Virus record (IMG/VR): IMGVR_UViG_3300044627_003892
Length of the DNA: 64,000 bases
Reading direction: 5' to 3' (one strand)
From: a virus
Taxonomy: Duplodnaviria; Caudoviricetes
Shown: piece after piece, positions 1-64,000 of the stretch
Layout: each line of letters starts with the position of its first letter
How positions within the stretch are numbered: the first letter of the stretch is position 1
The notes under the pieces: generated by a model
Told to the model about the DNA's origin: nothing
Database searches by the model: none
Seen by the model: only the letters and a program-made list of their open reading frames with translations
Translations under genes and position numbers: made by a program

Positions 1-69
1 GGTACCTATTGTCCCTGTATAGATTTTAGTGTGATATTGATTGTCAGCTAAATTGTAATAGTCAATCAT
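1..69 (-). CDS. 5' part of a gene running off the window edge (MIDYYNLADNQYHTKIYTGTIGT...)
   Basis: Manual translation: ATG at 69, 6 nt after the stop of the 61-aa ORF, open to position 1. Too short for the ORF track. Confidence 0.6.
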   Translation of the reverse strand, partial: MIDYYNLADNQYHTKIYTGTIGT

Positions 70-75
70 AATTTT

Positions 76-261
76 TTAAGCCCATGATGGTCTTGGAGGG
101 TTTGAATCAACAACTCGGTATCCGAAATTTATTGTCAAATCTAAAGTATTACCGTCTAAATCGGTTAATCTTAAACATTGTCCTGCCATCCAATCTATTT
201 CCATATATCCCATAGATACTGGCGAACCGTATTCAAATTGTATTAATTGGTATATTAACAT
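76..261 (-). CDS. small hypothetical protein (61 aa), possibly a fibre-tip accessory
   Basis: ORF track; its start overlaps the upstream stop (TAATG at 261), suggesting translational coupling. Confidence 0.65.
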   Translation of the reverse strand: MLIYQLIQFEYGSPVSMGYMEIDWMAGQCLRLTDLDGNTLDLTINFGYRVVDSNPPRPSWA

Positions 262-680
262 TAGTAGTCCCCTCCTATAACCGTTGCGTCAATACCACCA
301 GCGGCTGCGGCACCGATTGTTACATAAATTATATAATTAGGAGGTAAAGCAAACATAAGTGGTAATTCATAGTTGGTTGACGCTGCGTTGGTAACAAATG
401 TTGCATTTGCCGCAATTGTTATTTCATCAAATAAAGTGTTATTAGCTGCGGTAGTAGTTGTTGAACCATTATTAATCCAAACACGACCAACAGTTGCCGC
501 CGAATTTGCACCTGTATGTCTAAATCTTATTTTTTGCACATAACTCCCTTCGGTACCTGCGGTAAAAACAGGATAAACTGTACCTGAGGTTAAATCTCCC
601 GTATTATTCGCAGCCGTAATGCTAACATTCCACATAATCTCAGGTCTTAGTGTAAAAATTGGTGCTGTATTTGCTGGCAT
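261..680 (-). CDS. hypothetical beta-rich virion/fibre-associated protein (139 aa)
   Basis: ORF track; Thr/Ala/Asn-rich beta-strand-like sequence; directly downstream of the giant fibre gene, with a TATTTAT motif upstream. Confidence 0.7.
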   Translation of the reverse strand: MPANTAPIFTLRPEIMWNVSITAANNTGDLTSGTVYPVFTAGTEGSYVQKIRFRHTGANSAATVGRVWINNGSTTTTAANNTLFDEITIAANATFVTNAASTNYELPLMFALPPNYIIYVTIGAAAAGGIDATVIGGDY

Positions 681-709
681 AGTATTATAATAATTTAATT
701 TAGTTTATT

Positions 710-716
710 ATAAATA
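710..716 (-). promoter_or_regulatory. TATTTAT intergenic motif (candidate phage promoter core)
   Basis: + strand ataaata, 29 nt upstream of ATG 680; one of 9 exact copies in intergenic gaps. Confidence 0.5.
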
Positions 717-3700
717 TTATATAAAGTTAAAATTGTTTGCTGTTGTATAAACAAGTCCTAATGTGAATGTTCCACCCGCAGCTCCTGCAGCTCCTGAGGT
801 ACCTGATGAACCAGTAATACCCGATGAACCTGAAGTACCTGATGAACCTGATGTTCCAGATGTACCGTTAACAATAATAGTAACTGCACATACGTCATTT
901 ACTGTAAGTGTTGTATCACCACCATTTGTATATAATGCACCTGTAAACAAATAATCACTACCACTTACACTTACATTGTTGAAGTAGTAAATATCAATTT
1001 TATTTGAACCATTTAAATTAAAAATTAAATATACAATCCCTTGTGTTCCAACTAAGTTTAAAAAATAATCACTTAAATCTGCTGAGTCAGCAGTTACTAC
1101 GTCAAATTTCAAATCATACACCGCTACACCCGCTCCTTGATAAGTAAATTGACCTGAAGCAGGTGCACCTCCTGTCCCACCACCGTATTGGTATTGAAGA
1201 CCACCTTTATTACCTTGACTACCTGATGTGCCTGATGAACCACTTGTTCCTCTTGAACCCGTACTTCCGCTAGACCCCGAACTACCTGAAGAACCCGAAC
1301 TTCCACTAGAACCACTTGTTCCCGATGAACCTGAAGAACCTGAACTACCAGATGAACCTGATGTGCCAGAACTACCTGATGAACCACTTGAACCTGATGT
1401 TCCTGAGCTTCCGCTTGTCCCTGAAGAACCAAAACCTGATGAACCAGATGTTCCACTAATACCATCTAATCCGCTTGTTCCTGATGAACCTGAACCTGAG
1501 CTACCTGATGAACCAGCACTTCCTGAAGAACCGCTAGTTCCACTACTTCCTGTAATACCTGAAGAACCTGAGCTTCCACTTGAACCTGATGAGCCAGAAG
1601 AACCTGATGTTCCTGAACTACCGCTAGTACCCGAAGAACCTGTATTACCGCTTGAACCTGAACTTCCTGAAGAACCGCTAGTTCCTGAGCTACCACTTGT
1701 ACCTGTACTACCCGATGAACCCGAACTTCCTGAAGAACCACTTGTTCCTGATGAACCTGATGTACCAGAACTTCCAGTATTACCTGACGAGCCTGAACTA
1801 CCCGCACTTCCACTTGAACCTGATGTTCCTGAGCTTCCACTTGTTCCTGATGAACCTGTATTACCAGAACTACCACTACTTCCTGAAGAACCACCTGACC
1901 CTGATGTACCCGAAGAACCAGATGTTCCTGAGCTACCACTTGAACCTGAAGTTCCACTCGTTCCTCTTGACCCTGTACTACCAGATGAACCAGAACTACC
2001 ACTAGAACCTGATGACCCACTACTACCTGAAGTTCCTGAAGAACCGCTAGTTCCACTTGACCCAGCACTTCCACTAGAACCTGAACTTCCGCTTGACCCC
2101 GAACTACCTGAAGAGCCTGATGTACCACTTGAACCAGAAGTTCCTGATGAACCACTATTACCCGAAGAACCTGAGCTTCCACTTGAGCCAGAAGACCCTG
2201 ATGTTCCTGATGAACCGCTAGTACCAGATGAACCTGTGTTTCCACTTGACCCTGAACTACCAGCACTTCCTGAAGAACCACTTGTCCCTACTGAACCTGA
2301 AGTACCAGCACTACCGCTAGAACCAGAACTACCTGTACTACCACTTGAGCCTGATGTTCCAGAACTACCACTTGTTCCTGTACTACCCGATGAACCGCTA
2401 GTTCCTGAAGTACCACTTGTTCCTCTTGAGCCTGTACTTCCGCTAGAACCCGAAGACCCACTTGAGCCTGAACTTCCAGCACTTCCTGAAGAACCACTTG
2501 TACCTACCGAACCTGAAGTACCAGCACTACCGCTAGAACCACTACTTCCACTTGAACCAGATGAACCTGACGTTCCACTACTACCAGATGCCCCTGAACT
2601 TCCACTAGACCCTGACGAGCCACTTGAACCAGAAGAACCGCTAGAACCTGAAGTCCCTGATGAACCAGAGCTACCTGATGTTCCGCTACTTCCATTAGCA
2701 CCTGATGTACCAGCAGAGCCAGAACTACCACTACTTCCCGAAGAACCTGAACTTCCACTTGTACCAGATGTTCCCGAACTTCCGTTAACTCCTGATGTTC
2801 CTGAACTACCACTTGAACCTGATGAACCAGCACTTCCTGATGAACCACTTGACCCAGATGTTCCACTGCTTCCATTAGCACCTGATGTACCAGCACTTCC
2901 TGAAGAACCAGTTGAACCTGAACTTCCACTAGAACCACTACTACCTGATGTTCCACTACTTCCATTGGCTCCAGATGTTCCTGATGAACCTGAACTACCA
3001 CTTGAACCCGAACTACCACTTGAGCCAGAAGAACCTGATGTACCAGAGCTACCATTAGAACCAGAAGTTCCTGAAGACCCACTTGAACCTGAGCTACCTG
3101 ATGTTCCCGATGTTCCTGAGGTTCCTGAAGAACCACTAGTACCTCTTGAACCCGTACTACCCGATGACCCTGAACTACCACTACTTCCACTAGAACCTGA
3201 TGTTCCAACAGAACCAGAACTACCGCTACTTCCACTTGAACCAGATGAACCACTTGAGCCAGATGTTCCTGAACTACCATTAGCACCTGATGTACCAGAA
3301 CTTCCAGCACTACCACTAGAACCTGAAGAACCACTAGACCCTGAACTTCCTGATGTTCCACTTGAACCAGAAGAACCTGTACTTCCTGAACTACCACTTG
3401 AACCAGATGTCCCAGTTGAACCTGAACTTCCTGATGAACCAGCACTTCCGCTAGACCCCGAACTACCTGATGTTCCACTGCTTCCATTGGCCCCCGATGT
3501 ACCACTACTTCCTGAGCTTCCAGCACTACCGCTAGAACCTGACGAACCACTTGTACCTGAAGAACCGTTAGTTCCAGATGTTCCCGACGAACCTGAAGAA
3601 CCACTAGAACCTGAAGAACCTGATGTACCCGAAGTACCTGATGTTCCTCTTGAACCAGTACTTCCTGAAGAACCTGAACTACCACTACTTCCTGAACTTC

Positions 3701-6700
3701 CACTCGTACCAGCACTTCCTGATGAACCAGAACTTCCTGATGAACCGCTAGAACCTGATGTTCCAACGGAACCAGAACTACCACTTGAACCAGATGTTCC
3801 TGAACTTCCATTAGCACCTGATGTACCCGCAGAGCCAGATGACCCTGAACTACCACTACTTCCTGAAGAACCACTTGTACCTGAACTTCCGTTAGCTCCC
3901 GATGTACCTGATGAACCACTACTTCCTGAGCTTCCGGATGACCCCGAACTACCTGATGTACCAACAGAGCCAGAACTTCCTGAACTTCCAGTACTACCGC
4001 TAGACCCTGACGAACCACTTGTTCCTGACGAACCTGATGTTCCGCTACTACCCGATGAACCTGAACTACCAGCACTTCCTGAAGAGCCACTTGTCCCTAC
4101 TGAACCTGAAGTACCAGCACTACCACTAGAACCACTACTACCTGATGTACCACTAGTACCCGATGTTCCTCTTGAACCTGTAGAACCTGAACTTCCGGAT
4201 GAACCACTTGAACCAGAACTTCCTGAAGAACCAGATGTACCTGATGTTCCACTATTTCCTGAACTACCACTAGTACCGTTTGTACCATCAACACCACTTA
4301 ATCCTGATGAACCCGAAGTACCAACAGAACCTGAACTCCCACTACTACCCGATGAACCAGAACTTCCTGATGTACCATTTGAACCAGATGTTCCTGAACT
4401 ACCACTAGTTCCTGAAGTACCGCTAGTTCCTCTTGAACCTGTACTACCAGATGACCCTGAACTTCCACTAGAACCCGATGAACCGCTAGACCCTGAAGAA
4501 CCACTAGTTCCACTTGAACCTGAGCTTCCTGAAGTACCTGTACTACCCGATGAACCAGAACTTCCTGAACTACCACTAGAACCAGTACTTCCCGAAGTTC
4601 CTGATGTCCCGCTTGTACCTACAGAACCTGACGTTCCTGAGCTTCCAGTACTACCGCTAGAACCTGATGAACCTGATGTTCCACTACTACCTGATGTTCC
4701 AGTACTTCCACTTGAACCTGAACTACCACTTGAGCCAGAAGAACCAGCACTACCTGATGTTCCTGTACTTCCTGACGAACCACTTGAGCCAGTACTTCCT
4801 GACGAACCAGATGTTCCAACACTTCCGCTTGAGCCTGATGTTCCACTAGTACCTACACTACCTGAAGTACCACTTGTACCCGATGTACCTACAGAACCCG
4901 AAGAACCTGAACTTCCACTAGTCCCCGAAGTACCTACCGAACCACTAGTCCCCGATGTTCCTGATGAACCAGATGTTCCTGACGTTCCGCTAGTTCCTGA
5001 CGAACCAGAAGTTCCACTTGTTCCTCTAGAACCTGTTGAACCAGAACTTCCGCTTGAGCCTGAGCTTCCTGAAGAACCCGTACTACCACTTGAGCCAGAT
5101 GAACCTGAAGTACCAGATGAACCACTTGTTCCACTACTTCCTGAACTACCCGTTGAACCTGATGACCCACTACTACCTGAAGTTCCTGAACTTCCGCTAG
5201 TTCCCGATGTACCTGATGAACCAGAACTACCGCTAGACCCTGAACTTCCACTACTTCCTGATGTACCTGCAGAACCAGATGACCCTGAACTACCACTACT
5301 TCCACTAGAACCTGATGTTCCACTTGTACCAGTACTCCCTGAAGAACCTGATGAGCCACTACTTCCACTCGAACCTGAAGTACCAGTTGAACCCGAACTT
5401 CCACTTGTACCAGTACTCCCTGATGACCCCGCACTACCACTTGAGCCAGAGCTTCCAGATGTTCCACTAGTACCTACTGAACCTGAAGTTCCTGAAGAAC
5501 CAGACGAACCTACTGAACCTGACGTTCCTGAAGTACCAACACTTCCAGATGAACCTGATGTTCCGCTAGTTCCTCTAGAACCTGTTGAACCAGAACTTCC
5601 TGATGAACCTGAAGTTCCACTACTCCCTGATGAACCCGCACTACCACTTGAGCCAGAGCTTCCAGATGTTCCACTACTACCTGAAGTACCAACAGAACCG
5701 CTAGACCCTGACGAGCCAGCACTACCTGATGAACCTGAAGTTCCGCTTGTACCTACTGAACCCGAACTACCTGAAGAACCTGAACTTCCACTTGAGCCAG
5801 CAGAACCTGATGTTCCTGAAGAACCATTAACCCCTGATGTACCAGCACTTCCCGCAGAACCTGATGAACCAGTACTTCCTGAGCTTCCAGCACTACCGCT
5901 AGAACCTGACGAACCACTTGTTCCTGATGAACCGCTAGTTCCAACACTACCACTTGAACCTGATGACCCACTTGAACCAGAAGTTCCAGATGTTCCTACA
6001 CTTCCACTTGTACCTGCAGAACCTGAACTTCCACTACTTCCTGATGTTCCCGAACTACCTGAAGAACCGGATGTACCTACACTACCACTAGTTCCTGAAG
6101 TACCGCTAGTTCCTCTTGAACCTGTACTACCTGAAGAGCCAGATGACCCAGAACTTCCTGAAGAACCGCTAGAACCTGAACTACCGCTAGTTCCGCTTGA
6201 CCCTGATGAACCGCTAGTACCTGATGAACCGCTAGTACCTGATGTACCAACACTACCACTTGAACCAGAAGAACCTGAACTACCACTAGTCCCTGATGTA
6301 CCAACACTTCCTGAACTTCCAGCACTACCGCTAGAGCCTGAAGAACCGGATGTGCCTACACTTCCCGATGAACCACTACTTCCGCTTGACCCAGATGTAC
6401 CAACAGAACCAGAACTACCACTTGTTCCAGCACTACCACTAGAACCGCTACTACCTGATGTTCCTGAAGAACCGCTAGTTCCTGTTGAACCTGAACTTCC
6501 AGATGACCCAGTACTTCCCGAAGAGCCGCTAGTACCAGATGAACCCGTACTACCACTTGAGCCTGAACTTCCTGATGTACCACTTGTACCTACTGAACCT
6601 GAGGTTCCACTTGTTCCTACACTTCCAGATGAACCTGAACTTCCACTTGAACCAGACGAACCTGAATTACCACTAGTTCCGCTTGACCCTGTACTTCCGC

Positions 6701-9700
6701 TAGAACCTGAACTTCCACTTGAACCAGAAGAACCGCTAGTACCTACGCTACCTGATGACCCTGATGTTCCCGAACTACCACTAGAACCTGAAGTTCCAGA
6801 ACTTCCTGAACTACCAGTCGAGCCAGAACTTCCTGATGAACCACTACTACCGCTAGTACCTGAACTACCCGTACTTCCAGATGAACCTGAAGTTCCCGAT
6901 GTACCTACACTACCACTTGAACCTGATGTTCCAGTACTTCCTGACGTACCACTTGTCCCAACACTTCCTGATGTACCACTAGAACCTGATGTTCCTGAAG
7001 AACCGCTAGTTCCTCTTGAACCTGTTGACCCTGAACTTCCTGATGAACCAGAACTTCCACTTGAACCGGATGAGCCACTTGTACCTGATGAACCGCTAGT
7101 TCCAACACTTCCACTTGAACCAGAACTTCCTGAACTTCCACTTGTACCAGATGTACCTGACGAACCTGATGTCCCAACAGAACCAGAACTTCCTGAGCTT
7201 CCAGCACTTCCGCTAGAACCTGACGAACCACTTGAACCTGATGTACCTGAACTTCCGTTAGCACCTGATGTACCCGACGAACCACTTGAACCAGATGACC
7301 CCGTACTTCCACTACTTCCTGAAGAACCAGAAGTTCCAGAACTTCCGCTTGTTCCTACACTACCACTAGACCCTGAAGAACCACTTGAACCAGATGTTCC
7401 ACTAGTTCCAGAAGTACCAACACTACCACTTGAGCCAGATGTTCCGCTAGTTCCTACACTACCTGAAGAACCTGATGTTCCACTAGTACCTACACTACCC
7501 GATGAACCTGATGTTCCAACACTACCACTTGAACCTGAACTACCTGAAGAACCAGAACTACCTGATGTTCCTGAGGTTCCAGTACTTCCACTAGAACCTG
7601 CACTTCCTGAAGAACCACTTGAACCTGATGTACCAGAAGTTCCAACGCTACCACTACTACCTGAACTTCCACTTGAGCCGGTAATACCTGAAGTTCCACT
7701 TGAACCTGAACTACCTGATGAACCGCTAGTCCCTGTTGAACCAGAGGTTCCACTAGTTCCTGTACTTCCGCTAGAGCCTGAACTACCGCTAGTACCTACA
7801 CTACCCGACGTACCAGAGCTTCCTGAAGACCCTGTACTTCCACTTGTACCTGATGTTCCAGTTGAACCACTTGTTCCTGAAGTCCCCGTTGAACCTGATG
7901 TACCACTAGTTCCTGTACTTCCACTTGAACCGCTAGTTCCTGAAGTACCCGATGTTCCTCTTGAACCTGTAGAACCTGAACTTCCGGATGAACCACTTGA
8001 ACCAGAACTTCCTGAAGAACCAGATGTTCCTACACTTCCACTTGTACCAGCTGAACCTGAACTACCAGAACTTCCTGAAGACCCACTAGAACCTGATGTT
8101 CCTGAAGAACCACTTGTACCTACTGAACCTGAACTTCCTGAAGAGCCACTTGTACCTACTGAACCTGAACTTCCAGCACTACCACTAGACCCTGAACTTC
8201 CACTGCTTCCATTGGCTCCCGATGTACCTGATGAACCAGAAGTTCCGCTAGAACCTGATGAACCAGAAGTTCCCGAAGTGCCTGATGTTCCACTTGTACC
8301 ACGACTTCCTGTAGAACCAGAACTTCCTGATGAACCAGTACTACCACTACTTCCTGACGTACCACTAGTACCACTTGAGCCAGATGTTCCTGAAGAACCT
8401 GAGCTTCCAGCACTACCACTACTTCCACTTGTTCCCGTAGAACCTGAACTACCAGCACTACCGCTAGACCCTGAACTTCCACTACTTCCTGATGTACCAG
8501 CCGAACCACTTGTTCCTGTAGACCCAGACGAACCACTTGAACCCGAACTTCCTGAAGAACCACTTGAACCTGTTGAGCCAGAAGAACCTGAGGTTCCTGA
8601 ACTACCACTTGAGCCACTAGTTCCAGTACTTCCCGAAGAACCTGAAGTACCTACACTTCCTGACGAGCCAGATGTTCCTGAACTTCCAGTACTACCACTT
8701 GAACCCGAAGTACCACTTGTACCTGAGCTTCCAGCGCTTCCGCTAGAACCTGACGAACCACTAGTTCCTGAAGTACCCACACTTCCCGAACTTCCACTTG
8801 AACCTGAAGACCCAGTTGAACCCGATGTTCCACTTGTACCTGAACTTCCACTATTTCCTGACGAACCGCTAGAACCTGACGTTCCACTAGTACCCGAAGT
8901 TCCTGATGTACCAACACTACCAGATGAACCTGAACTACCTGATGTTCCTGAGGTTCCATTAGTGCCGCTTGAACCAGATGTTCCTACACTTCCTGAGCTT
9001 CCACTAGTACCTGAAGTACCTACACTTCCTGAGGAACCAGATGTTCCGCTTGTACCTACAGAACCACTTGTTCCTGAAGAACCTGACGTACCAGTAGAAC
9101 CACTTGTTCCTGAAGAACCTGACGTACCAGTAGAACCACTTGAACCTGTGCTACCGCTAGAACCTGACGTTCCTGAGCTTCCAGCGCTACCGCTAGAACC
9201 TGATGAACCACTTGTTCCAGATGTTCCGCTAGTTCCTACTGAACCAGACGTTCCACTAGTTCCAACAGAACCAGAACTTCCTGATGTTCCGCTAGTTCCT
9301 CTTGAACCCGTACTACCTGAAGAACCAGAACTTCCCGATGAACCGCTAGTACCTGAACTACCTGTTGAACCTGAACTTCCACTTGAGCCAGATGAACCTG
9401 AAGTACCACTTGTTCCTACACTTCCACTTGTACCGGCAGAACCAGAACTTCCCGATGAACCACTTGTTCCTGATGTGCCAGAAGTTCCAACACTTCCACT
9501 AGAACCAGATGTTCCGCTACTTCCTGAACTACCTGAAGACCCACTTGAACCTGAAGTTCCGCTAGTACCTGTAGTTCCTGATGAACCACTAGTACCTGAA
9601 GAACCTGATGTCCCACTTGTTCCCGCAGTTCCTGAAGAACCTGAAGAACCTGAAGTTCCACTTGAACCGCTAGTTCCCGATGTTCCTGTTGTACCTGAAG

Positions 9701-12700
9701 TTCCGCTTGTACCTGACGAACCTGAAGTTCCACTTGTTCCTGTAGTACCGCTTGTGCCTGATGAACCTGACGTTCCACTCGTACCTGAAGAACCACTAGT
9801 TCCCGATGTTCCTGTTGTTCCGCTAGTTCCTGAGGAGCCTGAAGTACCACTTGTACCTGAACTACCCGATGTTCCACTTGTTCCTGCAGTACCACTAGTT
9901 CCTGACGAACCGCTAGTACCACTCGTTCCTGATGAACCTGATGTTCCTGAAGTACCACTTGAACCTGAAGTTCCGCTAGTACCTGAAGAACCACTTGTTC
10001 CGCTTGTACCTGTTGTACCTGATGTTCCTGAACTTCCCGATGTTCCGCTAGTTCCCGAAGAACCACTTGTACCTGAGGTACCTGTAGTCCCACTTGTTCC
10101 TGAAGAACCTGATGTACCACTTGTACCTGTTGTCCCTGATGAACCACTAGTTCCAGAAGTTCCACTTGAGCCTGATGTTCCGCTTGTTCCTGAAGAACCT
10201 GATGTCCCACTTGTTCCACTTGAACCGCTAGTTCCCGATGTTCCTGTTGTACCCGAAGTTCCTGATGAACCTGAAGTTCCGCTTGTACCTGTTGTTCCGC
10301 TAGTACCTGAAGAACCACTTGTACCTGACGAACCTGAAGTTCCACTTGTTCCTGAAGAACCACTAGTTCCCGATGTTCCTGTTGTACCCGAAGTTCCTGA
10401 ACTACCCGAAGTTCCGCTAGTCCCTGTTGTTCCACTTGAACCTGATGTTCCACTTGTTCCCGAAGTACCACTTGAACCTGACGTTCCGCTAGTTCCTGAT
10501 GTTCCACTTGTTCCTGTTGTACCGCTAGTTCCTGAAGAACCTGAAGTACCACTAGAACCTGAAGTTCCGCTAGTACCACTTGTTCCTGATGAACCTGAAG
10601 TTCCACTAGTACCTGTAGTACCTGATGTACCACTAGAGCCACTTGTACCCGATGAGCCTGAAGTACCACTTGTACCCGTAGTGCCTGATGTACCACTTGA
10701 ACCTGAAGTTCCGCTTGTTCCTGACGAACCTGAAGTTCCGCTAGTACCTGTAGTACCTGATGAACCGCTAGTACCACTTGTTCCTGAACTACCTGAAGTA
10801 CCACTTGTTCCTGTAGTACCGCTAGTTCCTGAAGAACCTGATGTACCACTCGTACCTGAAGAACCCGAAGTTCCGCTAGTACCCGATGAACCTGAAGTTC
10901 CACTTGTTCCTGTAGTACCGCTAGTTCCTGACGAACCCGAAGTTCCGCTAGTTCCTGATGTTCCTGAAGAACCGCTAGTTCCACTTGAACCCGATGTTCC
11001 ACTCGTACCCGATGAGCCTGAAGTACCACTTGTTCCTGTAGTACCACTTGTTCCCGATGAACCTGATGTTCCGCTTGTGCCTGAAGAGCCTGATGTTCCG
11101 CTTGTTCCCGTAGTACCTGATGTCCCACTAGAACCTGAAGTTCCGCTAGTCCCTGATGAACCCGAGGTACCTGAAGTACCACTTGTTCCTGAAGAACCTG
11201 ACGTACCACTCGTACCTGTAGTTCCAGATGTGCCTGAAGAACCACTTGTACCACTACTTCCTGATGTTCCTGAAGAACCGCTAGTACCCGATGTACCCGA
11301 GCTACCTGATGTACCGCTCGTACCCGATGAGCCTGAACTACCACTTGTACCTGAACTACCACTTGAGCCAGATGTACCATCACTACCACTAGACCCTGAA
11401 CTTCCTGACGTGCCACTTGAACCTGAAGTTCCTGATGAACCAGTTAAACCAGAACTACCTGATGAACCTGAACTACCAGTAGAACCTGATGTACCACTAC
11501 TTCCTGAAGAACCTGTTGTTCCACTTGTACCACTAGTACCACTAGTACCAGCACTTCCTGAAGAACCTGAAGAACCTGTTGTTCCACTTGTACCACTAGT
11601 ACCTGCACTTCCTGAAGAACCTGATGTTCCACTAGTACCATTAGTTCCTGAAGTACCCGAACTTCCCGAAGAACCAGATGTACCTGTAGTCCCACTAGTT
11701 CCTGATGTTCCTGAAGAACCAGAACTTCCCGATGAACCACTTGTTCCTGTTGTTCCACTAGTACCTGAACTGCCACTTGAACCATTTACCCCACTACTAC
11801 CTGAACTACCACTTGAACCACTAATTCCTGAAGAACCTGATGTTCCCGATGAACCACTTGTTCCGCTTTCACCTGATGTTCCTGACGAACCACTTGTCCC
11901 GCTTTGTCCTGATGTTCCACTTGAACCACTTGTCCCGCTTTGTCCTGATGTTCCACTTGAACCTGTTAATCCACTACTACCTGACGAACCTGTTGAGCCA
12001 GAGCTACCACTAGTACCAGTACTACCTGATGTACCCGATGAACCACTTGAACCTGAACTTCCCGATGAACCACTTGAACCTGAAGTTCCTGAACTTCCGC
12101 TTGTACCAGAACTTCCCGAAGAACCTGACGTTCCACTTGTTCCCACACTTCCTGAAGAACCTGAGGAGCCAGATGTTCCTGATGTACCCGAAGAACCTCC
12201 AGTACCTGATAGTCCTGATGAACCACTTGTACCTGATGTTCCACTTGCACCATCAACACCATTAATACCTGATGTTCCAGCACTACCTGAACTACCGCTA
12301 GTTCCAGTACTTCCCGAAGAACCGCTATCCCCTGATGAACCAGACGTTCCACTTGTTCCTGATGTACCCGCAGAACCAGAACTACCTGATGAACCAGAAC
12401 TACCTGAAGTTCCACTTGTACCTGCTGAACCTGAAGAACCAGAGCTACCTGAAGAACCACTTGTACCCGCAGAACCTGATGTTCCAGAACTACCATTAGA
12501 ACCAGATGCCGTAATACCTGTTACAGAAATAATAGTTCCATCACTATTATATAATTCTAATGTACTTGTACCTGAAAAATAAGTACCACCCGTTAATTCA
12601 GTACCTTGAGCAAAAACTCTCCATCTCGCATTTTCTCTTGTAACACCACTAACACCTTCAATAGTTGAGCCTGTCCAAGCATTAATAAATGCCTGACCTT

Positions 12701-13124
12701 CAGGTGTATTATTCTTTATAATAGTTTCGTAAGATAATTGAGTTACAGAATTAGCACTTACTGCAGCATCCCATAAATCATTGTAATTGTCTATTTGATA
12801 TTGATATGCCGTTTCAGTTTCATTAACCCAAACAATCATACCCAATCTTCTTCTACCCGAAGAGAAATTGTCAGAATTTAAAGTTAAATATGTTGGAGAA
12901 AATGTACCGTTACCAATGTTAATATTAATAGGTATATTATTAACACTTAATTGTTGTTGTCCTTGCCCACTAAATGTTAAACCTAAATTAGTAAGGTATG
13001 CCGCCTCTTGCCATCCACCAACATTTAAAACATTAAAATTGGTTCCGTATGGACTTGTTCTCGCTACACTGAAAGGTCCTGTAATTTGGGACGCACTTAT
13101 TGGATTTTGATACGGTATTGCCAT
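717..13124 (-). CDS. giant Gly-X-Y (Gly-Ser/Thr-Ser) repeat, collagen-like tail/capsid fibre protein (4135 aa)
   Basis: About 205-aa N-terminal domain paralogous to 21935..24169; about 3770 aa of Gly at every third position; about 110-aa globular insert, short second repeat and hydrophobic C-terminal tail. Synonymous codons vary while the amino-acid pattern is kept, indicating a real coding frame. Confidence 0.9.
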   Translation of the reverse strand: MAIPYQNPISASQITGPFSVARTSPYGTNFNVLNVGGWQEAAYLTNLGLTFSGQGQQQLSVNNIPININIGNGTFSPTYLTLNSDNFSSGRRRLGMIVWVNETETAYQYQIDNYNDLWDAAVSANSVTQLSYETIIKNNTPEGQAFINAWTGSTIEGVSGVTRENARWRVFAQGTELTGGTYFSGTSTLELYNSDGTIISVTGITASGSNGSSGTSGSAGTSGSSGSSGSSGSAGTSGTSGSSGSSGSSGSAGTSGTSGTSGSSGDSGSSGSTGTSGSSGSAGTSGINGVDGASGTSGTSGSSGLSGTGGSSGTSGTSGSSGSSGSVGTSGTSGSSGSSGTSGSSGTSGSSGSSGSSGSSGSSGTSGSTGTSGSSGSTGSSGSSGLTGSSGTSGQSGTSGSSGTSGQSGTSGSSGTSGESGTSGSSGTSGSSGISGSSGSSGSSGVNGSSGSSGTSGTTGTSGSSGSSGSSGTSGTSGTTGTSGSSGSSGTSGTNGTSGTSGSSGSAGTSGTSGTTGSSGSSGSAGTSGTSGTSGTTGSSGSSGTSGSTGSSGSSGSSGLTGSSGTSGSSGTSGSSGSSGSDGTSGSSGSSGTSGSSGSSGTSGTSGSSGTSGTSGSSGTSGSSGTSGSSGTSGTTGTSGTSGSSGTSGTSGTSGSSGTSGTSGSSGTSGTTGTSGTSGSSGTSGTSGSSGTSGTTGTSGTSGSSGTSGTSGSSGTSGSSGTSGTSGTSGSSGTSGTTGTSGTSGSSGTSGTSGSSGTSGTSGSSGTSGTTGTSGTSGSSGTSGTSGSSGTTGTSGTSGSSGTSGTSGSSGTSGTTGTSGTSGSSGTSGSSGTSGTTGTSGTSGSSGTSGTSGTSGSSGTSGSSGTSGTTGTSGTSGTSGTSGSSGTSGTSGTSGSSGTTGTSGTSGSSGTSGTTGTSGTSGSSGTSGTSGSSGTSGSSGTSGTTGTSGTSGSSGTSGTTGTSGTSGSSGTSGTSGSSGTSGTSGSSGTSGTSGSSGTTGTSGTSGSSGTSGTTGTSGTSGSSGTSGTSGSSGTSGTTGTSGTSGSSGTSGTSGSSGTSGTSGSSGTSGTSGSSGTSGTAGTSGTSGSSGTSGTSGSSGTSGTTGTSGTSGSSGTSGTSGSSGTSGTTGTSGTSGSSGTSGTSGTTGTSGTSGSSGTSGSSGSSGTAGTSGTSGSSGTSGSSGTTGTSGTSGSSGSSGSSGSSGTSGSSGSVGTSGTSGTSGSSGSSGSAGTSGSVGTSGTSGSSGSSGSSGSTGSSGTSGSSGSSGSSGSTGSRGTSGTSGSSGSVGTSGTSGSVGTSGTSGTSGSSGSSGSAGSSGTSGSSGSTGSSGSTGTSGSSGTSGSTGTSGSSGTSGSVGTSGTSGSSGSVGTSGTSGSSGSVGTSGSSGTNGTSGTSGSSGSSGSVGTSGTSGTSGTSGSSGSSGNSGSSGTSGTSGSTGSSGSSGSSGSVGTSGTSGSSGSSGSAGSSGTSGTSGSSGSTGSSGTSGSSGSVGTSGSSGSTGTSGSSGSSGTSGSSGSTGSSGSSGSSGSSGSSGSTGTSGSAGTSGSSGSSGSSGSAGSSGSTGTSGSSGSAGSSGSSGTSGSSGTSGTSGSSGSTGSSGSSGSTGSRGTSGTSGTSGTSGSSGSSGTSGSSGTSGANGSSGSSGSSGSAGSSGSVGTSGSSGSSGSVGTSGSSGTSGSSGSSGSSGSSGSAGTSGSVGTSGSSGSSGSSGSSGSSGSTGSRGTSGTSGTSGSSGSTGTSGTSGSTGTSGTSGSTGTSGTSGSTGSSGSSGTSGSVGTSGSSGSSGSTGTSGTSGSTGTSGSSGSSGSSGTSGITGSSGSSGSSGSVGTSGTSGSSGSSGSAGSSGSTGTSGTSGSSGSSGSSGSSGSVGTSGSSGSVGTSGTSGSSGSVGTSGTSGSSGSVGTSGTSGTSGSSGSSGSSGSVGTSGSSGTSGSSGSSGSTGSSGSSGSSGTSGANGSSGTSGSSGSSGSSGSAGSSGSSGSVGTSGSSGTSGTSGSSGSSGSSGSVGTSGSSGTSGSSGSSGSSGSSGSSGSTGSRGTSGSSGTSGSSGTSGSVGTSGTSGSTGTSGSSGSVGTSGTSGSSGSTGSSGTSGSSGSSGSSGSTGSSGSSGTSGSSGSSGTSGSSGSVGTSGSSGSSGSSGSSGSTGSSGTSGNSGSSGSSGSSGSSGSVGTSGTSGSVGTSGTSGSSGSSGSTGSSGTSGSSGSTGSSGSSGSTGTSGSSGTSGSSGSSGSAGTSGSSGSVGTSGSSGSSGSSGSVGTSGSSGSSGSAGSSGSVGTSGTSGSSGSSGSSGSVGTSGTSGSSGTSGSSGSSGTSGSSGSSGSSGSSGSSGSSGSTGSRGTSGTSGTSGSVGTSGSSGSSGTSGSSGSSGSAGTSGSVGTSGTSGSSGSSGSSGSVGTSGSSGTSGSSGSSGSAGSSGSTGSSGSAGSAGTSGVNGSSGTSGSAGSSGSSGSSGSSGSVGTSGTSGSSGSAGSSGSSGSVGTSGSSGTSGSSGSSGSAGSSGSSGTSGSSGSSGSTGSRGTSGTSGSSGSVGTSGTSGSVGSSGSSGTSGSVGTSGTSGSSGSSGSAGSSGSTGTSGSSGSTGTSGSSGSSGSSGSSGSTGTSGTSGSSGSSGSSGSSGSAGTSGSSGSSGSSGSSGSSGTSGTSGSSGTSGSSGSSGSTGSSGSSGTSGSSGTSGSSGSSGSTGSSGSSGSSGSSGSTGSRGTSGTSGSSGTSGTSGTSGSSGTSGTSGSVGTSGTSGSSGSSGSVGTSGTSGTSGSVGTSGTSGSSGSVGTSGSSGSTGSSGSSGSTGTSGSAGSSGSSGSSGSSGSTGTSGSSGTSGSSGSSGSTGSSGTSGSVGTSGTSGTSGSTGSSGSSGSSGSSGSTGTSGSSGSSGTSGSSGSSGSSGSSGSSGSSGSTGSRGTSGTSGTSGSSGTSGSNGTSGSSGSSGSSGSSGSVGTSGSSGLSGVDGTNGTSGSSGNSGTSGTSGSSGSSGSSGSSGSSGSTGSRGTSGTSGTSGSSGSSGSAGTSGSVGTSGSSGSAGSSGSSGSSGTSGSSGTSGSSGSSGSTGSSGSSGSVGTSGSSGSSGSSGSSGSSGTSGANGSSGTSGSSGSSGSSGSSGSAGTSGANGSSGTSGSSGSSGSVGTSGSSGSSGSSGSSGSAGTSGSSGSSGSSGSSGSTGSRGTSGTSGTSGSSGSSGSSGSSGTSGTNGSSGTSGSSGSSGSAGSSGSSGTSGANGSSGTSGSSGSSGSAGSSGSSGSTGTSGSSGSSGSTGSSGSSGTSGSSGSSGSSGSSGSAGSSGTSGANGSSGTSGSSGSSGSSGSSGSSGSVGTSGSSGSSGSSGSSGSTGSRGTSGSSGTSGTSGTSGSSGSSGSSGTSGSNGSSGTSGSSGSSGSSGSSGSSGSSGTSGANGSSGTSGSSGSSGSSGSTGSSGSAGTSGANGSSGTSGSSGSSGSAGSSGSSGSSGTSGVNGSSGTSGTSGSSGSSGSSGSSGSAGTSGANGSSGTSGSSGSSGTSGSSGSSGSSGSSGSSGSSGASGSSGTSGSSGSSGSSGSSGSAGTSGSVGTSGSSGSAGSSGSSGSSGSSGSTGSRGTSGTSGTSGSSGSTGTSGSSGTSGSSGSTGSSGSSGSAGTSGSVGTSGSSGSAGSSGSSGNTGSSGTSGSSGTSGSSGSSGSSGSSGNSGSSGTSGSSGTSGSSGSSGSSGSSGSSGSAGSSGTSGSSGTSGSSGSSGSSGSSGSSGSTGSRGTSGTSGSSGSSGTSGSSGTSGSGGSSGSSGSSGNTGSSGTSGSSGTSGSSGSAGSSGSSGNTGSSGTSGSSGTSGSSGSSGSSGSTGTSGSSGTSGSSGSSGSSGNTGSSGTSGSSGTSGSSGSSGSSGSSGSSGITGSSGTSGSSGSAGSSGSSGSGSSGTSGLDGISGTSGSSGFGSSGTSGSSGTSGSSGSSGSSGTSGSSGSSGSSGSSGTSGSSGSSGSSGSSGSSGSTGSRGTSGSSGTSGSQGNKGGLQYQYGGGTGGAPASGQFTYQGAGVAVYDLKFDVVTADSADLSDYFLNLVGTQGIVYLIFNLNGSNKIDIYYFNNVSVSGSDYLFTGALYTNGGDTTLTVNDVCAVTIIVNGTSGTSGSSGTSGSSGITGSSGTSGAAGAAGGTFTLGLVYTTANNFNFI
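1203..12503 (-). repeat. coding 9-bp-period Gly-X-Y repeat tract (GSS/GTS/GST/GSA/GSV/GTT/GAN), about 1250 triplets
   Basis: Directly visible in translation and as a degenerate cc(t/a)gaa/ccactt/cctgat periodicity on the + strand; register breaks seen only near 1420-1500 (GSG, GFG). Confidence 0.97.
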
Positions 13125-13153
13125 TTTTTTACTTACTAATAATTATCTTTTTT

Positions 13154-14362
13154 TTAGGTTTTATACACCCCTTTGAAATAATAATTATTTTTATCAGGAA
13201 GTTTTGGAGGTAACAATCCATCGTTAGACAAGTATAATACTCTATAAATCCCCGCAGGTATTGCTCCACCTGGAGTTATTGTAATATCCCCAACCGAAAT
13301 TTTAGGGTCAGGAGTTGCTAAAATATCAAAGTCACAAGGTTGTGATTGATAACCAACATTTACTGTCATGTTATTTAAACTTTCATCAACACCCGCAAGT
13401 GGTATCCAAATCGTATACATGTACTGTAAACTAGTGTTAATAACACTATTATCAACTTCAATTGTTTCAAAAGTATATTGGTTAATTAAACATCCAAATC
13501 TATCGTTAATTGTATTTGAAAATTGATTTATCGCACCTTTTAAATTTGTAGGTTTAACAAAGTTTCCTGTTCCACCTGTAAATCCTGAGTATGATGCGTA
13601 TTTGTTCATCATATAACTGTAGTTTGGACTTGTTGGTAATGGAAGTGCTCCCGAATTACCCCATCCGTACCAATTAACACTAGTATCAGGTGTTATACCG
13701 TCCGATAAGTAATACATATAACTTCCTAATCCATATAACGAACCACTTCCCGAAGAATCTTGCGGTTCCGCAAATACGTAAGCGTAATATAGAGGTGTTG
13801 TAATTGATGGTGTTGGGGTAAATGTTGGTGTTGGTGTAGTTGTTGGCGTAGGTGTTGATGTTGCTGTCGGTGTTAAAGATAGAGTTGGTGTAACACTTGG
13901 AGTAATTGATGGTGTTGGAGTTGGTGTTGCCGGTAGAGCAGGTGCGTTACAACAAGGTCTATCAATAATGTAAGGATTATTAGTCGGATAAGAGTAAGAG
14001 TTTAAACTAAAACTACTAAGAACACTTACATAAATTTTTTGAGGTAGTGGTATAATAACAATACCCTGAGATGATTGTTTTAAAAACTGAACTAAAAACT
14101 TACCTTCATTTTTTGTTTCTCTACTTGTGAATTGATAGTTCACATAATAAGTAATATCTAAAGGATTAACAGTAGACGCACTTGTTGTAATATAACATTC
14201 TTTAGACGCTACAACATATTTCTTATTAAATTCGTCATATACCGAAATTAAAATTGTATTACCCGAAATATTTTCATTTAAACCAAAATCACTTCTCCCG
14301 TCTTTTGATATCTCAACTTGGAAAACTGGTAACGTTGAATTTTTCTTAATAAACCATTCCAT
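13154..14362 (-). CDS. virion protein: BppU-like N-terminal domain, Pro/Thr linker, C-terminal domain paralogous to 24179..25183
   Basis: Start moved from the track's 14389 to ATG 14362 (MEWFIKKNSTLP) because it aligns with the start of the upstream paralog (MEFFINKGATLP); [15 protein letters not shown] linker. Confidence 0.7.
   Translation of the reverse strand: MEWFIKKNSTLPVFQVEISKDGRSDFGLNENISGNTILISVYDEFNKKYVVASKECYITTSASTVNPLDITYYVNYQFTSRETKNEGKFLVQFLKQSSQGIVIIPLPQKIYVSVLSSFSLNSYSYPTNNPYIIDRPCCNAPALPATPTPTPSITPSVTPTLSLTPTATSTPTPTTTPTPTFTPTPSITTPLYYAYVFAEPQDSSGSGSLYGLGSYMYYLSDGITPDTSVNWYGWGNSGALPLPTSPNYSYMMNKYASYSGFTGGTGNFVKPTNLKGAINQFSNTINDRFGCLINQYTFETIEVDNSVINTSLQYMYTIWIPLAGVDESLNNMTVNVGYQSQPCDFDILATPDPKISVGDITITPGGAIPAGIYRVLYLSNDGLLPPKLPDKNNYYFKGVYKT
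13795..13935 (-). repeat. coding Pro/Thr (mucin-like) linker
   Basis: [45 protein letters not shown]; boundaries approximate. Confidence 0.9.
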
Positions 14363-14363
14363 A

Positions 14364-14732
14364 TTAAATAGATACGTAACTATTACCAATTTTTATCGTT
14401 AGTTTTTCTCTGATTGGTAAAATATAAGTTCCTGTATCAGTGATAAAAACAAACTCTCCTTCATAAAGTCCCTCTCTACTTGTATCGCTTGAAGTGAATT
14501 TATAATAAACATAGTATTCTGTCTCAGCATTTGGGTCAATAAATGTCTTTTCAACAAACCCTCCTTTCTTATTCAGAATTTTGTAACCCCCTGTTTTAAC
14601 ATCTATCATGGAAAAATAAATCAACGAGTTTTCTATCAGTGACATAAACTCTGTTATGTCAGCAATACCATCTTTAACCACTTGCATTTTAAGAACAGGC
14701 AGTGTTGCACCTTTGTTAATAAAAAATTCCAT
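14364..14732 (-). CDS. stand-alone BppU-like (baseplate upper protein N-terminal type) Ig-fold adaptor (122 aa)
   Basis: F.IxKxxTLP...YxFTSxDTxxEGxYxGEF...ILP pattern recalled for BppU_N-like phage domains; paralog of the next gene's N-terminus. Confidence 0.55.
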   Translation of the reverse strand: MEFFINKGATLPVLKMQVVKDGIADITEFMSLIENSLIYFSMIDVKTGGYKILNKKGGFVEKTFIDPNAETEYYVYYKFTSSDTSREGLYEGEFVFITDTGTYILPIREKLTIKIGNSYVSI

Positions 14733-14746
14733 TAATAGTTTTTTAA

Positions 14747-14753
14747 ATAAATA
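14747..14753 (-). promoter_or_regulatory. TATTTAT intergenic motif
   Basis: 14 nt upstream of ATG 14732. Confidence 0.55.
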
Positions 14754-14761
14754 TCAAAAAA

Positions 14762-16432
14762 TCAACATTCTTTCCTTAAATTACTATCATAATGTTCAAA
14801 TCTATTATGTTCGGTAGGTGTGAGTAATAAAATACCTGGTTTTAATTTACCTTTAATTGTGTTTTGGAAGTTGTGAGACATTAAAGTTTGTTCATACGGG
14901 TGTTGATATTTTGTCTCCAAATAACATTTATAACTCCCACTTTTTGAAAGAATTATCGGCCAATTACACAAATAGATTTCCCCTGACGCATAAGGTAAAC
15001 CCTTATGTGTTTTTATCTCGTTGAATTTTGTTTTTGGAGCGTTCGGGTCTAATCCCTGTTGAGGTAGTTTTGGATTTTTTGGCCAATGTTGTTCTCTGAA
15101 ATTTTGTGGTACATTATACCAACTCCATTGAGTACTATTATCACCATAAAACTCTGAAAAATTTAATTTTAAAAAATCAAAGTTTTCTTTATTAACTATC
15201 TCTAAACTTTTTTGATATAGATTACTTGCATACCTATTAAACCCATTTCTACACACTTCATTTTTTTGTGAATAAAAAAACATATCATCCTCAAAGAATA
15301 ACATATAGTCCAACCCTGTTTCATCAAAATGTTCCGCAGTCCATTGTCTTCCACCTGTAATACCTATGTTATCTTTTTTAATATGTTCAAAATCATATTC
15401 TTTACAAAGTCTCAAGTATTCTTCTGTTGTTGATAGGTCAGTTGAGTTATCCAATAAAAATTTCTTTGGTCTGTCTAAGAAATCCCTATCATATTCAATC
15501 ATAGATTTAATTAATGTTTCAAATTGTTTTGGAGAATTGAATGTTATTACATACAATGCAACTTTATCCATATCTAAGTCATTTTGAATTTTAACAAACT
15601 CTGTCTTTTTAACTAAAACATCATCTTTTAAATCCTCAAAGAATTTTCCAAATAAACCATTATATTCAATTTCAAAATAATTTATATATTCACTTAACTT
15701 ATAAACCATTATTGAAAATATTGACTCCTCAGTTCCCATATACCCACTTGATAATGTATCATTCAATAGGTTATAGTATTCACCATTCATCTGTGATATG
15801 GTTTCTTTTGGTCCCCCAAAAAACCCACCTCGAGCAACTTTCTTCACATCATCTTCAGCCCATTCATTAATCTTTGGATATGAAAATCCGTGTATCTCAT
15901 TACTTGCGTCGTATGGAAAACAAACAAATGTAAACTTATCAATATACTTACTTAAATTATTTAAAACCTTATCGTGTGTGAAATATCCGGGATGAACAGT
16001 ATTTGTAAGACCCGCATCAATCCAAAATAAAAACTCTGAATTAAATCTATCAAAAATCCTTGCGTCGTTTAATAAAAACATTTTTGACATAACAAGTGGA
16101 TTATACATTTCTAATCTACCTTGTGTTGATTCCTTTAACCAACCTGATTGATTATACCATTCGGGATTGTTTCTGATTTGTTGTATTTTATTATAAAAGT
16201 CATTTTCAACAAACCAACTTTTATCTCTTAAAATAAATTGTGTATTACTTTGGTCTCTTTTTTCCCAAACAAAATCTTCCAATTCTTTTTCACCAAAAAT
16301 TATTAAGTTTTCTTCAACTTTTAATAGTTGTTCAAATTTTTCTAAATAATGTGAAAAAGAACGAGACCAACCTTCTTCAAGATTTTCTCTACCAATATTC
16401 CACAATCCTGTAACTAATGTAATATTACTCAT
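14762..16432 (-). CDS. two-domain glycosyltransferase: HtrL/YibB-like N-terminal domain plus GT-A (GT2-like) C-terminal domain (556 aa)
   Basis: N-terminal TLVTGLWNIGR, FWIDAG, GGFFGG, GTEESI; C-terminal LLDNSTD, NIGITGGRQ, YMLFFEDD (DxD-type). Confidence 0.7.
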   Translation of the reverse strand: MSNITLVTGLWNIGRENLEEGWSRSFSHYLEKFEQLLKVEENLIIFGEKELEDFVWEKRDQSNTQFILRDKSWFVENDFYNKIQQIRNNPEWYNQSGWLKESTQGRLEMYNPLVMSKMFLLNDARIFDRFNSEFLFWIDAGLTNTVHPGYFTHDKVLNNLSKYIDKFTFVCFPYDASNEIHGFSYPKINEWAEDDVKKVARGGFFGGPKETISQMNGEYYNLLNDTLSSGYMGTEESIFSIMVYKLSEYINYFEIEYNGLFGKFFEDLKDDVLVKKTEFVKIQNDLDMDKVALYVITFNSPKQFETLIKSMIEYDRDFLDRPKKFLLDNSTDLSTTEEYLRLCKEYDFEHIKKDNIGITGGRQWTAEHFDETGLDYMLFFEDDMFFYSQKNEVCRNGFNRYASNLYQKSLEIVNKENFDFLKLNFSEFYGDNSTQWSWYNVPQNFREQHWPKNPKLPQQGLDPNAPKTKFNEIKTHKGLPYASGEIYLCNWPIILSKSGSYKCYLETKYQHPYEQTLMSHNFQNTIKGKLKPGILLLTPTEHNRFEHYDSNLRKEC

Positions 16433-17300
16433 ATTTAATATCCTCTAACGCCTTGTAAAAACTTTTATTTATTGTAAAATAATCCTCAGGTAGACCTGGA
16501 GGCCCATTTGTTTCATGCCACCATGTTTCAAAATAGAACATTTTAAACATATCAATATAATTTTGATACATTAATGATAAAATCTGTTCTTCAAACCATA
16601 GCCCTTTGGTGTCCTCAACTATTTCTTTAAGGTTCTGTTCAAACACCTCAACTAATTTTATAAAATTATTTTTTTCACCCCCAAAAATACCCCCAATAAT
16701 ATGTAATGAATTATCATATATTTTATAAAACTTCGGTGGGACAGTACCACTCCAATAATTCCTAACATTATCTTTTCCAATAATTAATATTTTATCATCA
16801 CTTTTATTTATTAATTTATTTAAAAAATCATTATCAAAAAAATGACTGTTGTAGTACCCTTGGTATTCGTCATTATGTTCCAAATATTTGTCGGGTAGTA
16901 ATCCACAATGTGATAATCCAGCATCTATCCAATAATAATAATCATATGACATATCCTCATTTAAGAACCAAAAAAACTTGTTATACTGTATTTCAAAACA
17001 TCTATCACCAGTTTTAACTGACTCAACATTTTTAAAATTTTTAATTAAATTAAAATGATTACTATCCTCTAAATTAAATCCAACAATCTGTAATTGATTT
17101 TCAGAAATATTATTTTCAGAATAAAAAAAATGTTTTAGTTGTTCAATTTCTTCATTACTTGTATAACAAACAAAATTAGCGTTTGTCATTCTTAACAATG
17201 ATATTAGACTCCAACGATAGTGATTATCTCTATTTTGTCTTCCACCATAATCAGTTCCATTTAAATTAGAGTATATTGCGGTTATAAATTTAACTTTCAT
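16425..17300 (-). CDS. HtrL/YibB-like putative glycosyltransferase (291 aa)
   Basis: FITAIY, YYWIDAGLSH, IIGGIFGG, EEQILSL; the same motif set as the N-terminal domain of the neighbouring 556-aa protein. Confidence 0.65.
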   Translation of the reverse strand: MKVKFITAIYSNLNGTDYGGRQNRDNHYRWSLISLLRMTNANFVCYTSNEEIEQLKHFFYSENNISENQLQIVGFNLEDSNHFNLIKNFKNVESVKTGDRCFEIQYNKFFWFLNEDMSYDYYYWIDAGLSHCGLLPDKYLEHNDEYQGYYNSHFFDNDFLNKLINKSDDKILIIGKDNVRNYWSGTVPPKFYKIYDNSLHIIGGIFGGEKNNFIKLVEVFEQNLKEIVEDTKGLWFEEQILSLMYQNYIDMFKMFYFETWWHETNGPPGLPEDYFTINKSFYKALEDIKYE

Positions 17301-18009
17301 ATTTTAATATTTGATTGTTATTATAATCCATATATTCTGATGGTATTTTTACAGGTGAGTATCCATTCCAATTATATGTTTGAGTATAAAAATTGTTATA
17401 AACATCGTGTGACACATCTGAATAAGAACTTCGTTGAGGAGCGATTGGTAAATTTGGACAATAACTTTGGAAATTAGGGTATATTACTTTAGCAAGGAAC
17501 CCATCTATCGGATAAAAATAATTTCCGTCATGGAACTTTTCCTCCGAAATTTTAAACATCTCATCATATATTTTTTCATCGTATATTAGAATGTTTGTCG
17601 CAAAAGTTTCGGTTAAATAATCATGTTTTTTTTCAGGTAACTTTGTTAAGTCCAATAATAAATCACAATCATCACTAATGTTAACATGTCTATTTAATGT
17701 TGGTGATAGATTTAATACATAATAATTTAAATCGTTCATTTTTAATTCAATCTCTTCCAATAGTTTTTTTGAATACGGCATAAAGACACAATCATCTTCA
17801 ATAACCATAACTTTATGGTAACCTCTTTCTTTAGCAATTTTGATGATTTCTAAATGAGATAAAGTACATCCCATATATCCATTCATATCAATAGCTTTAA
17901 AAATTTCAAAGTCCCAAGACATGTATTTCATTTCTTGGGTTATTTCATTTAGTCTCTCAGGTCGTTTTTCTAAATTGATTACAAATTTTGGTATGTCTAT
18001 AAATCTCAT
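17290..18009 (-). CDS. glycosyltransferase family 25-like (239 aa)
   Basis: FVINLEKRPERL, GCTLSHL and VMVIEDDC are the characteristic GT25 (Lex2B/LgtB-like) motifs. Confidence 0.85.
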   Translation of the reverse strand: MRFIDIPKFVINLEKRPERLNEITQEMKYMSWDFEIFKAIDMNGYMGCTLSHLEIIKIAKERGYHKVMVIEDDCVFMPYSKKLLEEIELKMNDLNYYVLNLSPTLNRHVNISDDCDLLLDLTKLPEKKHDYLTETFATNILIYDEKIYDEMFKISEEKFHDGNYFYPIDGFLAKVIYPNFQSYCPNLPIAPQRSSYSDVSHDVYNNFYTQTYNWNGYSPVKIPSEYMDYNNNQILKYES

Positions 18010-19250
18010 AAGTTTCCTGTTATTCTATCACACCACCCTTTAGATTCCGAGTGAGGCCAAACCACCCAATATTTAGGTTTTGAATCAGTTAAGAACTCTC
18101 TCCAAACTTTACAATAACCATCAGGGTCTCTTAACATTCTATCAACTTCACCTTTATCAGCATCTTGTCTGTAAATGGTTTCATCTAATTCATTATGGAA
18201 AGCAACTACCCAAAAGTCATAATCCTTTTCAGGTACTTGAGTAAACCCAATATCAATACAATGTTTGAATACCGATGTGAATGATTTTAACCATTCCTCT
18301 TCTGAATTGAAGTTGTTTGGATTTGGTGGATAACCTTTATCTAATGTATATTGTTGAACAGCTCTCTTTGAAAATAGAAGTCCTGAATATTTTTCATAGT
18401 CTCTTAAAGTTCTAACTTTACCAAAACCATACTTTCCGTGTTTCATATCTTCCTCACCATCCATACCAAATAGAGAACGATTTTTCTTATGAGCGAAATT
18501 ATTCTTATCCACCCATTCTTTATCGTCATCCCATTGTTTGGTTCTACCCTTACGAGTATATTCATGCCAAATCAAAACTTTATGTGGGTGGAATAAATCA
18601 TATCCATGAGTGTAAGCTCTTGCGGCAATTGAAATCTCTTCACCATGAAAATAAAACTCAGGGTCATGTTGAACTTCTTTAGCAAACTTACCAAGAGTAA
18701 AACAGAAGTGAGCAGAGTAAAATCTTGCGGTAACAGGTTCAGTTAAATTTTGCCAACCCGGTATTGTCTCAGGTAAAAAGAAAACCGCACCTTCAGGAAT
18801 AAATCTATCAAACGCCATTCTCCACGGTTCGTTAACACGTAAGTTTGGGTCATTGTCAGGGTCAAACGATGAAACATAACCTGTCAATAAAGGTTTCTTA
18901 TATCCTTTTTTTTGAAGTTGTTTAATCATCTTAATCATCTCATCATCCCAATTTTGACCGAACCTCATGTGTGAGTCAATTTGGAGGGTGTAATTTTCTT
19001 TATCATACACTTGTTGTATTTGATTTCTTGCCCAACATGCTCCTCTAGATTCATAATAAGGAATATCAATTATTCTAAATCTTTCATCATCTCTATATTC
19101 ATCTAAATTATCAAAATTATCATCGCGATGATACTGACGAGCGATACCGAAAACTAAGTTTTCAGGTCGTTTAGCATTTTCTAATGCTGACTTTATAGTC
19201 GGGATTAACTGTGGGTCTCTATAAGACGCAACTTGTATAAAAATTTTCAT
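18006..19250 (-). CDS. GT60/'GlcNAc' family polypeptide N-acetylhexosaminyltransferase-like protein (414 aa)
   Basis: IFIQVASYRDP, SRGACWAR, LQIDSHMRF (DxH), FHGEEISIAARAYTHGYDL. These match the Skp1 GlcNAc-transferase (GT60) family, which is related to GT27 ppGalNAc-transferases. There is an extra C-terminal domain of about 90 aa. Confidence 0.85.
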   Translation of the reverse strand: MKIFIQVASYRDPQLIPTIKSALENAKRPENLVFGIARQYHRDDNFDNLDEYRDDERFRIIDIPYYESRGACWARNQIQQVYDKENYTLQIDSHMRFGQNWDDEMIKMIKQLQKKGYKKPLLTGYVSSFDPDNDPNLRVNEPWRMAFDRFIPEGAVFFLPETIPGWQNLTEPVTARFYSAHFCFTLGKFAKEVQHDPEFYFHGEEISIAARAYTHGYDLFHPHKVLIWHEYTRKGRTKQWDDDKEWVDKNNFAHKKNRSLFGMDGEEDMKHGKYGFGKVRTLRDYEKYSGLLFSKRAVQQYTLDKGYPPNPNNFNSEEEWLKSFTSVFKHCIDIGFTQVPEKDYDFWVVAFHNELDETIYRQDADKGEVDRMLRDPDGYCKVWREFLTDSKPKYWVVWPHSESKGWCDRITGNL

Positions 19251-19319
19251 GTAAAGTTTTACACAAAAAGTATTAATTTTAAATAAAAATTAAAGAAATA
19301 AATGAATAAGTTTTAGTTT

Positions 19320-20183
19320 TTAAAATCCGCTTGTTACCAAATTATAAAAAATTAAACCTGTTACGGTGGTTGTTTTTGCAATTGTTGGAGTTGAGTAACT
19401 AAAAGTCATCACGTCACCGCCACTTAGTTCTCCAAATTGTATTCGTAACGGATAATATGTACCAGCAGTTAATGCTATAGAACCTGAACGTTCTTGTGTT
19501 CCATGTAATCCACCGTTATTAACTGTCGAGTTTGTTGTTGTAAATCCTGAAATACTATTACTACCAACCCAAACATAGGAAGCATCATCAGATGAAGTAA
19601 AGAATGTGTAAGTTTCTGTAGTAGTTGGTTTGAAATAACCTAACCATTGACAACTGAAATTCTCACCGTCACTGGTTGGTGGTTCTGTTATCTCGGTGGT
19701 CTGTACTGAAGTCGCAGGATTTCCACCTACTGATGCGGGAGTTGCGGTTGCAAAGAAATTAACATTATCATTAAAGTACCCACTATAAGTTGTTTTAAAT
19801 ACTCCAGCAGTATAACTTAAATCCCAAGATGTCCAATATCCCGCCGAGTTTAACCATGTCTTAGCCGCTGAAGCACTTGCAAATGTTTGTGGTGTTCCGG
19901 TAAAACTTGATACATACTGAGACAAACTAATAAAGTTATTATCTGTCTTACTTGGTGTTCTCCAAAAACCAATATTAGCAGGTACTCCAAGTTTATTTGG
20001 TTGTGTTCCTGATGGTACGGTATGAGCAATCACATAACCTAAATCTTCATCAGGACCACTCCACCATCTTAGTCCTGTAGATGTAAATCCACTTGTTGGG
20101 TATCCAATAGCAATACTTCCAACTTGTTCTGTTCCAGTAATTGTTGAACCTGTATTATATGCAAAAGGTCTTGATGTTGCCAT
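19320..20183 (-). CDS. PA14/GLEYA carbohydrate-binding domain virion protein (287 aa)
   Basis: NFSCQWLGYFKPTTTETYTFFTSSDDASYVWVG...NNGGLHG...LTAGTYYPLRIQFGE..GG is a typical PA14 signature with the DD pair. Confidence 0.85.
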   Translation of the reverse strand: MATSRPFAYNTGSTITGTEQVGSIAIGYPTSGFTSTGLRWWSGPDEDLGYVIAHTVPSGTQPNKLGVPANIGFWRTPSKTDNNFISLSQYVSSFTGTPQTFASASAAKTWLNSAGYWTSWDLSYTAGVFKTTYSGYFNDNVNFFATATPASVGGNPATSVQTTEITEPPTSDGENFSCQWLGYFKPTTTETYTFFTSSDDASYVWVGSNSISGFTTTNSTVNNGGLHGTQERSGSIALTAGTYYPLRIQFGELSGGDVMTFSYSTPTIAKTTTVTGLIFYNLVTSGF

Positions 20184-20184
20184 T

Positions 20185-20325
20185 TTATATTTCTATTATA
20201 GTATAGATTGTTGCGTCACCATTTATTAAAATCCATTCAAAACACTGCTCTTCAGTGAAGTCAATAGTTTCTTCCACCAATTCAGATGGTGTTACTCTCA
20301 AATCATATACACAATATTTTTTCAT
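20185..20325 (-). CDS. small acidic hypothetical protein (46 aa), not in the ORF track
   Basis: Manual translation MKKYCVYDLRVTPSELVEETIDFTEEQCFEWILINGDATIYTIIEI*; it fills the gap between two co-oriented genes (5 nt and 1 nt spacers). Confidence 0.6.
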   Translation of the reverse strand: MKKYCVYDLRVTPSELVEETIDFTEEQCFEWILINGDATIYTIIEI

Positions 20326-20330
20326 AATAA

Positions 20331-21935
20331 TTAACTAAATGTCACAGTTATTGTTTGTGTAGGTTGTCCACATGAACTACCGTTTAATCCACCCCAATTT
20401 GAATTTTTAATCATAGGTCTCACTGTGTATGTTCCTGGACATTGACACAACCCTCCCGATGTTAAATAAATTGAATTAGCATCAACAGTTCCTGAAACAC
20501 AACCGTGTGCAACTCTCCAAGTATTAGCTCCAATTGTTACTGTAAAGTTTGTACCTGTAGTAGCTGTTCTCAAAGCATTTGCAATATCTTGAACTTTAAC
20601 ATCTGTCACTATTACTGAAGTTCCGAGGTTATTTGATATTGACATATTAGTATAAGTACCCGTTAATTGACTCCTGAAAGTTGTCCAAGCGTTTTCTATT
20701 GTGGTTCCTGGTGCGGCATTATTTGTAAATGTTTCAGAGAATGTAACACCTGTAGCAGGTATTGGACTAACACTTGGTGTTGGGGTATTAGTAGGAGTTA
20801 TTGTCGGTGTGATTGTATTAGTCGGTGTTTGTGTTGGTGTTAATGTATTAGTAGGTGTAATTGTTGGAGTTATTGAAGGTGTTGGGGTGTTGGTTTGAGT
20901 ATTAGTTGGAGTAATACTTGGTGTTACAGTTGGTGTAACTGTTGTTGTCGGAGTAGGTGATGGTGAAATAAATCTTGACGAAAATGAATTGTAATTTTTT
21001 AATACTTCAGTAGAACTTAATACTCTATTGTAAGTCATAGCAACTGAAACTCTACCATTTAATAAATTATTACCAGCGCCAAACGCTCCTATCCTTGTTG
21101 AACCATTACCCCCAATAGGTGTCTTTTGAGCTGTGTATGTATTATCCTGAACACCATTAACATATAATACAAATCCATTTGTGGTATCAAAAGTTACACA
21201 CGCATTATACCACACCCCATTACTAAAGTTAGTGACCGATGGGAAAACTGTATAAACACCCCAATTTGAGTGGCCACAATATAATTTATTGGTGCTAGCA
21301 AAGAACATAAAGTGTCCACCAGTATCACTACTTAATAAATTATTATCTGAAGTACTATTTAAATAAAACCAAATATTCTTTGTATACGATGATAGTCCAA
21401 GAGGTGTTCCTCCAACGTTGACGTATTGAGTGTTACCATTAAATGTAAGGTATCCGTTGTTACTTGAATTGAATGTTGGAGTATTAATTAGTGTTCCGTT
21501 GTTACCACTAAAACTTAAATCATCCCATCGTGAACCACTTCTTGGGTATGATGAAACATAACCAGCATCAAGCAATAATGTTAATCCGTCAGTAACAATA
21601 TCAGGATAATCAAGGTTAACACAAATAAGTCCTGTTTGTCCTGTGTACCATCCTAAGGCTTCGTTAGCCGTACTAAATGTTTGTCCCGCAAATCCTTGTG
21701 TAAAACCAATAAGTTCTGAGTCGTTTTGAGCAACCACTATGGATGGTCCAGCAACTGCCTTGTTTCCATACATGGTATAACCACCTGATGGTGGTATAAT
21801 AGAATTCCAAAATCCTGTAACACTTGTTGGCCCGTATTCCGCACCTTCATTAATACCCAAAACCCAATCCTTAACTTTAATCGTATTAGGATGAAAGGAC
21901 GTTGAGTATTTTATTTTATTTGGTGGTATTGGCAT
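20331..21935 (-). CDS. LamG/concanavalin-A-like lectin domain virion protein with Pro/Thr linker (534 aa)
   Basis: GLTLLLDAG..SYP.SGS.W.DLS..GNNGTL, FNG..QYV, WYNACVTFD...LYVNG, RIGA...LNGRVS..MTYNRVLS; start moved to ATG 21935, which overlaps the upstream TAA (TAATG). Confidence 0.85.
   Translation of the reverse strand: MPIPPNKIKYSTSFHPNTIKVKDWVLGINEGAEYGPTSVTGFWNSIIPPSGGYTMYGNKAVAGPSIVVAQNDSELIGFTQGFAGQTFSTANEALGWYTGQTGLICVNLDYPDIVTDGLTLLLDAGYVSSYPRSGSRWDDLSFSGNNGTLINTPTFNSSNNGYLTFNGNTQYVNVGGTPLGLSSYTKNIWFYLNSTSDNNLLSSDTGGHFMFFASTNKLYCGHSNWGVYTVFPSVTNFSNGVWYNACVTFDTTNGFVLYVNGVQDNTYTAQKTPIGGNGSTRIGAFGAGNNLLNGRVSVAMTYNRVLSSTEVLKNYNSFSSRFISPSPTPTTTVTPTVTPSITPTNTQTNTPTPSITPTITPTNTLTPTQTPTNTITPTITPTNTPTPSVSPIPATGVTFSETFTNNAAPGTTIENAWTTFRSQLTGTYTNMSISNNLGTSVIVTDVKVQDIANALRTATTGTNFTVTIGANTWRVAHGCVSGTVDANSIYLTSGGLCQCPGTYTVRPMIKNSNWGGLNGSSCGQPTQTITVTFS
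20761..20966 (-). repeat. coding Pro/Thr (mucin-like) linker
   Basis: [41 protein letters not shown]...; boundaries approximate. Confidence 0.9.
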
Positions 21936-24169
21936 TATCTTGCAACTTCTGTTATTCTCAACCACATTGAAGTAGATGAATTTACTATTGTGATACTATC
22001 ATCCGCAGAACTTCTACGACATGCAACTACTATCGATTTTGCGGTTGTATTAGAGTTAGTGTATCTACCCGTTAATGGAAATAAAACACCTGTACGAAAT
22101 CCATTAACCGTGCTTTGTACTGAATAGGTTATTTCACCACCATCAACCTTTATTCTAGATATGTATGAATCATTACCTGTACCAGAAGTAAAATCAAAAG
22201 ATGCTAAGTGATAATGTATTACTAAATAACTTGTAGAACTTAATGGTGTATAACTATAAGTAACAAAATCAGTATCCGAAGTACTGGTAGCAATAGTTGT
22301 AGTACTAACAGTTACCTCAGTATTACTCAAAATAATATCGTTAATTACCTGACCGGCTCTCCACGCATTAGCCTTTATAAATCCTGTAAATACCACATTA
22401 CCTGTGGTATCTATAGCCATTTTTACCGCACCTCCTGCTTCATTTAAATTATTTGTGATACGAACTAACTGTCCACTTAGAACATCAAATGACCCATTAA
22501 AACTATCAATACCAAAGTTTGAATTATTAGCATAATAAAACAAAACACCCGGAGTATCTGTACTATTATTATCAAGAAGAACATCACCAGTAGCTGACCC
22601 CGCCTTTGTAAATGTTCCGTTACCAAAAGATGTTACACCTGTAGTACTTATATTACCATTAACACTTGTATTACCTGTAACTGATAATGTAGTACCATCA
22701 AAAGTCATTCTAGCCTGAGCAACCGCAGCATTAGATGTCCCATCAGATGTTAATACTCTATTACTACCCGGACTTGTGATTGTGGTAAATCCTGTACCTG
22801 ATGTTCCGGCAGAACCGGAACTACCCGATGAACCTGATGTACCAGAACTACCTGAAGTTCCTGAAGAACCACTTGAACCTGATGTTCCGCTAGTTCCTGA
22901 AGAGCCACTTGAACCTGATGTTCCGCTAGTTCCTGAAGAGCCAGTACTTCCACTTGACCCTGAAGAACCACTACTACCACTTGAACCATATGTACCAGAA
23001 CTACCTGAAGTTCCACTACTACCACTTGTTCCTGACGAACCTGTAGAACCCGAACTCCCCGAACTTCCTGATGACCCAGACGTTCCTGATGAACCAAAAG
23101 ATAAACCCGAACTTCCTGATGACCCCGCACTTCCCGAAGCACCTGTAGAACCACTACCACCACCTCCACCACCAACAGGCATAACGGTAACAATCAAAGA
23201 AGGAATTGCTGGATGTAAAGCAGTTGATGCCTCTGCCAATAATGAAATATTGACATTGTTAGTCGCCCACATTAATTCAACATATGTTCCGGCAGTTACA
23301 GTAATTAAAAAATCCCAAGCAGCAACTAAATATGGGTTGTTTGTAGGAACTGAAACTTTTGTATTGGTATTAGGAACATTAACACCATTTTGTCTTAACC
23401 AAATATCAACATCCACACCCGCACCACCACCTTTATTATTGTTTAATTGAACCGAGAATTGAATATCATAAGTTCCAGCACTAGCAAAAGTGATTTGTGA
23501 ACCTGAAACAATCGTAATACCACTAGCCTCAGCAGTACTATTCAATCTCATAGGATATGCGGTATTGATTAGTGTCGCCGTTTGTCCTGATGTATCATAG
23601 AACGAACCATATAAATTAACACCTGAAGTTAAAGCTCCCGTTGAAAACTTTCTCCATGCCGCAGTACTATATGTTGCACCACTAACATCTTCAATAGTGT
23701 TAGCAGTCCAAGAATTAATAAACGACTGACCCGCAGCAGTTTTATTATTTATTGTTGTTCCAAAATCAGAAACCTGAGCACATCCCGTACTAGCAGTCGC
23801 AGCATTAAATAAAGTCTCGTAATCATTAATATGATATTGATAAACTTGGTCAACCTCATAAACATAAGCCAACATACCAAGTCGTCTTCTACCTGATGAA
23901 ATATTATCTGAAGCTAATGTAATTACATCAGGAGACCAAGCGGCACCCGTTCCCTTTGTAAACTCAATAGGAATAGTATTACCTGAATATTCAATACTTC
24001 CCGTTGTTCCTGTTGGTATTGTATAATAAAGGTCAGATAAACTGAAAACCTCCATATAACCACCCGTATTGTTAACACTGAAAGTAGTACCATAAGTATT
24101 GTTTCTTGGGACACTTTGTGTTCCATTTAGTTGGATAGACGATATTGGATTTTTATATGGGAAACTCAT
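21935..24169 (-). CDS. fibre protein paralogous to the giant protein: shared N-terminal domain, C1q/BclA-like domain, short Gly-X-Y tract, shaft and tip domain (744 aa)
   Basis: N-terminal PY.NPIS, SDN.SSGRRRLGM and YQY.I..Y shared with 717..13124; YGSFYD...ITFASAGTYDIQFSVQL...YVELMW jelly-roll pattern; GSS/GTS tract near 22795..23150. Confidence 0.8.
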   Translation of the reverse strand: MSFPYKNPISSIQLNGTQSVPRNNTYGTTFSVNNTGGYMEVFSLSDLYYTIPTGTTGSIEYSGNTIPIEFTKGTGAAWSPDVITLASDNISSGRRRLGMLAYVYEVDQVYQYHINDYETLFNAATASTGCAQVSDFGTTINNKTAAGQSFINSWTANTIEDVSGATYSTAAWRKFSTGALTSGVNLYGSFYDTSGQTATLINTAYPMRLNSTAEASGITIVSGSQITFASAGTYDIQFSVQLNNNKGGGAGVDVDIWLRQNGVNVPNTNTKVSVPTNNPYLVAAWDFLITVTAGTYVELMWATNNVNISLLAEASTALHPAIPSLIVTVMPVGGGGGGSGSTGASGSAGSSGSSGLSFGSSGTSGSSGSSGSSGSTGSSGTSGSSGTSGSSGTYGSSGSSGSSGSSGSTGSSGTSGTSGSSGSSGTSGTSGSSGSSGTSGSSGTSGSSGSSGSAGTSGTGFTTITSPGSNRVLTSDGTSNAAVAQARMTFDGTTLSVTGNTSVNGNISTTGVTSFGNGTFTKAGSATGDVLLDNNSTDTPGVLFYYANNSNFGIDSFNGSFDVLSGQLVRITNNLNEAGGAVKMAIDTTGNVVFTGFIKANAWRAGQVINDIILSNTEVTVSTTTIATSTSDTDFVTYSYTPLSSTSYLVIHYHLASFDFTSGTGNDSYISRIKVDGGEITYSVQSTVNGFRTGVLFPLTGRYTNSNTTAKSIVVACRRSSADDSITIVNSSTSMWLRITEVAR

Positions 24170-24178
24170 TTACTATAA

Positions 24179-25183
24179 TTATATATCAACCTTACTTCCT
24201 CTAAAATAAAGGTCGTAAGTATTATCCAATTCAAATGTATTTGATGGGTATGTTGTGTAAACTTTATATTCCGCCTTAACAATAGTTCCACCAGTATAAT
24301 TAAATGTGTTTGAATATATTGTTGGTTCCATTTTCACACTTGTAAAAACATTTGGATTTACAATTCCTAAATCAATCTCAATTTGATATTTGTAATTAGT
24401 ATATACCACAGGTATTATCCATGTGTACCACGCCTTAGAACCTACAGTATTTTCAGGTACTTTTGTTGTTAAAAAGTTGTAAGCAATTATTGGGTTACCA
24501 TATGAATCCAAACCACTTGTTGTAATCGGTACTGTCTGTTTTATAATTGACGGGAATGAACCTGATGTCCATCCTGAATAATTAACATATCTATTCATGT
24601 CTAAATCAAACGTAGATGCTGATGTACTTGGTTGAGAAGTATTTGTAAAACCATAAAAACTTGAACCGAGTGAACTCATATAAGAACCAATACTTGATGA
24701 CCCTGAATATGGTTCAATGAATAAGTAAGCATATAAAAAAGGTTCAGGTGTTTGAGTTGGTGTAGGTGTTGTCGTAACCGTAGGAGTTACTGTCTTAGTC
24801 GGAGTAATACTTGGTGTAACTGTATTTGTTGGTGTAATTGACGGAGTAATACTTGGTGTTGGAGTAAATGATGGAGTAACACTTAGTGTTGGAGTATTCG
24901 ATGGTGTTAAAGATAATGTGGGAGTATTTGTCGGTGTAATACTTGGTGTTGGAGTTGGTGTTAAACACATGTAATTTTGTGTAAATACACATCCCGTTGA
25001 ATCAACAATCTTAATTAATAATTGAGGAGCTGTTGTATAACCACTTGGCACAGGAAAACTAACTGATGGTGGAATGTAATCCGTGAAAGTTCCTATAAAT
25101 TGACAATTAAACTGGAAAATATCACAAACATATATTTGATACGGTGGAATACCTGAAACACTATCAATAGTAATTAAACTCAT
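24179..25183 (-). CDS. virion protein with Pro/Thr linker and C-terminal domain paralogous to 13154..14362 (334 aa)
   Basis: [27 protein letters not shown] and YFRG align with YAYVFAEP, MNKYASYSGFTGG, YTIWIP and YFKG. Confidence 0.75.
24741..24962 (-). repeat. coding Pro/Thr (mucin-like) linker
   Basis: [45 protein letters not shown]...; boundaries approximate. Confidence 0.9.
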
Positions 25184-25188
25184 CTAAA

Positions 25189-25195
25189 ATAAATA
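25189..25195 (-). promoter_or_regulatory. TATTTAT intergenic motif
   Basis: 5 nt upstream of ATG 25183. Confidence 0.5.
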
Positions 25196-25209
25196 CTTCA
25201 AACAGAACT

Positions 25210-27354
25210 TTAAGTTCTACATGAAATATTATAAACTACTCTAACACTAATTGTTAATAATTCATCTTTATATACTTCAACCCCACCAACAACTTGAGAC
25301 TCAATAACAATAGTATTAGTGTCAGGATTAATTTCAGTACTCTGTAAATTAGGTATTAAAGATAGTAATGACTCAATTGCCGTTATAAAATTATCAGTCG
25401 ATGGTACTGAATTTAAATTAGGTGATACATAAAATACTGATGAATATGTAGTGCCAGTTATTTCAATATCACAATTAAATTGAGCGTAATTTAATTTACA
25501 ATCATCATGTCCACTAACTAAATTAGCATACCCTGTAAATAACATATTTCTAAAATCATATGTTTTTGTAGGAATATATGTTGGTGTGGATACTTTAACA
25601 GGTTGTACTTTAGAATAACTAATTAAAGGATTACAAGTTATTGTTTTACTTTTAGTTGTTACACATCCTGTAGCAGCACTTACTGTTAATGTATATGTTC
25701 CAGCAGTCAATCCTGTTAGATAAACACCTGTTTGCCCATTTACATTACTACTCCAAGTTAAATCAACAGGAAAATCAGTGTAATTAATCATTGCGCTTAT
25801 TGTACCCCCACTACCATTACCACAACTTGTACCATACAAAAGAACATTAATAGGGCTTGTGTCTATAATATTAACTGAATAACTTTGACTACAATAATTT
25901 GAGTCAGTAACTATTAAGTCATAAACTCCTGCGGTTAGATTAGAAAATGTATATGCCGTTGATATAGTTTGAATTGATGTAACACCATTAGATAAACTAT
26001 ATGTATAAGTTAATCCTGTTACAACAGGTGTAACTTCTAAGTAGATACTACCACCATTAAAACTACAGTTTGTAGTAGTTGCAGTTATTGAAGTTGCAAA
26101 TGATAAACTTGTATTAATTGAAAAGTTTTTAGTATATGTGCAAGCAGATGTCGCATCATTTATCGTTACTGTATAGTTACCTGAAGATAAATCGCCAAAA
26201 GATTGATTTGGAATATTAACAGTGTTAATTAATGTATAACCACTATTGTTTGTAAAATTATAAGTATAAGGTGTTGCCCCACCTTGTAATTGAATATTAT
26301 AAACCCCTGAATTATTGTTACAACTTGAGTCAGTTATTGATTCCGAAACAACAAAGAAAGTATTTGGTGTTTGTAATACAACATTAAATGTTGCAGTACA
26401 TAAAGCAACGTCAGTAACTTCTAACGTATAATTACCAGCCGATAAACCACTAAAAGTTAAAAATTGGTCATAACTAACTAACGAGTCACCATTACTTAAT
26501 AAATAAAAGTAAGGTCCTGTACCACCTGAGATGTAATAAGTAATTGAACCTGTATTACCTGTACATGTCGGTGAAACTAATGTATATGTTATTAAACCTA
26601 TCGGGTCGGCATTTAATACTGTAGTTGTTTTTGTTATTGAACATCCTTGTGAGTCAGTAACGGTACAAAAATAGTTACCACTAGTTAAACCTGTAACAGA
26701 TGATGTTGTTGGAGAACCACTAATATTTGATGACCATGTATAAGTATATGGTGGTATTCCTGTAACACCTGTAACAAATATTTTACCATTTGTAAGTGAA
26801 CATGCTGGATTATTTACAACATAAAATCCAAAATCCATAGAACTTGTATTGTAAAGTACAACATTTTCAGACTCTCCATAACATCCACCATAATTAGTAC
26901 AAGTCGCATAATAAACACCTTCAGGTAAATTAACAAATGTATATTGATTAGCACTTGTAACCGTTGCGGTACTATATTGTACATTATCTTTAAATAATGT
27001 TATTTCATTAGTACCATAATTGGTGTATGTATTAACACTTAATGACCCATTTGATAATCCACACGAAGTATTTTGAACATCTTGTATAAATAAGGTGCTT
27101 GCGGATGTAATATAAACTTGTATAACTCCTGAAGATTGATTAACAGGAACTGATGAGTCGTTCACATAAAATTGGTAAGTTCCAGCACTTAATCCTGTAA
27201 TCGAATAATTTCCTGTTGTTGATGCAGATGCGTATAATGGTGTTAACCAATTAACAATATAAGGTGTATTACCACTTGTAAAATCAATACTAAAACTACC
27301 TAAGTTACTATTAGTACAATCTCCAGTTACCGATATGTTATAAAAAAATGACAT
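25210..27354 (-). CDS. SprB-repeat-like virion protein (714 aa)
   Basis: Tandem C...NG.I....GG/GI.PYTY.W...GL.AG.Y...VTD..GC units resembling the SprB repeats of Bacteroidota adhesins. Confidence 0.75.
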   Translation of the reverse strand: MSFFYNISVTGDCTNSNLGSFSIDFTSGNTPYIVNWLTPLYASASTTGNYSITGLSAGTYQFYVNDSSVPVNQSSGVIQVYITSASTLFIQDVQNTSCGLSNGSLSVNTYTNYGTNEITLFKDNVQYSTATVTSANQYTFVNLPEGVYYATCTNYGGCYGESENVVLYNTSSMDFGFYVVNNPACSLTNGKIFVTGVTGIPPYTYTWSSNISGSPTTSSVTGLTSGNYFCTVTDSQGCSITKTTTVLNADPIGLITYTLVSPTCTGNTGSITYYISGGTGPYFYLLSNGDSLVSYDQFLTFSGLSAGNYTLEVTDVALCTATFNVVLQTPNTFFVVSESITDSSCNNNSGVYNIQLQGGATPYTYNFTNNSGYTLINTVNIPNQSFGDLSSGNYTVTINDATSACTYTKNFSINTSLSFATSITATTTNCSFNGGSIYLEVTPVVTGLTYTYSLSNGVTSIQTISTAYTFSNLTAGVYDLIVTDSNYCSQSYSVNIIDTSPINVLLYGTSCGNGSGGTISAMINYTDFPVDLTWSSNVNGQTGVYLTGLTAGTYTLTVSAATGCVTTKSKTITCNPLISYSKVQPVKVSTPTYIPTKTYDFRNMLFTGYANLVSGHDDCKLNYAQFNCDIEITGTTYSSVFYVSPNLNSVPSTDNFITAIESLLSLIPNLQSTEINPDTNTIVIESQVVGGVEVYKDELLTISVRVVYNISCRT

Positions 27355-27355
27355 G

Positions 27356-30310
27356 TTATAAACAGCTTGTTGTTAAATTAACTATAATGTTTATGTCAGT
27401 AGACACTGGTGCGGTTTCAAAGAATGTTACATTATTAGATTCTAAAATATAATATAAATTAGGATATGAATAATCATAAGTAGCAACAATTCCAACATCA
27501 AACAATTGAGATTGTATATCAGTAAATCCTTCAATTACAATATCATACCATTGTTCATTTGTTAAGGTAGCACCATTAAAATAATTTTCAGGATTACCAG
27601 GATAAACAAAATTAACACCATTTATGGTAAATGAAAAACCAAAATAAACTGAAACAGTACTTAGGTTAGGACTACATTCATTATCAATAATCCAATCTTG
27701 TAACGTCATGTTATAAGCCTCAATAACTGCACCTTGGTCAACAAATAAAATCGGATATGTTATTGACGGAGCCCCAACAGTACCCTCAATAGTACCATTA
27801 CTAATAGGACCTACAGTATCCTCAGAACCTATTTGACACATTCTTTGTCTTCTATAAACAAACTTTTGTCTATGAAAAATAGAATTTTCAAATTTAGTTC
27901 CAGTATTCCAAATAGTCGTAGCAGGTATAAATTGTTCAACCAATCTTATCCATGAATCACCCAAACCATTAATATATTCAATCATGTTTTGGTAATTAAA
28001 ATTATTGTTTTGAATTCCAACATCTTGGTACATAGTAAGATATTTCCAAAATAAAGATTGTAATGTAGGGTATCCACTCGTCTTACCGTCAGAGGAGAAT
28101 TGTCTATTTCTCACATTAATCATGTTACTCCAAAAAGTTTTATAAAACTCGAAGAAGGTTTCATATTGTGGTTGAGGATTTATAAATGTCCAATCTATCC
28201 CTCCAACTTGTGGATATGGATTAGATAACCCTGATGATGGTATTGGATAGTTTTGTGTGTTTGATAGATACCAAACATCATAAGTTAAAGCTTGAGCAGG
28301 ATTTAAAAACAAATCAACATTTTTAACATTCAATACTAATCTATCATCACTAACTGTATAATAAGCATCAAATAAATTGTCAGTATTTTTTCTTAATGGT
28401 GGTTGTAAGTCACTCCAACTCTTTTTATTATCATTAACTTTTTTAAGTGAAAATCCGTAATTTAAGAAAGGGAAATCTCTAAATGTTTCTAAATATTTTT
28501 GACCATATGTAAATGGTTCTAATTGCGTTTGAACATTTAAGTTTTGACCCGTAAATGAATCAGTAGTTATTATTAATTCTTCAGGAGACCTATGTTCCGG
28601 AGTCTGTTCAAACCATCCCTCTCCCTTTTGGAAAAACATGTTCTCCGTATTTGCCCTTGGACTTGGGTATCCCTGACTATCAATAGGGTAATCATCAATC
28701 GTAGTTGTCACAGTTTCTATTGTTGTCGTTGAGGTATAAGCAGTAAATGGGTTACCTTGGAAACTATATATATTTAAGGGGTCAAATGACGGTGTTTCAG
28801 GTATAAATACACCACCTGAAATTTGTTGGAATAACTCATTAAATCTTTCTATGTTAATCGGACTATCCGCAACATAAACATTCTCATTAAATTCTATTAA
28901 TGCTTCAGGAGCACCAATGTAATTCATCAAGAAATCAATAGCCTTTCTTGTACCTTTTGACTTATACAAATACGCAGAATTTAAAATTAAATTTCTGTAA
29001 AATTGACTATTTAAATCATCAATAGTTTGACTTGTTGAGTATCCTGGAAAAGCATTTTGAGTTGTTCCATATACGGAAGTAATGTAATTAACATTAGTTA
29101 TTGGTGATATATTTGTTGACCATCCTATAGTTTCCGCTAAATTTGGTAATAATTTAGATGGAATATCATTCCCAACATTGTAATTAACAGAATTCATGAA
29201 CGAAAGAGCGTCTATGTATTTTTTACTTTCGTCAAAACTTCTTCCGTATATTTTTAAAGTTTTTTCAACTTTTTTATCAGGTGTATCAAATTCCTGAAAA
29301 GCATCCGTCACATAAAACCTTGATAATAAATCTGTCTGTTGACTGTCAAATTCATTACCAATCTGATTTAACTTTTCAATATACGCCGAAAAGTTTTCGG
29401 TTCTTATATCTATATTCCATGAACCATCTAAAGTCCAAGTAACATTTTCATATCTTGTAAAAATATTACCATTATCCGCCTCAGTTGGTATTTGAAATTG
29501 AGCAGTATAGATTGGAGTGACGTACCTATATAAAAGAAATTCATCGACCTCATCTAAATTAAGATTAAAAACTTCATTAACAATAACATCATTTGGTCTA
29601 ATAACTATTGTATCAACTGATGTTGTGTTACCTGAAAAAGGATTTCCATCAACCTGTATTGTTAACGTACCGGCAGTTAAGCTTTGTGATGGGAATAAAT
29701 AAGATAACGGATATTGGTTTCCGTTTACTATTAAAACATACGCCGGAAATGTTTCTTTAAGATTCCTATATCGTGAAATTTCAAATGGTAAACTATTAAT
29801 GTCACTAGTTGCATTTACTGTGAAATTAATTTCAAAAGGATTTCTTATAGCACTTATTGGTAAATCTAATTCTGTAACATTTTCGTTTGAATAAAATGTT
29901 ATATTTTGAGCAGTATTACCTGTTGTATAACCTTCTCTTAAATTAATTATTTCTAAAGCCGCTGGAAAATAATTAATAATATTAACTATTGACGATTCAA
30001 ATCTTTTTGTTAAAGAACCATAAGCAGTAAAATTGGTAATTTTTGTACTATCAAAATTTGGTATTACCTTAAAATTGTTTTGAAAAACCTGAAATGATTT
30101 TCCTATATCAATACCTAAGTCATTTAATGATATAGGTGTCGAGAATGTCCCAATATCAAAGCTTCGATTGGACTTTTCAACAACTGCAATAGTAAAGTCA
30201 AAAGTTGCAGTAGTTAATCCACCACCTTTCACAAGTTGTAGTCCGACAATATTATCGGAAAATGTACTAGCGCCTGTAGGTCCTTGTGGTGGACATTTAT
30301 ATGTTGCCAT
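27356..30310 (-). CDS. large virion protein, probable baseplate wedge subunit (984 aa)
   Basis: Lies in the baseplate cluster; YLYKSKGTRKAIDFLMNYIG resembles the KGT motif of P2 gpI/T4 gp7-like wedge proteins. Confidence 0.5.
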   Translation of the reverse strand: MATYKCPPQGPTGASTFSDNIVGLQLVKGGGLTTATFDFTIAVVEKSNRSFDIGTFSTPISLNDLGIDIGKSFQVFQNNFKVIPNFDSTKITNFTAYGSLTKRFESSIVNIINYFPAALEIINLREGYTTGNTAQNITFYSNENVTELDLPISAIRNPFEINFTVNATSDINSLPFEISRYRNLKETFPAYVLIVNGNQYPLSYLFPSQSLTAGTLTIQVDGNPFSGNTTSVDTIVIRPNDVIVNEVFNLNLDEVDEFLLYRYVTPIYTAQFQIPTEADNGNIFTRYENVTWTLDGSWNIDIRTENFSAYIEKLNQIGNEFDSQQTDLLSRFYVTDAFQEFDTPDKKVEKTLKIYGRSFDESKKYIDALSFMNSVNYNVGNDIPSKLLPNLAETIGWSTNISPITNVNYITSVYGTTQNAFPGYSTSQTIDDLNSQFYRNLILNSAYLYKSKGTRKAIDFLMNYIGAPEALIEFNENVYVADSPINIERFNELFQQISGGVFIPETPSFDPLNIYSFQGNPFTAYTSTTTIETVTTTIDDYPIDSQGYPSPRANTENMFFQKGEGWFEQTPEHRSPEELIITTDSFTGQNLNVQTQLEPFTYGQKYLETFRDFPFLNYGFSLKKVNDNKKSWSDLQPPLRKNTDNLFDAYYTVSDDRLVLNVKNVDLFLNPAQALTYDVWYLSNTQNYPIPSSGLSNPYPQVGGIDWTFINPQPQYETFFEFYKTFWSNMINVRNRQFSSDGKTSGYPTLQSLFWKYLTMYQDVGIQNNNFNYQNMIEYINGLGDSWIRLVEQFIPATTIWNTGTKFENSIFHRQKFVYRRQRMCQIGSEDTVGPISNGTIEGTVGAPSITYPILFVDQGAVIEAYNMTLQDWIIDNECSPNLSTVSVYFGFSFTINGVNFVYPGNPENYFNGATLTNEQWYDIVIEGFTDIQSQLFDVGIVATYDYSYPNLYYILESNNVTFFETAPVSTDINIIVNLTTSCL

Positions 30311-31215
30311 TAAACAATAATAGTTTCAAAGTTTTTAGTTCTATCAATATCATCCCCTCTATCTTGTCTAACCTCATACAACAATTGATTTAATTGGTCT
30401 CTAATTTCGTATAAGTTATATTGTTTATAGATGTTATTAGAAGTATCGTAGATAGTATAAATTCCATCATCAATAGATTTAGTTTGATTACCATAAAGAG
30501 CAATTGCTAATGTTGATATATCATGTTCAACAATTTCAACTTCTAAAGATATTGGGTTAAAAAATGTATTTGTAATTACAATATTTTGATTTGGTTGTCC
30601 AATATTAGGTATAGCATTTGGTCTGTTTGTTGGTGCGGATGAAGGTGACAATGTACAAAATACTAAATTAGATGAACCTTGAGAATAAATATATCTAATA
30701 GATTTGTCTTGTGTGTTTGTTAAGTTTTGAGTAACAGGTTCACAATAAAAATTAGAAGTAATAATTCTATAAAAGTTAGGAATTTTAGTGTTGTCTGTCG
30801 GGTCGTAATATTCAACTCTAAATCCAACCAATCCTTGATTTGCGAAATTTGTTAAAAAATTTGACGGCACATTTGATAAATCAATAACTATCCCTTTAAC
30901 ATTAGGTAACGAACTTAAAATACCACAATCAGTAATTACTGTATTAATTTGTGCGGGTCTTAAAATCAATGTATAAATCCCTAAATTATTAAATTGATTT
31001 GCAGGTAAATTTAAATTATACAAACCTCCTAATATTTGGTTTGCATCCCCACCTGTATTTGTATTATTGAAATATGGTGTAAGATTTGAATTTGGTATCG
31101 TGAAAAGAGTGAAATTTTCAGTCTGGTCGCGTGATGCCGTATAATGAACTATTATTTCAACATCTGCGGGACTTACATCCGCTAGTCTTATTGTTCCGTA
31201 ATTACCTGTTGCCAC
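30310..31215 (-). CDS. hypothetical virion structural protein (301 aa, GTG start)
   Basis: ORF track; coupled by stop/start overlap at 30310; TATTTAT motif upstream. Confidence 0.7.
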   Translation of the reverse strand: MATGNYGTIRLADVSPADVEIIVHYTASRDQTENFTLFTIPNSNLTPYFNNTNTGGDANQILGGLYNLNLPANQFNNLGIYTLILRPAQINTVITDCGILSSLPNVKGIVIDLSNVPSNFLTNFANQGLVGFRVEYYDPTDNTKIPNFYRIITSNFYCEPVTQNLTNTQDKSIRYIYSQGSSNLVFCTLSPSSAPTNRPNAIPNIGQPNQNIVITNTFFNPISLEVEIVEHDISTLAIALYGNQTKSIDDGIYTIYDTSNNIYKQYNLYEIRDQLNQLLYEVRQDRGDDIDRTKNFETIIV

Positions 31216-31243
31216 AAATTTTTATTTATGTATGTTTATTTTT

Positions 31244-31250
31244 ATAAATA
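31244..31250 (-). promoter_or_regulatory. TATTTAT intergenic motif
   Basis: 28 nt upstream of GTG 31215. Confidence 0.55.
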
Positions 31251-31267
31251 GTAATAATGATTTTTTT

Positions 31268-32362
31268 TTAACTCTTAACAACGTTGAAAAAACCATATCC
31301 GTATTTTACTAACCCTGGTGCAGTACCTACTTCACCTATTCTTCTAAAATTCTCTAATCCACTATTAACCCCTCTCTCAATCAAAACAGTCGTTTCAATT
31401 TGGAAATCATCAATAACATTCATTAAAACTTCATTTTTAGTTATTGCACTATAATGTAACATTGATTCAGTTAATCCTGAAGAATATGCAACAAATACTG
31501 AAGTACCACCTGAAAAATCTAAATAATCTATATTATTAATTGTATACGCCGTATATCCATTTTGTATGTTTGTAACAGTTCCTGTACAACCTGAGCAGTT
31601 TGGAATAGATATCTCAACACCAATCTGATATGGATTTGAACCATATAACGCCAATTCTCTTATTCTTGACTGAGTTGACCCTGAAATAACATAAGGTACT
31701 GAGACATAAGCTGGTGTTGATTGTTCGTATAGGTTGAGATTAGAGTCACCAGTCCATGTAAAATTATATGATGACGGAGCGGTACTCCAACTACCTCCTT
31801 GTGAAACAAAAGTAACTGTGCCTAAGGGGTTTAAAATGTCAACATTTGTAAATGGTACCTCCACTGTTTTTTGAACTGTTAGTACACCAAAACTATTAAA
31901 TTGAGTTAAAGTAATAACAAAGTTTTGAGGGTTATTTGAATCACACTGTGAATAGACATGACTAATGTAATCAGGTGAAAAATTAGTTATAGATTGAACA
32001 GGTGTTCCATCACCCCAATCAACCTGATATGTTGAGTCTTGTAAATAATTAATTGTACTTTCTGTAGTATTATAAACATAATATGTGCATGGTGACCCTG
32101 TTGTTGCACTAAAAAGAAAATTAACATTAACATTTTGTTGACTAATATCACCATCAAATACTGAGTAGTAACCTATATCATGATAATCTTGATTTAATAC
32201 AATCGGTATTGTTAATCCTGTAAATAATGAAGAACCATTTGTTCCACCACTTAACATTTGACTAAGACCTGAGTATACACCAAAAGTATTACCATCATAA
32301 GTTTCGCTAATAATGTCAGTCTTTAAAAACTCAGGTGATATTTTTATTCTAATAGTATCCAT
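31268..32362 (-). CDS. hypothetical virion protein with a PKD-like motif (364 aa)
   Basis: YQVDWGDG...HVY is PKD-like; rich in [ST]G-x-[ST]. Confidence 0.6.
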   Translation of the reverse strand: MDTIRIKISPEFLKTDIISETYDGNTFGVYSGLSQMLSGGTNGSSLFTGLTIPIVLNQDYHDIGYYSVFDGDISQQNVNVNFLFSATTGSPCTYYVYNTTESTINYLQDSTYQVDWGDGTPVQSITNFSPDYISHVYSQCDSNNPQNFVITLTQFNSFGVLTVQKTVEVPFTNVDILNPLGTVTFVSQGGSWSTAPSSYNFTWTGDSNLNLYEQSTPAYVSVPYVISGSTQSRIRELALYGSNPYQIGVEISIPNCSGCTGTVTNIQNGYTAYTINNIDYLDFSGGTSVFVAYSSGLTESMLHYSAITKNEVLMNVIDDFQIETTVLIERGVNSGLENFRRIGEVGTAPGLVKYGYGFFNVVKS

Positions 32363-33486
32363 TAACCATTATTCTTTGGTGGGTTTATATATTCATACCA
32401 ATCTAATGTCAGTAAACTTTTACCTGAACCAATTACATCATATAAGTAATTAACAAAATCAAAAGTGACTTCACGATAAAAATAATCGTTATTAATTCTA
32501 AATGGATTATTTGGATTAATACTAGTTTGTCTTCGGGTTGTAAAAGTTGTGTATTCACCAGTTTTTCCATTAAAGAACTTAACTCTCATATAAAGTTTAT
32601 TAAGTTTTAAAATATCAAAATCTTTAAACCAATAAATAAAATATGACTCTTTTAATCCAATATGGTCTAATTCAAAAGTTGGTGCTAAAGATTGTACAAC
32701 ATCACTAATAGTTGTTGTAGTTGTAATATTTGTTTCATTTCCTGAACTGTCAATACATGTACACCCACTTATAAATGTAATAACTCCATTAAACGAAGAA
32801 TATGTACCAGCAACTGAAGGAATTGTAAATGTACCTGAACTTGTATTAAAAACAATATTTGAATTATTTAGAACACACAATTGACCAGTAAAAAAATTAC
32901 CCCCGCCATTTATATTTGTCTCTTTATTACAACAATCTGTATACCTAATACTATTAACTTTTGATGATACTTGTATTAGTAATGTACTACAATTATAAGT
33001 TGTAGTTGTTGACGAGGTAACAACTTCAGTCGGTAAACTTAATGAACCGTTCAATATTAAAGTAAGATAATTTTTTTGTGTTCTAGCATCTTTACTGTCA
33101 TATAGGTCAACCTTGAAAAAAGACTTTTGAACTGATTTTGTATTATTTTTAAGTTCGTCAGGTGTAAATGTATTTGCTAACTCATAACTATTATACCAAG
33201 TCGGTGTTAATACATTTGGTGTTAATGTATTTTGCGTATAATCAGCAAAATAAAATTTATAAGTTACTGAAGTATTAAGCTCATTATTACTATCTAAGGT
33301 AGGTTTTCTTGAGAACCTCGCCATCTCAAAGTTTTGTGGAACCCCAACCATTTCTTTAGCAACAATAGTTTCGTAGTCATCAATCAAATCACCACGATTA
33401 GCATAGTCCCAAGTAGTCGGGATGTTAACCTGCAACTGAAAATTTTTATTTGTATTTAAAATTTTATACTTATTCACATCCGTCAA
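32362..33486 (-). CDS. hypothetical virion structural protein (374 aa)
   Basis: ORF track; overlaps both neighbours; Thr/Cys-rich central insert. Confidence 0.65.
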   Translation of the reverse strand: MTDVNKYKILNTNKNFQLQVNIPTTWDYANRGDLIDDYETIVAKEMVGVPQNFEMARFSRKPTLDSNNELNTSVTYKFYFADYTQNTLTPNVLTPTWYNSYELANTFTPDELKNNTKSVQKSFFKVDLYDSKDARTQKNYLTLILNGSLSLPTEVVTSSTTTTYNCSTLLIQVSSKVNSIRYTDCCNKETNINGGGNFFTGQLCVLNNSNIVFNTSSGTFTIPSVAGTYSSFNGVITFISGCTCIDSSGNETNITTTTTISDVVQSLAPTFELDHIGLKESYFIYWFKDFDILKLNKLYMRVKFFNGKTGEYTTFTTRRQTSINPNNPFRINNDYFYREVTFDFVNYLYDVIGSGKSLLTLDWYEYINPPKNNG

Positions 33487-35317
33487 TTATTGGGTCGTTA
33501 ACTGAACTACTAGTGTTAAACACATTAGTACCTTCAGGTATTATTTTAAAAAAGAAATTATCATATAAATAATGTCTACCATTCATAAATGGATAATCAA
33601 CACCAATATCAGTTTCATCAATAAAACCATACGGGTATAAATCTCTCCACCTAAAATCATTATTATATACTGAGTAATATGCGTAATTTGGGAAATTTTC
33701 AATTCTATAATTTTGTGGATTATCTTCATCACTCTGTTCAACATATGGTGAATATTCTTTAATAGTTAAACTATGATGAGGCTTATAATAATATCCGAGT
33801 GGGTTTTGAATATCAGGGCCAATAGAAAAATTATCAGGATTAAAAGTAAACTTATGATAATAATCAGATATTACCCTCTCTCTTTGGTCAAAATCATTCC
33901 ATTCACAATAGTCACCGTAAATTGTATCACCTGTATTTAAATTTCCATTATAATAAAAGTTTCTTTGTGAAACTAATGGTGTTGCGTTTTGTGCGTAGTT
34001 ATCAAATGTTCCAGTATTATTCCAAAAGTTAGTTGTAACATTTGTTAATGAAAATTGACTTGACCACCAGTTATTTAATTGTGGACCTAAATTAAAATCC
34101 CAACCTTGTCTTAAAGAAACATTACTTGAATCGTTAGGTTTGTTAAACCAACCAAAAAAACCTCTGTTAATAACTGTAACAAATATTTCTGAAATAGGTC
34201 TTCTCTGATTATCAATCATTCCTTTTATATCAAGGTATTCTTGGAAAGAAACATTATAAGATAAACTATCTTCTTTAACCGAAACTCTACCTTGATTATT
34301 TAAATATGGTGGTTGTAATGATTTGGATTCAAACTTTTTATTGGTTCTTAAAGCGTTATTTTCAAACCCTGAGTTATTAATTATCGCTTGTCGATATGGT
34401 GTTAATATCTTGTGTAATCTTACATAATACTTTGAGGTTGTTTCCTCAATATTGTTAATATCTAACACTCTTTTAAATGTACCTTGTACATCATTTGTAA
34501 AAACACTACACAAATACCCAACATCATATACATCAAAAATTGTAAGTTCAGAGTCGACAAAACCATTACCTAAATTATAAACTTCAAACGCTTGTATGTT
34601 ATTACAATTACCTCCTGTTTGGAAACTTAACGAAACATATTCACCCGGGGTTAATCCGTGTGGACATGGACATACAAATCTCAACATAGGTTTCCCATCA
34701 CCATCATTTGTTTTATTCATTATAAATGGTATACCATCACCAGCAGTCCAACTATTTGTTGTTGTTGTACCTGTTTGGTACTGCATCGTTGTTGCCGTTG
34801 TAGAACTAAAAGCGTACGTTAAATGAAAATACCAATTATAAAATGTAGTTTCACTTGCCTGAAATTTAATATGTTTGTTTGCTCCGATTGTCCAACCCGG
34901 TATTCCGTAATCAGTTCTAATAAATTTAAATTCATCGTACTGAGGATATCCTCTCCAAGCAATTGGTTCGGTACAGTCATATCCAATCTGACTTTGTTTA
35001 TCTTCTAAAGCCTTAGAATAATACAAATTATTATTAAATGGTGGATATGGATAATTTTGGTTGTTAACCAACTTACCAGCAACACCTTCATAGGCATTTT
35101 CAAAAACCATATTAAATTTACAAGTAGGAACAAAAATTGTTGAAGCTTGTCTTTCAGTGTCAAATAATTGAGCTAAATTTAAATTTGTATTTCTTGAATA
35201 TTCTTCAAGTTCTTTAATAGTATTTTCAATAGGGATTTGTAAACTGATATCTTCATCAGTTGCTCCTTTAAATCTTAAAGAACCTTTAATATATCGAGTA
35301 TTACCTAAATCAGACAT
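33470..35317 (-). CDS. hypothetical virion structural protein (615 aa)
   Basis: ORF track; overlaps both neighbours within the baseplate operon. Confidence 0.7.
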   Translation of the reverse strand: MSDLGNTRYIKGSLRFKGATDEDISLQIPIENTIKELEEYSRNTNLNLAQLFDTERQASTIFVPTCKFNMVFENAYEGVAGKLVNNQNYPYPPFNNNLYYSKALEDKQSQIGYDCTEPIAWRGYPQYDEFKFIRTDYGIPGWTIGANKHIKFQASETTFYNWYFHLTYAFSSTTATTMQYQTGTTTTNSWTAGDGIPFIMNKTNDGDGKPMLRFVCPCPHGLTPGEYVSLSFQTGGNCNNIQAFEVYNLGNGFVDSELTIFDVYDVGYLCSVFTNDVQGTFKRVLDINNIEETTSKYYVRLHKILTPYRQAIINNSGFENNALRTNKKFESKSLQPPYLNNQGRVSVKEDSLSYNVSFQEYLDIKGMIDNQRRPISEIFVTVINRGFFGWFNKPNDSSNVSLRQGWDFNLGPQLNNWWSSQFSLTNVTTNFWNNTGTFDNYAQNATPLVSQRNFYYNGNLNTGDTIYGDYCEWNDFDQRERVISDYYHKFTFNPDNFSIGPDIQNPLGYYYKPHHSLTIKEYSPYVEQSDEDNPQNYRIENFPNYAYYSVYNNDFRWRDLYPYGFIDETDIGVDYPFMNGRHYLYDNFFFKIIPEGTNVFNTSSSVNDPIIDGCE

Positions 35318-38300
35318 TTACTTCAGTATTAATATATTTTGTTATGAACACATCCATTGCACTTGCACCTTTTTTCAACCCAAAATAGAAATAGAATGGT
35401 GCTCCAACCAAAAACGTTTGTTCAAAGTTTTGTGGTATTGACTCGGTTGGTACTCCGTTGTTATCAAAATTAATTTGAGTACCTCTGATGTAATAACCAT
35501 CAGCTTGGTCATTTTGGAAATATTGTGACGCCGGATTTAATCTATCTAAACTTTGGTATTTGTAAGAGAAAAACGAATTGTCATTTGTGTAATAATTGTT
35601 TGACTGACTACCAAATATATTTTGAGGTGTCTGACTAAGATAATCCAATGACCATTGATAAAATGGAACTTCCTGAGAATTAGTTGTAATATTAGTAAAC
35701 CAACAATCAATTAATTGTTGATTATTTGTTAATGTTCCTCCGCTATTCCATATAGTTCTTCTTGGTGAGATATAATCTCTATCTTGGGTATTACCTGTAA
35801 GTAACAAACCAAATAGAGGAAAACCAATTGATGCACCACCACCAAGAGATACAGTATTTTGACCAATGTATACCGAATCAGAACTATACGATTCAGGTGA
35901 AAATTCAGTTATACCAAATTGTGAATTTATAGCAATCATTTGTGAGTAATCACCATCAACATATCCAGGTACGAAAGTCGCTCCGTTATTATTCCATCTT
36001 GAGTTTGAAAATAATGCCTTAACCGATGGGTCATTACTACCTTCATCCCCACTTTCAGTATTAGGTGTAATTTGTTCATTAAATGAAGTGTTAATTAATC
36101 TACTTAATATAAATAAATTTAATATATCACTAATTGCTTGGAATGATGTTGATTTAACTTTATCAACAATATACCCATCATAATCATCATTATACACTAA
36201 CTCTTGTATAAAATCCGATTTTGGTCCTAAATCCAATAATGTTGTCGGTGAACCTAAAAATTTATCATTACCTGTACCAGTAGCATTTCCTCTATTATTC
36301 TTCTTACCAATAAAACTTCCTGTCTCAGGATTAGTTTGGTCAGGTGTTTGGAATGGACTACTTCTGTAGTAAAAATTACTTGTTTGGTCATGTAAATAAA
36401 TTAAATCCGTACAATATAAACTTGATGGGTTATTATTTAAATCAAATATTCTTTGGTTTTGGAATGGGTAAGCGTATAGTGTACCATTAACATATTGATT
36501 AGTAAAGTTATGTGACGTAATGTCAAAACATAATGCTAAATTCAAATTAATTCTTGTGAATAACTCAACAATATTTTTAATATCTTTACCTAAAGTAGTT
36601 ATTGGTTTTGACACAAAATTATAACATCCATAACCCTTTAAAAAGTATTTTTTAGAATCAGATGGGTCAATATAATCCTCAACACAATTAGGTAATATAA
36701 TTGGTTGATTTTGAGAATTAAGACCATAACAAGGTAACGGAACGGCTTCACTACAATTACTTAAACTTTCAAGTACCGCAGCGTAACTTGGTGGTGTAAA
36801 AATTTGTGAATTTTCGTTATTTGTTTGAGGTGTAGTATCAATAGTAATAACTTGTTCCGACGCTCCTTCATCACTAACTTTAAAAATAGCAAATTGACTA
36901 TTTTGATGTAATAGGAAACTATTAATTCTAGCAGTTTGTATAGTTGTTGAGGTAGGTAACCTATCAGACCTAAATACAATATTTGAATCATTACTTAAAG
37001 AAGTAGTCATTCCTGTCGAATATTGTGTTGAGAAAAATTTTGGGTTACCATTATATGGGGCCTGATAATTTGAGTCTTGAATGGCAGAACCTAAAGCGCC
37101 TGAACCATCAGTAAATTTTGGCATAGTATTAAAAACAGGCACATCCCAAAAAATTCCTGTTTCCCCATTAAATGAAAAATTACTTCTCATGAACGACGCT
37201 CCATCAACAACTTCATTACCTTGGTACCCTAAAACATTACGGTTAGATGTACATCGATTATCAACTTGTTTAGTGTAAAATGAAAACGACCCAAGAGCAT
37301 TTAAATATAGGGTATATATAGTTTGAGGATTTGTGAATATTTTTGTAAGTGAATTTACATGATAAGATGGGGGATTAAATGAATTTGGTGATGATGTGGT
37401 TACTGAAGGTTCGTTACATACATTTGAAGAATTAACTGTCAAAACCTCTCCGTTAGGAACAGTAATATCATTTAAAATATTTGTGCCAACATAATTAATT
37501 GTAGTGTCGGTGGGGTTAATAAAATCCCAAGGATTATTTATATTATTACCATTATAAGTTAATCCGCCATTTAACGTATTAAACAAATTAGAGTCTACCG
37601 ATGAATAATATGATGGTAATGTAGTATTTCCAGTAGTAATATAGTCATTCTGAGTATAGGTAAAAGCATAACTTGGTTTAAATAAGTTTGAAGTATTATT
37701 TAATGTGTTATCATGTCTTTCTGAATAAATTGTTCCTGTAATAGGATAATTCATTTTAAATTCTCCACTAATAACTAAACCACTATTATATGTAGGAAAT
37801 CCAAATATTCGAGATAAATCAATCTGTTGAGGGATTCTAGGTGAATGAGCATCTATACCACGTTGTAATAAAACTATTTTATATTCATCATAATCAGTAA
37901 TATAATTAGTTAAATAAATGTCTGTTGAATCATTACCATAAACTACGTTACTAGCGTTATTTCCACCTAATGTCCTAATCATTGGAATTTTAAGTACACT
38001 TTGACCGATTGACGGAGTAATTCTTTGGAGATATCTAACACCAAAACTTAATACGTCAGGATTTGGATTTGCTAATGATTCGTATTGTCCAATAGTCATT
38101 CCTGTGATAACTTGGAAGTATTCAACATCCGAAGCAAAAGAACTTGTTCCAGAAACAGATGTTGTTGAAGATAAAACAGGTACAATATATGTTGTGTTTA
38201 AATTAGACCCGTTATTTGACAGAAAATCAGGGTTAGCATAATTTACATTTATTGATGCCGGAAAAATAGTTGTACCAGTTGTTACATTTTTATTTGCATC

Positions 38301-40985
38301 TCCACTTAACTCATCGTCTTGAAATGATAATAATTGACCTAATGTATAATCAGGCGCTGATTTATCTAAGACTAAAACCATAATATTATCTAAGTGGTGA
38401 GCAGTAGGTGCCGGATTTTCAGTGGGAAACCATTTAACTTTTATTTGGTTCCAACCGAGTTCGAAACCATCACCAAAACCAGGAACGTTATTAAAATATT
38501 TTGATTTAGTATTAAATAAGTTATATAACTCAGAAGTCGGTAATACAGTTGTTGTATAAAATTCACCCGTAAGAGTTAATTCTCCTTCATCACTATTATA
38601 ATACGTTTCTTGGATTGGGAATCTTTTTATATTAACATCTAAAGAACCTCCGAATACTTGAGCGTAATTATTTATTTGATTTGCAGCTATTCCATTATAT
38701 GTCACAGTCGCTGTTGAATTAATTAAAAAAGATGTTTGAGGGTCACCAGGTGGTTGTGGGAACGAACCTAATGAACCATCCATTTCAGTGTCAATAGATG
38801 TTGATGAATTACACTTACATCGTTCACATCCATCATCGGTATATAAAACTAATGGTAGAGTAAAATTTTTCAATTTATTTCCAATCTCTTTAATTTTATC
38901 TAATTGGGTCGTCAATAAAACCGCTAAACCTATATATATTGCTACGTATATGGTGTACAAAATCGCAAGAGCAAGAATTCCCCAGTTAAATACTGTAACC
39001 GCACCAAGACCAACTCCCACAGTTACAACATTAGAGTAAAAAGAAATCGCCGCACTAGCGTCTTGAGCAGCTTGAACAGTCAAGTACGCAATTAAGAAAA
39101 GAAATAACAATGGTAAACCAGTTGTCATTAACCACGCAAGAACATGTATAATAAATAAAATCGGTAGAGATAGAAACTTAAATACATTTAAGAAAAATGA
39201 TATTACTAAATAAATAAAATCAAACCTATAGAAAGCGTCATTAGTTGGAAATGTGTTATAATCCCCCTGACAACTTGTATCAGTAATTTTTTTAACACCA
39301 ACAGTATTCCAAGCAAATCGACTACCCTGATACCTATCAATAAACTGAGTTGTTGTATAAACTTTATTATACGACATATCATAAAATGTATCTCTACAAT
39401 TAATTGCCTCATCAGGTACCGCATAATCATTCCAATCTAAACTGAAAGCATAAGAACCTTCCAACATAAACCTATCAAAAGGAATATTATAAAATGTGAA
39501 GAGATATTGAGCCGCAGGGTCTTCTCTATAAAATTGCAAAATATATGTTCCAGGTTCTCTAAATACTTGACTAAGATAAGGATTACCATTAGGGTCAGTA
39601 ATTGTCAAATCTTTAACATTCTGAACTGTTTTAATTCTAATAATTTGTCCTTGGGTCACGGGGAGATTTAAAGTAACTAAATCACCATCAGGTAATGTAG
39701 TACTAGGGTCAGTAGCTTCAAATGTACCAAATGGGGTTAATATTGGGTCAGTAAATGGGTCTTCCCATCCTCTTTCTTTAATGTTTGGTATTAAAAAATA
39801 CGCTCTTTTAGTTGGGTCACTTAAAGCAGGTGATTGAGACCACTTAACTTTAAATCTATATTTACCTCTTGTAGGTACTCCCAATTTAGGGTCATTACTT
39901 ATTTTTTTAACCCCATTCTCATCGGTATATACATAATCTAAGTTCATAGGTACTTCTAATACCCATACACCATTTTCGTCAATAACTTTACCATCATTAT
40001 CTAATTGAGCTTGTTCTAAAATTGGTCTACCATCCTTATCATTGAAGATTGTTTGTCTCAAAGCCACTATCTGACCCGGACCTGTGGTCATGGTACATAA
40101 TTCACCAGCAGTCCTTTTAACTTTACATGCCGATTGTGTTTGATTTAAAAATTTAAAGTTTTTACCAACTTTTTGTGTGTCGTCAGTAGATATTATTGAA
40201 CCCATAAAAACCGCAGTAGGTTCAAGTTTAACATTAGCTTCAGAAGTTAAATCAAAATCAACTCTTGCAATGTTATAATTACAAATCTCAAATTCACCAA
40301 AGAATGGTTCAATCTGAACAGTCTTTTGACTTGTTATAATTTGTGGTAACTCAGCATAATTTGTTGATGTTTTAAATTTTGAACCATTAACAGTATCTTC
40401 AGTTGCCAATCCCATTCTTATCAAATCCTGAGGAGTTAATGAAAACTCACCAATATCTGAAAGGTCAACTTGCATAAATAAAGTTTGTTGACCCACTGGA
40501 ACTCCAAAAATCATGTAGTCACCCGACTCATTTGTTTTAACTGTAAACTTGTAATATTTTTCATAAACCTGAATAAGTGGTTTATCTGTTAAAACATCTA
40601 AACGTTCAGGAAAAGTTCCTACAGGTACGTGACCTGAGTGCGACTGAGTGTAAGGTAAAAGATTATATCTATATCCATCCTCATTAATATCTGTAAAACT
40701 TGTGTAAGGATATAATGATGCAATATAGTCATTTTGTGTATCTATGTCCTCGATTGGAACAAATACTGAAACTCTCGCATTAGGAATACCAAAACCATTA
40801 TTACAGAATATTCTACCACAAACAACACCATAATCCGAACAACTTCTAATGTAGATGTCATCAGGACGAATAGCCAAAGACAAAATTTCTAAAGTATCAA
40901 AATTTTGTTCTAAAACTATAGGTATCTTAACAGGGATATTTTGATTAATACCTAATTGGGTACGTATTCTATATGACTTCGGCAT
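35310..40985 (-). CDS. very large virion protein with an N-terminal carboxypeptidase-regulatory/transthyretin-like Ig segment and an internal multi-helix hydrophobic segment (1891 aa)
   Basis: GRIFCNNGFGIPNARVSVF...TNESGDYMIFGVPVG (Ig-like); about 105-aa hydrophobic stretch near 38910..39225. Confidence 0.6.
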   Translation of the reverse strand: MPKSYRIRTQLGINQNIPVKIPIVLEQNFDTLEILSLAIRPDDIYIRSCSDYGVVCGRIFCNNGFGIPNARVSVFVPIEDIDTQNDYIASLYPYTSFTDINEDGYRYNLLPYTQSHSGHVPVGTFPERLDVLTDKPLIQVYEKYYKFTVKTNESGDYMIFGVPVGQQTLFMQVDLSDIGEFSLTPQDLIRMGLATEDTVNGSKFKTSTNYAELPQIITSQKTVQIEPFFGEFEICNYNIARVDFDLTSEANVKLEPTAVFMGSIISTDDTQKVGKNFKFLNQTQSACKVKRTAGELCTMTTGPGQIVALRQTIFNDKDGRPILEQAQLDNDGKVIDENGVWVLEVPMNLDYVYTDENGVKKISNDPKLGVPTRGKYRFKVKWSQSPALSDPTKRAYFLIPNIKERGWEDPFTDPILTPFGTFEATDPSTTLPDGDLVTLNLPVTQGQIIRIKTVQNVKDLTITDPNGNPYLSQVFREPGTYILQFYREDPAAQYLFTFYNIPFDRFMLEGSYAFSLDWNDYAVPDEAINCRDTFYDMSYNKVYTTTQFIDRYQGSRFAWNTVGVKKITDTSCQGDYNTFPTNDAFYRFDFIYLVISFFLNVFKFLSLPILFIIHVLAWLMTTGLPLLFLFLIAYLTVQAAQDASAAISFYSNVVTVGVGLGAVTVFNWGILALAILYTIYVAIYIGLAVLLTTQLDKIKEIGNKLKNFTLPLVLYTDDGCERCKCNSSTSIDTEMDGSLGSFPQPPGDPQTSFLINSTATVTYNGIAANQINNYAQVFGGSLDVNIKRFPIQETYYNSDEGELTLTGEFYTTTVLPTSELYNLFNTKSKYFNNVPGFGDGFELGWNQIKVKWFPTENPAPTAHHLDNIMVLVLDKSAPDYTLGQLLSFQDDELSGDANKNVTTGTTIFPASINVNYANPDFLSNNGSNLNTTYIVPVLSSTTSVSGTSSFASDVEYFQVITGMTIGQYESLANPNPDVLSFGVRYLQRITPSIGQSVLKIPMIRTLGGNNASNVVYGNDSTDIYLTNYITDYDEYKIVLLQRGIDAHSPRIPQQIDLSRIFGFPTYNSGLVISGEFKMNYPITGTIYSERHDNTLNNTSNLFKPSYAFTYTQNDYITTGNTTLPSYYSSVDSNLFNTLNGGLTYNGNNINNPWDFINPTDTTINYVGTNILNDITVPNGEVLTVNSSNVCNEPSVTTSSPNSFNPPSYHVNSLTKIFTNPQTIYTLYLNALGSFSFYTKQVDNRCTSNRNVLGYQGNEVVDGASFMRSNFSFNGETGIFWDVPVFNTMPKFTDGSGALGSAIQDSNYQAPYNGNPKFFSTQYSTGMTTSLSNDSNIVFRSDRLPTSTTIQTARINSFLLHQNSQFAIFKVSDEGASEQVITIDTTPQTNNENSQIFTPPSYAAVLESLSNCSEAVPLPCYGLNSQNQPIILPNCVEDYIDPSDSKKYFLKGYGCYNFVSKPITTLGKDIKNIVELFTRINLNLALCFDITSHNFTNQYVNGTLYAYPFQNQRIFDLNNNPSSLYCTDLIYLHDQTSNFYYRSSPFQTPDQTNPETGSFIGKKNNRGNATGTGNDKFLGSPTTLLDLGPKSDFIQELVYNDDYDGYIVDKVKSTSFQAISDILNLFILSRLINTSFNEQITPNTESGDEGSNDPSVKALFSNSRWNNNGATFVPGYVDGDYSQMIAINSQFGITEFSPESYSSDSVYIGQNTVSLGGGASIGFPLFGLLLTGNTQDRDYISPRRTIWNSGGTLTNNQQLIDCWFTNITTNSQEVPFYQWSLDYLSQTPQNIFGSQSNNYYTNDNSFFSYKYQSLDRLNPASQYFQNDQADGYYIRGTQINFDNNGVPTESIPQNFEQTFLVGAPFYFYFGLKKGASAMDVFITKYINTEVNV

Positions 40986-40997
40986 TTTACTTTTTTA

Positions 40998-41004
40998 ATA
41001 AATA
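40998..41004 (-). promoter_or_regulatory. TATTTAT intergenic motif
   Basis: 12 nt upstream of ATG 40985. Confidence 0.55.
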
Positions 41005-41045
41005 GTTTAGCTACTATTTTCAAAATAGTAAATTATGTTCGAAAG

Positions 41046-42884
41046 TTAAGAGAAATTAACAGTACCTAAATTTAAAGTACTCACAGTAATGTCCTTATTT
41101 GGGAATCTAATTTGATAAATTTGTGATGGTGTTGCAAATAATGTTTCATTAATCAATCCAATTTGTTTTGTAGCACTATCACTATACGGTTGAGATGTTT
41201 GATTTGAGGAATATAAACCTCCAACTAAATTAAATACATTTAGCTCACTAATAGATAAAACACCATTTAATGATTGTATTAATCTTTTTAATTCTGACAT
41301 ATAAACATTTTCACCCATGTTCCTGTTTAAAGGACTAAAAAAAGTATCCACAGTGTTAATTATATTTGTAACAACAGCTCCTTGATTTTGTGTTGAGTCT
41401 AATACTACACTAATATCAATTTTTAAATCAATAACCTCAGCACTTTCAACTGAAATATAATCATTAATCATTCGATAATTTGAGAGATAATTTGACACAT
41501 TTGTTTTTAAACTACTTGTTAAATTTGAATCTAATTTACCTTCGTCATCAAACGTTAACATTTTAACTTTAATTTTATTATCCTCTTCAGTTATTGCAAC
41601 TTTAGCCGGTGCTCCAAACTGAGACGGCATTTTTCTCAAAATTGAGTTATAATCATTAATTGTTACCGCTCTATTTTGAGAAGAGAAATTAAATCCAATT
41701 AAATTTCTAACCTCTTCAATTGTTGGTACATTAGCACCTCCAACAGCTGCGGTAACATTGGTACAAGACATACTATTAATAACCGAACTATTAATTGATT
41801 GATTTGGCCCATTAACCGCAAAATTTATCGTACCAATTTGGTTGATAACCCCTGTACCTAAATTAGTCCCCAATCCACCACCAATTCTATATTGAACAAA
41901 TAATGTTGTATTTGGTGTGATTGTTGAACCTAAAGATAAATTGTTCGAGTATTTGGATAAATCTAAAGGTGTACCATTTCTAGCAAATTCTCTTAATAGT
42001 TCATCTGTTGACTGACTTCCCCCACCAAATGTCATTTTTAAAAATCCTTGAGGTGTGTATTCAGTTATAAATTTATCACTTGTTTGAAGATATCTGCCAA
42101 CTTTTTTTCCAGCCGCACTTTGTGAACCTGTCGGGTCTTCTACAAATATCCTATCTTGTGCTAAAGCGTCAACCTCATACCACCTATTATTTAATCCTAA
42201 AAATTCTTCAACAGACGGAACATTATTATAGTTTAGTCCATCTTTTAATAAAACACTTGTAACACCTAAAACATTTTTTTCAGGTAAAAATAATTCTAAA
42301 AATGGTCTTGACTCAGAGGTAGTAATTGTTTTTCTAAATACTTTAGTAATACCATTAACTACGGGTTCTCTTTTAGTAATTCTATAATTTATTGTTGTAC
42401 CATTTGCGTTTTGAATTGGTGTTTTAGTTCTATTTCTAAAACCTTCACTATTTGTTTCCTTTGAGAAATCTATATCATTTGCAGTTTCAAACACTTGTCC
42501 AGCTCCGTATACTTGTGAACCTCTTCTTAATATTCCACAATATTTAATATTTTCTTTATCTCCCTCAACAGGAACTACAATTGAAAAATCAACTAAAGCA
42601 ACTGACGGTCTTTGTCCAGGTATTTTAAGTCCATATGTTCTCGCAATGTTATATATTGATGAACTCTGTTGAGCATATTGTAAAACAGTTTCTTGTATAC
42701 CTCTATCAATATGATAATGTAAATTATCCGTAACTGCAGCATTAAGGTCTAAAAATACTGAGAAAACCGCTGCATCATTAACATTTTGAATTAACTCAGG
42801 ATAGTAAGCTTTAACAAAATTTACTAACTCTTGTCTTATATTTTGAAAGTCCCTTGTTGTGTATGATATTTGTTTGTTTGCCAT
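41046..42884 (-). CDS. baseplate wedge subunit (T4 gp6 / P2 gpJ-like) (612 aa)
   Basis: SYTTRDFQNIRQEL, QETVLQYAQQ.SSIYNIARTYG.K, QNRAVT.NDY; adjacent to the gp25-like gene. Confidence 0.85.
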   Translation of the reverse strand: MANKQISYTTRDFQNIRQELVNFVKAYYPELIQNVNDAAVFSVFLDLNAAVTDNLHYHIDRGIQETVLQYAQQSSSIYNIARTYGLKIPGQRPSVALVDFSIVVPVEGDKENIKYCGILRRGSQVYGAGQVFETANDIDFSKETNSEGFRNRTKTPIQNANGTTINYRITKREPVVNGITKVFRKTITTSESRPFLELFLPEKNVLGVTSVLLKDGLNYNNVPSVEEFLGLNNRWYEVDALAQDRIFVEDPTGSQSAAGKKVGRYLQTSDKFITEYTPQGFLKMTFGGGSQSTDELLREFARNGTPLDLSKYSNNLSLGSTITPNTTLFVQYRIGGGLGTNLGTGVINQIGTINFAVNGPNQSINSSVINSMSCTNVTAAVGGANVPTIEEVRNLIGFNFSSQNRAVTINDYNSILRKMPSQFGAPAKVAITEEDNKIKVKMLTFDDEGKLDSNLTSSLKTNVSNYLSNYRMINDYISVESAEVIDLKIDISVVLDSTQNQGAVVTNIINTVDTFFSPLNRNMGENVYMSELKRLIQSLNGVLSISELNVFNLVGGLYSSNQTSQPYSDSATKQIGLINETLFATPSQIYQIRFPNKDITVSTLNLGTVNFS

Positions 42885-42885
42885 A

Positions 42886-43347
42886 TTATATATTAATTAT
42901 TACAAAACTACTTGAGTTAAAGACATCATTTGTTATTTGATAATCAATTCTTACTTTAGCAGTATATTCTTTAGTTGCTAATCCTGGTATTGTTAATTGT
43001 GTATTTACAACATTTCCTTCTGTTGTAACATATGGTCCGGCTTCTTCTGATGAAAGAGCGGTAACCCTTATTGATGTTATCAATAAGTTAGGTATATATG
43101 TCTCCACAGAATCTTTAATCTCCGATTCAATATCATTAAATGTTGGTCCATCTAATGGTTCAAAAATATATTCATACAATCTTGTACCAAAATCAGGTAA
43201 AAAATATCTACTACCTTTTCGAGTTAATAATAAATGTATTAAATTATTTTTAATCTCATCACTAGTAGTTTCAGATAAATTAAGATATTTTCCAGTTAAG
43301 GAATCACCAAAAGGAAAATTAATACCGTATGTTACACCATTACCCAT
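42886..43347 (-). CDS. baseplate wedge subunit, gp25/GPW family (153 aa)
   Basis: GINFPF, IKNNLIHLLLTRKGSRYFLPDFGTRLYEYIFEP is the gp25-family signature. Confidence 0.9.
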   Translation of the reverse strand: MGNGVTYGINFPFGDSLTGKYLNLSETTSDEIKNNLIHLLLTRKGSRYFLPDFGTRLYEYIFEPLDGPTFNDIESEIKDSVETYIPNLLITSIRVTALSSEEAGPYVTTEGNVVNTQLTIPGLATKEYTAKVRIDYQITNDVFNSSSFVIINI

Positions 43348-43352
43348 ATTTC

Positions 43353-43359
43353 ATAAATA
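43353..43359 (-). promoter_or_regulatory. TATTTAT intergenic motif inside an 8-bp hairpin
   Basis: 5 nt upstream of the gp25-like ATG 43347, just downstream of the nrdA terminator. Confidence 0.55.
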
Positions 43360-43368
43360 GTATGAAAT

Positions 43369-43393
43369 TAAAAATCCCGACCTAGCTCGGGAT
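43369..43393 (-). terminator. intrinsic terminator-like hairpin after nrdA
   Basis: Minus strand ATCCCGA-gctagg-TCGGGAT followed by a T-run, 16 nt after the nrdA stop. Confidence 0.7.
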
Positions 43394-43409
43394 AACACAT
43401 CGGATTTTT

Positions 43410-45842
43410 TTAAGAAGAACAACCAAAACAATCAAATTCACTATTTTCAGGTTTGTCAGGTAGATTCATATAACTGTAATCAACCTTTGGTGGTTCAGGT
43501 GTTGGTTTTGGTTTGTTAATTTTTGATACGTCCATAGCCAAGTGTTTAGCTCCCGTTGAGATTGCTCTTGTTCTAACGTAATAACAAAGTGTTTTCAATC
43601 CTTTTTCCCATCCATAAAAATGTGATGATGAAATCTTTGACAATGTTGGGTTTGACATATAGATATTCATTGATTGTGATTGGTCAATGAACGGTGCTCT
43701 GTCAGCCGCCATTTCAATCAATGCCTTTTGTGAGATTTCCCAAATTGTTTTATACTTTTCAATCAGTCTTTCAATTCTCTTAACTTTAAAGTTATATCTT
43801 TTATCTTCAGGGTCCAAATAATTCAAGAAGTTAATTCCTTGAATTGAACCTTCATTCATAATGATTTCATTCTTTAAGTCCTCAGACCAAATTCCAATCT
43901 TCTCAAAATCACTAATCAAATACTTGTTAACAATCATAATCTCACCACCAATTACACGTCTGTTGAAAATTGCTGAATGAGCAGGTTCTGTCATTTCATA
44001 TGACCCTGTAATCTTAGCTGAAGACGCTACAGGCATTTGAGCCGTAAATAATGAGTTACAAACTCCGTATTTACTAACATTTTCTTTTAGTGTCCCCCAA
44101 GGCCATCTTCCTGATAACTCATCTTCTTTCAATCCCCACATATCAAATTGGAATACCCCTTGTGACATTGGTGACCCTTCAAAGTGAGTGTATGGTTCAT
44201 ACTTACCATCTATACACAATCTGTTACTTTCAGTGATTGCTGCGAAATAGATTGTTTCAAAAATCTCTTTATTTAATTTACGAGCCTCTTCAGATGTGAA
44301 GATGTAATCCATCAAATAGAATACATCCGCAAGTCCTTGAGTTCCAATAGCAATTGCTCTTTGGTCTAATCCACCCTTATGACCTTTTTCAGTTGAATAA
44401 CTATTAATGTTAACTACTTTATTTAATGCTCTAACAACCTTACGGGTTTCATCATACAACCCTTTAAAATCAAACTCACCATCTTTTACATAGTTCTTTA
44501 ACACCATAGATGAAAGAGTACAGATTGCTGTAGTTTTCTCGTCAGTATACTGGTAAATCTCATTACAAAGATTTGATTGTTTGATTACACCAATGTTCTG
44601 ATGGTTTGTCTTTCTATTAGCACTATCTTTAGAACATAAGTATGGAACCCCTGTTTCAACTTGTGATTCAATAATCTTATTCCAAATTTCCTGAGCCTTA
44701 ACTTTCTTACCAAGACCCATACTTACGGCTAATTTATAATTTTCTTCATATTCATCACCGTAACTTTCTTGTAATGGTTTGATACCCGCCTTAATAATAT
44801 CGTTAGGACAAAACAAATACCAATCGTTGTTGTTCTTAACTGCGTTCATAAAGTTGTCAGGAATCCAAAGTGCTGTAAACAAATCACGAGCTCTTAATTC
44901 CTCAGCTCCTGTGTTCTTTTTAATTTCCAATAAGTCAAAGATATCTTTATGCCAAGGTTCCAAGTAAATCGCTGCCGAACCAGGTCTACGTCCTTGTTGA
45001 TTAAAGAAACGAAGTGACTCGTTAACAATCTTCAAATACTTTAATAATCCACCAGCATATCCACCTGAAGATGAAATACGACTCTCCTTACTACGAATGT
45101 TAGACATTGATAATCCGATACCCGCAGCGTCAGATGAGTAGGTTGAGATATCTCTCATGGTATTTAACAAACCTTCTCTTGAATCCGAATCATTATAATG
45201 AAGAACACAAGAAGCAAGTTGTGGTGTTTTAGTACCAGCATTAATCATGATTGGTGTTGCCGGAGATATTCTTTGTGTTGATAACGCTTGGTAATACTCA
45301 ACCGCCTCCTCAAATGTGTTAGTCACCCAAAGAGCAACTCTCATATACATATGTTGTGGACGTTCAACTACTTTACCTTCCGACAATTTTAAAAGATACA
45401 TTTCAGCAAGTGACCTCCAAGCAAAATAATCAAAGTTATAATCATTATCGTGATTGATAACTTCATCAATGTTAGAAGGTCCGTATTTTTCAATAGTCTC
45501 CATTAATTTTTCATTGATGATACCTTCACCATGTAACAAATGCATTGTGTTTGAAAAACTTGGGTCAGTTTCCTTATGGTAAGATGAAATAGCAACTGAC
45601 GAAGCTAATCTTGAGTAATCGTGATGACTACCTGTAAATGCCGCAGCAATTTCATAGATTAACTTATCTAATTCTTTTGTTGTAATAATACCTTCAGTTG
45701 GTACTGAAGTGATAACCTTAATAAAGATTTCATCGGAGTTGACACTCAACCCCTTTGAAGCTCTTTTGATACGGTTATAAATTTTCTGTGGATTAAATGA
45801 CGAATCATCTCCACTTCTTTTTTTAATTTTAAGTGACATCAT
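43410..45842 (-). CDS. nrdA: ribonucleotide reductase class Ia alpha subunit with ATP cone (810 aa)
   Basis: N-terminal ATP cone (IKKRSG...KIYNRI), SPATP, QLASC, SNLCNEI (catalytic N-x-C-x-E), TLCYYVR, C-terminal CFGC. Confidence 0.97.
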   Translation of the reverse strand: MMSLKIKKRSGDDSSFNPQKIYNRIKRASKGLSVNSDEIFIKVITSVPTEGIITTKELDKLIYEIAAAFTGSHHDYSRLASSVAISSYHKETDPSFSNTMHLLHGEGIINEKLMETIEKYGPSNIDEVINHDNDYNFDYFAWRSLAEMYLLKLSEGKVVERPQHMYMRVALWVTNTFEEAVEYYQALSTQRISPATPIMINAGTKTPQLASCVLHYNDSDSREGLLNTMRDISTYSSDAAGIGLSMSNIRSKESRISSSGGYAGGLLKYLKIVNESLRFFNQQGRRPGSAAIYLEPWHKDIFDLLEIKKNTGAEELRARDLFTALWIPDNFMNAVKNNNDWYLFCPNDIIKAGIKPLQESYGDEYEENYKLAVSMGLGKKVKAQEIWNKIIESQVETGVPYLCSKDSANRKTNHQNIGVIKQSNLCNEIYQYTDEKTTAICTLSSMVLKNYVKDGEFDFKGLYDETRKVVRALNKVVNINSYSTEKGHKGGLDQRAIAIGTQGLADVFYLMDYIFTSEEARKLNKEIFETIYFAAITESNRLCIDGKYEPYTHFEGSPMSQGVFQFDMWGLKEDELSGRWPWGTLKENVSKYGVCNSLFTAQMPVASSAKITGSYEMTEPAHSAIFNRRVIGGEIMIVNKYLISDFEKIGIWSEDLKNEIIMNEGSIQGINFLNYLDPEDKRYNFKVKRIERLIEKYKTIWEISQKALIEMAADRAPFIDQSQSMNIYMSNPTLSKISSSHFYGWEKGLKTLCYYVRTRAISTGAKHLAMDVSKINKPKPTPEPPKVDYSYMNLPDKPENSEFDCFGCSS

Positions 45843-45862
45843 AGTTCTATATAAGTAATAAA

Positions 45863-46822
45863 TTAGAAATCGTCAGTAAAGGACAAAGTTTCATTTAATT
45901 TAGCCTTTTGGTATTCAACAGTTCTTGACTCAAAGAAATTACCTTTTGTTTCAACTGCGATTTGTTCCATAAATTTGAACGGTTGTTCAACATTAAATTG
46001 TTTTTTACATCCAAATTTTACTAATAATCCATCAACCACAAACTCAAGATATTGTTTCATTAAATTTGAATTCATACCAATAAGTGAAACTGGTAGAGAT
46101 TCAGTAATGAACTCTTTTTCAATCTCTAATGCTGACAATAGAATTTCTTTAATTCTTTTTTCACTCGGTTTGTTTTCAATGTGATTGTTTAATAAGTGAA
46201 TTGCAAAGTCACAGTGTAGGTTTTCATCTTTGAAAATCAAAGCGTTAGCATTACACAATCCTTGCATAATACCTCTTGATTTCAACCAAAAGATAGAACA
46301 GAATGAACCTGAAAAGAAGATACCTTCTACCGCAGCAAACGCAACCAATCTTTCTTGGAACGACGCATTTTCAATCCAATCCAAAGCCCATTTAGCCTTC
46401 TTCTGAACTGCAGGTAGGTTATCTAAAGCAGTAAAACATTTGTTCTTCTCATCTTCATTTGACACGTAAGTATCAATAAGAAGTGAGTACATTAGACTAT
46501 GGATGTTTTCCATTGCTAACTGAATTCCGTAAAAGAATTTTGCCTCAGGATATTGTACTTCTCTGTAGAAATTCTCAGCCAAGTTTTCATTTACAATACC
46601 ATCTGATGCTGCGAAAAACGATAAAATATTTTTTACAAAATACTGTTCATTCTCTGATAAGTTTTCCCAATCACGTAGGTCACCACTTAAATCTATTTCT
46701 TCTGCCGTCCAAAACGCAGCTTGATGCATCTTATAATATTCCCAAATATCGTTGTACTTGATTGGGAATATTACAAAACGATTTGGATTTTCTACTAAAA
46801 TTTTTTCCATTTTTTGTTCCAT
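45863..46822 (-). CDS. nrdB: ribonucleotide reductase class Ia beta subunit (319 aa)
   Basis: [29 protein letters not shown] (radical Tyr), [21 protein letters not shown]. Confidence 0.97.
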
Positions 46823-46835
46823 ATTGTTTTAATAA

Positions 46836-48206
46836 TTATACTGTTGTTTGTTTTCTTTTCTCCATAATTTCTTTAATTCTACTTCTATTTCTTTCTTCCT
46901 TCTGTTCTTCAAGTCCTAAGAATGTTGTAGTACTTTCTGTATCAATTTCTAACATTTCGTTATTGAACTTACAGTTTTCAAATACCACCCCGTCTTTACC
47001 AATTCTTGACTTTGTGATAGCAATCGTCGCAAGATTTAATTCTTTTTGTTGTAGTGACTTGGCTACCGTGATGATAACGTGTCCTACCTGAGCTTTCTTA
47101 ATAGAACCACCCATTTGGTCAGTTGTAACCACATCAGATGAAATAGAACTTCTATTACCCTGTGTTGCCGTCCAACCGGCAATATCCAATTCATGACACA
47201 TTGACTCAAATGCTCTCATAACTGAACCTTCAGATTTCCATTCATCGTCCATCATCTTTTCAGGTGTTACACAATCAATATAATCCAAAATAACAACATC
47301 AATCCTTGTCCCGTCAGCAATCATCTTTCTAATCTGATTTTTAATCTGATTCATCGTTAATGTATCCGAAGGTAACTTTTTCATAATCAACTTGTTTGGC
47401 ATGGTTTCTTTAATCTCAGCGATTTTAGCCATAACCTTTTCTTTATGATTACCAAGTTCGTCAGGTGCTATACCCGTCCAACACGTAAAATGTTTTCTCT
47501 GAATGATTTTATAGTTATCCTCAAAGAAGATTTGTAAAACATTAAACCCTAAATTAAAAGCGTGATTAGCAATCTTTGTGGTCAGTGTTGATTTACCAAC
47601 ACCAGTGGGTGCTAATATAACACCAATTTCTCCTTTTGCCAAACCACCTTTCAAAAGATTGTCAATACCCGGTATTCCCATAGGGATTGGATGTCTATAA
47701 TCATCCGCTAATACCTCATCTAAGTCTTGAAACACATCTCCCGTTCCTCTATCCACGTTTCCAACCTGTAAAGCTCCTCTAACCATTTCTTCCAAGGTAT
47801 CGTAGTTTTCAAACTCACCGTGGTCAATGATTTTCTTAGCTTTATCCATAACTTTTTGAAGTTCTTGTTGTTTACAAAACTTCAAAGCCTTTTCCTGAAC
47901 AAACTGAGTACCCTCTTCGGTAACATTCTGTATATCAGAAATAGTGTCAAGAGTTATCTTTAATAATAACTCCTGACTAATTTCACTCTTAGCTTTTTGT
48001 TGAATTGTCTCAAAACTAGGACTGTGTTCAAACTTTGAATAGTATTCTTTTACCATCTGAACAAATAATCTAAAGTATTTGTTTTCAAAATAAGTAGATT
48101 CTATCACCTCAATAATTGAGTGTGAAAAATCCTTATCAAGTATCATTTGATTAAGAAGTTGTAATTGGAAGGTCTCTCCCAAATAGTCAAAATTTTTGTC
48201 AGCCAT
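46836..48206 (-). CDS. replicative DnaB-like (SF4, T4 gp41-type) helicase (456 aa)
   Basis: Walker A APTGVGKST, FFED, LDYID, TATQGNR, KSRIG. Confidence 0.92.
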   Translation of the reverse strand: MADKNFDYLGETFQLQLLNQMILDKDFSHSIIEVIESTYFENKYFRLFVQMVKEYYSKFEHSPSFETIQQKAKSEISQELLLKITLDTISDIQNVTEEGTQFVQEKALKFCKQQELQKVMDKAKKIIDHGEFENYDTLEEMVRGALQVGNVDRGTGDVFQDLDEVLADDYRHPIPMGIPGIDNLLKGGLAKGEIGVILAPTGVGKSTLTTKIANHAFNLGFNVLQIFFEDNYKIIQRKHFTCWTGIAPDELGNHKEKVMAKIAEIKETMPNKLIMKKLPSDTLTMNQIKNQIRKMIADGTRIDVVILDYIDCVTPEKMMDDEWKSEGSVMRAFESMCHELDIAGWTATQGNRSSISSDVVTTDQMGGSIKKAQVGHVIITVAKSLQQKELNLATIAITKSRIGKDGVVFENCKFNNEMLEIDTESTTTFLGLEEQKEERNRSRIKEIMEKRKQTTV

Positions 48207-48224
48207 ATTATGTTTGTTTTTAGA

Positions 48225-48231
48225 ATAAATA
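48225..48231 (-). promoter_or_regulatory. TATTTAT intergenic motif
   Basis: 18 nt upstream of the helicase ATG 48206. Confidence 0.5.
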
Positions 48232-48684
48232 TCAACGAGCCAGCTGATAACCCATGTATTCGTGTGTTAAATTTCTAGATGACAACACGTCAGTAAGACC
48301 AAAAAGGATACCTTTTAGGAACGGGCGTATGTCTACGGTGTATCTCACCTTCGGTGGATAAAGTTTAGCATCAAACGTATAATGACACATTGTCGTATCA
48401 CCATTTTTGATATAGATGTTAAACGACTCAGGTCCATCAGTGAATGATGTGTTCAATACCTCAGGGTCTTCACTAATCTGATATTGATTGTCCAACATGT
48501 AGTTTACAGTTTTCATCTTGAAATTTTCTTTCAATTCTGAAATGAAACCATCCATCAAATCAATCAACTCAGCCGAGTTGTGAGCCTTTGGGCTATACCC
48601 CTTAACGTTAAAAAAACGTTGTACGATAAAATTGTTGTTTACCGTCATCAAGAATTCCAGTTTGGTAATGTCTTGTTCTTTCAT
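48232..48684 (-). CDS. hypothetical protein in the replication block (150 aa)
   Basis: ORF track; packed between the exonuclease and helicase genes. Confidence 0.75.
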   Translation of the reverse strand: MKEQDITKLEFLMTVNNNFIVQRFFNVKGYSPKAHNSAELIDLMDGFISELKENFKMKTVNYMLDNQYQISEDPEVLNTSFTDGPESFNIYIKNGDTTMCHYTFDAKLYPPKVRYTVDIRPFLKGILFGLTDVLSSRNLTHEYMGYQLAR

Positions 48685-48692
48685 AATTTATG

Positions 48693-49697
48693 TTATTTTT
48701 TGTTTGTTTTTGTTTTTTCTTTTCTTGTTAACTTCATGAATGGTTGGATGAAGTATGTCCATGAGTCGTCACCCTTTGGTAGGTATTTAAACAACCCGTC
48801 TTGAACCATATACTTAATTAAGTTCTTGTAACTTCTACCTTCAATATCTAATTTTTCGGTAACAATTGATAGTATTTCTTCTTTGTCTTCATCCCTCAAT
48901 AAAGGATTAGATAAGTCAACAATCTGTTCATTAACTTGGAAAAATTCTTTTTCAAAAATACCTGATTTTGTTTTACCTGTTAAAAGATTCTTTAGAGTTT
49001 GATTGTCTTTTTGTTCTTTTAACAAATCTTCAGCTCTTGTTAAAATATCGTTATAAGAAACTTCTTTTTCAAGTATCTCAGGAAAAAATTTAACTAAAGT
49101 TTTTTCACCCAAAAGATAGATACCTTCAATATTATCTGATTTATCACCAGTTAATATCTTTAAAGTTTTTACGTTATAGTGTGGGAACTCAAAGTCATCA
49201 AATTTAATTCTATCTCCGTGTTTAAACGTAGCTTTAACTGATGGTGAGTATATGGACACGTTTTCGGAAATAAGTTGTGTTAAATCTCTGTCTGATGAAA
49301 AAATAAGTTTATCTTCATTTTCAGATACTTGACAATAATAAGCAATTAAATCGTCGGCTTCTCTACCACTAATCTCTAATTGTCTTATATAGACTTCTTC
49401 CAAATATTGTTTGATACGATTTTTTTGTTTTAAGTAGGACATAAAGATTGCGTCCTCCATAACCAATCGTCGGTTTTGTTTGTATTTGGGATAAAGAATT
49501 CCACGTAAACTCGTGGAATCTTCACCATCCCATAATACTACTACCTTGTCAAAGTTTTGTTCATTTATGAATTTACGTAAAGTATTCATAAAATGATACA
49601 AAGCTCCAATGTGTTCTCCATTGTGGAAGTAATCCTTCACACCATGAAACCCAATTTTCATCAGATTGTTTCCGTCAACAAGTAGTGTTTTTTTCAC
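48693..49697 (-). CDS. 5'-3' exonuclease / flap endonuclease (Pol I N-terminal / T4 RNase H family) (334 aa, GTG start)
   Basis: LLVDGNNL, VVLWDG, EADDLIA, SSDRDLTQL, LTGDKSDNIEGI..LGEKT. Confidence 0.92.
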   Translation of the reverse strand: MKKTLLVDGNNLMKIGFHGVKDYFHNGEHIGALYHFMNTLRKFINEQNFDKVVVLWDGEDSTSLRGILYPKYKQNRRLVMEDAIFMSYLKQKNRIKQYLEEVYIRQLEISGREADDLIAYYCQVSENEDKLIFSSDRDLTQLISENVSIYSPSVKATFKHGDRIKFDDFEFPHYNVKTLKILTGDKSDNIEGIYLLGEKTLVKFFPEILEKEVSYNDILTRAEDLLKEQKDNQTLKNLLTGKTKSGIFEKEFFQVNEQIVDLSNPLLRDEDKEEILSIVTEKLDIEGRSYKNLIKYMVQDGLFKYLPKGDDSWTYFIQPFMKLTRKEKTKTNKK

Positions 49698-49706
49698 GAA
49701 CTAAAA

Positions 49707-50699
49707 TTAAAATTGTTCGTTTGTAAAAGTTTCTTCAGTCTCGTCAAGAGTTATTTCGCCTGTCCCTGTAAGGATTGCGTTCCAATATTGTGAATACTCT
49801 TTCTTATATGTTTCAAGAGCATCTTTATCGTCAGCGATATATCCTTGAGCAGTTGCGATAATCTTACCATCTTTATATCCTAATCCGTTAATATGGTTCT
49901 TTAGGACAGAAATTTTTGTTCTGATAGCGTAAGATACCGTTCTACCATTTTTAGTGGCAGTAATGTGATTAATACCCGCATTTTTCTGATTACCAAACAA
50001 GAATACAAGAGCTGATGCTAACCAAAGGGCTTCACCACCTTTTGCTTTAATTGTTGGTTGTCCAAATGGATTATCAGGTAATTCAACCCAAGGTTGATTA
50101 ACTACCACCATTGTGTTTGTATATGGGAAATCTTCTTTACGAGATTTAGTAATCCGAGCTTGAATACCCATACCAATCTTATCCGCTAATACAGATGCGT
50201 TATGTTGTTTACCACCTTTACCGTCAAATGTCATCTTACAAGGAACTGAACCAACTGAATCCCAAAGGAAACAAAGAGAATAAGGAATATTACCTTTTTC
50301 TTGTTCGTCTAATAGTTCGTTAATGTAATCTGTAACTTGTTCAATGTAGTCAAAGTTATCGTTAAAGATGAATTGACCATCCCATTCACCATCAACCATT
50401 TTAGCTTCAAGACCAAGTTCTACTGCATGGTCCCAACTCCATTTTTTCTCGGTGATAATAAAAACAGGCAAATGCCCCTTCTTCTGTACAGACACAGCGG
50501 CTTTGACAAGCGCGGTCGTTTTTGAAGAGTTCGAGTGACCCAAGAACATGTTGATGTTACCCAAAGCAGGACCAGGTAAACCGCAACTATTATGGAAAGC
50601 TTCACCGACCTCATAAAAGTCTGTTTCTTTATATTTTGTCTTGGTTGAATATTTGTCTTTGATTGCATCTAATGAAAATTCTTTTTTCTTTATTGCCAT
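49707..50699 (-). CDS. RecA/UvsX-like recombinase with a variant Walker A (330 aa)
   Basis: GHSNSSKTT P-loop, ITEKK, FLWDSVGS (Walker B), VVVNQ, KGGEA, KNHI. Confidence 0.85.
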   Translation of the reverse strand: MAIKKKEFSLDAIKDKYSTKTKYKETDFYEVGEAFHNSCGLPGPALGNINMFLGHSNSSKTTALVKAAVSVQKKGHLPVFIITEKKWSWDHAVELGLEAKMVDGEWDGQFIFNDNFDYIEQVTDYINELLDEQEKGNIPYSLCFLWDSVGSVPCKMTFDGKGGKQHNASVLADKIGMGIQARITKSRKEDFPYTNTMVVVNQPWVELPDNPFGQPTIKAKGGEALWLASALVFLFGNQKNAGINHITATKNGRTVSYAIRTKISVLKNHINGLGYKDGKIIATAQGYIADDKDALETYKKEYSQYWNAILTGTGEITLDETEETFTNEQF

Positions 50700-50739
50700 A
50701 AATGTCTATGATTTAATTTGTTTGTTGTTTAAAAATAGC

Positions 50740-50778
50740 AAAGGTTGGACACTTTGTGTATGTTAGTGTCCAACCTTT
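50740..50778 (-). terminator. 14-bp perfect stem hairpin between ssb and recA (terminator or RNA-processing site)
   Basis: aaaggttggacact-(11 nt)-agtgtccaaccttt; on the minus strand it is followed by GCTATTTTT. Confidence 0.65.
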
Positions 50779-50784
50779 TATAAA

Positions 50785-51624
50785 TTAAAATGGTAAATCA
50801 CCATCTGGTTCTGCTTCTGCCTGTGGGTCAACATATGCCCCACCGATAGTACCTTCGTCAGATGAACTATCACCATAAACGTATTTACCTAAATCAGATG
50901 ACCATCTTGGAGTTTCTCCACGAGCAATTGCTTCCAAATACTCAACAGGTTTCTTAGAGTAAACATCCATCCAAGTAAGTGGGTCTTCAGTCCAAGCCTT
51001 AGCCGTTTCAGCATCTGCGTGAACAGGTGTTGGGTCATCATGCATAACAGTCTGAATAACCGTGTAAGTAGCACCTTTTGGTGTCTTCGCCTTTGTCAAT
51101 TCTATGATAAGGTCACGACCATTAACAGGGTCTGTGATATCACCTTTAGCTTTCCAAATCGGAATAATTTTATCAAGGATACCTTCGTTCTTGTAATTGT
51201 GTTTAAAACGCCAAAACTTAACTCCGTCAGCTTCGTTATCACGGTCAACCACTTTAACGATATAGAATTTACGTGGCTTATACGCCTTTGCAAGTTCTTT
51301 ATCAGACTCTTTACCTGTTGACATTAATTCGTCATGAATTTCAGTCAAAGGTGAACGCTCGTTGTCGTTCTTTCCTGGGTCATAGATTTTATTCCATTTA
51401 CCCTCAACTTGTACTTCGTGGTACCATACTTCTTTGAAGGGTGATGACCCGTCAGGTGTAGGTAGAATACGAAGACGTTTCTGTCCTGAGTTCTCATTTT
51501 GCATCAAGATTGCTGCAAAATATTTTTTCATTCTGTCTTCTTGAGACATTTTGTTTGCAGAGTTACCTCCACTTTTCGCTTTTTCATACTGTGCGAGTAC
51601 AGCATCTAGGGAATTTGTCGCCAT
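50785..51624 (-). CDS. single-stranded DNA-binding protein, T4 gp32-like (279 aa)
   Basis: RLRILP...PFKEVWYH, RKFYIVKVVDRD, GRDLII; acidic C-terminal tail ending DLPF; sits next to recA. Confidence 0.75.
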   Translation of the reverse strand: MATNSLDAVLAQYEKAKSGGNSANKMSQEDRMKKYFAAILMQNENSGQKRLRILPTPDGSSPFKEVWYHEVQVEGKWNKIYDPGKNDNERSPLTEIHDELMSTGKESDKELAKAYKPRKFYIVKVVDRDNEADGVKFWRFKHNYKNEGILDKIIPIWKAKGDITDPVNGRDLIIELTKAKTPKGATYTVIQTVMHDDPTPVHADAETAKAWTEDPLTWMDVYSKKPVEYLEAIARGETPRWSSDLGKYVYGDSSSDEGTIGGAYVDPQAEAEPDGDLPF

Positions 51625-51653
51625 TTTGTGTGTATAATTTATTAGTTAATATT

Positions 51654-51685
51654 CAAGTATAAGTGTGTCAGCCGTAATAGTCAAA
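51654..51685 (-). promoter_or_regulatory. candidate Bacteroidota sigma70-type promoter ahead of the replication block
   Basis: Minus strand TTTG-N20-TATACTTG; one mismatch to the established TTTG-N19-21-TAnnTTTG consensus. Confidence 0.45.
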
Positions 51686-51693
51686 TTCGAAAT

Positions 51694-52374
51694 TTAGAAT
51701 TTCAAAGGTTTGTAACCATTCTCTTCTCCAAAATCGTTAAATGTAGTTTTAATTTCTGATGGTGTATAACTTTCAACTTCATCAGTTGTTAAAACATATT
51801 CATTTTTTCCTGATTTTTCCATATCTTGTTCTTTATCTATAAAGAAATCCGATAATTTTTGATTGTATGGTCCTGAGTCTAAACTTCTCAATTCAAGTTT
51901 TTCTTGTGGAGTTTTTTCTCTGTATTTTTCAATCTTAGATTCAATATCATTTAATTTTGTAAAAATACCTTCCATATCTTTTAATTTACTTTCTAAACCA
52001 TTTAACTGATTAAAAAGATTATTAAAGTATTCTTCTTGTTTTGTTTCAATATTTTGTTGTGACTTTACTAAATCAGTAATTTCCAATTCTTCAGTTCCTG
52101 TTTCTTCAGAACCTTCATCCCCAACTTTTTCAACATCAGGGTCATTCTCAACATCAATAGGTTCAGGTTCGGTTGACGCTGGAGGTGTTGTACCCGCAAC
52201 ATCTGCCTCTCCACCAGGCGCTGGAGGTGGTGGTGGTACCGCACCTGGTTCAGGAGTTGCTAATGGGTCATCACCAGGAGCCGGAATTGTTGTCCCCGCA
52301 TCTTGTTCTAAAATATAATTATTAATTTTATTATATCTTCTTAACTCTTCTATAATTGTTTGTGATATTGCCAT
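51694..52374 (-). CDS. acidic, Pro-rich, coiled-coil hypothetical protein (226 aa)
   Basis: ORF track; low-complexity PPPPP/acidic N-terminal half and heptad-like C-terminal half. Confidence 0.75.
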   Translation of the reverse strand: MAISQTIIEELRRYNKINNYILEQDAGTTIPAPGDDPLATPEPGAVPPPPPAPGGEADVAGTTPPASTEPEPIDVENDPDVEKVGDEGSEETGTEELEITDLVKSQQNIETKQEEYFNNLFNQLNGLESKLKDMEGIFTKLNDIESKIEKYREKTPQEKLELRSLDSGPYNQKLSDFFIDKEQDMEKSGKNEYVLTTDEVESYTPSEIKTTFNDFGEENGYKPLKF

Positions 52375-52375
52375 T

Positions 52376-52600
52376 TTAACCGTTTAATAATTGTTTGAAA
52401 CCTTGTGTTGTTTCTACGTTTATTTTTTTATTAGTATGAAGAGTATTATTAACTCTTTCAATTAATCCATCTTTCATTCTGATTGTATAACAATCACCAG
52501 TATCTAAATCACAAACTTCTTTGAAACCATTTCCTTTATCTGTTTCAGTTATTCTTGTGCTTTTTCCAAGATATCTGTCTAAAATTTCTTTAGTGCCCAT
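52376..52600 (-). CDS. hypothetical protein (74 aa)
   Basis: ORF track; TATTTAT motif 14 nt upstream; 1-nt gap to the next gene. Confidence 0.7.
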   Translation of the reverse strand: MGTKEILDRYLGKSTRITETDKGNGFKEVCDLDTGDCYTIRMKDGLIERVNNTLHTNKKINVETTQGFKQLLNG

Positions 52601-52614
52601 AATTGTTTTTTATT

Positions 52615-52621
52615 ATAAATA
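52615..52621 (-). promoter_or_regulatory. TATTTAT intergenic motif
   Basis: 14 nt upstream of ATG 52600. Confidence 0.55.
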
Positions 52622-52629
52622 TATCTCTG

Positions 52630-55600
52630 TTATAAAGAGTTCAATTCTGTGTCAAAATACTTCTTAATAGTGTCTTGTAATTTATCCAATTCAGTTTTAT
52701 TAGTTTCTTTAAATTTGTCATAATCAATGTCAGTCTGATATGGGAAATATTTTAAATAACATTTAGCAAATTCTTTTGCGTATTCCACAGAATTTGCAAA
52801 GTTTAAAACTTCATTTTTAAATAACCTACCAAATCTAGAATTTAATAATTTTACACTATTTTCAGGAGTATTAAAAACAAAATAAGGTTGACTTACACTA
52901 TTAATCTCTAAACAAATATATAATTTATCAACAATATATTGTTTATTAGTTCCACCAATAATATCAGTACTTACAGGTATATTGGCTAAATTATTATTAT
53001 AAACTTTTAATCCAGTTCCGCTATCATTTTCTAAAAGTATTAAAGTATAAATTAATTTTTTTCTTTCATTATCACTTACATATTCATTAATATAAGCTAC
53101 TATTTCAGAATAAGTTAGTGTTGTTGTTGTTGTTGAGGTTAACACATATTCACTAAATGTTGCACCTGAAGGTTCACAATTAGCGGTTGATGGGTTGGCC
53201 TGATTATTAATATTTTCAATAGCTATTGCCGAAATTTCAGTTTGTGTTCTATTAGGCAATGGGCTAATAGTATTTTGAGATGTTTTACTCTGTTGTACTA
53301 TATTTTGTAAAAGTTCTCTTTTAATTGTTTGTAACAATTGGTCAACAGTCGGTAAAGTAAATACACTCATTCTTGTGCCAGTAAATGTTGTCTCAAAATT
53401 ACCACTACTTATTGAGTGTGAAACACTTGTAATTAAATACGTACCACCAAATAAAGGCATATTTCTTAATATAAAATACATACTTGGTTGTATCATAACA
53501 TTACCAAACGAATTAACTGACGCTTCATAACTTCTTAATTTATATAAATTATATAATGATACGTTTTGTGTCGATGTTGTTGTTCCATTCGCTAAATTAG
53601 CCATTTCAAATTCTCGATATAACGATTCACTTGTTGGTTTACCTAAATCTTGTGATACTGAAACATTTTTAAATATACTTTGATTTTGAAGACCAAAGTC
53701 AACCGAAAATCCTACTACTTTATTAGATAAACCACAAACCTTATTACCTGTTGAACTATCAACCAATGGTTGTTGAGCAGCTCTTTTTAAATCAAAACCG
53801 TCATTATTATAACCATTTGCGGTATCAGGATTTTCCAATTGTTTTGACGCTTGGTCAACATACATACAAACATATTTAGTTTTTGTTTGTTGATAATCAA
53901 CATTTGTAAAAGTACCAAAAAGAGAATTCGCAAAACTAACTGGTTCACCACTTGGTGGTTCACAGTCAATAGACGGGTCATTAATACCATAAAAATTTAT
54001 GTAACCAGGAATAATAAAAGGCGTAAAATGGTGTTGAATTAAAATACTATCTATTATCGCATTAACAGGACCATCAATTGTTTTTAATAAATCTTTAACT
54101 TTAAAAACATCAACATAAATTTTATCCCCAATATCTCTGTTTGCTCTATCTAAAAATAAAAAATCTTCAAATAAAGTTTCAGAATTATAATTATGTCCAG
54201 CAATCCAAGTGTCATTCATTGCCTTAAATTTCTCATATTTCTCAACTTTTGATTGTAAACCATCAATATTCGATTGTTGCGTACTATAAGGATTTATTTT
54301 TTGTACGGATGGTAAACTTTTTGATATTTGTATGAATGTTTGATTAAATAAACTAGATAATTCACTGTCAAAAGTTGTTAAAATAGAATCAATTGTTGTT
54401 TTAAAACTTGTACTATCAAAAACACCATTTGTATATTGTTGTAATTTTTTAGTCGCGAAAACTTTAATTACATTTTGATAATAAATAATGTTACTACTTG
54501 TAAACTCAATATTCATCGTTGGAAAAAAATCGGTTATAAATGACCCGTCATCACTATAAATTAATTGGGATATCGTTGAGAACCCAACATACAGTTCTAA
54601 AGTTTTCCAAGCTTCGGGATATAATAATTGTGAATCCGCTAATGTAATTGTTCCTCCCGATGTTGGTAATGAATTATTAATATAACCACCTGGTGGTATT
54701 GTATTTAACAATGGGTTTGATGAAACACTACTAAAAATTCTTTTATCGTATTTTTTAGGATTACCAATTGATATTAGTTTATTATAACTAATATGTGAAT
54801 TTAAAATAATAGATTGTTGAGTTATCTGATTCTCACGTATCAAATTAATATTTGCCACCGTTGAGTTATCAGGATTTTTATCCGTGGTAAGTATATTTTT
54901 AATTACATTATAAAATTTTTCTTTTTCGGTGTCTTTATTTGGTGATTTTGCGTAATTCAAAAAAACACTTTCAATCATATCTAATTCATCTTTTGAAAAT
55001 ACTGAAAAAATTTCTTCAATTGAATCGTACTCATCTTCAGCAAATAATTCAAAAGGTGTTTGTATTGCGATACTTCCAATATATATTCTTTTTAAATATT
55101 TGTCAGGGGGATTAATTATAAATTGTGTAGTATCAAAGTAACCATAGTTAGGTCCTCCCCACAATAACCTAACACTACCATTATACATACTATTATTATT
55201 AATTAATGAATTTCGAACAAAAGGAAGACCTGATGAATTATCAATCATTTCAGCAACTAATTGATTACTTGTTGCGGATGTTTCAGTATCATATATTCCA
55301 AATGATGGAGTAATAACATATTTATTCGCTTGTATATCTTTAACTAATACACTCAGGCTACTGATTTTAACCATCTTAGTACTACCAGGTGTTGTAACAA
55401 TATCAAAACCAACTGTTGTTCCTGAACTATCTAAAATCCAAATATTTTTTGATGTAATCGCATCATTAATTTTATTCTGAATATCAATTGTTGTATCTGC
55501 GGATAAAAATAAATTAACACCATTAACTAAATAATAAAAATCATTTATTAATTTTGGATAAAATCCTAAAGTGAAACCTTGTGAAGAAGGTTCATCTTGT

Positions 55601-58600
55601 TGTAAAACGATTGTATTGTTTTGGATAATATATGGAGTATTTACCTGACCATTAACTGGGTCATAGTTATTAGCGTAATCAAAATTATTCCAAACATTTG
55701 ATAGGATATCAACACCATTTTCTTTCCAATTTTTATATCTATACCATATAGAACCAAGTTTTGCAATCCATGGTAATGGTAATGCGTGAATACCTGAATA
55801 TTTTTTTAACGTTGTTGATACGAAATCTTGTTTTTTAGTTACTCCACCCGCCAAAATATTAGCCAAGTCATTAAATACATATCTTTCTCTTGTTGTGGTT
55901 AAAGGTAAACTGTTCAAAAATAAATAAGACGCACTTATATATGGGTGGTCAGAACCACTTCTTTCATTTTCAATACCTTCCTGTATAGCGTTAATAAAAT
56001 ATGGAGTATTTAGGATTGATGTTGTTTGAGATTGTGTCAACTGTGAGTTTGTGCAAGTAATTTTACCTTCAGTAAAAATATATTTATCAACAGTCCTATT
56101 TGTATAAAAGGTATTTAAATTTACTTCTGATGAAATAATTTTATTACTTGTAATTTTTAAATCAACAATTGGTAAATTAGGTAAACTACCATTATACCCC
56201 AATGGTCCAATAGCTTCATTTACATCATAATTCGCAATTTTTTTATTATACGTATTATAAAATAGTGAAGATTCGGTACTGTATATTAAGTATTTATTTA
56301 AAATTACGCCGTTTTCTAAGTTATTTTGACACCATGTTAAATCAACAAATGGATATATATCCAAAGAATTTGTTGCGTATGTAACATTTTTTAGGGTGTC
56401 CGATACTAAAGTAGTTAAGTTTGCACCAACTAATTGACTTTGTTCAGGTAAATCTTTATTTAAAATTTTAAAAGAATTATTAACTCTATCAATTAGATAT
56501 TGAGTAGTAAGAAACCCATTTGAATATTTTGCATAACTAACAGGGAAAGTAGATAGTAAATCATTAAATGTTGTTATAGTCCTGTAAGGTCCATATTTAA
56601 GAATATTAATTATTTCTCCATTGTCATATCTGAGTGATTCGTTCATGTTAGCAAACTCAGTTTGACTTAAAAAAAGAAGAACATTATTAAACCCTAAATC
56701 ACCTGAAAATCCATTAAGAGTTACAATTAATTGTAATCTTTCCATAATTTCAAAAAAGAAATTAGGCATTTCCAAAACACTATATGGTATATTTGATGGT
56801 ATTGTATCAAAACCTGAAATTAAATTTCTTAAAATAACATTGGTATCTTCTTGAGGTTGTGGTGTGGTCGCCGGAATATCTCTCATAATAAAACCTTTAA
56901 CATATTCCTCAACAAACTCTACTTCAGGCCAAGCCTCATAATCATTTGCACCTGTTTGATTTATATAATTAGGGTCACCAGGATATTGTATTTCAAGTTT
57001 TTCAACGCCATCAATAGTTTTACCAACCAAATATTGTGGCCAAGGATAAACAATTGGAGCAACCTCATTTTCTTTTTTATCAAATCCTCCAATACTTTGT
57101 TGTCTTTTTTTACTCTCTCTTTGATTAAACGCCTTTGTATGTACGTCTTCTAACAATAATAAATAAGCTTCTGCCGATGCCATAATTACCCCAATAATAT
57201 TTCGTATTGTTGGTTGAAATCCTATACCTTTAGATGATTGTAACAATTCTCCAAGTTGTTCCGAAAGTTTTGTTTCTAATTCTTCTTTATAAGAATTTAA
57301 TTTTTTTGTGATTTTTTGAATATATGCTGAAAATCCATTTTTACTTTCAACACTAAAAATAAAAGGAAATGATGTATCCGAATAAACAAGTATATCAATT
57401 TCTAATTTTAATTCGTCTCTTTGGACATCAGTAAATGTTGTTCCCCCATATCTTTTAATTGCAGTTTTATCAATATCAAAATTATTAGTATCTAAAAAAG
57501 GTATTAAAGAATTTACAATATCTTCCTTCTTAATTGGGATACTATATAAACCTCCTGTATCCCCAAATGTTTGATTTTTATTAAGAATAGCAACTTTATT
57601 TTCAATTATAGTTGTTAATTCGGTATATACTTTACTAAAATACGTTATGTCCGCAGTACCAGCAGAAAGATACGTATAAACATTAAAATTATTAGTATCT
57701 TCTTTAACAACGAAAGGTTTTGATAAATCAAGATTTTTATTAAACCAAGAATCACTATATAAATAAATTTCAGAATTTAGTTGTTCTAATGTTTTTAAAT
57801 ATTTTTCATAATCAGTTAACGGATTTAATGAAACTTGTCCTAATTCCTCTAAACTTGTATTAATGAAATTTTCTAATCGAGTAATTAATGATTGTATAGT
57901 TAACTCTGGAAAATTTTTATCTAATAAACCTTTTGATTTATATTTCTTATAAACCTCAACAATTTTATTATACCCTAAAAATGTTGTAGATTTTTTAAAA
58001 TCTTGTGTGACATTATTATTAACTAAAGTCCCACTATTGTAATTATTAATTACATCTGTTTGATACATTTGAGGAACTGCATATAAATCAGTCATAAATA
58101 TATCTTTTAAAACCGTAAAATTGTAAGCGGTTAATGATAAAGTTATTTCAAAATTTCCTGTTCCCGAATTAAACGCCCCATGAAATTTAGTAAGAAATAA
58201 TTGATATCTAATTGCTTTACCATACCATCCTTTTAAAGTTAAATAAAATACAGGATAAGGTAAGTTAAAAAACGCAGAGTAAATCGAGTCGTTACCACTT
58301 TCAAATAAAGCTCTACCTCTAACATCTTCTAAGTTTATAGTAAATTCTGCAATATAAGCCTGATTAGCTTTATAACTAATTTGTGTTATACCTAATAACT
58401 CTCCATTAATTTCTTGTTGAGTTAAATCTTTGGATTGTAACTCAGTCCAATTAGTTGTTAAATAATCGTTACCTGTTGGTTTTAAAAAATTAATCTTACC
58501 AAGGCCTATTGTCCTAAGTTGTGAATTGTTATTACCTCCAACAATTAATTTACTTCTTGGTTGTAAGTTACATTCCAAGTTAGCGTACATCACTAATTCT

Positions 58601-58710
58601 TCTTGAGCAATATTTCTATCCCCTACCTGTCCATTAGGTAAATCAACTTTATTAGGGTTAACTACAAAAATGTTTTGATAGTCATTTTCAATATGTATAT
58701 TATCTGCCAT
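52630..58710 (-). CDS. very large baseplate hub-like protein (gp27/gpD/VgrG-like termini) (2026 aa)
   Basis: N-terminal LGITQI...INLEDVRGRALFE...FFNLPYP.F.LT.KGWYG; C-terminal GNVMIQP..YF.L..MP.FGG.Y.ITSVSHSI..GNFETTF.G is typical of hub proteins; follows a gp53/LysM-like gene. Confidence 0.6.
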   Translation of the reverse strand: MADNIHIENDYQNIFVVNPNKVDLPNGQVGDRNIAQEELVMYANLECNLQPRSKLIVGGNNNSQLRTIGLGKINFLKPTGNDYLTTNWTELQSKDLTQQEINGELLGITQISYKANQAYIAEFTINLEDVRGRALFESGNDSIYSAFFNLPYPVFYLTLKGWYGKAIRYQLFLTKFHGAFNSGTGNFEITLSLTAYNFTVLKDIFMTDLYAVPQMYQTDVINNYNSGTLVNNNVTQDFKKSTTFLGYNKIVEVYKKYKSKGLLDKNFPELTIQSLITRLENFINTSLEELGQVSLNPLTDYEKYLKTLEQLNSEIYLYSDSWFNKNLDLSKPFVVKEDTNNFNVYTYLSAGTADITYFSKVYTELTTIIENKVAILNKNQTFGDTGGLYSIPIKKEDIVNSLIPFLDTNNFDIDKTAIKRYGGTTFTDVQRDELKLEIDILVYSDTSFPFIFSVESKNGFSAYIQKITKKLNSYKEELETKLSEQLGELLQSSKGIGFQPTIRNIIGVIMASAEAYLLLLEDVHTKAFNQRESKKRQQSIGGFDKKENEVAPIVYPWPQYLVGKTIDGVEKLEIQYPGDPNYINQTGANDYEAWPEVEFVEEYVKGFIMRDIPATTPQPQEDTNVILRNLISGFDTIPSNIPYSVLEMPNFFFEIMERLQLIVTLNGFSGDLGFNNVLLFLSQTEFANMNESLRYDNGEIINILKYGPYRTITTFNDLLSTFPVSYAKYSNGFLTTQYLIDRVNNSFKILNKDLPEQSQLVGANLTTLVSDTLKNVTYATNSLDIYPFVDLTWCQNNLENGVILNKYLIYSTESSLFYNTYNKKIANYDVNEAIGPLGYNGSLPNLPIVDLKITSNKIISSEVNLNTFYTNRTVDKYIFTEGKITCTNSQLTQSQTTSILNTPYFINAIQEGIENERSGSDHPYISASYLFLNSLPLTTTRERYVFNDLANILAGGVTKKQDFVSTTLKKYSGIHALPLPWIAKLGSIWYRYKNWKENGVDILSNVWNNFDYANNYDPVNGQVNTPYIIQNNTIVLQQDEPSSQGFTLGFYPKLINDFYYLVNGVNLFLSADTTIDIQNKINDAITSKNIWILDSSGTTVGFDIVTTPGSTKMVKISSLSVLVKDIQANKYVITPSFGIYDTETSATSNQLVAEMIDNSSGLPFVRNSLINNNSMYNGSVRLLWGGPNYGYFDTTQFIINPPDKYLKRIYIGSIAIQTPFELFAEDEYDSIEEIFSVFSKDELDMIESVFLNYAKSPNKDTEKEKFYNVIKNILTTDKNPDNSTVANINLIRENQITQQSIILNSHISYNKLISIGNPKKYDKRIFSSVSSNPLLNTIPPGGYINNSLPTSGGTITLADSQLLYPEAWKTLELYVGFSTISQLIYSDDGSFITDFFPTMNIEFTSSNIIYYQNVIKVFATKKLQQYTNGVFDSTSFKTTIDSILTTFDSELSSLFNQTFIQISKSLPSVQKINPYSTQQSNIDGLQSKVEKYEKFKAMNDTWIAGHNYNSETLFEDFLFLDRANRDIGDKIYVDVFKVKDLLKTIDGPVNAIIDSILIQHHFTPFIIPGYINFYGINDPSIDCEPPSGEPVSFANSLFGTFTNVDYQQTKTKYVCMYVDQASKQLENPDTANGYNNDGFDLKRAAQQPLVDSSTGNKVCGLSNKVVGFSVDFGLQNQSIFKNVSVSQDLGKPTSESLYREFEMANLANGTTTSTQNVSLYNLYKLRSYEASVNSFGNVMIQPSMYFILRNMPLFGGTYLITSVSHSISSGNFETTFTGTRMSVFTLPTVDQLLQTIKRELLQNIVQQSKTSQNTISPLPNRTQTEISAIAIENINNQANPSTANCEPSGATFSEYVLTSTTTTTLTYSEIVAYINEYVSDNERKKLIYTLILLENDSGTGLKVYNNNLANIPVSTDIIGGTNKQYIVDKLYICLEINSVSQPYFVFNTPENSVKLLNSRFGRLFKNEVLNFANSVEYAKEFAKCYLKYFPYQTDIDYDKFKETNKTELDKLQDTIKKYFDTELNSL

Positions 58711-59023
58711 AATAGAAGAACTGTTGCTCTAATGCACCTTTATAATCTAATAAGGAATTAATTAAAGGGAATGGTATCGTTAAAACGGCATTATTTGGAA
58801 TATTAATTTCGGAACCACCATATTTACCATTTGCTTGTAAAATTAACCATCCAAAAAAAGGTGTCCCATAATACAATTGTGATATCTTATCTAATCTTGA
58901 TTGTCCAATAATATATATGTGTTTTTTATCGGTTGATTTAGATTGTAAATTAACATATGGTACAACTGTTTGCTGACCATTAACTATAAATCCATCATAT
59001 CTATTATAATATTGTAACGCCAT
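58700..59023 (-). CDS. LysM-like baseplate wedge/tail protein (T4 gp53 / P2 gpX-like) (107 aa)
   Basis: RLDKISQLYYG.P.FGWLILQAN...IP....LTIP. Confidence 0.8.
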   Translation of the reverse strand: MALQYYNRYDGFIVNGQQTVVPYVNLQSKSTDKKHIYIIGQSRLDKISQLYYGTPFFGWLILQANGKYGGSEINIPNNAVLTIPFPLINSLLDYKGALEQQFFYYGR

Positions 59024-62000
59024 TAGTTGAATTGTTTTTTACCAATAAAAAATTGTTTATCGTTATTAGAATTAACCGTAGAAAATAATTCTCGTAAAAA
59101 ATCTAGTTCAGTATAAATAACCCCATTGGTGTCATAATTAAATATTCTGTCAACACCTTTAACTGAATTCCCCCCGTTTGTTGGGTTAAACTCCAAATAT
59201 GGTTTCATCTCGGGACCTTTTTTAAATTCATCAAAACTTTCCACAGTTGCGGTATTCCAACTATTTAAAATACTAGTTATTTCTTCTGTTGATTGGATTA
59301 CAGTAGTTCTTACTTCACCTGAAGTACTCGGTATTAGATTAGTAATTAGAGCGTCAATAAATTGTTGATTTTTTGTACTATCTTTTAAATCATCATAAAA
59401 TAACGTAAATAAAAGATTGTTTGAATTTGCGGTAATCCCTTGAAAACCTCCAGCGGCTAAAGTCGTAAACTGAAAATATGGTGCTCCGCTATTACTCGGT
59501 AAAAATTCTTTTGATGATAGTAAATTATAAAAATTTGTAATCCCTGAAGAAACTATTGCGTAGTCATCACTAAATTTACTGTCGATACTAATTTTATAAC
59601 CTTTTGGTTCACCGTTAGTTAATATTTTCCCATCCAATTCAAGTCCGATAACCGTATTTAATTTAAGAATATTTTGTATATATTCAGCTTGTTTATTAGC
59701 GAAAACCTGAGCGTCAGAATTAACATTTAAAAAAGAGTTATTGATTTTAGTATCAATTAAACTTTTATAATTATCCTTTACTCTTTTAACATCAAGAACA
59801 CCTAATCCCGGTTTGTCAATTAAGGCTTTAATAATAAATTCACTTCCATCATCAATATCGGATTTTAATTGGGTAGCAACTTTATTTAAATTTTCACTAG
59901 TACTACTTGGTTTACCATAAATTTTAGCGGCGTTTATTGTATTACCTGAAAGATTAATATCTCCAATAATATAGTTTCTATCAAATGTCATTTGAGCGTA
60001 AATTCCAAAATTATAATTATTTATTGAACTTTCAATAAAATTTAAAGTTGTTAAAAAATAATCTTGTGTTTGAGTAATATAGTTATCAAAGAAATTTTTA
60101 TACTGAATAGTACCTGTTTGAGTATCACCAGATGGAATTGTTGTTAAAATATCCCCAATTGTTTTAGTTGCTGAAGGTATATTTTGAATATCATTGAATG
60201 TTGCCAACGGTTCCGCTAAAGTAATTGCCGTAAATAAAGCGTCATCCAATGCTGTAGTATCTTCAGTTGCTTCAGCCCTTTCATCATACATTTCAGTATT
60301 TGCATAGTAATTAAATGAAAGAGCATTTTGTAATTTATCAATAGGTCCTTTTAATCCACTACCCCCAATAAATTTAAGACTCATAGTTATTTTTGCAATC
60401 ATTGGTTGTAATCCAATACCTTCAGGATTAATATCTAAATTTTCATATTGTATTTGTATCGTTTCAGGAATTGCCTTTGTATTATAGAAATCACCAACTC
60501 TAATAACTAATACAGGTGGAGTACCAAAATTAGTGTTAAACGTTGATGTTGATGTATCTTGTTCACCTTGCTCATTAATAACAGGTATTGTATTACCGGG
60601 TCTTGCACACTGTTGTATAAAAGTTAATCGACTATTTAATCCTTCAGGAGTAATAGCATGAAATGCTGGTTGAAATAATTTTATTTTATCAGTAATTGAT
60701 GTATATGCAAATGGGTCAGTTTGTTTTAAAACTTCAAAATAATCACATTCATTTAAAAGTTTTGTTCTTAATAATCTTTTACTTAAATTCTTTTTTTGAA
60801 TATCTACAGGAGATGGTGGTTTTGGTAATCCGTTAATTGCGGTTTGATTTGCAATGTTTTCAGAATTAGTACTTGAACCGGCGTTTGCGTTTGACGGATT
60901 TTTAGGTGTTACATTAATACTTTTAAAACTTACATATCTTGAACACATTGCAACAACACTATAAGTTTCAGCATCTCCGTTTAAATCAACATTACAATCA
61001 ACAAATGTTGGCATTCCACTATTGTCTTTAGTTTCAGCATTTGTTAAAAGTAAATTTGAATAAATAAATTTAACTGCCTCACTTTGGATATACTTACCTA
61101 AAGATTCGTTATCTTCAGTTAAATTAGAGAAAAATAATTTTAAAGAGTCAATATACGCTTTGTTATTTGATTCACTTGAATTATCCCCAATACCTGGAAA
61201 TTTAACTCCATTCATTTCTATAACAACTTCACAATTTTGTGATGTTACCGCTTTTAATATTTCACTTCTTAATAGTACTAATTTATCATAGTTTTGAGTT
61301 ATTACTGGAAATAAAAGTGAAGTACCACTTGTATAAACATACCCACTGTAAATTGGTTTTTGGAGCATATACTGATTATAAAGTGTTTCATAATCAGTAC
61401 TTGAAGCGGTATCGGTATCTATTTCCGGAAAAAACGCACCATATCCTTGATATGTAGAGAAATTTGGTAAATCTTTGGCAACTGAATCACCTTCTTTTAA
61501 ATCTGAATTAATTAACGTTGCTTGTTCTGCTGAAGTTTGATTACTTGAGAGAACACTTTCTTGTAATTCTTTAAGGGTATTTAAATCTAATGTCGCAAAT
61601 TTTGCCGCTAATGTATATAAATCAAATTTAGCGGCTCCTGCAAAAAATGATTCAATAACCGAATCTTTCTTTTCAGTTAAATCATTCTGTAATTCTTTTT
61701 TAGCAATCAAATTTAAAACAGAAGGGTGGTCTACAATAATTGAAAATGATAACGAACCGCTCCTACTCGTTTCTTTATATGTGTAAATTGGTTCAGGTCT
61801 ACCTAAAAATGATGTTCCGTCAAAATTAGGAGAAACAGTTTCACCAAATGTTAAATCATATGGTGGAAACCACATTATTCTACCTCCATTAGGTCCTTTT
61901 TCACATCCAGGCAAATCATTAAACAAGGCACTTCCTTTCCAAGCTAAATTTTCAATTGAAAACATGTATTTCTTAACTTGTCCTCCAATAATATTTGTTG

Positions 62001-63753
62001 ACCCTTGTCCTTTCCACGGTGCAATATTTAAATTATATGTAGAATCAAGAACAGAATTACTAAACTTTCTTATGTTACCATTAGTTTCACTACCACTTGT
62101 ATTTGCAACCGTACTTTGTAAATCTTGGTACAACTGATATGGTTTATCTTTGGTAAATAATCTTCCATATTCTTTACCTACTAATTTACCGTTAGTATTT
62201 TCGTATCTAATAACTTTAGAACCTTTTGTTAATTCTTTATATCCATCATTAAAAACTTTTGACATTTGATTAATTGCGTTACCGGCATGTAATCTTCTGG
62301 CTAATCCACTGGTAGGTGCCGAATCAATTAATCTTTGAGTATTATCTAATATTGAACCTCGTTTAAACTCATAATTTAAAGATGATGAATATCTATCACT
62401 TAGATTAAATGCAGTGTTATTACTAAAATCAACACCAAATGATTCACCTTCAGGTCCAAATAAATCACCAAAGTCTTCATCACCTGTTCTTGTCCAAACA
62501 AATCCTCCAACAAGAGTATTATTATCATTTAAACCAAAAGCAAAGTTTTGGTCACCTTCATATAACTTACCAACAGCATCAGGACCTAATACAACTGCAC
62601 CAGTTGGTTCTCCGTACCCATTATCAGGTGTTTGACCTGCGGGTGATGTTGTGTATTTTAATTCGTCTTTACCTCCAACATATAGATTACCACTATCATC
62701 TTGAGAATTTCTTCTCCCAATATCACCAAATATGTTATTTAACACCTGACCAGCTCTTGTGATATTTCTATCATAGTTTGGACTATATCGGTTATATTCT
62801 AAATTAGCAAATAAAATTGATTTTTGGCCACCACCAGTATTTGCTAAAAATTTTACTGAAGCACTACCGTCATTATTACTTAATCTTTGAACATATCTAC
62901 CAAGACCTGTTTTAGGTTGTCTTGGTGAAAAGTTAAAGTAATCTCCTTCAATTGGTGAAAATGGTAAATAGGCACCTGTTATTCTTTGTCCTAAATCAGC
63001 CGTAAAATCTAAAACCCCATCAGGAACTGTAATATGATAATCTAAATAACTTAATTGAATTTGATTAGACGCAAGTAAACTTGATTGTAAAGGATTACTA
63101 TTAATTGATAAGTTATTAGCAACACTTGTTTGTTGTAGTTCTTGAGCAATTCTATATTGAAACGCTTTTCTTAATTCAAGAACGGATATTTGTAATAAGT
63201 ATGAATCTTGTTGTACTAAACTATCACCACCAAAAATCAAATCAGCTAATGAATAATTCCCAACAACAAATGGTAAATTTAATGGATTGTAATCAGTGGT
63301 ACCTCCATTTTTTGCTAAAATTTTTGTATCTGCAAAAAATAACCCTTCATAACCACCGTTGGGAATAAATTTATTACTAACTTCCGCCAAGTTAATCCAT
63401 TGTTCATTAATCAAATCCATATTGGTATCGTTTTGTAACGGCCAATATTCTAATTGATTAGTTGAATTTTCATTTACCTGTCCTGTTGTCTTATTAATAA
63501 AACCTGAAGCGTCTTGGAAACCTCCTGTAGGACCGTATTGATTTGGTATAATTTCTTGTTGAGCTTCAGTAAAAATTTCATTATTAACATTTGGTGAGTC
63601 AATAACTGAGTTGTCAGCAACATTTACCTCATAATATGGGTTAGAAATTGAAGATTGGAAAGCCCCCTCAACATTGTATGGTTTTAGGTTTCTTGTGACA
63701 AGACGATTCCTAAAAAACTCTGAACTTGAATAATCTAAAGCGCTTTCACTCAT
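59023..63753 (-). CDS. large baseplate protein containing a tail-tube-initiator (gp48/gp54-like) domain (1576 aa)
   Basis: WFPPYDL.F.E......F...FLGRPEPIYTY..T.RSGSLSF.I.VDHP and PPVLVIRVGDFY.TK.I...PMIAKITMSLKFIGG; precedes the LysM and hub genes, as in contractile tails. Confidence 0.6.
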   Translation of the reverse strand: MSESALDYSSSEFFRNRLVTRNLKPYNVEGAFQSSISNPYYEVNVADNSVIDSPNVNNEIFTEAQQEIIPNQYGPTGGFQDASGFINKTTGQVNENSTNQLEYWPLQNDTNMDLINEQWINLAEVSNKFIPNGGYEGLFFADTKILAKNGGTTDYNPLNLPFVVGNYSLADLIFGGDSLVQQDSYLLQISVLELRKAFQYRIAQELQQTSVANNLSINSNPLQSSLLASNQIQLSYLDYHITVPDGVLDFTADLGQRITGAYLPFSPIEGDYFNFSPRQPKTGLGRYVQRLSNNDGSASVKFLANTGGGQKSILFANLEYNRYSPNYDRNITRAGQVLNNIFGDIGRRNSQDDSGNLYVGGKDELKYTTSPAGQTPDNGYGEPTGAVVLGPDAVGKLYEGDQNFAFGLNDNNTLVGGFVWTRTGDEDFGDLFGPEGESFGVDFSNNTAFNLSDRYSSSLNYEFKRGSILDNTQRLIDSAPTSGLARRLHAGNAINQMSKVFNDGYKELTKGSKVIRYENTNGKLVGKEYGRLFTKDKPYQLYQDLQSTVANTSGSETNGNIRKFSNSVLDSTYNLNIAPWKGQGSTNIIGGQVKKYMFSIENLAWKGSALFNDLPGCEKGPNGGRIMWFPPYDLTFGETVSPNFDGTSFLGRPEPIYTYKETSRSGSLSFSIIVDHPSVLNLIAKKELQNDLTEKKDSVIESFFAGAAKFDLYTLAAKFATLDLNTLKELQESVLSSNQTSAEQATLINSDLKEGDSVAKDLPNFSTYQGYGAFFPEIDTDTASSTDYETLYNQYMLQKPIYSGYVYTSGTSLLFPVITQNYDKLVLLRSEILKAVTSQNCEVVIEMNGVKFPGIGDNSSESNNKAYIDSLKLFFSNLTEDNESLGKYIQSEAVKFIYSNLLLTNAETKDNSGMPTFVDCNVDLNGDAETYSVVAMCSRYVSFKSINVTPKNPSNANAGSSTNSENIANQTAINGLPKPPSPVDIQKKNLSKRLLRTKLLNECDYFEVLKQTDPFAYTSITDKIKLFQPAFHAITPEGLNSRLTFIQQCARPGNTIPVINEQGEQDTSTSTFNTNFGTPPVLVIRVGDFYNTKAIPETIQIQYENLDINPEGIGLQPMIAKITMSLKFIGGSGLKGPIDKLQNALSFNYYANTEMYDERAEATEDTTALDDALFTAITLAEPLATFNDIQNIPSATKTIGDILTTIPSGDTQTGTIQYKNFFDNYITQTQDYFLTTLNFIESSINNYNFGIYAQMTFDRNYIIGDINLSGNTINAAKIYGKPSSTSENLNKVATQLKSDIDDGSEFIIKALIDKPGLGVLDVKRVKDNYKSLIDTKINNSFLNVNSDAQVFANKQAEYIQNILKLNTVIGLELDGKILTNGEPKGYKISIDSKFSDDYAIVSSGITNFYNLLSSKEFLPSNSGAPYFQFTTLAAGGFQGITANSNNLLFTLFYDDLKDSTKNQQFIDALITNLIPSTSGEVRTTVIQSTEEITSILNSWNTATVESFDEFKKGPEMKPYLEFNPTNGGNSVKGVDRIFNYDTNGVIYTELDFLRELFSTVNSNNDKQFFIGKKQFN

Positions 63754-63768
63754 TGGGTGATTTTATTA

Positions 63769-63775
63769 ATAAATA
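63769..63775 (-). promoter_or_regulatory. TATTTAT intergenic motif
   Basis: 15 nt upstream of ATG 63753. Confidence 0.55.
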
Positions 63776-63793
63776 GAATGACTTGGTATTTTT

Positions 63794-64000
63794 TTATTTT
63801 TTAGATGTCATTCCACCTGAAGTTTTTGTATTGTCAAAATGTTTAACAATATATTGCATCAAGGTTGGATTCTTAGGTAGTTCCTCAACTAACATGTCAC
63901 TTAGTTTATTTCTTGGTGTATCAACAGATACTTTAAAATTAACTGTATGAACAACTTCTTGTTTTTGTGGTTGAGACTGAGGTTGAGTTTGTGTATTTGT
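63794..64000 (-). CDS. 3' end of an upstream gene entering the window (possibly tape-measure-like, by position only)
   Basis: Manual translation ...TQTQPQSQPQKQEVVHTVNFKVSVDTPRNK...GGMTSKK*, open from 64000 to the stop at 63794. Confidence 0.55.
   Translation of the reverse strand, partial: TNTQTQPQSQPQKQEVVHTVNFKVSVDTPRNKLSDMLVEELPKNPTLMQYIVKHFDNTKTSGGMTSKK

Follow-up and report, generated by a model that had tools for sequence, protein, structure and literature searches.

The stretch of DNA analyzed here (the window, 64,000 nt) derives from an uncultured giant phage of lake water, and its exact glycosyltransferase cassette was matched with zero differences in contigs from four lake-water metagenome runs. 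The phage is probably a jumbo, myovirus-like, lytic virus of ~290 kb, and a Bacteroidota host is hinted at. The cassette comprises four genes on the minus strand (14762-19250, Table 1) that overlap by 8, 11 and 4 nt and encode five glycosyltransferase domains, namely those of a GT60 enzyme, a GT25 enzyme, an HtrL-like protein and a fusion of an HtrL-like with a GT2-like domain. It is surrounded by a 4135-aa Gly-X-Y protein, its 744-aa paralogue and three Pro/Thr-linker proteins, and baseplate genes adjoin. The baseplate wedge genes lie at 41046-43347 and the DNA-metabolism genes start at 43410. All genes described in the initial annotation were found on the minus strand with matching coordinates, confirming its claim that four overlapping glycosyltransferase genes sit inside the fibre module, apart from the DNA-metabolism genes. 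Judged from the gene arrangement, the overlaps suggest an operon within the fibre/baseplate block. The 714-aa protein, a Hoc-like decoration or stalk, forms the boundary of the appendage block.

Table 1. Features of the cassette and the surrounding appendage genes.
Feature	Coordinates	Strand	Basis or remark
Giant collagen-like fibre protein, 4135 aa	717..13124	-	Gly-X-Y repeats; possible acceptor
Pro/Thr-linker protein, 411 aa as listed	13154..14389	-	sequence; 5/8 TPTP[S/T] matches
122-aa protein, paralogue of 411-aa N-terminal domain	14364..14732	-	conserved cassette partner
Two-domain HtrL + GT2-like glycosyltransferase, 556 aa, conserved	14762..16432	-	PF09612, AF2 model
HtrL-like putative glycosyltransferase, 291 aa, variable-island member	16425..17300	-	profile-profile alignment
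GT25-family glycosyltransferase, 239 aa, variable-island member	17290..18009	-	PF01755
GT60-family glycosyltransferase, 414 aa	18006..19250	-	PF11397, DxH motif, AF2 model
287-aa protein, PA14/GLEYA carbohydrate-binding-type domain	19320..20183	-	PF10528 E 1e-18; PF07691 E 4.4e-15
544-aa protein, laminin-G/ConA-like domain then ~75-aa Pro/Thr linker	20331..21965	-	PF13385 E 5.2e-17
Second fibre, 744 aa	21935..24169	-	Pfam Collagen E 9.8e-13; PHROG tail-fibre families
Pro/Thr-linker protein, 334 aa	24179..25183	-	sequence; 2 TPTP[S/T] matches
714-aa Ig-like/SprB-repeat protein	25210..27354	-	phrog_2973 E 2.7e-14; SprB repeat E 6.5e-8

The 414-aa protein matched the Pfam model of the GT60 family with high significance (E 9.9e-68, 229.6 bits, cut-off 21) and carries the DxH motif as D92-S93-H94, which is invariant across 41 diverse homologues. 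To our knowledge, GT60 is the one GT-A family whose characterised members all initiate O-glycans on Ser, Thr or Hyp residues of proteins; we know of no bacterial GT60 enzyme with an established acceptor, and the protein specificity of the phage enzyme is therefore extrapolated from protists. The D-x-H motif is typical of GT27 and GT60 (PMC7185993), and the GT60 enzymes that have been characterised act as polypeptide alpha-GlcNAc transferases on Thr/Ser-rich mucin domains (PMC8724618, PMC3769586). A fold search of the AF2 model (pLDDT 96.4) against 48,161 PDB representatives returned as best matches GalNAc-T1 (Z 21.0) and the GalNAc-T3 of T. gondii (Z 19.7), with other GT-A enzymes scoring 3-4 Z units below the mucin-type polypeptide GalNAc-transferases; the protein additionally possesses a beta-rich C-terminal domain (~residues 318-414). 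Family membership, motif and fold thus agree with the initiator-type activity proposed in the initial annotation, and on sequence and model the 414-aa protein is predicted to be an initiating polypeptide alpha-HexNAc transferase, the sugar probably being GlcNAc.

The profile searches also recovered the other families named there, the 239-aa protein matching GT25 (E 1.1e-13, 52 bits, cut-off 24) and residues 3-254 of the 556-aa protein matching HtrL_YibB (E 2.1e-13). The 291-aa protein had no match in Pfam, but its family profile aligned with the HtrL domain profile of the 556-aa protein (hhalign probability 94.5%, E 7.4e-8, 222 columns), supporting the second HtrL-like enzyme. The predicted GT2-like enzyme corresponds to a domain of the 556-aa protein, whose AF2 model (pLDDT 85.4) revealed a second GT-A domain at residues 285-546. 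VIA-align comparison of this domain gave Z 14 against B4GALNT1 and POMGNT1, consistent with a GT2/GT12/GT13-like GT-A fold with an invariant E-D-D, while residues 1-268 gave Z 13 against ABO transferases and BoGT6a and adopt a GT6-like GT-A fold. Mimivirus R699, human LH3 and COLGALT1 were among the top tandem GT-A matches of the whole chain; this similarity is limited to the tandem GT-A architecture (TM 0.3, rmsd 17-18 Å), the best domain-wise matches being GT6 and GT2/12/13. Hydrophobic or transmembrane segments were found in none of the cassette proteins.

DNA modification is the classical role of phage glycosyltransferases, and the 556-aa protein weakly matched a PHROG family named after glucosyl-hydroxymethylcytosine glucosyltransferase (E 1e-4), raising the idea that the cassette glycosylates phage DNA bases like the T4 glucosyltransferases. 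We regard this as highly improbable: the cassette families and folds differ from those of known DNA glucosyltransferases, the nucleotide-metabolism genes (43-52 kb) are separate from the cassette, and no thymidylate-synthase/hydroxymethylase-family gene was found in a 98%-complete cassette-bearing relative or in the two closest large relatives (82% complete).

The neighbouring proteins were examined as candidate acceptors. The 4135-aa fibre contains 2409 Ser/Thr residues (1805 Ser and 604 Thr) and 1262 Gly-X-Y triplets, including one unbroken run at residues 310-3741, with X being Ser (60%) or Thr (37%), Y being Ser in 81%, and Pro absent from the repeats. The fibre is therefore collagen-like in periodicity, more than just Ser/Thr-rich. 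A ~205-aa N-terminal domain precedes the triplets, and after them come a ~113-aa globular domain, a second, short repeat and a C-terminal tail. The DNA repeats of the gene are degenerate (61-81% matches), and relatives with an identical N-domain encode fibres of 2435 aa or at least 3538 aa. The 744-aa fibre shares the N-terminal domain of the giant fibre, followed by ~45 Gly-Ser/Thr-Ser triplets and, towards the C-terminus, a globular part. Eight matches to a DNA pattern encoding TPTP[S/T] were detected in the window (0.08 expected), all within the three Pro/Thr-linker genes, that of the 544-aa protein included. The Ser/Thr-rich fibres and Pro/Thr-linker proteins described initially as neighbours of the cassette are thus all present. 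The 411-aa protein consists of an N-domain resembling the 122-aa protein, a ~45-aa Pro/Thr/Ser linker and a C-domain paralogous to that of the 334-aa protein; by analogy with the paralogous 122-aa gene, the more probable start of its gene is an ATG nine codons downstream of the listed one (~14362), giving 402 aa. The 122-aa protein, without a match in Pfam or PHROG, is probably structural.

To place the cassette in context, 80 related GT60 loci from IMG/VR were compared. The gene order in most of them is GT60, the HtrL fusion, the 122-aa gene (41-100% identity) and a 411-like gene, whose product often carries Pro/Thr/Ser tracts. The HtrL fusion lies downstream of GT60 in 76 loci, with none within 10 kb in the other four, and the two genes flank a hypervariable island of 1.6-9.8 kb and 2-13 genes (78 protein clusters in 29 layouts across the 80 loci), identical layouts recurring across near and distant GT60 backgrounds. 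Islands of relatives encode transferases (fucosyltransferase-like, GT2, GT32 and others) as well as methyltransferases, an epimerase and a nucleotidyltransferase. The genes of the GT25 and HtrL-like enzymes, initially seen as extenders, turned out to be swappable members of the island rather than fixed partners of the fibre: the closest collagen-bearing relatives lack the GT25 gene and carry three other genes in its position.

Could the cassette mainly coat the micron-scale Gly-Ser/Thr-Ser fibre, perhaps to stabilise a triple helix that lacks proline, much like the O-glycan decoration of collagen-like BclA-type spore proteins? The ~2300 Ser/Thr in strict Gly-X-Y frame ~1.6 kb downstream of the cassette and the second fibre upstream favour this reading, as does C. 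difficile SgtA, encoded beside bclA3, which adds O-GlcNAc to Thr (and Ser) of collagen-like repeats (PMC7157674). Moreover, the cassette lies immediately upstream in 13 of the 28 loci found with the fibre N-domain, and in a further locus GT60 is located 10 kb downstream. However, only 10 of the 80 GT60 loci have Ser/Thr collagen repeats within 10 kb, GT60 identity being 97% or higher in each of them, and the closest fibre-bearing relatives have both the GT25 and the HtrL-like genes replaced. In ten sister-clade loci with a 64%-identical N-domain, long Gly-Ser/Thr repeats are present (up to >3337 aa) but the 10 kb upstream contain no GT60. Four of these contigs were searched over their full length (50-93 kb, the longest covering ~81 kb upstream) and likewise yielded none, and the upstream genes of the one contig scanned (L103) include no glycosyltransferase. 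Coating of the fibre as the main role therefore appears doubtful; the Ser/Thr-saturated collagen-like fibres may be O-glycosylation acceptors, but the locus comparisons do not link them to the cassette.

The expected co-occurrence of cassette and repeat genes held instead for the Pro/Thr/Ser linkers, encoded on the same strand in 63 of the 80 loci, and failed for the collagen repeats beyond the closest relatives. Shared ancestry could account for this adjacency within phages, and Pro/Thr linkers of related phage genomes also occur at several sites away from the cassette. Bacterial homologues show an independent association. A (Thr-Pro)n protein, often adjoining, is encoded within 8 kb of the GT60 homologue in 20 of 80 bacterial loci, and these neighbours include type VI secretion spikes, whereas a collagen-like repeat gene was found near GT60 in none of the 80. 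In four bacterial genomes (3.2-6.0 Mb), the (TP)4 DNA pattern has 1, 2, 3 and ~8 sites, of which 1, 1, 1 and 2 flank GT60. This association with Thr-Pro tracts argues against the Pro-free fibre repeats as the main target, and the 411-aa protein is the best-supported candidate acceptor.

Outside this setting, GT25 and HtrL_YibB are familiar from lipopolysaccharide loci, from which they take their names, and core oligosaccharide can be built by soluble or peripheral transferases without a flippase gene of their own. Modification of host envelope glycoconjugates (e.g. lipopolysaccharide core at the cytoplasmic membrane face), blocking superinfection or changing the cell surface, nonetheless seems improbable to us, since the conserved lead enzyme GT60 belongs to a family that is not lipid-directed, and the solved structures with the most similar folds act on proteins. 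A Pfam scan of 45 representative island families found none for polysaccharide transport, polymerase or lipid-carrier priming, and only one of 303 island proteins of relatives showed a hydrophobic segment, a borderline one. The neighbours of the cassette are also late appendage genes, in a ~290 kb phage that is probably lytic, and the bacterial association of GT60 with (Thr-Pro)n would be left unexplained. A takeover or effector function directed at host proteins, or at phage proteins outside the virion, might also be considered, since GT60 enzymes are protein-directed and one island family of relatives hits the TcdA/TcdB catalytic glycosyltransferase domain. This is quite improbable in our view, as multi-step sugar building, methylation and strain-level island turnover suit an exposed surface glycan over regulatory mono-glycosylation, and as the cassette stands among fibre genes with Pro/Thr-linker neighbours; the virion glycoproteins reported in Xanthomonas jumbo phage XacN1 (PMC5852040) also speak against it.

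XacN1, a cultured phage, provides the closest parallel (ORF334-ORF330), sharing GT60 (47% identity), an HtrL-like gene (ORF332, homologous to the 291-aa protein) and the HtrL fusion (43% full-length) in the same order, and its cassette adjoins replication genes and a giant protein with Pro/Thr linkers. It differs in having a gammaproteobacterial host, a carbamoyltransferase in the island and, across the 25 kb examined, no Ser/Thr fibre of the collagen-like type. XacN1 virions are reported to contain at least two glycoproteins, with phage transferases suggested as their makers, and the 2018 paper did not identify the enzyme family, acceptors or island (PMC5852040). The initial view that nothing similar is described for Bacteroidota phages must hence be qualified: virion glycosylation by the same enzyme had been proposed for XacN1, and the present host is only hinted at.

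Like GT60 of Dictyostelium and Trypanosoma cruzi (sister to GT27), the phage enzyme combines PF11397, DxH and a GT-A fold closest to GT27, and its candidate acceptors are also Thr-rich, Pro-containing, mucin-like tracts. The protist enzymes are Golgi-bound, whereas the phage enzyme is predicted to be soluble and cytoplasmic, has the extra ~95-aa C-terminal domain, and comes together with the conserved two-domain transferase and an island of swappable genes. According to Freeman et al. 2023, as cited in PMC13445384, Che8-type mycobacteriophages O-glycosylate their own structural proteins in the host cell with their own glycosyltransferases; the enzymes are likewise phage-encoded, but self-directed action is experimentally shown for Che8 and proposed from genes here. 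The Che8 acceptors are capsid or tail-tube proteins, those proposed here linkers and fibres, and the hosts are Actinobacteria there against the hinted Bacteroidota here; the present phage is jumbo and myovirus-like, with a hypervariable island. SgtA/BclA3 and the Bacillus BclA exosporium glycoproteins, with a GT-A transferase gene beside that of a collagen-like Gly-X-Thr protein, are a functional model for fibre coating. Nevertheless, SgtA is not GT60, the co-occurrence of GT60 and collagen repeats is not conserved here, and the repeat of BclA3 is Gly-Pro-Thr, Thr being the third residue, whereas the phage fibre has Ser/Thr at X, mostly Ser at Y and no Pro. Mimivirus and other giant viruses similarly encode organelle-independent glycosylation machinery and bear long surface fibres, but differ in enzymes and in host domain of life.

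Taken together, we consider it fairly probable that the phage uses its cassette for the stepwise O-glycosylation of its own appendage proteins in the cytoplasm. That the phage coats its own outer proteins, as initially proposed, is consistent with genuine, soluble enzymes, the appendage setting and the XacN1 virion glycoproteins; the original emphasis on the giant fibre is not sustained. Given its family, motif and fold, GT60 would put a first alpha-HexNAc, most likely GlcNAc donated by UDP-GlcNAc, on Thr/Ser hydroxyls of freshly synthesised structural proteins, either ahead of assembly or while it proceeds. The two-domain transferase (GT6-like HtrL plus GT2-like) would add the next sugars, and the island genes, here GT25 and HtrL-like, would extend and decorate the glycan, so that island differences would give each phage lineage a distinct glycan. 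The acceptors are probably the Pro/Thr linkers of the 411-, 544- and 334-aa proteins rather than sites along the giant collagen-like fibre. If so, the phage would likely gain a variable hydrophilic surface coat, which may protect or stiffen the linkers and alter what the particle adheres to.

We consider it fairly probable that the cassette is a phage-encoded system that O-glycosylates the phage's own appendage proteins, with Pro/Thr linkers as the best-supported putative acceptors. The four enzyme genes overlap by 4-11 nt. The 414-aa protein matched PF11397 (GT60) at 229.6 bits (cut-off 21, E 9.9e-68) in two stretches, the better one at residues 54-292; the 239-aa protein matched GT25 in Pfam (E 1.1e-13), and residues 3-254 of the 556-aa protein matched HtrL_YibB (PF09612, E 2.1e-13). 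No Pfam match was obtained for the 291-aa protein, and its assignment comes from profile-profile comparison only, in which 222 columns of its family profile aligned to the HtrL domain (probability 94.5%, E 7e-8). Together with the AF2 folds described below, these assignments give the cassette five transferase-type domains (GT60, GT25, HtrL-like, and the HtrL plus GT2-like fusion), as had been guessed from the sequence.

The GT60 protein carries the DxH motif as D92-S93-H94, in which D92 and H94 are invariant and S93 nearly so among 41 homologues of 36-55% identity; DxH in place of DxD is the metal-binding motif of GT60, shared with GT27 (PMC7185993). According to reviews, GT60 enzymes are polypeptide alpha-GlcNAc transferases, which in Dictyostelium and T. 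cruzi initiate mucin-type glycans, and the family is related to GT27, lacks its ricin domain and has been found only in protists and prokaryotes (PMC8724618, PMC7185993, PMC3769586). Since sequence and profile searches against PDB chains returned nothing meaningful for GT60 or the HtrL fusion, and no GT60 structure is available for sequence comparison, folds had to be compared. The GT60 model (AF2, pLDDT 96.4), aligned without pre-filter against 48,161 PDB representatives, was closest to mouse GalNAc-T1 (Z 21.0 over 280 residues, 3.8 Å) and then to T. gondii GalNAc-T3 (Z 19.7), followed by chondroitin polymerase (Z 16.9) and other GT2-type enzymes. By family, the protein is a predicted protein-directed alpha-GlcNAc transferase that would use UDP-GlcNAc as donor and act on Thr, Ser or Hyp; PDB-chain and literature searches found no solved or characterised prokaryotic GT60 member. 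Three giant GT60 relatives (P0123, P0124 and P0126) of 1600-2460 aa contain up to four GT60-like stretches each.

The 556-aa HtrL fusion was modelled as two GT-A domains (AF2, pLDDT 85.4). Residues 1-268 aligned best with GT6 enzymes, namely the ABO transferases and bacterial BoGT6a (Z ~13, 197 residues, 3.5 Å), and residues 285-546 with B4GALNT1, POMGNT1 and GnT-I (Z 13-14); all of 26 homologues keep an E-D-D triplet in the second domain. A whole-chain Foldseek likeness of this protein to collagen glycosyltransferases was not counted as evidence for a collagen acceptor, because the domain-wise matches are to GT-A enzymes in general. The folds found are unlike those of DNA glucosyltransferases, which makes it unlikely that the enzymes glycosylate phage DNA bases; in addition, no thymidylate-synthase/hydroxymethylase-family gene is present in a 98%-complete cassette-bearing relative or in the two nearest large relatives.

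GT60 relatives are encoded on at least 503 IMG/VR stretches, and public protein sets hold more than 7,400 near relatives. We compared the best 80 of the IMG/VR loci (76-98% GT60 identity). In most of them GT60 comes first and, after a variable distance, the HtrL fusion (56-97%), behind which lie the 122-aa gene and a 411-like gene (27-93%). The stretch from GT60 to the HtrL fusion measures 1.6-9.8 kb and holds 2-13 genes, which fall into 78 protein clusters and 29 layouts. The window's island layout, a GT25 gene with the HtrL-like gene, was seen both where GT60 is 97% identical and where it is 79% identical. Both of these backgrounds also contain the layout found in the closest fibre-bearing relatives, from which we conclude that islands are exchanged as wholes. 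The one distant GT60 representative that we looked up gave short contigs only. Conserved ends with a swappable middle are, by analogy, the pattern of loci making exposed, antigenically variable glycans. Modification of host proteins by the cassette is possible, but fits poorly with such a multi-step, strain-variable glycan.

The content of cassette and island also bears on how a glycan on the phage's own appendages might be made. Hydrophobic or transmembrane segments were found in none of the cassette proteins and were absent from 302 of the 303 island proteins of relatives. A Pfam scan of 45 island families identified GT10, GT25, GT2, GT32, GT7, PLOD-type, TcdA/B-type and GT-D transferases, along with FkbM and other methyltransferases, a UDP-GlcNAc 2-epimerase, a HAD hydrolase and a nucleotidyltransferase; flippases, polymerases, ligases and phosphoglycosyltransferases were not among them. 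A lipid-carrier-dependent surface polysaccharide locus of the Wzx/Wzy or ABC type would need a polytopic membrane flippase, polymerase or transporter and an initiating phosphoglycosyltransferase; given the lack of such Pfam families among the 45 island representatives and the near-absence of transmembrane segments, this class was rejected. The soluble content fits direct stepwise synthesis, in which sugars would be added one by one onto the acceptor in the cytoplasm, where virions assemble.

In the window, three proteins have Pro/Thr linkers, and the cassette itself lies between fibre-like genes, 22 kb from the baseplate wedge genes, which places the transferases in or next to a structural block. 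In the co-occurrence test proposed in the initial annotation, Pro/Thr/Ser linker genes lie on the GT60 strand in 63 of the 80 phage loci (39 of the 46 with full flanks), though linkers are found elsewhere in related genomes too. Four large related genomes carry them in several clusters, only some of which adjoin the cassette, and since linkers are not exclusive to this neighbourhood, their enrichment around GT60 within phage genomes was discarded as independent support. Two neighbouring genes deserve a remark. The 411-aa ORF is listed from a TTG, and an ATG nine codons in (window 14362-14389) gives MEWFIKK..., paralleling MEFFINK... of the 122-aa paralogue; from this inner ATG the gene overlaps the end of the 122-aa gene by 1 nt, and the protein is probably 402 aa long. 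Immediately upstream of GT60, window 19320-20183 encodes a PA14/GLEYA (lectin-type) domain protein, which could be a putative carbohydrate-binding appendage.

Evidence independent of phage synteny came from bacteria, where GT60 homologues occur in at least 562 species genomes. Among the best 80 of these loci, 20 have, within 8 kb of GT60 and often directly next to it, a gene whose product contains a stretch made up to at least 85% of Pro/Thr/Ser; the 20 come from Alpha-, Beta- and Gammaproteobacteria, Verrucomicrobiota, Acidobacteriota, Actinomycetota and Planctomycetota. As a control, a (TP)4 DNA pattern was counted genome-wide. It occurs at three places in a Ralstonia genome of 6.0 Mb (one of them 1.1 kb from GT60), at a single place, adjoining GT60, in a 4.1-Mb alphaproteobacterial MAG, at two places in a 3.2-Mb Sphingomonas MAG (one adjacent to GT60) and at about eight in a 4.5-Mb Acidimicrobiaceae MAG (two flanking GT60). 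By our own order-of-magnitude arithmetic, chance adjacency would be expected at ~0.001-0.01 per genome. From the co-occurrence and the genome-wide counts we therefore conclude that the conserved companion of GT60 is a Thr-Pro tract. With low probability, the GT25 and HtrL-type enzymes instead modify the core of the host lipopolysaccharide, a reading that leaves the lead enzyme GT60 and its Thr-Pro partners unexplained.

In Ralstonia and Achromobacter, the tract protein that would be the partner of GT60 belongs to a type VI secretion system. The VgrG spikes of Ralstonia and Achromobacter listed in the table contain Phage_GPD, gp5 OB and gp5 C domains and are encoded a few kb from a GT60 homologue. 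T6SS genes of the TssF/TssA/ClpV cluster lie beside the GT60-VgrG pair (TssF and ImpA in Ralstonia, ClpV in a related Cupriavidus locus). The sequences suggest that these VgrG tails may be glycosylated; our literature search found no paper on glycosylated VgrG with Pro/Thr tails. We tentatively propose, at somewhat less than even confidence, that GT60 enzymes and Thr-Pro tracts form an ancient, unrecognised prokaryotic partnership, a cytoplasmic mucin-type O-glycosylation of contractile injection machine proteins that would operate in freshwater jumbo phages, with the island as a virion 'serotype locus', and on T6SS VgrG spikes.

Features of the window, of bacterial GT60 loci and of phage XacN1 (L numbers are locus handles)
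Feature	Location	Source	Remark
VgrG spike with C-terminal (Thr-Pro)n tail	L184:10270-13131	Ralstonia sp. 25C	tail ~150 aa
VgrG spike with C-terminal (Thr-Pro)n tail	L196:13052-15535	Achromobacter MAG	
VgrG-like protein near GT60	L150:11903-14389	Paraherbaspirillum soli	assigned by eye
XacN1 ORF325, giant protein	L081:22186-25344	Xanthomonas phage XacN1	C-terminal end of two Pro/Thr linkers parted by Cys- and Asp-rich repeats
Baseplate wedge proteins	41046-43347	window	

A published relative, Xanthomonas phage XacN1, has the order GT60 (ORF334, 47%), carbamoyltransferase, HtrL-like (ORF332), ORF331 and HtrL fusion (ORF330, 43% over its full length), and a giant protein with Pro/Thr linkers is encoded near this cassette. 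At least two glycoproteins were reported in XacN1 virions and phage transferases were suggested as their makers (PMC5852040); these glycoproteins are the one indirect support for O-linked virion glycans that would depend on phage enzymes. The giant protein, ORF325, is a candidate for one of them. GT60 was not named in a phage in any paper found by our literature search.

The other acceptor considered was the giant fibre. The 4135-aa protein contains 1262 Gly-X-Y triplets, 1144 of them in the longest unbroken run, with the long uninterrupted periodicity of a collagen. Ser takes the X position in 60% of triplets and Thr in 37% (Ser/Thr 97%), and Y is Ser in 81% (Ser/Thr 89%); the repeats contain no Pro and so are without the Pro (or charged pairs) at X and Y that stabilise a collagen helix. 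Its 744-aa paralogue has the same N-terminal domain, about 45 such triplets and a Pfam Collagen match (E 1e-12). If a collagen-type helix forms, the giant fibre would extend ~1.1 micrometres by the standard rise per residue. For the 12.4-kb length of its gene, the evidence is the assembly together with comparable lengths in relatives; the old, degenerate state of the DNA repeats speaks against a simple assembly stutter. Fibres with 98-100% identical N-domains in L082 and L086 measure 2435 aa and at least 3538 aa, a difference that reflects either real polymorphism or repeat collapse in some short-read assemblies. A 3784-aa open frame on the + strand (window 1228-12582) was dismissed as a by-product of biased repeat codons opposite the collagen-like gene.

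The initial annotation had also tied the cassette to Ser/Thr collagen repeats, and this association did not hold. Such repeats lie within 10 kb of GT60 in 10 of the best 80 phage loci, all with GT60 at least 97% identical, and a collagen-like gene is near GT60 in none of the 80 bacterial loci; transferase and collagen-like gene do not stay together as in a BclA/SgtA-type system, with some doubt left by incomplete contigs. Searching with the fibre N-domain gave 28 loci, 13 with the cassette upstream and one with GT60 10 kb downstream; Gly-X-Y triplets are few or absent in four of the 28 (L105, L106, L108 and L109), and in two GT60 loci, L028 and L051, fibres that are not collagen-like begin with this domain as well. 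In the ten sister-clade loci (L095-L104, N-domain 64% identical, fibres up to >3337 aa), no GT60 was found within 10 kb upstream, nor anywhere on the four contigs searched whole (50-93 kb, ~81 kb upstream in the longest), and L103, the one locus whose upstream genes were scanned, has no glycosyltransferase among them. Because all ten contigs end inside the repeat, this absence is at contig level and GT60 absence from the sister-clade genomes is unproven; two contigs starting inside such a repeat (L123 and L128) are without GT60 and share no DNA overlap joining them to the ten. About 2 kb upstream of its giant fibre gene, L103 (4239-7886) encodes a protein of 1215 aa whose C-terminus weakly matches a papain-like peptidase; the glycosyltransferase cassette occupies this part of the module in the window. 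We regard it as unlikely that the giant collagen-like fibre is an acceptor of cassette glycans, and then an optional one.

All long ORFs of the window are on the minus strand. Besides the baseplate wedge proteins, they encode a ribonucleotide reductase, a DnaB-like helicase, an exonuclease, a UvsX-like recombinase and SSB, and on this gene content the window comes from a tailed phage whose baseplate is of the contractile-tail type. No close isolated phage was found, the best baseplate matches being only 24-27% identical; among IMG/VR contigs it has close relatives of up to 322 kb, estimated by CheckV as 98-100% complete at 294-322 kb, and the window phage is a jumbo phage. The exact cassette DNA was found in at least 24 lake-water metagenome runs, and contigs from four of these runs span the cassette with zero differences. 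In four lake metagenomes, the summed contig depth over window 18390-18915, part of GT60, was 10-30x the depth over the genes on either side, and the graph of the assembly breaks up there, which suggests that many co-occurring phage lineages share a near-identical, highly conserved GT60 sequence, fitting the depth peak. A sigma-70 promoter and terminator scan of the cassette performed no better than on shuffled sequence. In the bacterial genome collection, GT60 has its best matches (66-74%) on contigs (L129-L134, L151) from the bins of Saprospiraceae, Bacteroidia, Chitinophagia and other Bacteroidota MAGs, except for L132, which is binned as Melainabacteria; a 230-kb contig among these closest matches is probably a mis-binned jumbo phage. 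The binning and an SprB-repeat protein in the appendage block of the window hint at a Bacteroidota host, and prove nothing.

Phage virion glycosylation is known experimentally from mycobacteriophages (Che8-type), and experimental cases of phage protein glycosylation are very few. The cassette would be a variation on this theme, and what is new is the enzyme family, the conserved two-enzyme core with its hypervariable island, and the parallel in T6SS. Direct experiments could start from XacN1, which is in culture, and from bacterial loci for type VI secretion. If our reading is true, a mucin-type initiating family so far characterised only in protists would be a core gene of very abundant lake-water jumbo phages, and cassette exchange would diversify the glycan started by GT60, much as happens with the surface antigens of bacteria. 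It would also provide a testable function for prokaryotic GT60 and the orphan HtrL family, and a new view of phage surfaces, adsorption, stickiness and recognition in natural waters.

Follow-up and report, generated by a model that had tools for sequence, protein, structure and literature searches.

The window analysed here, a 64,000-nucleotide stretch from an uncultured freshwater jumbo myophage, carries within the structural module of that phage a gene, P0001, whose product contains 1224 consecutive Gly-X-Y triplets in a tract free of proline, with its Gly positions under strong purifying selection. On balance, we favour the view that this product is a virion fibre built around a homotrimeric, probably glycan-stabilised collagen-type triple helix, which would be docked through its N-terminal domain and serve in host contact.

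A giant fibre gene in the structural module

From the frame translation, it is clear that P0001 starts with an ATG and encodes 4135 aa (339 kDa per chain), on the minus strand shared by all of the 30-odd genes of the window. Its parts, together with a long frame on the opposite strand, are as follows.

717-13124, minus strand: giant fibre gene P0001 (frame translation)
12504-13124, minus strand: N-terminal domain, aa 1-207 (about 205-207 aa), by homology to the N-terminus of P0003 and in 203 clusters
1488-12503, minus strand: uninterrupted Gly-X-Y run of 1224 triplets, aa 208-3879 (periodicity, PF01391)
1197-1487, minus strand: end of the tract, with a break, 6 triplets, a second break and 25 triplets (periodicity)
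867-1196, minus strand: 110-aa β-rich domain, aa 3977-4086 (alignment with the inter-tract domains of relatives)
768-866, minus strand: further 11 Gly-X-Y triplets, aa 4087-4119 (periodicity; weak Pfam Collagen match)
720-767, minus strand: conserved 16-aa C-terminal peptide FTLGLVYTTANNFNFI, kept in relatives
1228-12582, plus strand: shadow ORF of 3784 aa opposite the repeat, not a gene

The initial annotation had placed the repeat tract at 1203-12503, which matches the extent found here, and had left its strand unstated; it is the minus strand. The plus-strand ORF, rich in Pro, Glu, Leu and Val, was rejected as a gene, since it begins and stops within the repeat, is without any flanking non-repeat domain and is opposed to the strand of every neighbouring gene.

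The structural neighbours of P0001 include a baseplate wedge, a Hoc-like protein, virion structural proteins and a collagen-like fibre paralogue. As in phage collagen-like tail fibres, this structural-gene setting is combined with a shared N-domain and a distinct distal end, and the P0001 product is most likely a virion fibre.

Periodicity and composition of the tract

The 1224 consecutive triplets, followed by 6 and 25 more, give 1255 in the 3769-aa tract, or 1266 when the distal 11 are included. The register is broken twice, by 2 aa each time, at aa 3880-81 (1482-1487) and aa 3900-01 (1422-1427), both near the distal end. In the 1224-triplet run, the X position is occupied by Ser (730), Thr (458) or other residues (36), that is 97% Ser/Thr with Thr at 37%, and the Y position by Ser (992; 81%), Thr (94; 8%), Val (52), Ala (47), Asn (20), Arg (13) or others (6). 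X is Thr-rich at aa ~508-1107 and Ser-rich elsewhere, and Y is about 80% Ser throughout. The whole tract holds 2329 Ser and Thr residues, no Pro and 21 charged residues (0.6%), and its Gly codons are of all four kinds. The features first read from the letters, namely Gly at every third residue over ~3770 aa, X and Y almost solely Ser/Thr, no Pro, few charges and register breaks near 1420-1500, were thus all borne out.

The Pfam Collagen profile PF01391 scored 456 and 464 bits per 1000 aa on the tract (cut-off 27.2), a score owed largely to the Gly periodicity, and tail-fibre and collagen-like minor-tail families of PHROG (1806, 5073 and 6320) match it too. Together with the selection on Gly codons described below, this score indicates that the repeat goes beyond chance. 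The residues that stabilise other collagens at X and Y, either Pro/Hyp or Scl2-like charged/polar pairs, are not found in P0001. A triple helix would have a contour length of 1078-1093 nm (0.286-0.29 nm per residue over 3769 aa), as the earlier estimate of ~1.1 μm had it.

The N-terminal domain and the distal end

The N-domain is 45% identical to the N-terminus of a short paralogous fibre, P0003.

21935-24169, minus strand: short paralogous fibre P0003, 744 aa (same N-domain)

P0003 carries 8 and 34 Gly-Ser/Thr-Ser triplets and ends in a C-terminal domain different from that of P0001. The N-domain was found in 203 clusters of phage proteins, always from residue 1 and followed by many different C-terminal parts. 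Since it is common to P0003 and some 200 other phage protein clusters, it is probably a virion anchor or adaptor. Its AlphaFold2 model (pLDDT 84) gave no clear match among solved folds, and neither the N- nor the C-terminal domain of P0001 matched a PHROG or Pfam family.

At the distal end, the 110-aa domain aligns over its full length, with 17-26% identity, to domains of ~115 aa that lie between the Gly-X-Y tracts of relatives. Its AlphaFold2 model is of low confidence (pLDDT 63), with mixed best structural matches at Z ⩽6.2, and no C1q-like domain was recognised in P0001 at this level of model confidence. Predicted-structure comparison likewise identified no trimerisation element, with both the N-domain and the 110-aa domain lacking a convincing fold relative. 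The C-terminal peptide FTLGLVYTTANNFNFI also terminates relatives that do not have the 110-aa domain, as well as a second fibre gene having another N-terminal part. The 110-aa domain, the 11 triplets and the 16-aa peptide are candidates for chain registration or host contact.

Adjoining glycosyltransferase genes

Four sugar-transferase-like genes lie 1.6-6 kb upstream of P0001, in the following setting.

13154-14389, minus strand: P0154, ~402-411 aa with a Pro/Thr linker, directly upstream of P0001
14762-19250, minus strand: glycosyltransferase cassette of four genes (profile matches for three)
14762-16432, minus strand: HtrL_YibB and GT-A fusion (profile match)
16425-17300, minus strand: 291-aa ORF with no family match, HtrL-like according to the initial annotation
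17290-18009, minus strand: GT25-like gene (profile match)
18006-19250, minus strand: GT60-like gene, PF11397 'GlcNAc' (profile match, DSH and FHGEE motifs)
19320-20183, minus strand: PA14/GLEYA lectin-like protein, upstream neighbour of the cassette
20331-21965, minus strand: LamG/virion structural protein, upstream of the lectin-like gene

P0154, which has no match in Pfam, PHROG or NCBIfam, immediately precedes the fibre gene in every relative having a Gly-X-Y tract. The GT60-like gene scored 229.6 bits against PF11397 (cut-off 21), and its product retains the DxH (QIDSHMRF) and FYFHGEE motifs. Two of the four cassette genes, those for the GT60-like enzyme and the HtrL-GT fusion, are present at 97-98% identity in 13 of 13 close relatives (L001-L013). 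GT60 is also found on the contig of a more distant relative (L026), and was not seen on the contigs of three more distant ones, which are fragments.

These adjoining GT60-like, GT25-like and HtrL-like genes lend support to the glycan idea, and the P0001 fibre is probably sugar-coated. Among cultured phages, the GT60-like enzyme has its closest homologue in XacN1 (47% identity), where the gene sits beside a DNA polymerase and a carbamoyltransferase, with no comparable fibre seen nearby; the cassette enzymes may therefore have another substrate.

Selection on Gly and the fold of the tract

When the window was compared with L001 and L005 over ~590 aligned triplets, the Gly codons differed by 65 synonymous changes and a single replacement, compared with 36 synonymous and 33 replacement changes at X and 43 and 28, respectively, at Y. 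Gly is therefore under selection, which speaks for an ordered stalk of the collagen type rather than a random coil. In relatives, globular domains are placed between in-register Gly-X-Y tracts, an arrangement that resembles modular trimeric fibres and also favours an ordered stalk. These observations, together with the setting among structural genes and the N-domain held in common with a shorter fibre, raise the odds of a collagen-type virion stalk, although sequence alone cannot decide among structures. Ser and Thr triplets have a low triple-helix propensity in published host-guest data, and with neither Pro nor more than a few charged residues a triple helix might be unstable if left unmodified.

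The tract could instead be a disordered, mucin-like and heavily O-glycosylated tether or brush for adhesion or shielding, with no triple helix, in which Gly would be retained because it lends flexibility or belongs to a glycosyltransferase acceptor motif. Its wealth of Ser and Thr, the absence of Pro and a charge near nil would all suit such a tether, as would the adjoining glycosyltransferases, the Pro/Thr linkers of neighbouring virion proteins and the free variation of tract length among strains. A coil, however, needs no three-residue period, whereas Gly goes unreplaced over 1224 triplets; an acceptor-motif requirement could mimic this strictness, but relatives hold the register in every tract flanking a folded domain. 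Mucin domains are also normally Pro-rich, and the strict period, the selection on Gly and the lack of Pro all set the tract apart from mucin-type PTS regions. We thus regard the tether as unlikely, yet as an explanation to be taken seriously.

Tract length among strains and in assemblies

Of 28 related contigs, 12 terminate within the tract, and nothing among the reads and contigs of four lake runs spans the whole of it, so that its exact length is unconfirmed. The gene could be real and the length or order of its tract partly an assembly chimera of co-occurring strains or paralogues, with a shorter true fibre of, for example, 700 triplets. Close strains whose N- and C-terminal parts are identical to those of the window indeed carry 698-700 triplets in four metagenomes, and the Logan contigs of the four runs cover the tract solely in fragments, each 300-620 nt long, among which there are hundreds of alternative joins. 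Against such a chimera, the longest exact repeat inside the tract is 84 nt (none of ⩾85 nt, and none at k=99), and there are no internal duplicates of ⩾300 nt at >75% identity. The comparison with L001 is collinear, with several separate indels at 88-97% identity, as expected of diverged alleles and not of a loop, and unique tract pieces occur in all four runs with no mismatches and at a depth equal to that of the flanks. In addition, an orthologue of 4766 aa with 1431 triplets was assembled independently on three other contigs from different metagenomes, one of them 240,759 bp long. An assembler loop is unlikely as the origin of the tract length, and we give the chimera a distinctly small chance. 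The worry about assembly inflation raised in the initial annotation is thus largely, though not fully, answered.

The comparison of repeat length across relatives, proposed there as a check, gave 700, 1266 and 1431 triplets in near-identical strains. Because strains with identical ends manage with just 700, no particular length seems to be required, and these values suggest that tract length, and with it the reach of the fibre, is an evolvable trait. Among 5.8 billion proteins, just one of 2274-7237 aa was found to carry the P0001 N-domain, and that one is not collagen-like. Genes of this kind fragment short-read assemblies and are mirrored by a giant shadow ORF in antisense, and they are therefore under-represented in protein databases.

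A proposed structure and function

In polyproline-II (PPII) and polyglycine-II (PGII) bundles, such as the snow-flea antifreeze protein and the tip of phage S16 gp38, Gly faces the core. A non-collagen ordered Gly-X-X fold of this type, or a silk-like β structure, would accommodate a Gly-rich tract with small side chains but is very improbable, since the bundles need strands of ~10 residues joined by turns, and the 1224 triplets show no turn element, Gly-Gly or Pro, the two short breaks being confined to the distal end. Among the three structures offered initially, a glycan-stabilised helix, a PPII bundle and a disordered tether, it is the first that gains weight, from the Gly selection and the adjoining glycosyltransferase genes.

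In the collagen-type fibre that we favour, the N-domain, which also heads the short paralogue and many fibre and spike proteins, would dock the P0001 product on the particle. The 3769-aa Gly-(Ser/Thr)-Ser tract would form a homotrimeric triple helix, which, being free of imino acids, is expected to take the 10/3 form and to make a slender, pliable thread whose contour would measure ~1.08 μm. Given no proline and almost no charge, hydration of Ser and Thr would have to stabilise the helix, probably helped by O-glycans that the neighbouring GT60-like, GT25-like and HtrL-like enzymes would attach within the infected cell. The distal elements may register the chains or touch the host, and in dilute lake water the fibre would probably serve to make the initial contact, at long range, weak and multivalent, with host cells or their surface layers. 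The more specific claim that the particle bears a triple helix of ~1.1-1.2 μm, free of Pro and charge and held only by Ser/Thr hydration and O-glycans, strikes us as possible but doubtful.

If true, no collagen-type helix outside annelid cuticle would be longer, and the fold would need neither imino acids nor salt bridges. Should the P0001 tract fold, a natural case of 1255 Pro-free, nearly uncharged triplets would extend the known rules of triple-helix stability, and it would offer a direct test case for stabilisation by Ser/Thr glycans, with 14 Arg sites usable as trypsin probes. The phage would gain from such a fibre a length-tunable fishing line, with a capture radius several-fold larger than the phage itself, and a thread 3-10 times the length of the virion would alter adsorption models for dilute water.

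Comparison with known systems

Riftia and annelid cuticle collagens have glycosylated Thr at the Y position and form molecules of 1.5-2.5 μm. They are similar to the proposed fibre in their micrometre scale and in the use of glycosylated hydroxy amino acids in place of hydroxyproline; however, they are extracellular proteins of animals, include Pro and place Thr at Y, and homology is not implied. The Riftia analogy drawn at the outset is a poor fit, as Thr of P0001 is mainly at X.

Closer in setting are the collagen-like tail fibres of phages and prophages (EPclA-type, E. coli O157:H7, PMC3368898), which also have a Gly-X-Y stalk between non-collagen ends and whose genes likewise belong to a phage structural module. 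The known ones have tens to ~100 triplets with Pro and charged residues, in contrast to the P0001 tract, which is indeed longer than typical phage fibres, as first noted.

The BclA exosporium hair of Bacillus anthracis/cereus and the C. difficile BclA (PMC8968730; PDB 1WCK) are likewise microbial collagen-like filaments rich in hydroxy amino acids. Dedicated enzymes O-glycosylate BclA, and its filament length depends on how many triplets a given strain carries. Its repeats are Gly-Pro-Thr or Gly-X-Thr, in which the Thr at Y accepts the glycan; they number fewer than ~100 and are followed by a C1q-like trimer end, whereas P0001 has mostly Ser at Y, is Pro-free and is more than 10 times longer. 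Glycosyltransferase genes beside the filament gene (GT60-like, GT25-like and HtrL with GT-A) are a feature that P0001 shares with the BclA type.

In the account of Freeman et al. 2023 (PMID 37329881) given via PMC12619734, mycobacteriophages modify virion proteins with glycosyltransferases of their own, and the targets described there are short extensions at the C-termini of capsid and tail-tube subunits, with glycans shown by experiment. In P0001, by comparison, a giant collagen-like fibre is the proposed target, as suggested by the gene content. Taken together, the kind of fibre is a known one, and the extreme length of its tract is the new feature.

A giant Gly-X-Y protein on the minus strand

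The window belongs to an uncultured lake-water jumbo myophage, and a related 240,759-bp contig has a CheckV completeness of 82%. Its identified genes encode baseplate wedge proteins, a Hoc-like Ig protein, a virion structural protein, a ribonucleotide reductase and a DnaB-like helicase; no tRNAs were found in the window. Two giant frames overlap, as listed here together with the main parts of the fibre gene.

717-13124, minus: fibre gene, 4135 aa, ATG start, chain mass 339 kDa
12504-13124, minus: N-domain, aa 1-207
1488-12503, minus: 1224 Gly-X-Y triplets in a row, aa 208-3879
1228-12582, plus: second frame, 3784 aa, GTG start

The Gly-X-Y protein is the minus-strand frame. The plus frame, which is the reverse complement of the tract, contains 3784 open codons of Pro/Glu/Leu/Val repeats. 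Since it starts and ends within the repeat and carries no flanking domain, and since all other genes of the window are on the minus strand, we take it to be a shadow ORF. This Pro/Glu-rich frame is a pitfall for gene callers and for strand assignment. Metatranscriptome runs contained only 6-18% of the words sampled from the 5′ end region of the fibre gene, which gives no evidence of expression.

After the 1224-triplet run there are two 2-residue register breaks with 6 and 25 more triplets, which reach window position 1197, and 11 extra triplets lie near the C-terminus. On translation of the minus frame, the tract coordinates, the residue counts and the breaks near 1420-1500 reported in the initial annotation were all correct. 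The 3769-aa tract contains 0 Pro, 21 charged residues and 2329 Ser+Thr, and if helical it would be 1078-1093 nm long (at 0.286-0.29 nm per residue). Its GC content is 49%, against ~30% in the window, and its codons include all four for Gly and six for Ser. A picture with Thr at the Y position does not agree with the composition count, as Thr is found mostly at X (37%, against 8% at Y). The PDB sequence matches of the tract, namely animal collagens and a designed 'fibril' protein, were rejected as due to Gly periodicity alone.

All 14 Arg residues of the tract (window 1197-12503, minus) belong to copies of a single fixed motif, GSTGSRGTSG, which lie at intervals of 87-333 aa and only in the C-terminal two thirds. 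The related contig L001 has 7 copies, the examined part of L005 has 2, and more distant relatives have none. The motif may be the edge of an old super-repeat or a functional site, and its Arg residues are built-in trypsin probes.

Selection on glycine

Synonymous and non-synonymous changes were counted in alignments of the window with two relatives, which cover ~590 triplets.

Composition of the tract and codon changes by triplet position
Gly: 65 synonymous, 1 non-synonymous
X (Ser 60%, Thr 37%): 36 synonymous, 33 non-synonymous
Y (Ser 81%, Thr 8%, Val 4%, Ala 4%): 43 synonymous, 28 non-synonymous

Clearly, strong purifying selection acts on Gly, whereas X and Y drift within a set of small hydroxy and aliphatic residues. 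Such a pattern is the signature that would be expected for a packed structure with Gly in its core, and it is chiefly because of this pattern that a purely disordered tether is disfavoured. A disordered mucin-like glycoprotein thread could still account for the conserved Gly if this residue is kept as a requirement of a glycosylation acceptor motif, as it may be; however, the strictness of the Gly conservation and the absence of Pro both speak against such a thread, and we regard it as unlikely.

Length of the tract

The DNA of the tract does not form a simple repeat. The arrays reported by Tandem Repeats Finder are all degenerate (60-80% identity), exact internal repeats reach at most 84 nt, no k-mers are repeated at k=99, and no internal duplicates of at least 300 nt above 75% identity were found in the tract. 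Repeated 31-mers number 233, against 2.2 expected from random synonymous re-coding; this excess is some trace of past duplication, so the expansions appear to be old and diverged. Long near-identical copies would be expected from an assembler loop, and their absence argues against it.

The same gene was found in independent IMG/VR assemblies. Four contigs with end domains identical to those of the window carry 698-700 triplets (2429-2435 aa), and three contigs, one of them the 240,759-bp contig, carry a 4766-aa orthologue with 1431 triplets, 1168 of them uninterrupted, so that the repeat-length comparison across relatives suggested at the outset does place both shorter and longer tracts beside that of the window. 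Alignment with the 2435-aa allele shows the window tract to be collinear with it, at 88-97% identity and interrupted by several separate indels; diverged length alleles have this appearance. Four lake metagenome runs contain unique pieces of the tract (300-620 nt) free of mismatches, and the depth of these pieces matches that of the single-copy DNA on either side; none of the Logan contigs from these four runs bridges the tract, and its length is thus neither confirmed nor refuted by Logan.

The initial annotation had raised the concern of assembly inflation, and 12 of the 28 related contigs do stop inside the tract. Yet the lack of long near-identical internal copies, the 1431-triplet orthologue on three contigs and the flank-level depth of the tract pieces make a length distorted by assembly quite improbable. 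The existence of tracts with more than 1000 triplets is well supported by the repeat analysis and the independent contigs, whereas the exact number of 1255 is without independent confirmation.

End domains and modular relatives

The N-domain shares 45% identity with the N-terminus (23600-24169, minus) of P0003, a 744-aa short paralogous fibre. It has 203 matches among 1.8 billion cluster representatives, always from residue 1 and in proteins of 105-2196 aa; 143 of the 150 best matches have fewer than 10 Gly-X-Y triplets and quite different C-terminal parts. This pattern of one N-module with many distal modules suggests a particle-docking adaptor. The invariant residues are P8, G36-G37, D85, G90-R91, W150 and W168. 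No match to the N-domain was obtained with Pfam, PHROG or NCBIfam models. Its AlphaFold2 model is confident (pLDDT 84), but Foldseek gave no PDB match at E 0.001 or better, and the sole match in BFVD is an uncharacterised homologue from an uncultured phage. VIA-align rows with Z up to 3.7, which included phage tailspike N-terminal parts and collagen XV/XVIII trimerisation domains, were well inside noise. The modelled N-domain thus appears to have no convincing relative of solved fold.

At the other end, the model of the 110-aa domain (aa 3977-4086) is of low confidence, and its best VIA row, the phage Sf11 tail protein (Z 6.2), was discarded as tied with unrelated helicase domains. A prediction with three copies of aa 3925-4135 scored 0.30 against a mark of 0.32, which is evidence neither way, and no trimerisation domain was recognised in fold and structure searches of the end domains. 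The 110-aa domain can be aligned from end to end (17-26% identity) with ~115-aa domains located between the Gly-X-Y tracts of relatives. These relatives resemble beads on a string, with globular domains and collagen-like spacers: in L009, L022, L026 and L005+L033, Gly-Ser/Thr-Ser tracts of 30-1168 triplets are interleaved with domains of ~83, 115 and 170 aa.

The last 16 residues, FTLGLVYTTANNFNFI, form a peptide that is better conserved than any other C-terminal feature, and relatives that have no 110-aa domain also end in it. It recurs in a second fibre gene of contig L035 (2159-10069, plus), downstream of the N-domain fibre gene on the same contig, where a 1086-aa non-collagen N-terminal part that from its sequence looks tailspike-like is followed by ~500 triplets and then by the conserved peptide. 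We consider the peptide a candidate chain-registration or tip element.

Glycosyltransferases and other neighbours

Genes upstream of the fibre gene, in order
13154-14389, minus: P0154, 411 aa, with a Pro/Thr linker
HtrL_YibB domain fused to a GT-A domain
291-aa ORF that matched no family (HtrL-like motifs according to the initial annotation)
GT25-like protein
18006-19250, minus: PF11397 protein (GT60, polypeptide GlcNAc-transferase family) with DSH and FHGEE motifs
PA14/GLEYA lectin-like protein
LamG protein
P0003 fibre, 744 aa, with 8+34 Gly-Ser/Thr-Ser triplets

The HtrL-GT fusion and the GT60-like gene are retained at 97-98% identity in 13 of 13 close relatives (tblastn), and the 291-aa ORF and the GT25-like gene were not detected at the coverage threshold of the same check. 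Searches of GenBank phages with 11 kb of flank (megablast) and both end domains (tblastn) gave zero matches. Only the GT60-like enzyme has relatives in cultured phages, at 45-47% identity: the jumbo phages XacN1, Xoo-sp13 and two Stenotrophomonas phages. The nearest of them, that of XacN1 (47%), adjoins a DNA polymerase and a carbamoyltransferase rather than a comparable fibre, and from these surroundings the enzymes of the window might have targets other than the fibre. ORF325 of XacN1 (3313 aa, near the GT60 gene) was considered as a fibre counterpart and dismissed, since it is not collagen-like.

All relatives with a Gly-X-Y tract keep P0154 (41-94% identity) immediately upstream of the fibre gene, including those at 41-58% identity and those whose fragment lacks the glycosyltransferases. 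P0154 consists of two domains joined by the Pro/Thr linker and belongs to no known family; an Atlas feature search returned only unnamed viral clusters with scores below 0.9. The protein may act as a chaperone of the fibre or as its docking partner. Its true start is probably at window 14362, because the Atlas record begins at residue 10. Insertions of 12 nt in the linker (window 13817-13823) vary among lake runs, a length polymorphism among co-occurring strains.

The Hoc-like virion protein (25210-27354, minus) contains SprB repeats and CarboxypepD_reg-like domains, which together with the 30% GC and the lake origin give a weak hint of a Bacteroidota host.

Proposed fibre and comparison with known systems

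A PPII/PGII bundle or a silk-like fold is highly unlikely, because 1224 triplets run without a turn element. On balance, we favour a homotrimeric fibre of collagen type, in which three identical chains would be anchored by the N-domain and form a flexible stalk of ~1.1 micrometre with a small domain at its distal end. Inside the infected cell, the neighbouring enzymes would add O-glycans to it, and its role would be long-range first contact with the host. Since the tract is without proline or charge, an unmodified helix is expected, from host-guest data, to be of low intrinsic stability; this speaks against the favoured reading, as do the failure to recognise a trimerisation domain and the gene surroundings of the XacN1 homologue. 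The original observation is confirmed and its interpretation partly supported: a periodic, Gly-selected stalk does lie in a structural module with adjacent glycosyltransferases, but it has no Pro or charge stabilisers and carries its Thr mainly at X.

We found no paper on proline-free or giant collagen-like phage fibres. Glycosylation of phage virions has been demonstrated only for mycobacteriophage capsid and tail-tube tags (Freeman et al. 2023, cited in PMC12619734). A 2025 study of freshwater 'moraphages' describes four core glycosyltransferase families and at no point mentions collagen.

The fibre resembles phage collagen-like tail fibres in its way of working, and its tract is matched by PHROG tail-fibre families. 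A second parallel is the glycosylated BclA hair of Bacillus spores, in which the variable number of triplets determines the length (PMC8968730). The fibre departs from both systems in defining features: the tract contains neither Pro nor charged stabilisers, Ser stands at Y instead of Thr, and no C1q-like domain was recognised. It is also an order of magnitude longer than these comparators, which bears out the earlier statement that it exceeds typical phage fibres. Its helix, its sugars and its presence in the virion are predictions; the fibre is a real, unusual extreme of an unstudied fibre type, and its distinctive point is its length.

Follow-up and report, generated by a model that had tools for sequence, protein, structure and literature searches.

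Within the window, that is, the whole 64,000-nucleotide stretch of viral DNA analyzed here, a GT60-like glycosyltransferase gene, whose 414-aa product is designated P0001, was found as the first of four translationally coupled sugar-transferase-like genes. The ATG of the second gene overlaps the stop codon of the GT60-like gene as ATGA, and none of the four encoded proteins has a hydrophobic membrane segment (maximum KD19 ≤0.76). The cassette is co-oriented within the fibre/baseplate module of a giant, T4-like lytic phage, and a small gene for a 122-aa protein comes after it. The features of this region, some of them supported by comparison with the cultured Xanthomonas phage XacN1, are as follows.

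18006..19250, minus strand: GT60-like glycosyltransferase gene, 414 aa (P0001), first gene of the cassette; an intact ORF assigned to PF11397 and phrog_24687
18366..19250, minus strand: GT-A catalytic domain of P0001, residues 1-295, placed by the end of the PF11397 match at residue 292 and by the GT27 structural alignment
18969..18977, minus strand: DSH (DxH) metal-binding motif, residues 92-94, from the translation, with D92 and H94 unchanged across 125 homologues
18636..18647, minus strand: HGEE motif (in FYFHGEE), residues 202-205, from the translation and conservation
18564..18569, minus strand: W228-H229, from the translation; H229 is the candidate C-terminal metal-binding histidine
18009..18365, minus strand: linker with PPNP (residues 296-323) and FN3/Ig-like beta-sandwich (residues ~324-414), from the model and fold search
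17290..18009, minus strand: GT25-like glycosyltransferase, 239 aa, second gene (PF01755, E 1.1e-13)
16425..17300, minus strand: HtrL/YibB-like protein, 291 aa, third gene (29% identity to XacN1 ORF332, E 1e-27; neighbour clustering with the HtrL family)
14762..16432, minus strand: HtrL/YibB domain fused to a GT-A-like domain, 556 aa, last gene (PF09612, E 2e-13; 43% identity to XacN1 ORF330)
14364..14732, minus strand: 122-aa protein after the cassette, 29% identical to residues 10-127 of a 411-aa Thr/Pro-linker protein (E 5e-14)

A preliminary description of this DNA had proposed that P0001 is a GT60-type enzyme related to the GT27 family and carrying intact DSH and FHGEE motifs, and the profile, structural and conservation data bore this out. 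In the Pfam profile search, PF11397 (GlcNAc; CAZy GT60) matched residues ~1-292 of P0001 in two stretches, with E 9.9e-68 and 229.6 bits, far above the cut-off of 21 bits, the HMMs giving GT60 and not another family. PHROGs returned a full-length match to phrog_24687 (E 2.4e-170), and all P0001 homologues found carry PF11397. NCBIfam had no model matching P0001, and neither the P0001 sequence nor a 26-sequence profile matched any PDB sequence at E up to 1. The AlphaFold2 model of the whole protein (pLDDT 95.2, pTM 0.90), however, was closest to GT27 enzymes, including GalNAc-T2, in a PDB structure search (best Z 22.6, rmsd 3.4 A over 275 residues). GT27 polypeptide GalNAc-transferases made up the top 29 PDB rows with Z of 19-22.6, whereas the next families reached Z of at most 18.

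Translation of the intact ORF placed DSH at residues 92-94 and FYFHGEE with its HGEE at residues 202-205. Because D92, H94, E205, R211, H229, and R233 do not vary among 125 non-identical homologues, these motifs are not a product of chance; within HGEE, conservation was 98-100% for G203, 92-100% for E204, and 100% for E205. Replacement of DxD by DxH is a hallmark of GT27 and GT60, which have polypeptide Ser/Thr O-glycosylation in common, and likeness to the GT-A 'C-His' suggests that H229 may be the metal-binding histidine (PMC7185993). No hydrophobic segment was found in P0001 (maximum KD19 0.76), whose N terminus directly forms the first Rossmann strand of the model. P0001 is a genuine PF11397/GT60-type enzyme, GT60 being sister to the mucin-type GT27 family, and is best explained as a soluble, cytoplasmic, metal-dependent glycosyltransferase of the GT-A type, its activity being predicted. 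To our knowledge, GT60 enzymes have been characterized only in protists, prokaryotic members being known only as database entries, and a literature search turned up nothing specific on GT60 or PF11397 in phages.

The C-terminal ~90 aa had been described as Trp-rich (DFWVVAFH ... KYWVVWPHS..KGW), and this stretch was indeed present, with 6 Trp in the 119 C-terminal residues versus 7 in the first 295 and with a sandwich core at residues ~324-414. When folded alone by AlphaFold2, the domain gave a pLDDT of 95.2 and matched FN3 domains with Z of 7.0-7.7 (rmsd 2.7-2.8 A over 77-78 residues), a middling match, as Z 7.7 falls in the range that the search tool calls common. Foldseek retrieved nothing for the domain from the PDB at E 1e-3 or better, a language-model search gave no usable match, and in the ESM Atlas the shape occurred only in PF11397 phage clusters (TM 0.84-0.88). 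A lectin-like role modelled on GT27 had also been suggested, but a ricin lectin identity of the GT27 kind was ruled out by the fold of the solo model, which is an FN3/Ig-like sandwich (Z 7.7) and not a ricin-type beta-trefoil, so that the parallel with GT27 holds by position only. Likewise, P0001 had no Ricin_B_lectin Pfam match.

The description of this domain as 'extra' stood in part. It applies relative to other phage GT60-like proteins, which are ~310 aa long (300-330 aa) and lack the domain, but not in the sense of a phage peculiarity, since every close phage relative has the domain, as do 71 of 81 full-length homologues taken from bacterial genome assemblies. R361, D363, P392, W398, and W406 were 79-90% conserved in the bacterial copies and 100% conserved in the phage copies. 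Judged by its distribution, the C-terminal domain is a fixed, integral module of a large phage and bacterial subfamily. Among the bacterial copies, no clear association was observed either with a 556-aa-type partner (35/71 with the domain versus 2/10 without) or with a Thr/Pro neighbour (19/71 versus 2/10). There is somewhat less than an even chance that the domain positions an extended polypeptide acceptor or the glycosylated product. Both its fold and its distribution are newly described in this analysis.

Comparison of 80 related phage loci identified the 556-aa gene as the conserved partner of the GT60-like gene, being present in 77 of them and in 33-34 of 80 bacterial-genome loci; in homologues P0234 and P0239, a partner of this type is fused to the GT60-like protein. 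The HtrL/YibB-like 291-aa gene occurred in 46 and the GT25-like gene in 35 of the 80 phage loci. The 122-aa gene was found in 75, and its product is paralogous to the N-terminal domain of the 411-aa protein. Between the GT60-like and 556-aa genes, gene content varied across related phages (UDP-galactopyranose mutase, PLOD-type GT, GT10, GT34, GT61, and methyltransferases), and these variable genes resemble a glycan-diversity island. A predicted complex of the GT60-like and 556-aa proteins scored 0.00, which counts neither for nor against binding. Promoter and terminator scans of the locus gave results at chance level, and megablast found no match of the locus among cultured phages. The stretch is contained in 24 lake-water DNA sequencing runs, with no RNA run listed.

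A similar cassette lies in the cultured phage XacN1. ORF334 of XacN1 is 47% identical to P0001 over its full length, including the C-terminal domain, and together with the ORF332 and ORF330 homologues listed above it forms a cassette beside baseplate genes and a giant Thr/Pro-linker protein (ORF325, 3313 aa). XacN1 differs in having a carbamoyltransferase and an unrelated ORF331 where the window phage has the GT25-like gene, and in its host, a gammaproteobacterium. Schiff-positive glycoprotein bands were reported in XacN1 virions, and the authors proposed phage glycosyltransferases as their makers (Yoshikawa et al. 2018, PMC5852040); these were reported as bands, without protein names or a link to ORF334, and neither the GT60 family nor the C-terminal domain is described in that paper.

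These virion glycoproteins bear on whether the cassette might act on the host during infection and not on the virion, altering LPS, capsule, S-layer, or a surface protein so as to exclude superinfecting phages or to take over the cell. A non-protein acceptor is possible given that the HtrL/YibB and GT25 families take their annotation from LPS loci, and serotype-altering phage glycosyltransferases are well known (reviewed in PMC12619734). We nevertheless consider host remodelling improbable: besides the glycoproteins of the XacN1 virions themselves, the lack of membrane segments in all four cassette proteins and the position of the cassette inside the fibre/baseplate module argue against it, and no flippase, polymerase, or lipid-carrier priming transferase was found at the locus.

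By their gene neighbourhoods, bacterial homologues of P0001 belong to peptide or protein contexts. In some, a PqqD-like peptide-binding protein adjoins the gene or is fused to it (P0244), together with an HprK-related kinase, and C39-peptidase ABC exporters lie near the gene in some bacterial loci. In Ralstonia sp. 25C and Paraherbaspirillum soli (KACC 12633), the gene lies inside a type VI secretion cluster, adjoining a VgrG spike that carries (Thr-Pro) repeats of at least 10. Such secretion and peptide-modification loci speak against the possibility that P0001 glycosylates hypermodified phage DNA bases and thereby evades restriction. Many phage GT-A and GT-B enzymes do glycosylate 5-hydroxymethylpyrimidines (bioRxiv 10.1101/2023.12.21.572611), and one thymidylate-synthase-family gene was found per complete relative. 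The described DNA-modifying GT-A enzymes, however, resemble JGT/TarP, carry R...DDD...EDY/F motifs, and are encoded next to 5mYOX, C5-methyltransferase, or ThyS genes (bioRxiv 10.1101/2023.12.21.572611), whereas P0001 has DxH and its neighbours are fibre and glycosyltransferase genes. Moreover, TarP matched the P0001 model with a Z of only 16.4 versus 22.6 for GT27, and the ThyA-family gene lies >100 kb from the GT60-like gene in the relatives; in three of the five, its score (~300 bits or more) is that of a normal thymidylate synthase. A role in DNA modification is thus very improbable. A search with the Tet_JBP profile was uninformative, as the control genomes gave no match either.

Gnt1 of Dictyostelium and Toxoplasma, the best-known GT60 enzyme, acts on Skp1 hydroxyproline. 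Given this precedent and the proline-rich linkers near the cassette, P0001 could be imagined as a Skp1-type enzyme that requires a hydroxyproline acceptor. Among the window ORFs of at least 100 aa, however, no prolyl hydroxylase-type 2OG oxygenase was found by Pfam (by PHROGs only for four replication/baseplate genes), in agreement with the absence reported in the preliminary description. The search for a 2OG-Fe(II) hydroxylase was carried beyond the window to five near-complete IMG/VR relatives (93-100% complete), which stood in for a whole-genome view of the window's phage; none had a PF13640 or PF03171 match, and both profiles were matched in control genomes. As no prolyl hydroxylase was found, Ser/Thr acceptors are favoured, as had been argued before, and GT60 also includes Thr-directed enzymes (PMC9472816). 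A hydroxyproline requirement is therefore scarcely conceivable.

Three candidate acceptors with Thr/Pro linkers are encoded near the cassette.

13154..14389, minus strand: 411-aa candidate acceptor with a Thr/Pro linker at residues 155-201, from the composition scan
20331..21965, minus strand: 544-aa laminin-G/ConA-like virion protein with a Thr/Pro linker from residue 333, a candidate acceptor (PF13385, virion-structural PHROG matches, and Thr/Pro tract)
24179..25183, minus strand: 334-aa protein with two Thr/Pro tracts (residues 75-95 and 123-146), a candidate acceptor, from the composition scan

The window has no further Thr/Pro-linker ORF: these three are all at most 6 kb from the cassette, and the other 40 kb contain none. 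A Thr/Pro-linker ORF also occurred at most 8 kb from the gene in 72 of 80 related IMG/VR loci, often directly upstream; in several related loci, homologues of the 334-aa protein with Thr/Pro tracts held this upstream position. In these related, non-independent loci, 118 of 758 ORFs within 5 kb had such a linker, versus 22 of 506 at 5-10 kb. The whole-genome rate in the complete relative G001 was 4/340 ORFs, with only one of the four adjoining the cassette.

Another Ser/Thr-rich element is located nearby. The 4135-aa fibre, encoded 1.6 kb from the last gene of the cassette and 5 kb from the GT60-like gene, consists of 58% Ser+Thr, and both this fibre and the 744-aa fibre have a proline-free Gly-Ser/Thr-Ser collagen-like stalk. 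The cassette could therefore glycosylate virion proteins without P0001 being the initiator on Thr/Pro linkers; instead, P0001 would add HexNAc to an existing sugar or target another Ser/Thr-rich element, such as this stalk. The GT25-like gene in the cassette and the PLOD-type GT in related loci, both from families that include collagen-modifying enzymes, would be consistent with such a role, as would a 556-aa partner that is as conserved as the GT60-like gene. Still, we regard it as unlikely, because ORFs with at least 10 Gly-X-Y triplets occurred within 8 kb in only 5 of the 80 related loci, compared with 72 for the Thr/Pro linkers, and the VgrG neighbours in bacteria bear (Thr-Pro)n and not collagen repeats. 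Furthermore, the characterized GT60 and GT27 enzymes all act directly on polypeptide (PMC7185993, PMC9472816).

With the protist GT60 enzymes P0001 shares PF11397, the GT-A fold, and DxH in place of DxD, and like Gnt1 it is soluble, without a signal or anchor. It differs from them in its phage/bacterial origin, in its subfamily-specific FN3/Ig-like C-terminal domain, and in being coupled to an HtrL/YibB+GT-A partner, with which some homologues form a single fused protein; it differs from Gnt1 also in having no prolyl hydroxylase partner, as judged from the five relatives. The Trypanosoma cruzi GT60 enzyme (TcOGNT1) forms GlcNAc-alpha-Thr on mucins, and this is then extended with Gal and Galf (PMC9472816). 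The O-glycan would likewise probably be extended by neighbouring enzymes in the P0001 cassette, and the UDP-galactopyranose mutase of one related phage recalls the Galf-extended glycans of T. cruzi. The GT27 enzymes (human GalNAc-T2, PDB 2ffu, 6nqt) provide the closest solved structures for the catalytic domain; they have DxH and a C-terminal His, carry, like P0001, an accessory domain C-terminal to the catalytic one, and use Thr/Pro-rich mucin-type repeats as acceptors. They are, however, only 11-14% identical in sequence to P0001, which Pfam assigns to PF11397. Moreover, their accessory domain is a ricin-type beta-trefoil lectin of ~130 aa instead of an FN3/Ig-like sandwich of ~90 aa, and they are type II membrane-anchored Golgi enzymes, whereas P0001 lacks an anchor and is predicted to be cytoplasmic. 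As summarized in PMC12619734, mycobacteriophages use their own glycosyltransferases to put O-glycans on their own structural proteins (Freeman et al. 2023), as is proposed here for the window phage; according to that summary, the glycans are on C-terminal extensions of capsid and tail-tube subunits, whereas the candidates here are Thr/Pro linkers of fibre/decoration proteins.

Our preferred reading, with a probability of roughly 55%, is that P0001 works in the cytoplasm as an O-HexNAc transferase that initiates glycans on Ser/Thr of linkers in virion proteins. P0001 would start O-glycans by transferring HexNAc from UDP-HexNAc onto Ser/Thr hydroxyls, the donor sugar probably being GlcNAc, in alpha linkage, by family precedent. 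The acceptors would be Thr/Pro-rich linkers in fibre and decoration proteins that the phage itself encodes, and modification would precede assembly. The products of the three downstream coupled genes (GT25-like, HtrL/YibB-like, and HtrL/YibB+GT-A) would then extend the glycan, with further variable sugar enzymes taking part in related phages. The initiating role of P0001 is drawn from family precedent, and the 556-aa protein or another enzyme could instead prime the glycan. As XacN1 and its host are in culture and its glycoprotein bands have already been seen, this reading is directly testable.

A broader interpretation, which we put forward as a possible but rather doubtful one, is that the GT60-like enzyme, its Ig-like domain, and the HtrL/YibB+GT-A partner represent a previously unrecognized cytoplasmic mucin-type O-glycosylation system of prokaryotes, devoted to Thr/Pro repeat stalks of contractile-injection appendages and to secreted peptides. 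It would act on the fibres of jumbo phages, on type VI VgrG spikes, and possibly on RiPP-like peptides. The part of the Ig-like domain would be to recognize the extended Thr/Pro acceptor, or the glycopeptide as it forms, leading to dense, processive glycosylation; in this it would have converged on the GT27 lectin domain. A soluble bacterial-type enzyme for Thr/Pro linkers in E. coli could also serve glyco-engineering. If this interpretation is true, mucin-type O-glycosylation, that is, HexNAc on Thr/Ser of Pro-rich repeats, would operate in the bacterial cytoplasm, and strain-variable glycans would coat phage fibres and probably also type VI spikes, which would bear on phage host recognition, on protease and immune shielding of the virion, and on the origin of the GT27/GT60 mucin machinery.

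The GT60-like gene was found to be an intact open reading frame, and its product, P0001, carries both the motifs and the Trp-rich C terminus (six Trp among 119 residues) that the preliminary description had read from it.

18006-19250, minus strand: GT60-like gene, intact ORF, 414 residues
Residues 92-94 of the translation: DSH motif
Residues 202-205 of the translation: HGEE motif

P0001 scored 229.6 bits against Pfam PF11397 ('GlcNAc', CAZy GT60; cut-off 21) and aligned at full length (residues 2-411) with PHROG 24687 (E 2e-170), and D92, H94, E205, R211, H229, and R233 were invariant across 125 non-identical homologues. Given these matches and this invariance, the motifs are no chance features, and the assignment to PF11397/GT60 is sound. 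An AlphaFold2 model built on a 26-sequence alignment (pLDDT 95.2, pTM 0.90) had as its top solved structures only GT27 polypeptide GalNAc-transferases (Z up to 22.6, rmsd 3.4 Å, 275 residues), with chondroitin polymerase, TarP, SpsA, and other GT-A families behind them (Z ≤18); a PDB sequence search with P0001, also with a profile, returned no match. Phylogenomics places GT60 beside GT27, with DxH replacing DxD as common hallmark and polypeptide Ser/Thr O-glycosylation shared by both, and confines GT60 to prokaryotes and protists (PMC7185993). On mucins, the Trypanosoma cruzi GT60 enzyme forms GlcNAc-alpha-1-O-Thr, to which Gal and Galf are then added (PMC9472816). Because no hydrophobic segment was detected in P0001 and its modelled N terminus leads directly into the first Rossmann strand, the enzyme is predicted to be soluble and cytoplasmic.

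The Pfam-scanned window ORFs included no detectable 2OG-Fe(II) oxygenase, nor did five relatives of 93-100% completeness yield one, whereas the same searches were positive in control genomes. This absence supports the earlier proposal that the acceptors are Ser/Thr rather than hydroxyproline. Alternatively, the enzyme could glycosylate DNA; however, the DNA-glycosylating phage GT-A enzymes so far described are JGT/TarP-like, have motifs unlike those of P0001, and lie beside base-modifying genes (bioRxiv 10.1101/2023.12.21.572611), whereas the GT60-like gene has fibre genes as neighbours, and in the relatives the sole gene of the thymidylate-synthase family is located more than 100 kb away.

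The window derives from a large T4-like myophage, encoding baseplate wedge genes, a UvsX-like recombinase, a gp32-like SSB, a DnaB-like helicase, and a class I ribonucleotide reductase. Near-identical DNA occurred in 24 metagenome runs from lake water, and relatives reach 290-320 kb. The best genome-assembly matches were contigs from Saprospiraceae and other Bacteroidota bins; loci L003-L010 and L012 in such MAGs were closest, at 61-74% identity, one contig measuring 230 kb. They probably represent phage contigs that were binned together with their host, and give only a hint of a Bacteroidota host for the window phage. The core genome of a 'moraphage' lineage with Bacteroidota hosts is reported to include four glycosyltransferase orthogroups (PMC12619734). 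Only four cultured phages, all jumbo, carry a GT60-like gene (Xanthomonas XacN1 and Xoo-sp13; Stenotrophomonas CM1 and RAS14), with products 45-47% identical to P0001 over the full length.

As to protein acceptors, the three window ORFs with Thr/Pro linkers (411, 544, and 334 aa) all lie within 6 kb of the glycosyltransferase cassette, and the remaining 40 kb has none. Within 8 kb, 72/80 related loci had a Thr/Pro-linker ORF, in many cases immediately upstream of the GT60-like gene. Such ORFs made up 15.6% of those within 5 kb versus 4.3% at 5-10 kb (Fisher p 7e-11, a value that overstates independence, the loci being related); in a complete 294-kb relative they made up 1.2%, one of the four adjoining the cassette. 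Since a collagen-like ORF was nearby in only 5/80 related loci, Thr/Pro linkers make better candidate acceptors than does the giant Gly-Ser/Thr-Ser fibre. XacN1 carries the same cassette next to baseplate genes and to a 3313-aa protein that has a Thr/Pro linker; at least two glycoprotein bands of XacN1 virions are Schiff-positive, and the authors credit them to the phage's glycosyltransferases (PMC5852040). The C-terminal part (L001:22186-25344) of the 3313-aa protein, ORF325, has a Pro/Ser/Thr linker with S, T, or P at 24 of 30 residues. Directly upstream of the GT60-like gene in the window (19320-20183, minus strand) lies the gene for a 287-aa protein with a PA14/GLEYA domain, an adhesin fold that binds carbohydrate; the protein has 29% Ser+Thr and no Thr/Pro tract.

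The cassette comprises four co-oriented genes with overlapping ends, the GT60-like gene being first and overlapping the second by ATGA.

Other cassette genes:
GT25-like gene
291-aa HtrL/YibB-like gene
556-aa gene: HtrL/YibB domain plus GT-A-like domain

Of the 80 related IMG/VR loci, 77 had the 556-aa gene, 75 the 122-aa gene that comes after it, 46 the 291-aa gene, and 35 the GT25-like gene. One to seven variable genes, including UDP-galactopyranose mutase, PLOD-type GT, GT10, GT34, GT61, and methyltransferases, lie between the GT60-like and 556-aa genes of related phages, in what reads as a glycan-diversity-island pattern. These genes are unlike even among closely related phages (L083:11250-17619, L105:11257-14713, L098:15835-17052), which suggests strain-level glycan diversity. 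A homologue of the 556-aa gene adjoined the GT60-like gene in 34/80 bacterial genome-assembly loci and was fused to it in P0234 and P0239; predicting the two proteins as a complex yielded no verdict on binding in either direction. The 122-aa protein (14364-14732, minus strand) had no family match and, as a protein on its own, is paralogous to the N-terminal domain of the 411-aa protein (13154-14389, minus strand; 29% identity, E 5e-14); in some relatives this domain itself precedes a Thr/Pro tract.

The C-terminal domain, modelled alone (residues 296-414), was again confident (pLDDT 95.2). Foldseek found no significant match for it; exhaustive structural comparison of residues 326-414 retrieved fibronectin type III and other Ig-like sandwiches (Z 7.0-7.7, rmsd 2.7-2.8 Å, 77-78 residues). 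As these Z scores are middling, we assign the modelled fold only to an Ig/FN3-like beta-sandwich and no finer class. The C-terminal lectin domain of GT27 GalNAc-transferases, in contrast, is a ricin-type beta-trefoil, a fold that the structural matches clearly rule out here, so the suggested analogy with that lectin gains no support from the fold. A domain-only search of 1.8 billion representatives gave 223 proteins, either short fragments or proteins with the domain after a GT60-like domain, from about residue 300, and in the ESM Atlas the shape was confined to PF11397 phage clusters (TM 0.84-0.88). The domain was found in 71/81 full-length homologues from genome assemblies, in which R361, D363, P392, W398, and W406 are 79-90% conserved (invariant in phage copies); other viral PF11397 proteins (300-330 aa) do not have it. 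It is thus real and extra relative to the wider family, as first described, but a fixed part of a large subfamily rather than an innovation of this phage. Our preferred guess, a tentative one, is that it positions the acceptor, a structural or docking role being the alternative. Fused forms of the protein also occur (P0142, P0186, P0147, P0137, P0234): some are tandem duplicates of the GT60-like plus C-terminal domains, one ends in a CX5R phosphatase-like domain (weak DSPc match), and one, of 1196 aa, combines the GT60-like part with an HtrL domain, a segment weakly matching a methyltransferase, and a C-terminal region resembling the GT-A-like half of the window's 556-aa protein.

Judged by their gene neighbourhoods, bacterial homologues belong to peptide or protein contexts. 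Some adjoin PqqD-like peptide-binding proteins and an HprK-related kinase, and P0244 is a PqqD fused to a GT60-like enzyme; others adjoin C39-peptidase ABC exporters, and in Burkholderiales the genes lie within type VI secretion clusters, two of which (Ralstonia sp. 25C and Paraherbaspirillum soli) encode a VgrG spike with at least 10 perfect Thr-Pro repeats in its C-terminal extension.

L040:5279-7489; L056:3925-6147; L059:3924-6146: C39-peptidase ABC exporters
L077:7950-9347; L035:6529-9350: GT60-like genes in type VI secretion clusters
L077:10270-13131, minus strand; L035:11903-14389, minus strand: VgrG spikes with Thr-Pro repeats

The GT60-like gene, the HtrL+GT-A partner, and a small PqqD-like protein occur together in Gemmatimonadota, Tepidamorphus, Bryobacteraceae, Methylococcaceae, and Luminiphilus, all except Luminiphilus with an HprK-related kinase A homologue; loci with the PqqD-like protein (L025, L027, L030, L041, L057, L060, and L079; e.g., L041:9220-10445) look like a peptide-modification (RiPP-like) cluster. 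In two Sphingobacterium isolates and one Bacteroidota MAG, the exporters, of the bacteriocin/peptide type, immediately precede the GT60-like gene. In the two Thr-Pro-repeat clusters, 1-2.5 kb separates the GT60-like gene from VgrG. Members of these two clusters include TssF, TssG, TssA, and a fimbrial MrkD-like protein, with ClpV also near in the Cupriavidus clusters, and the GT60-like enzymes linked to type VI secretion are divergent in the C-terminal region.

We consider it somewhat probable (roughly 55%) that P0001 initiates O-glycans on Ser/Thr within Thr/Pro linkers of fibre and decoration proteins that the phage itself encodes, with the downstream cassette enzymes extending these glycans. 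This analysis adds how the C-terminal domain folds and where it occurs, in which fusions and bacterial neighbourhoods the enzyme is found, and that complete relatives showed no hydroxylase; the interest of this reading is that it is directly testable in cultured systems.
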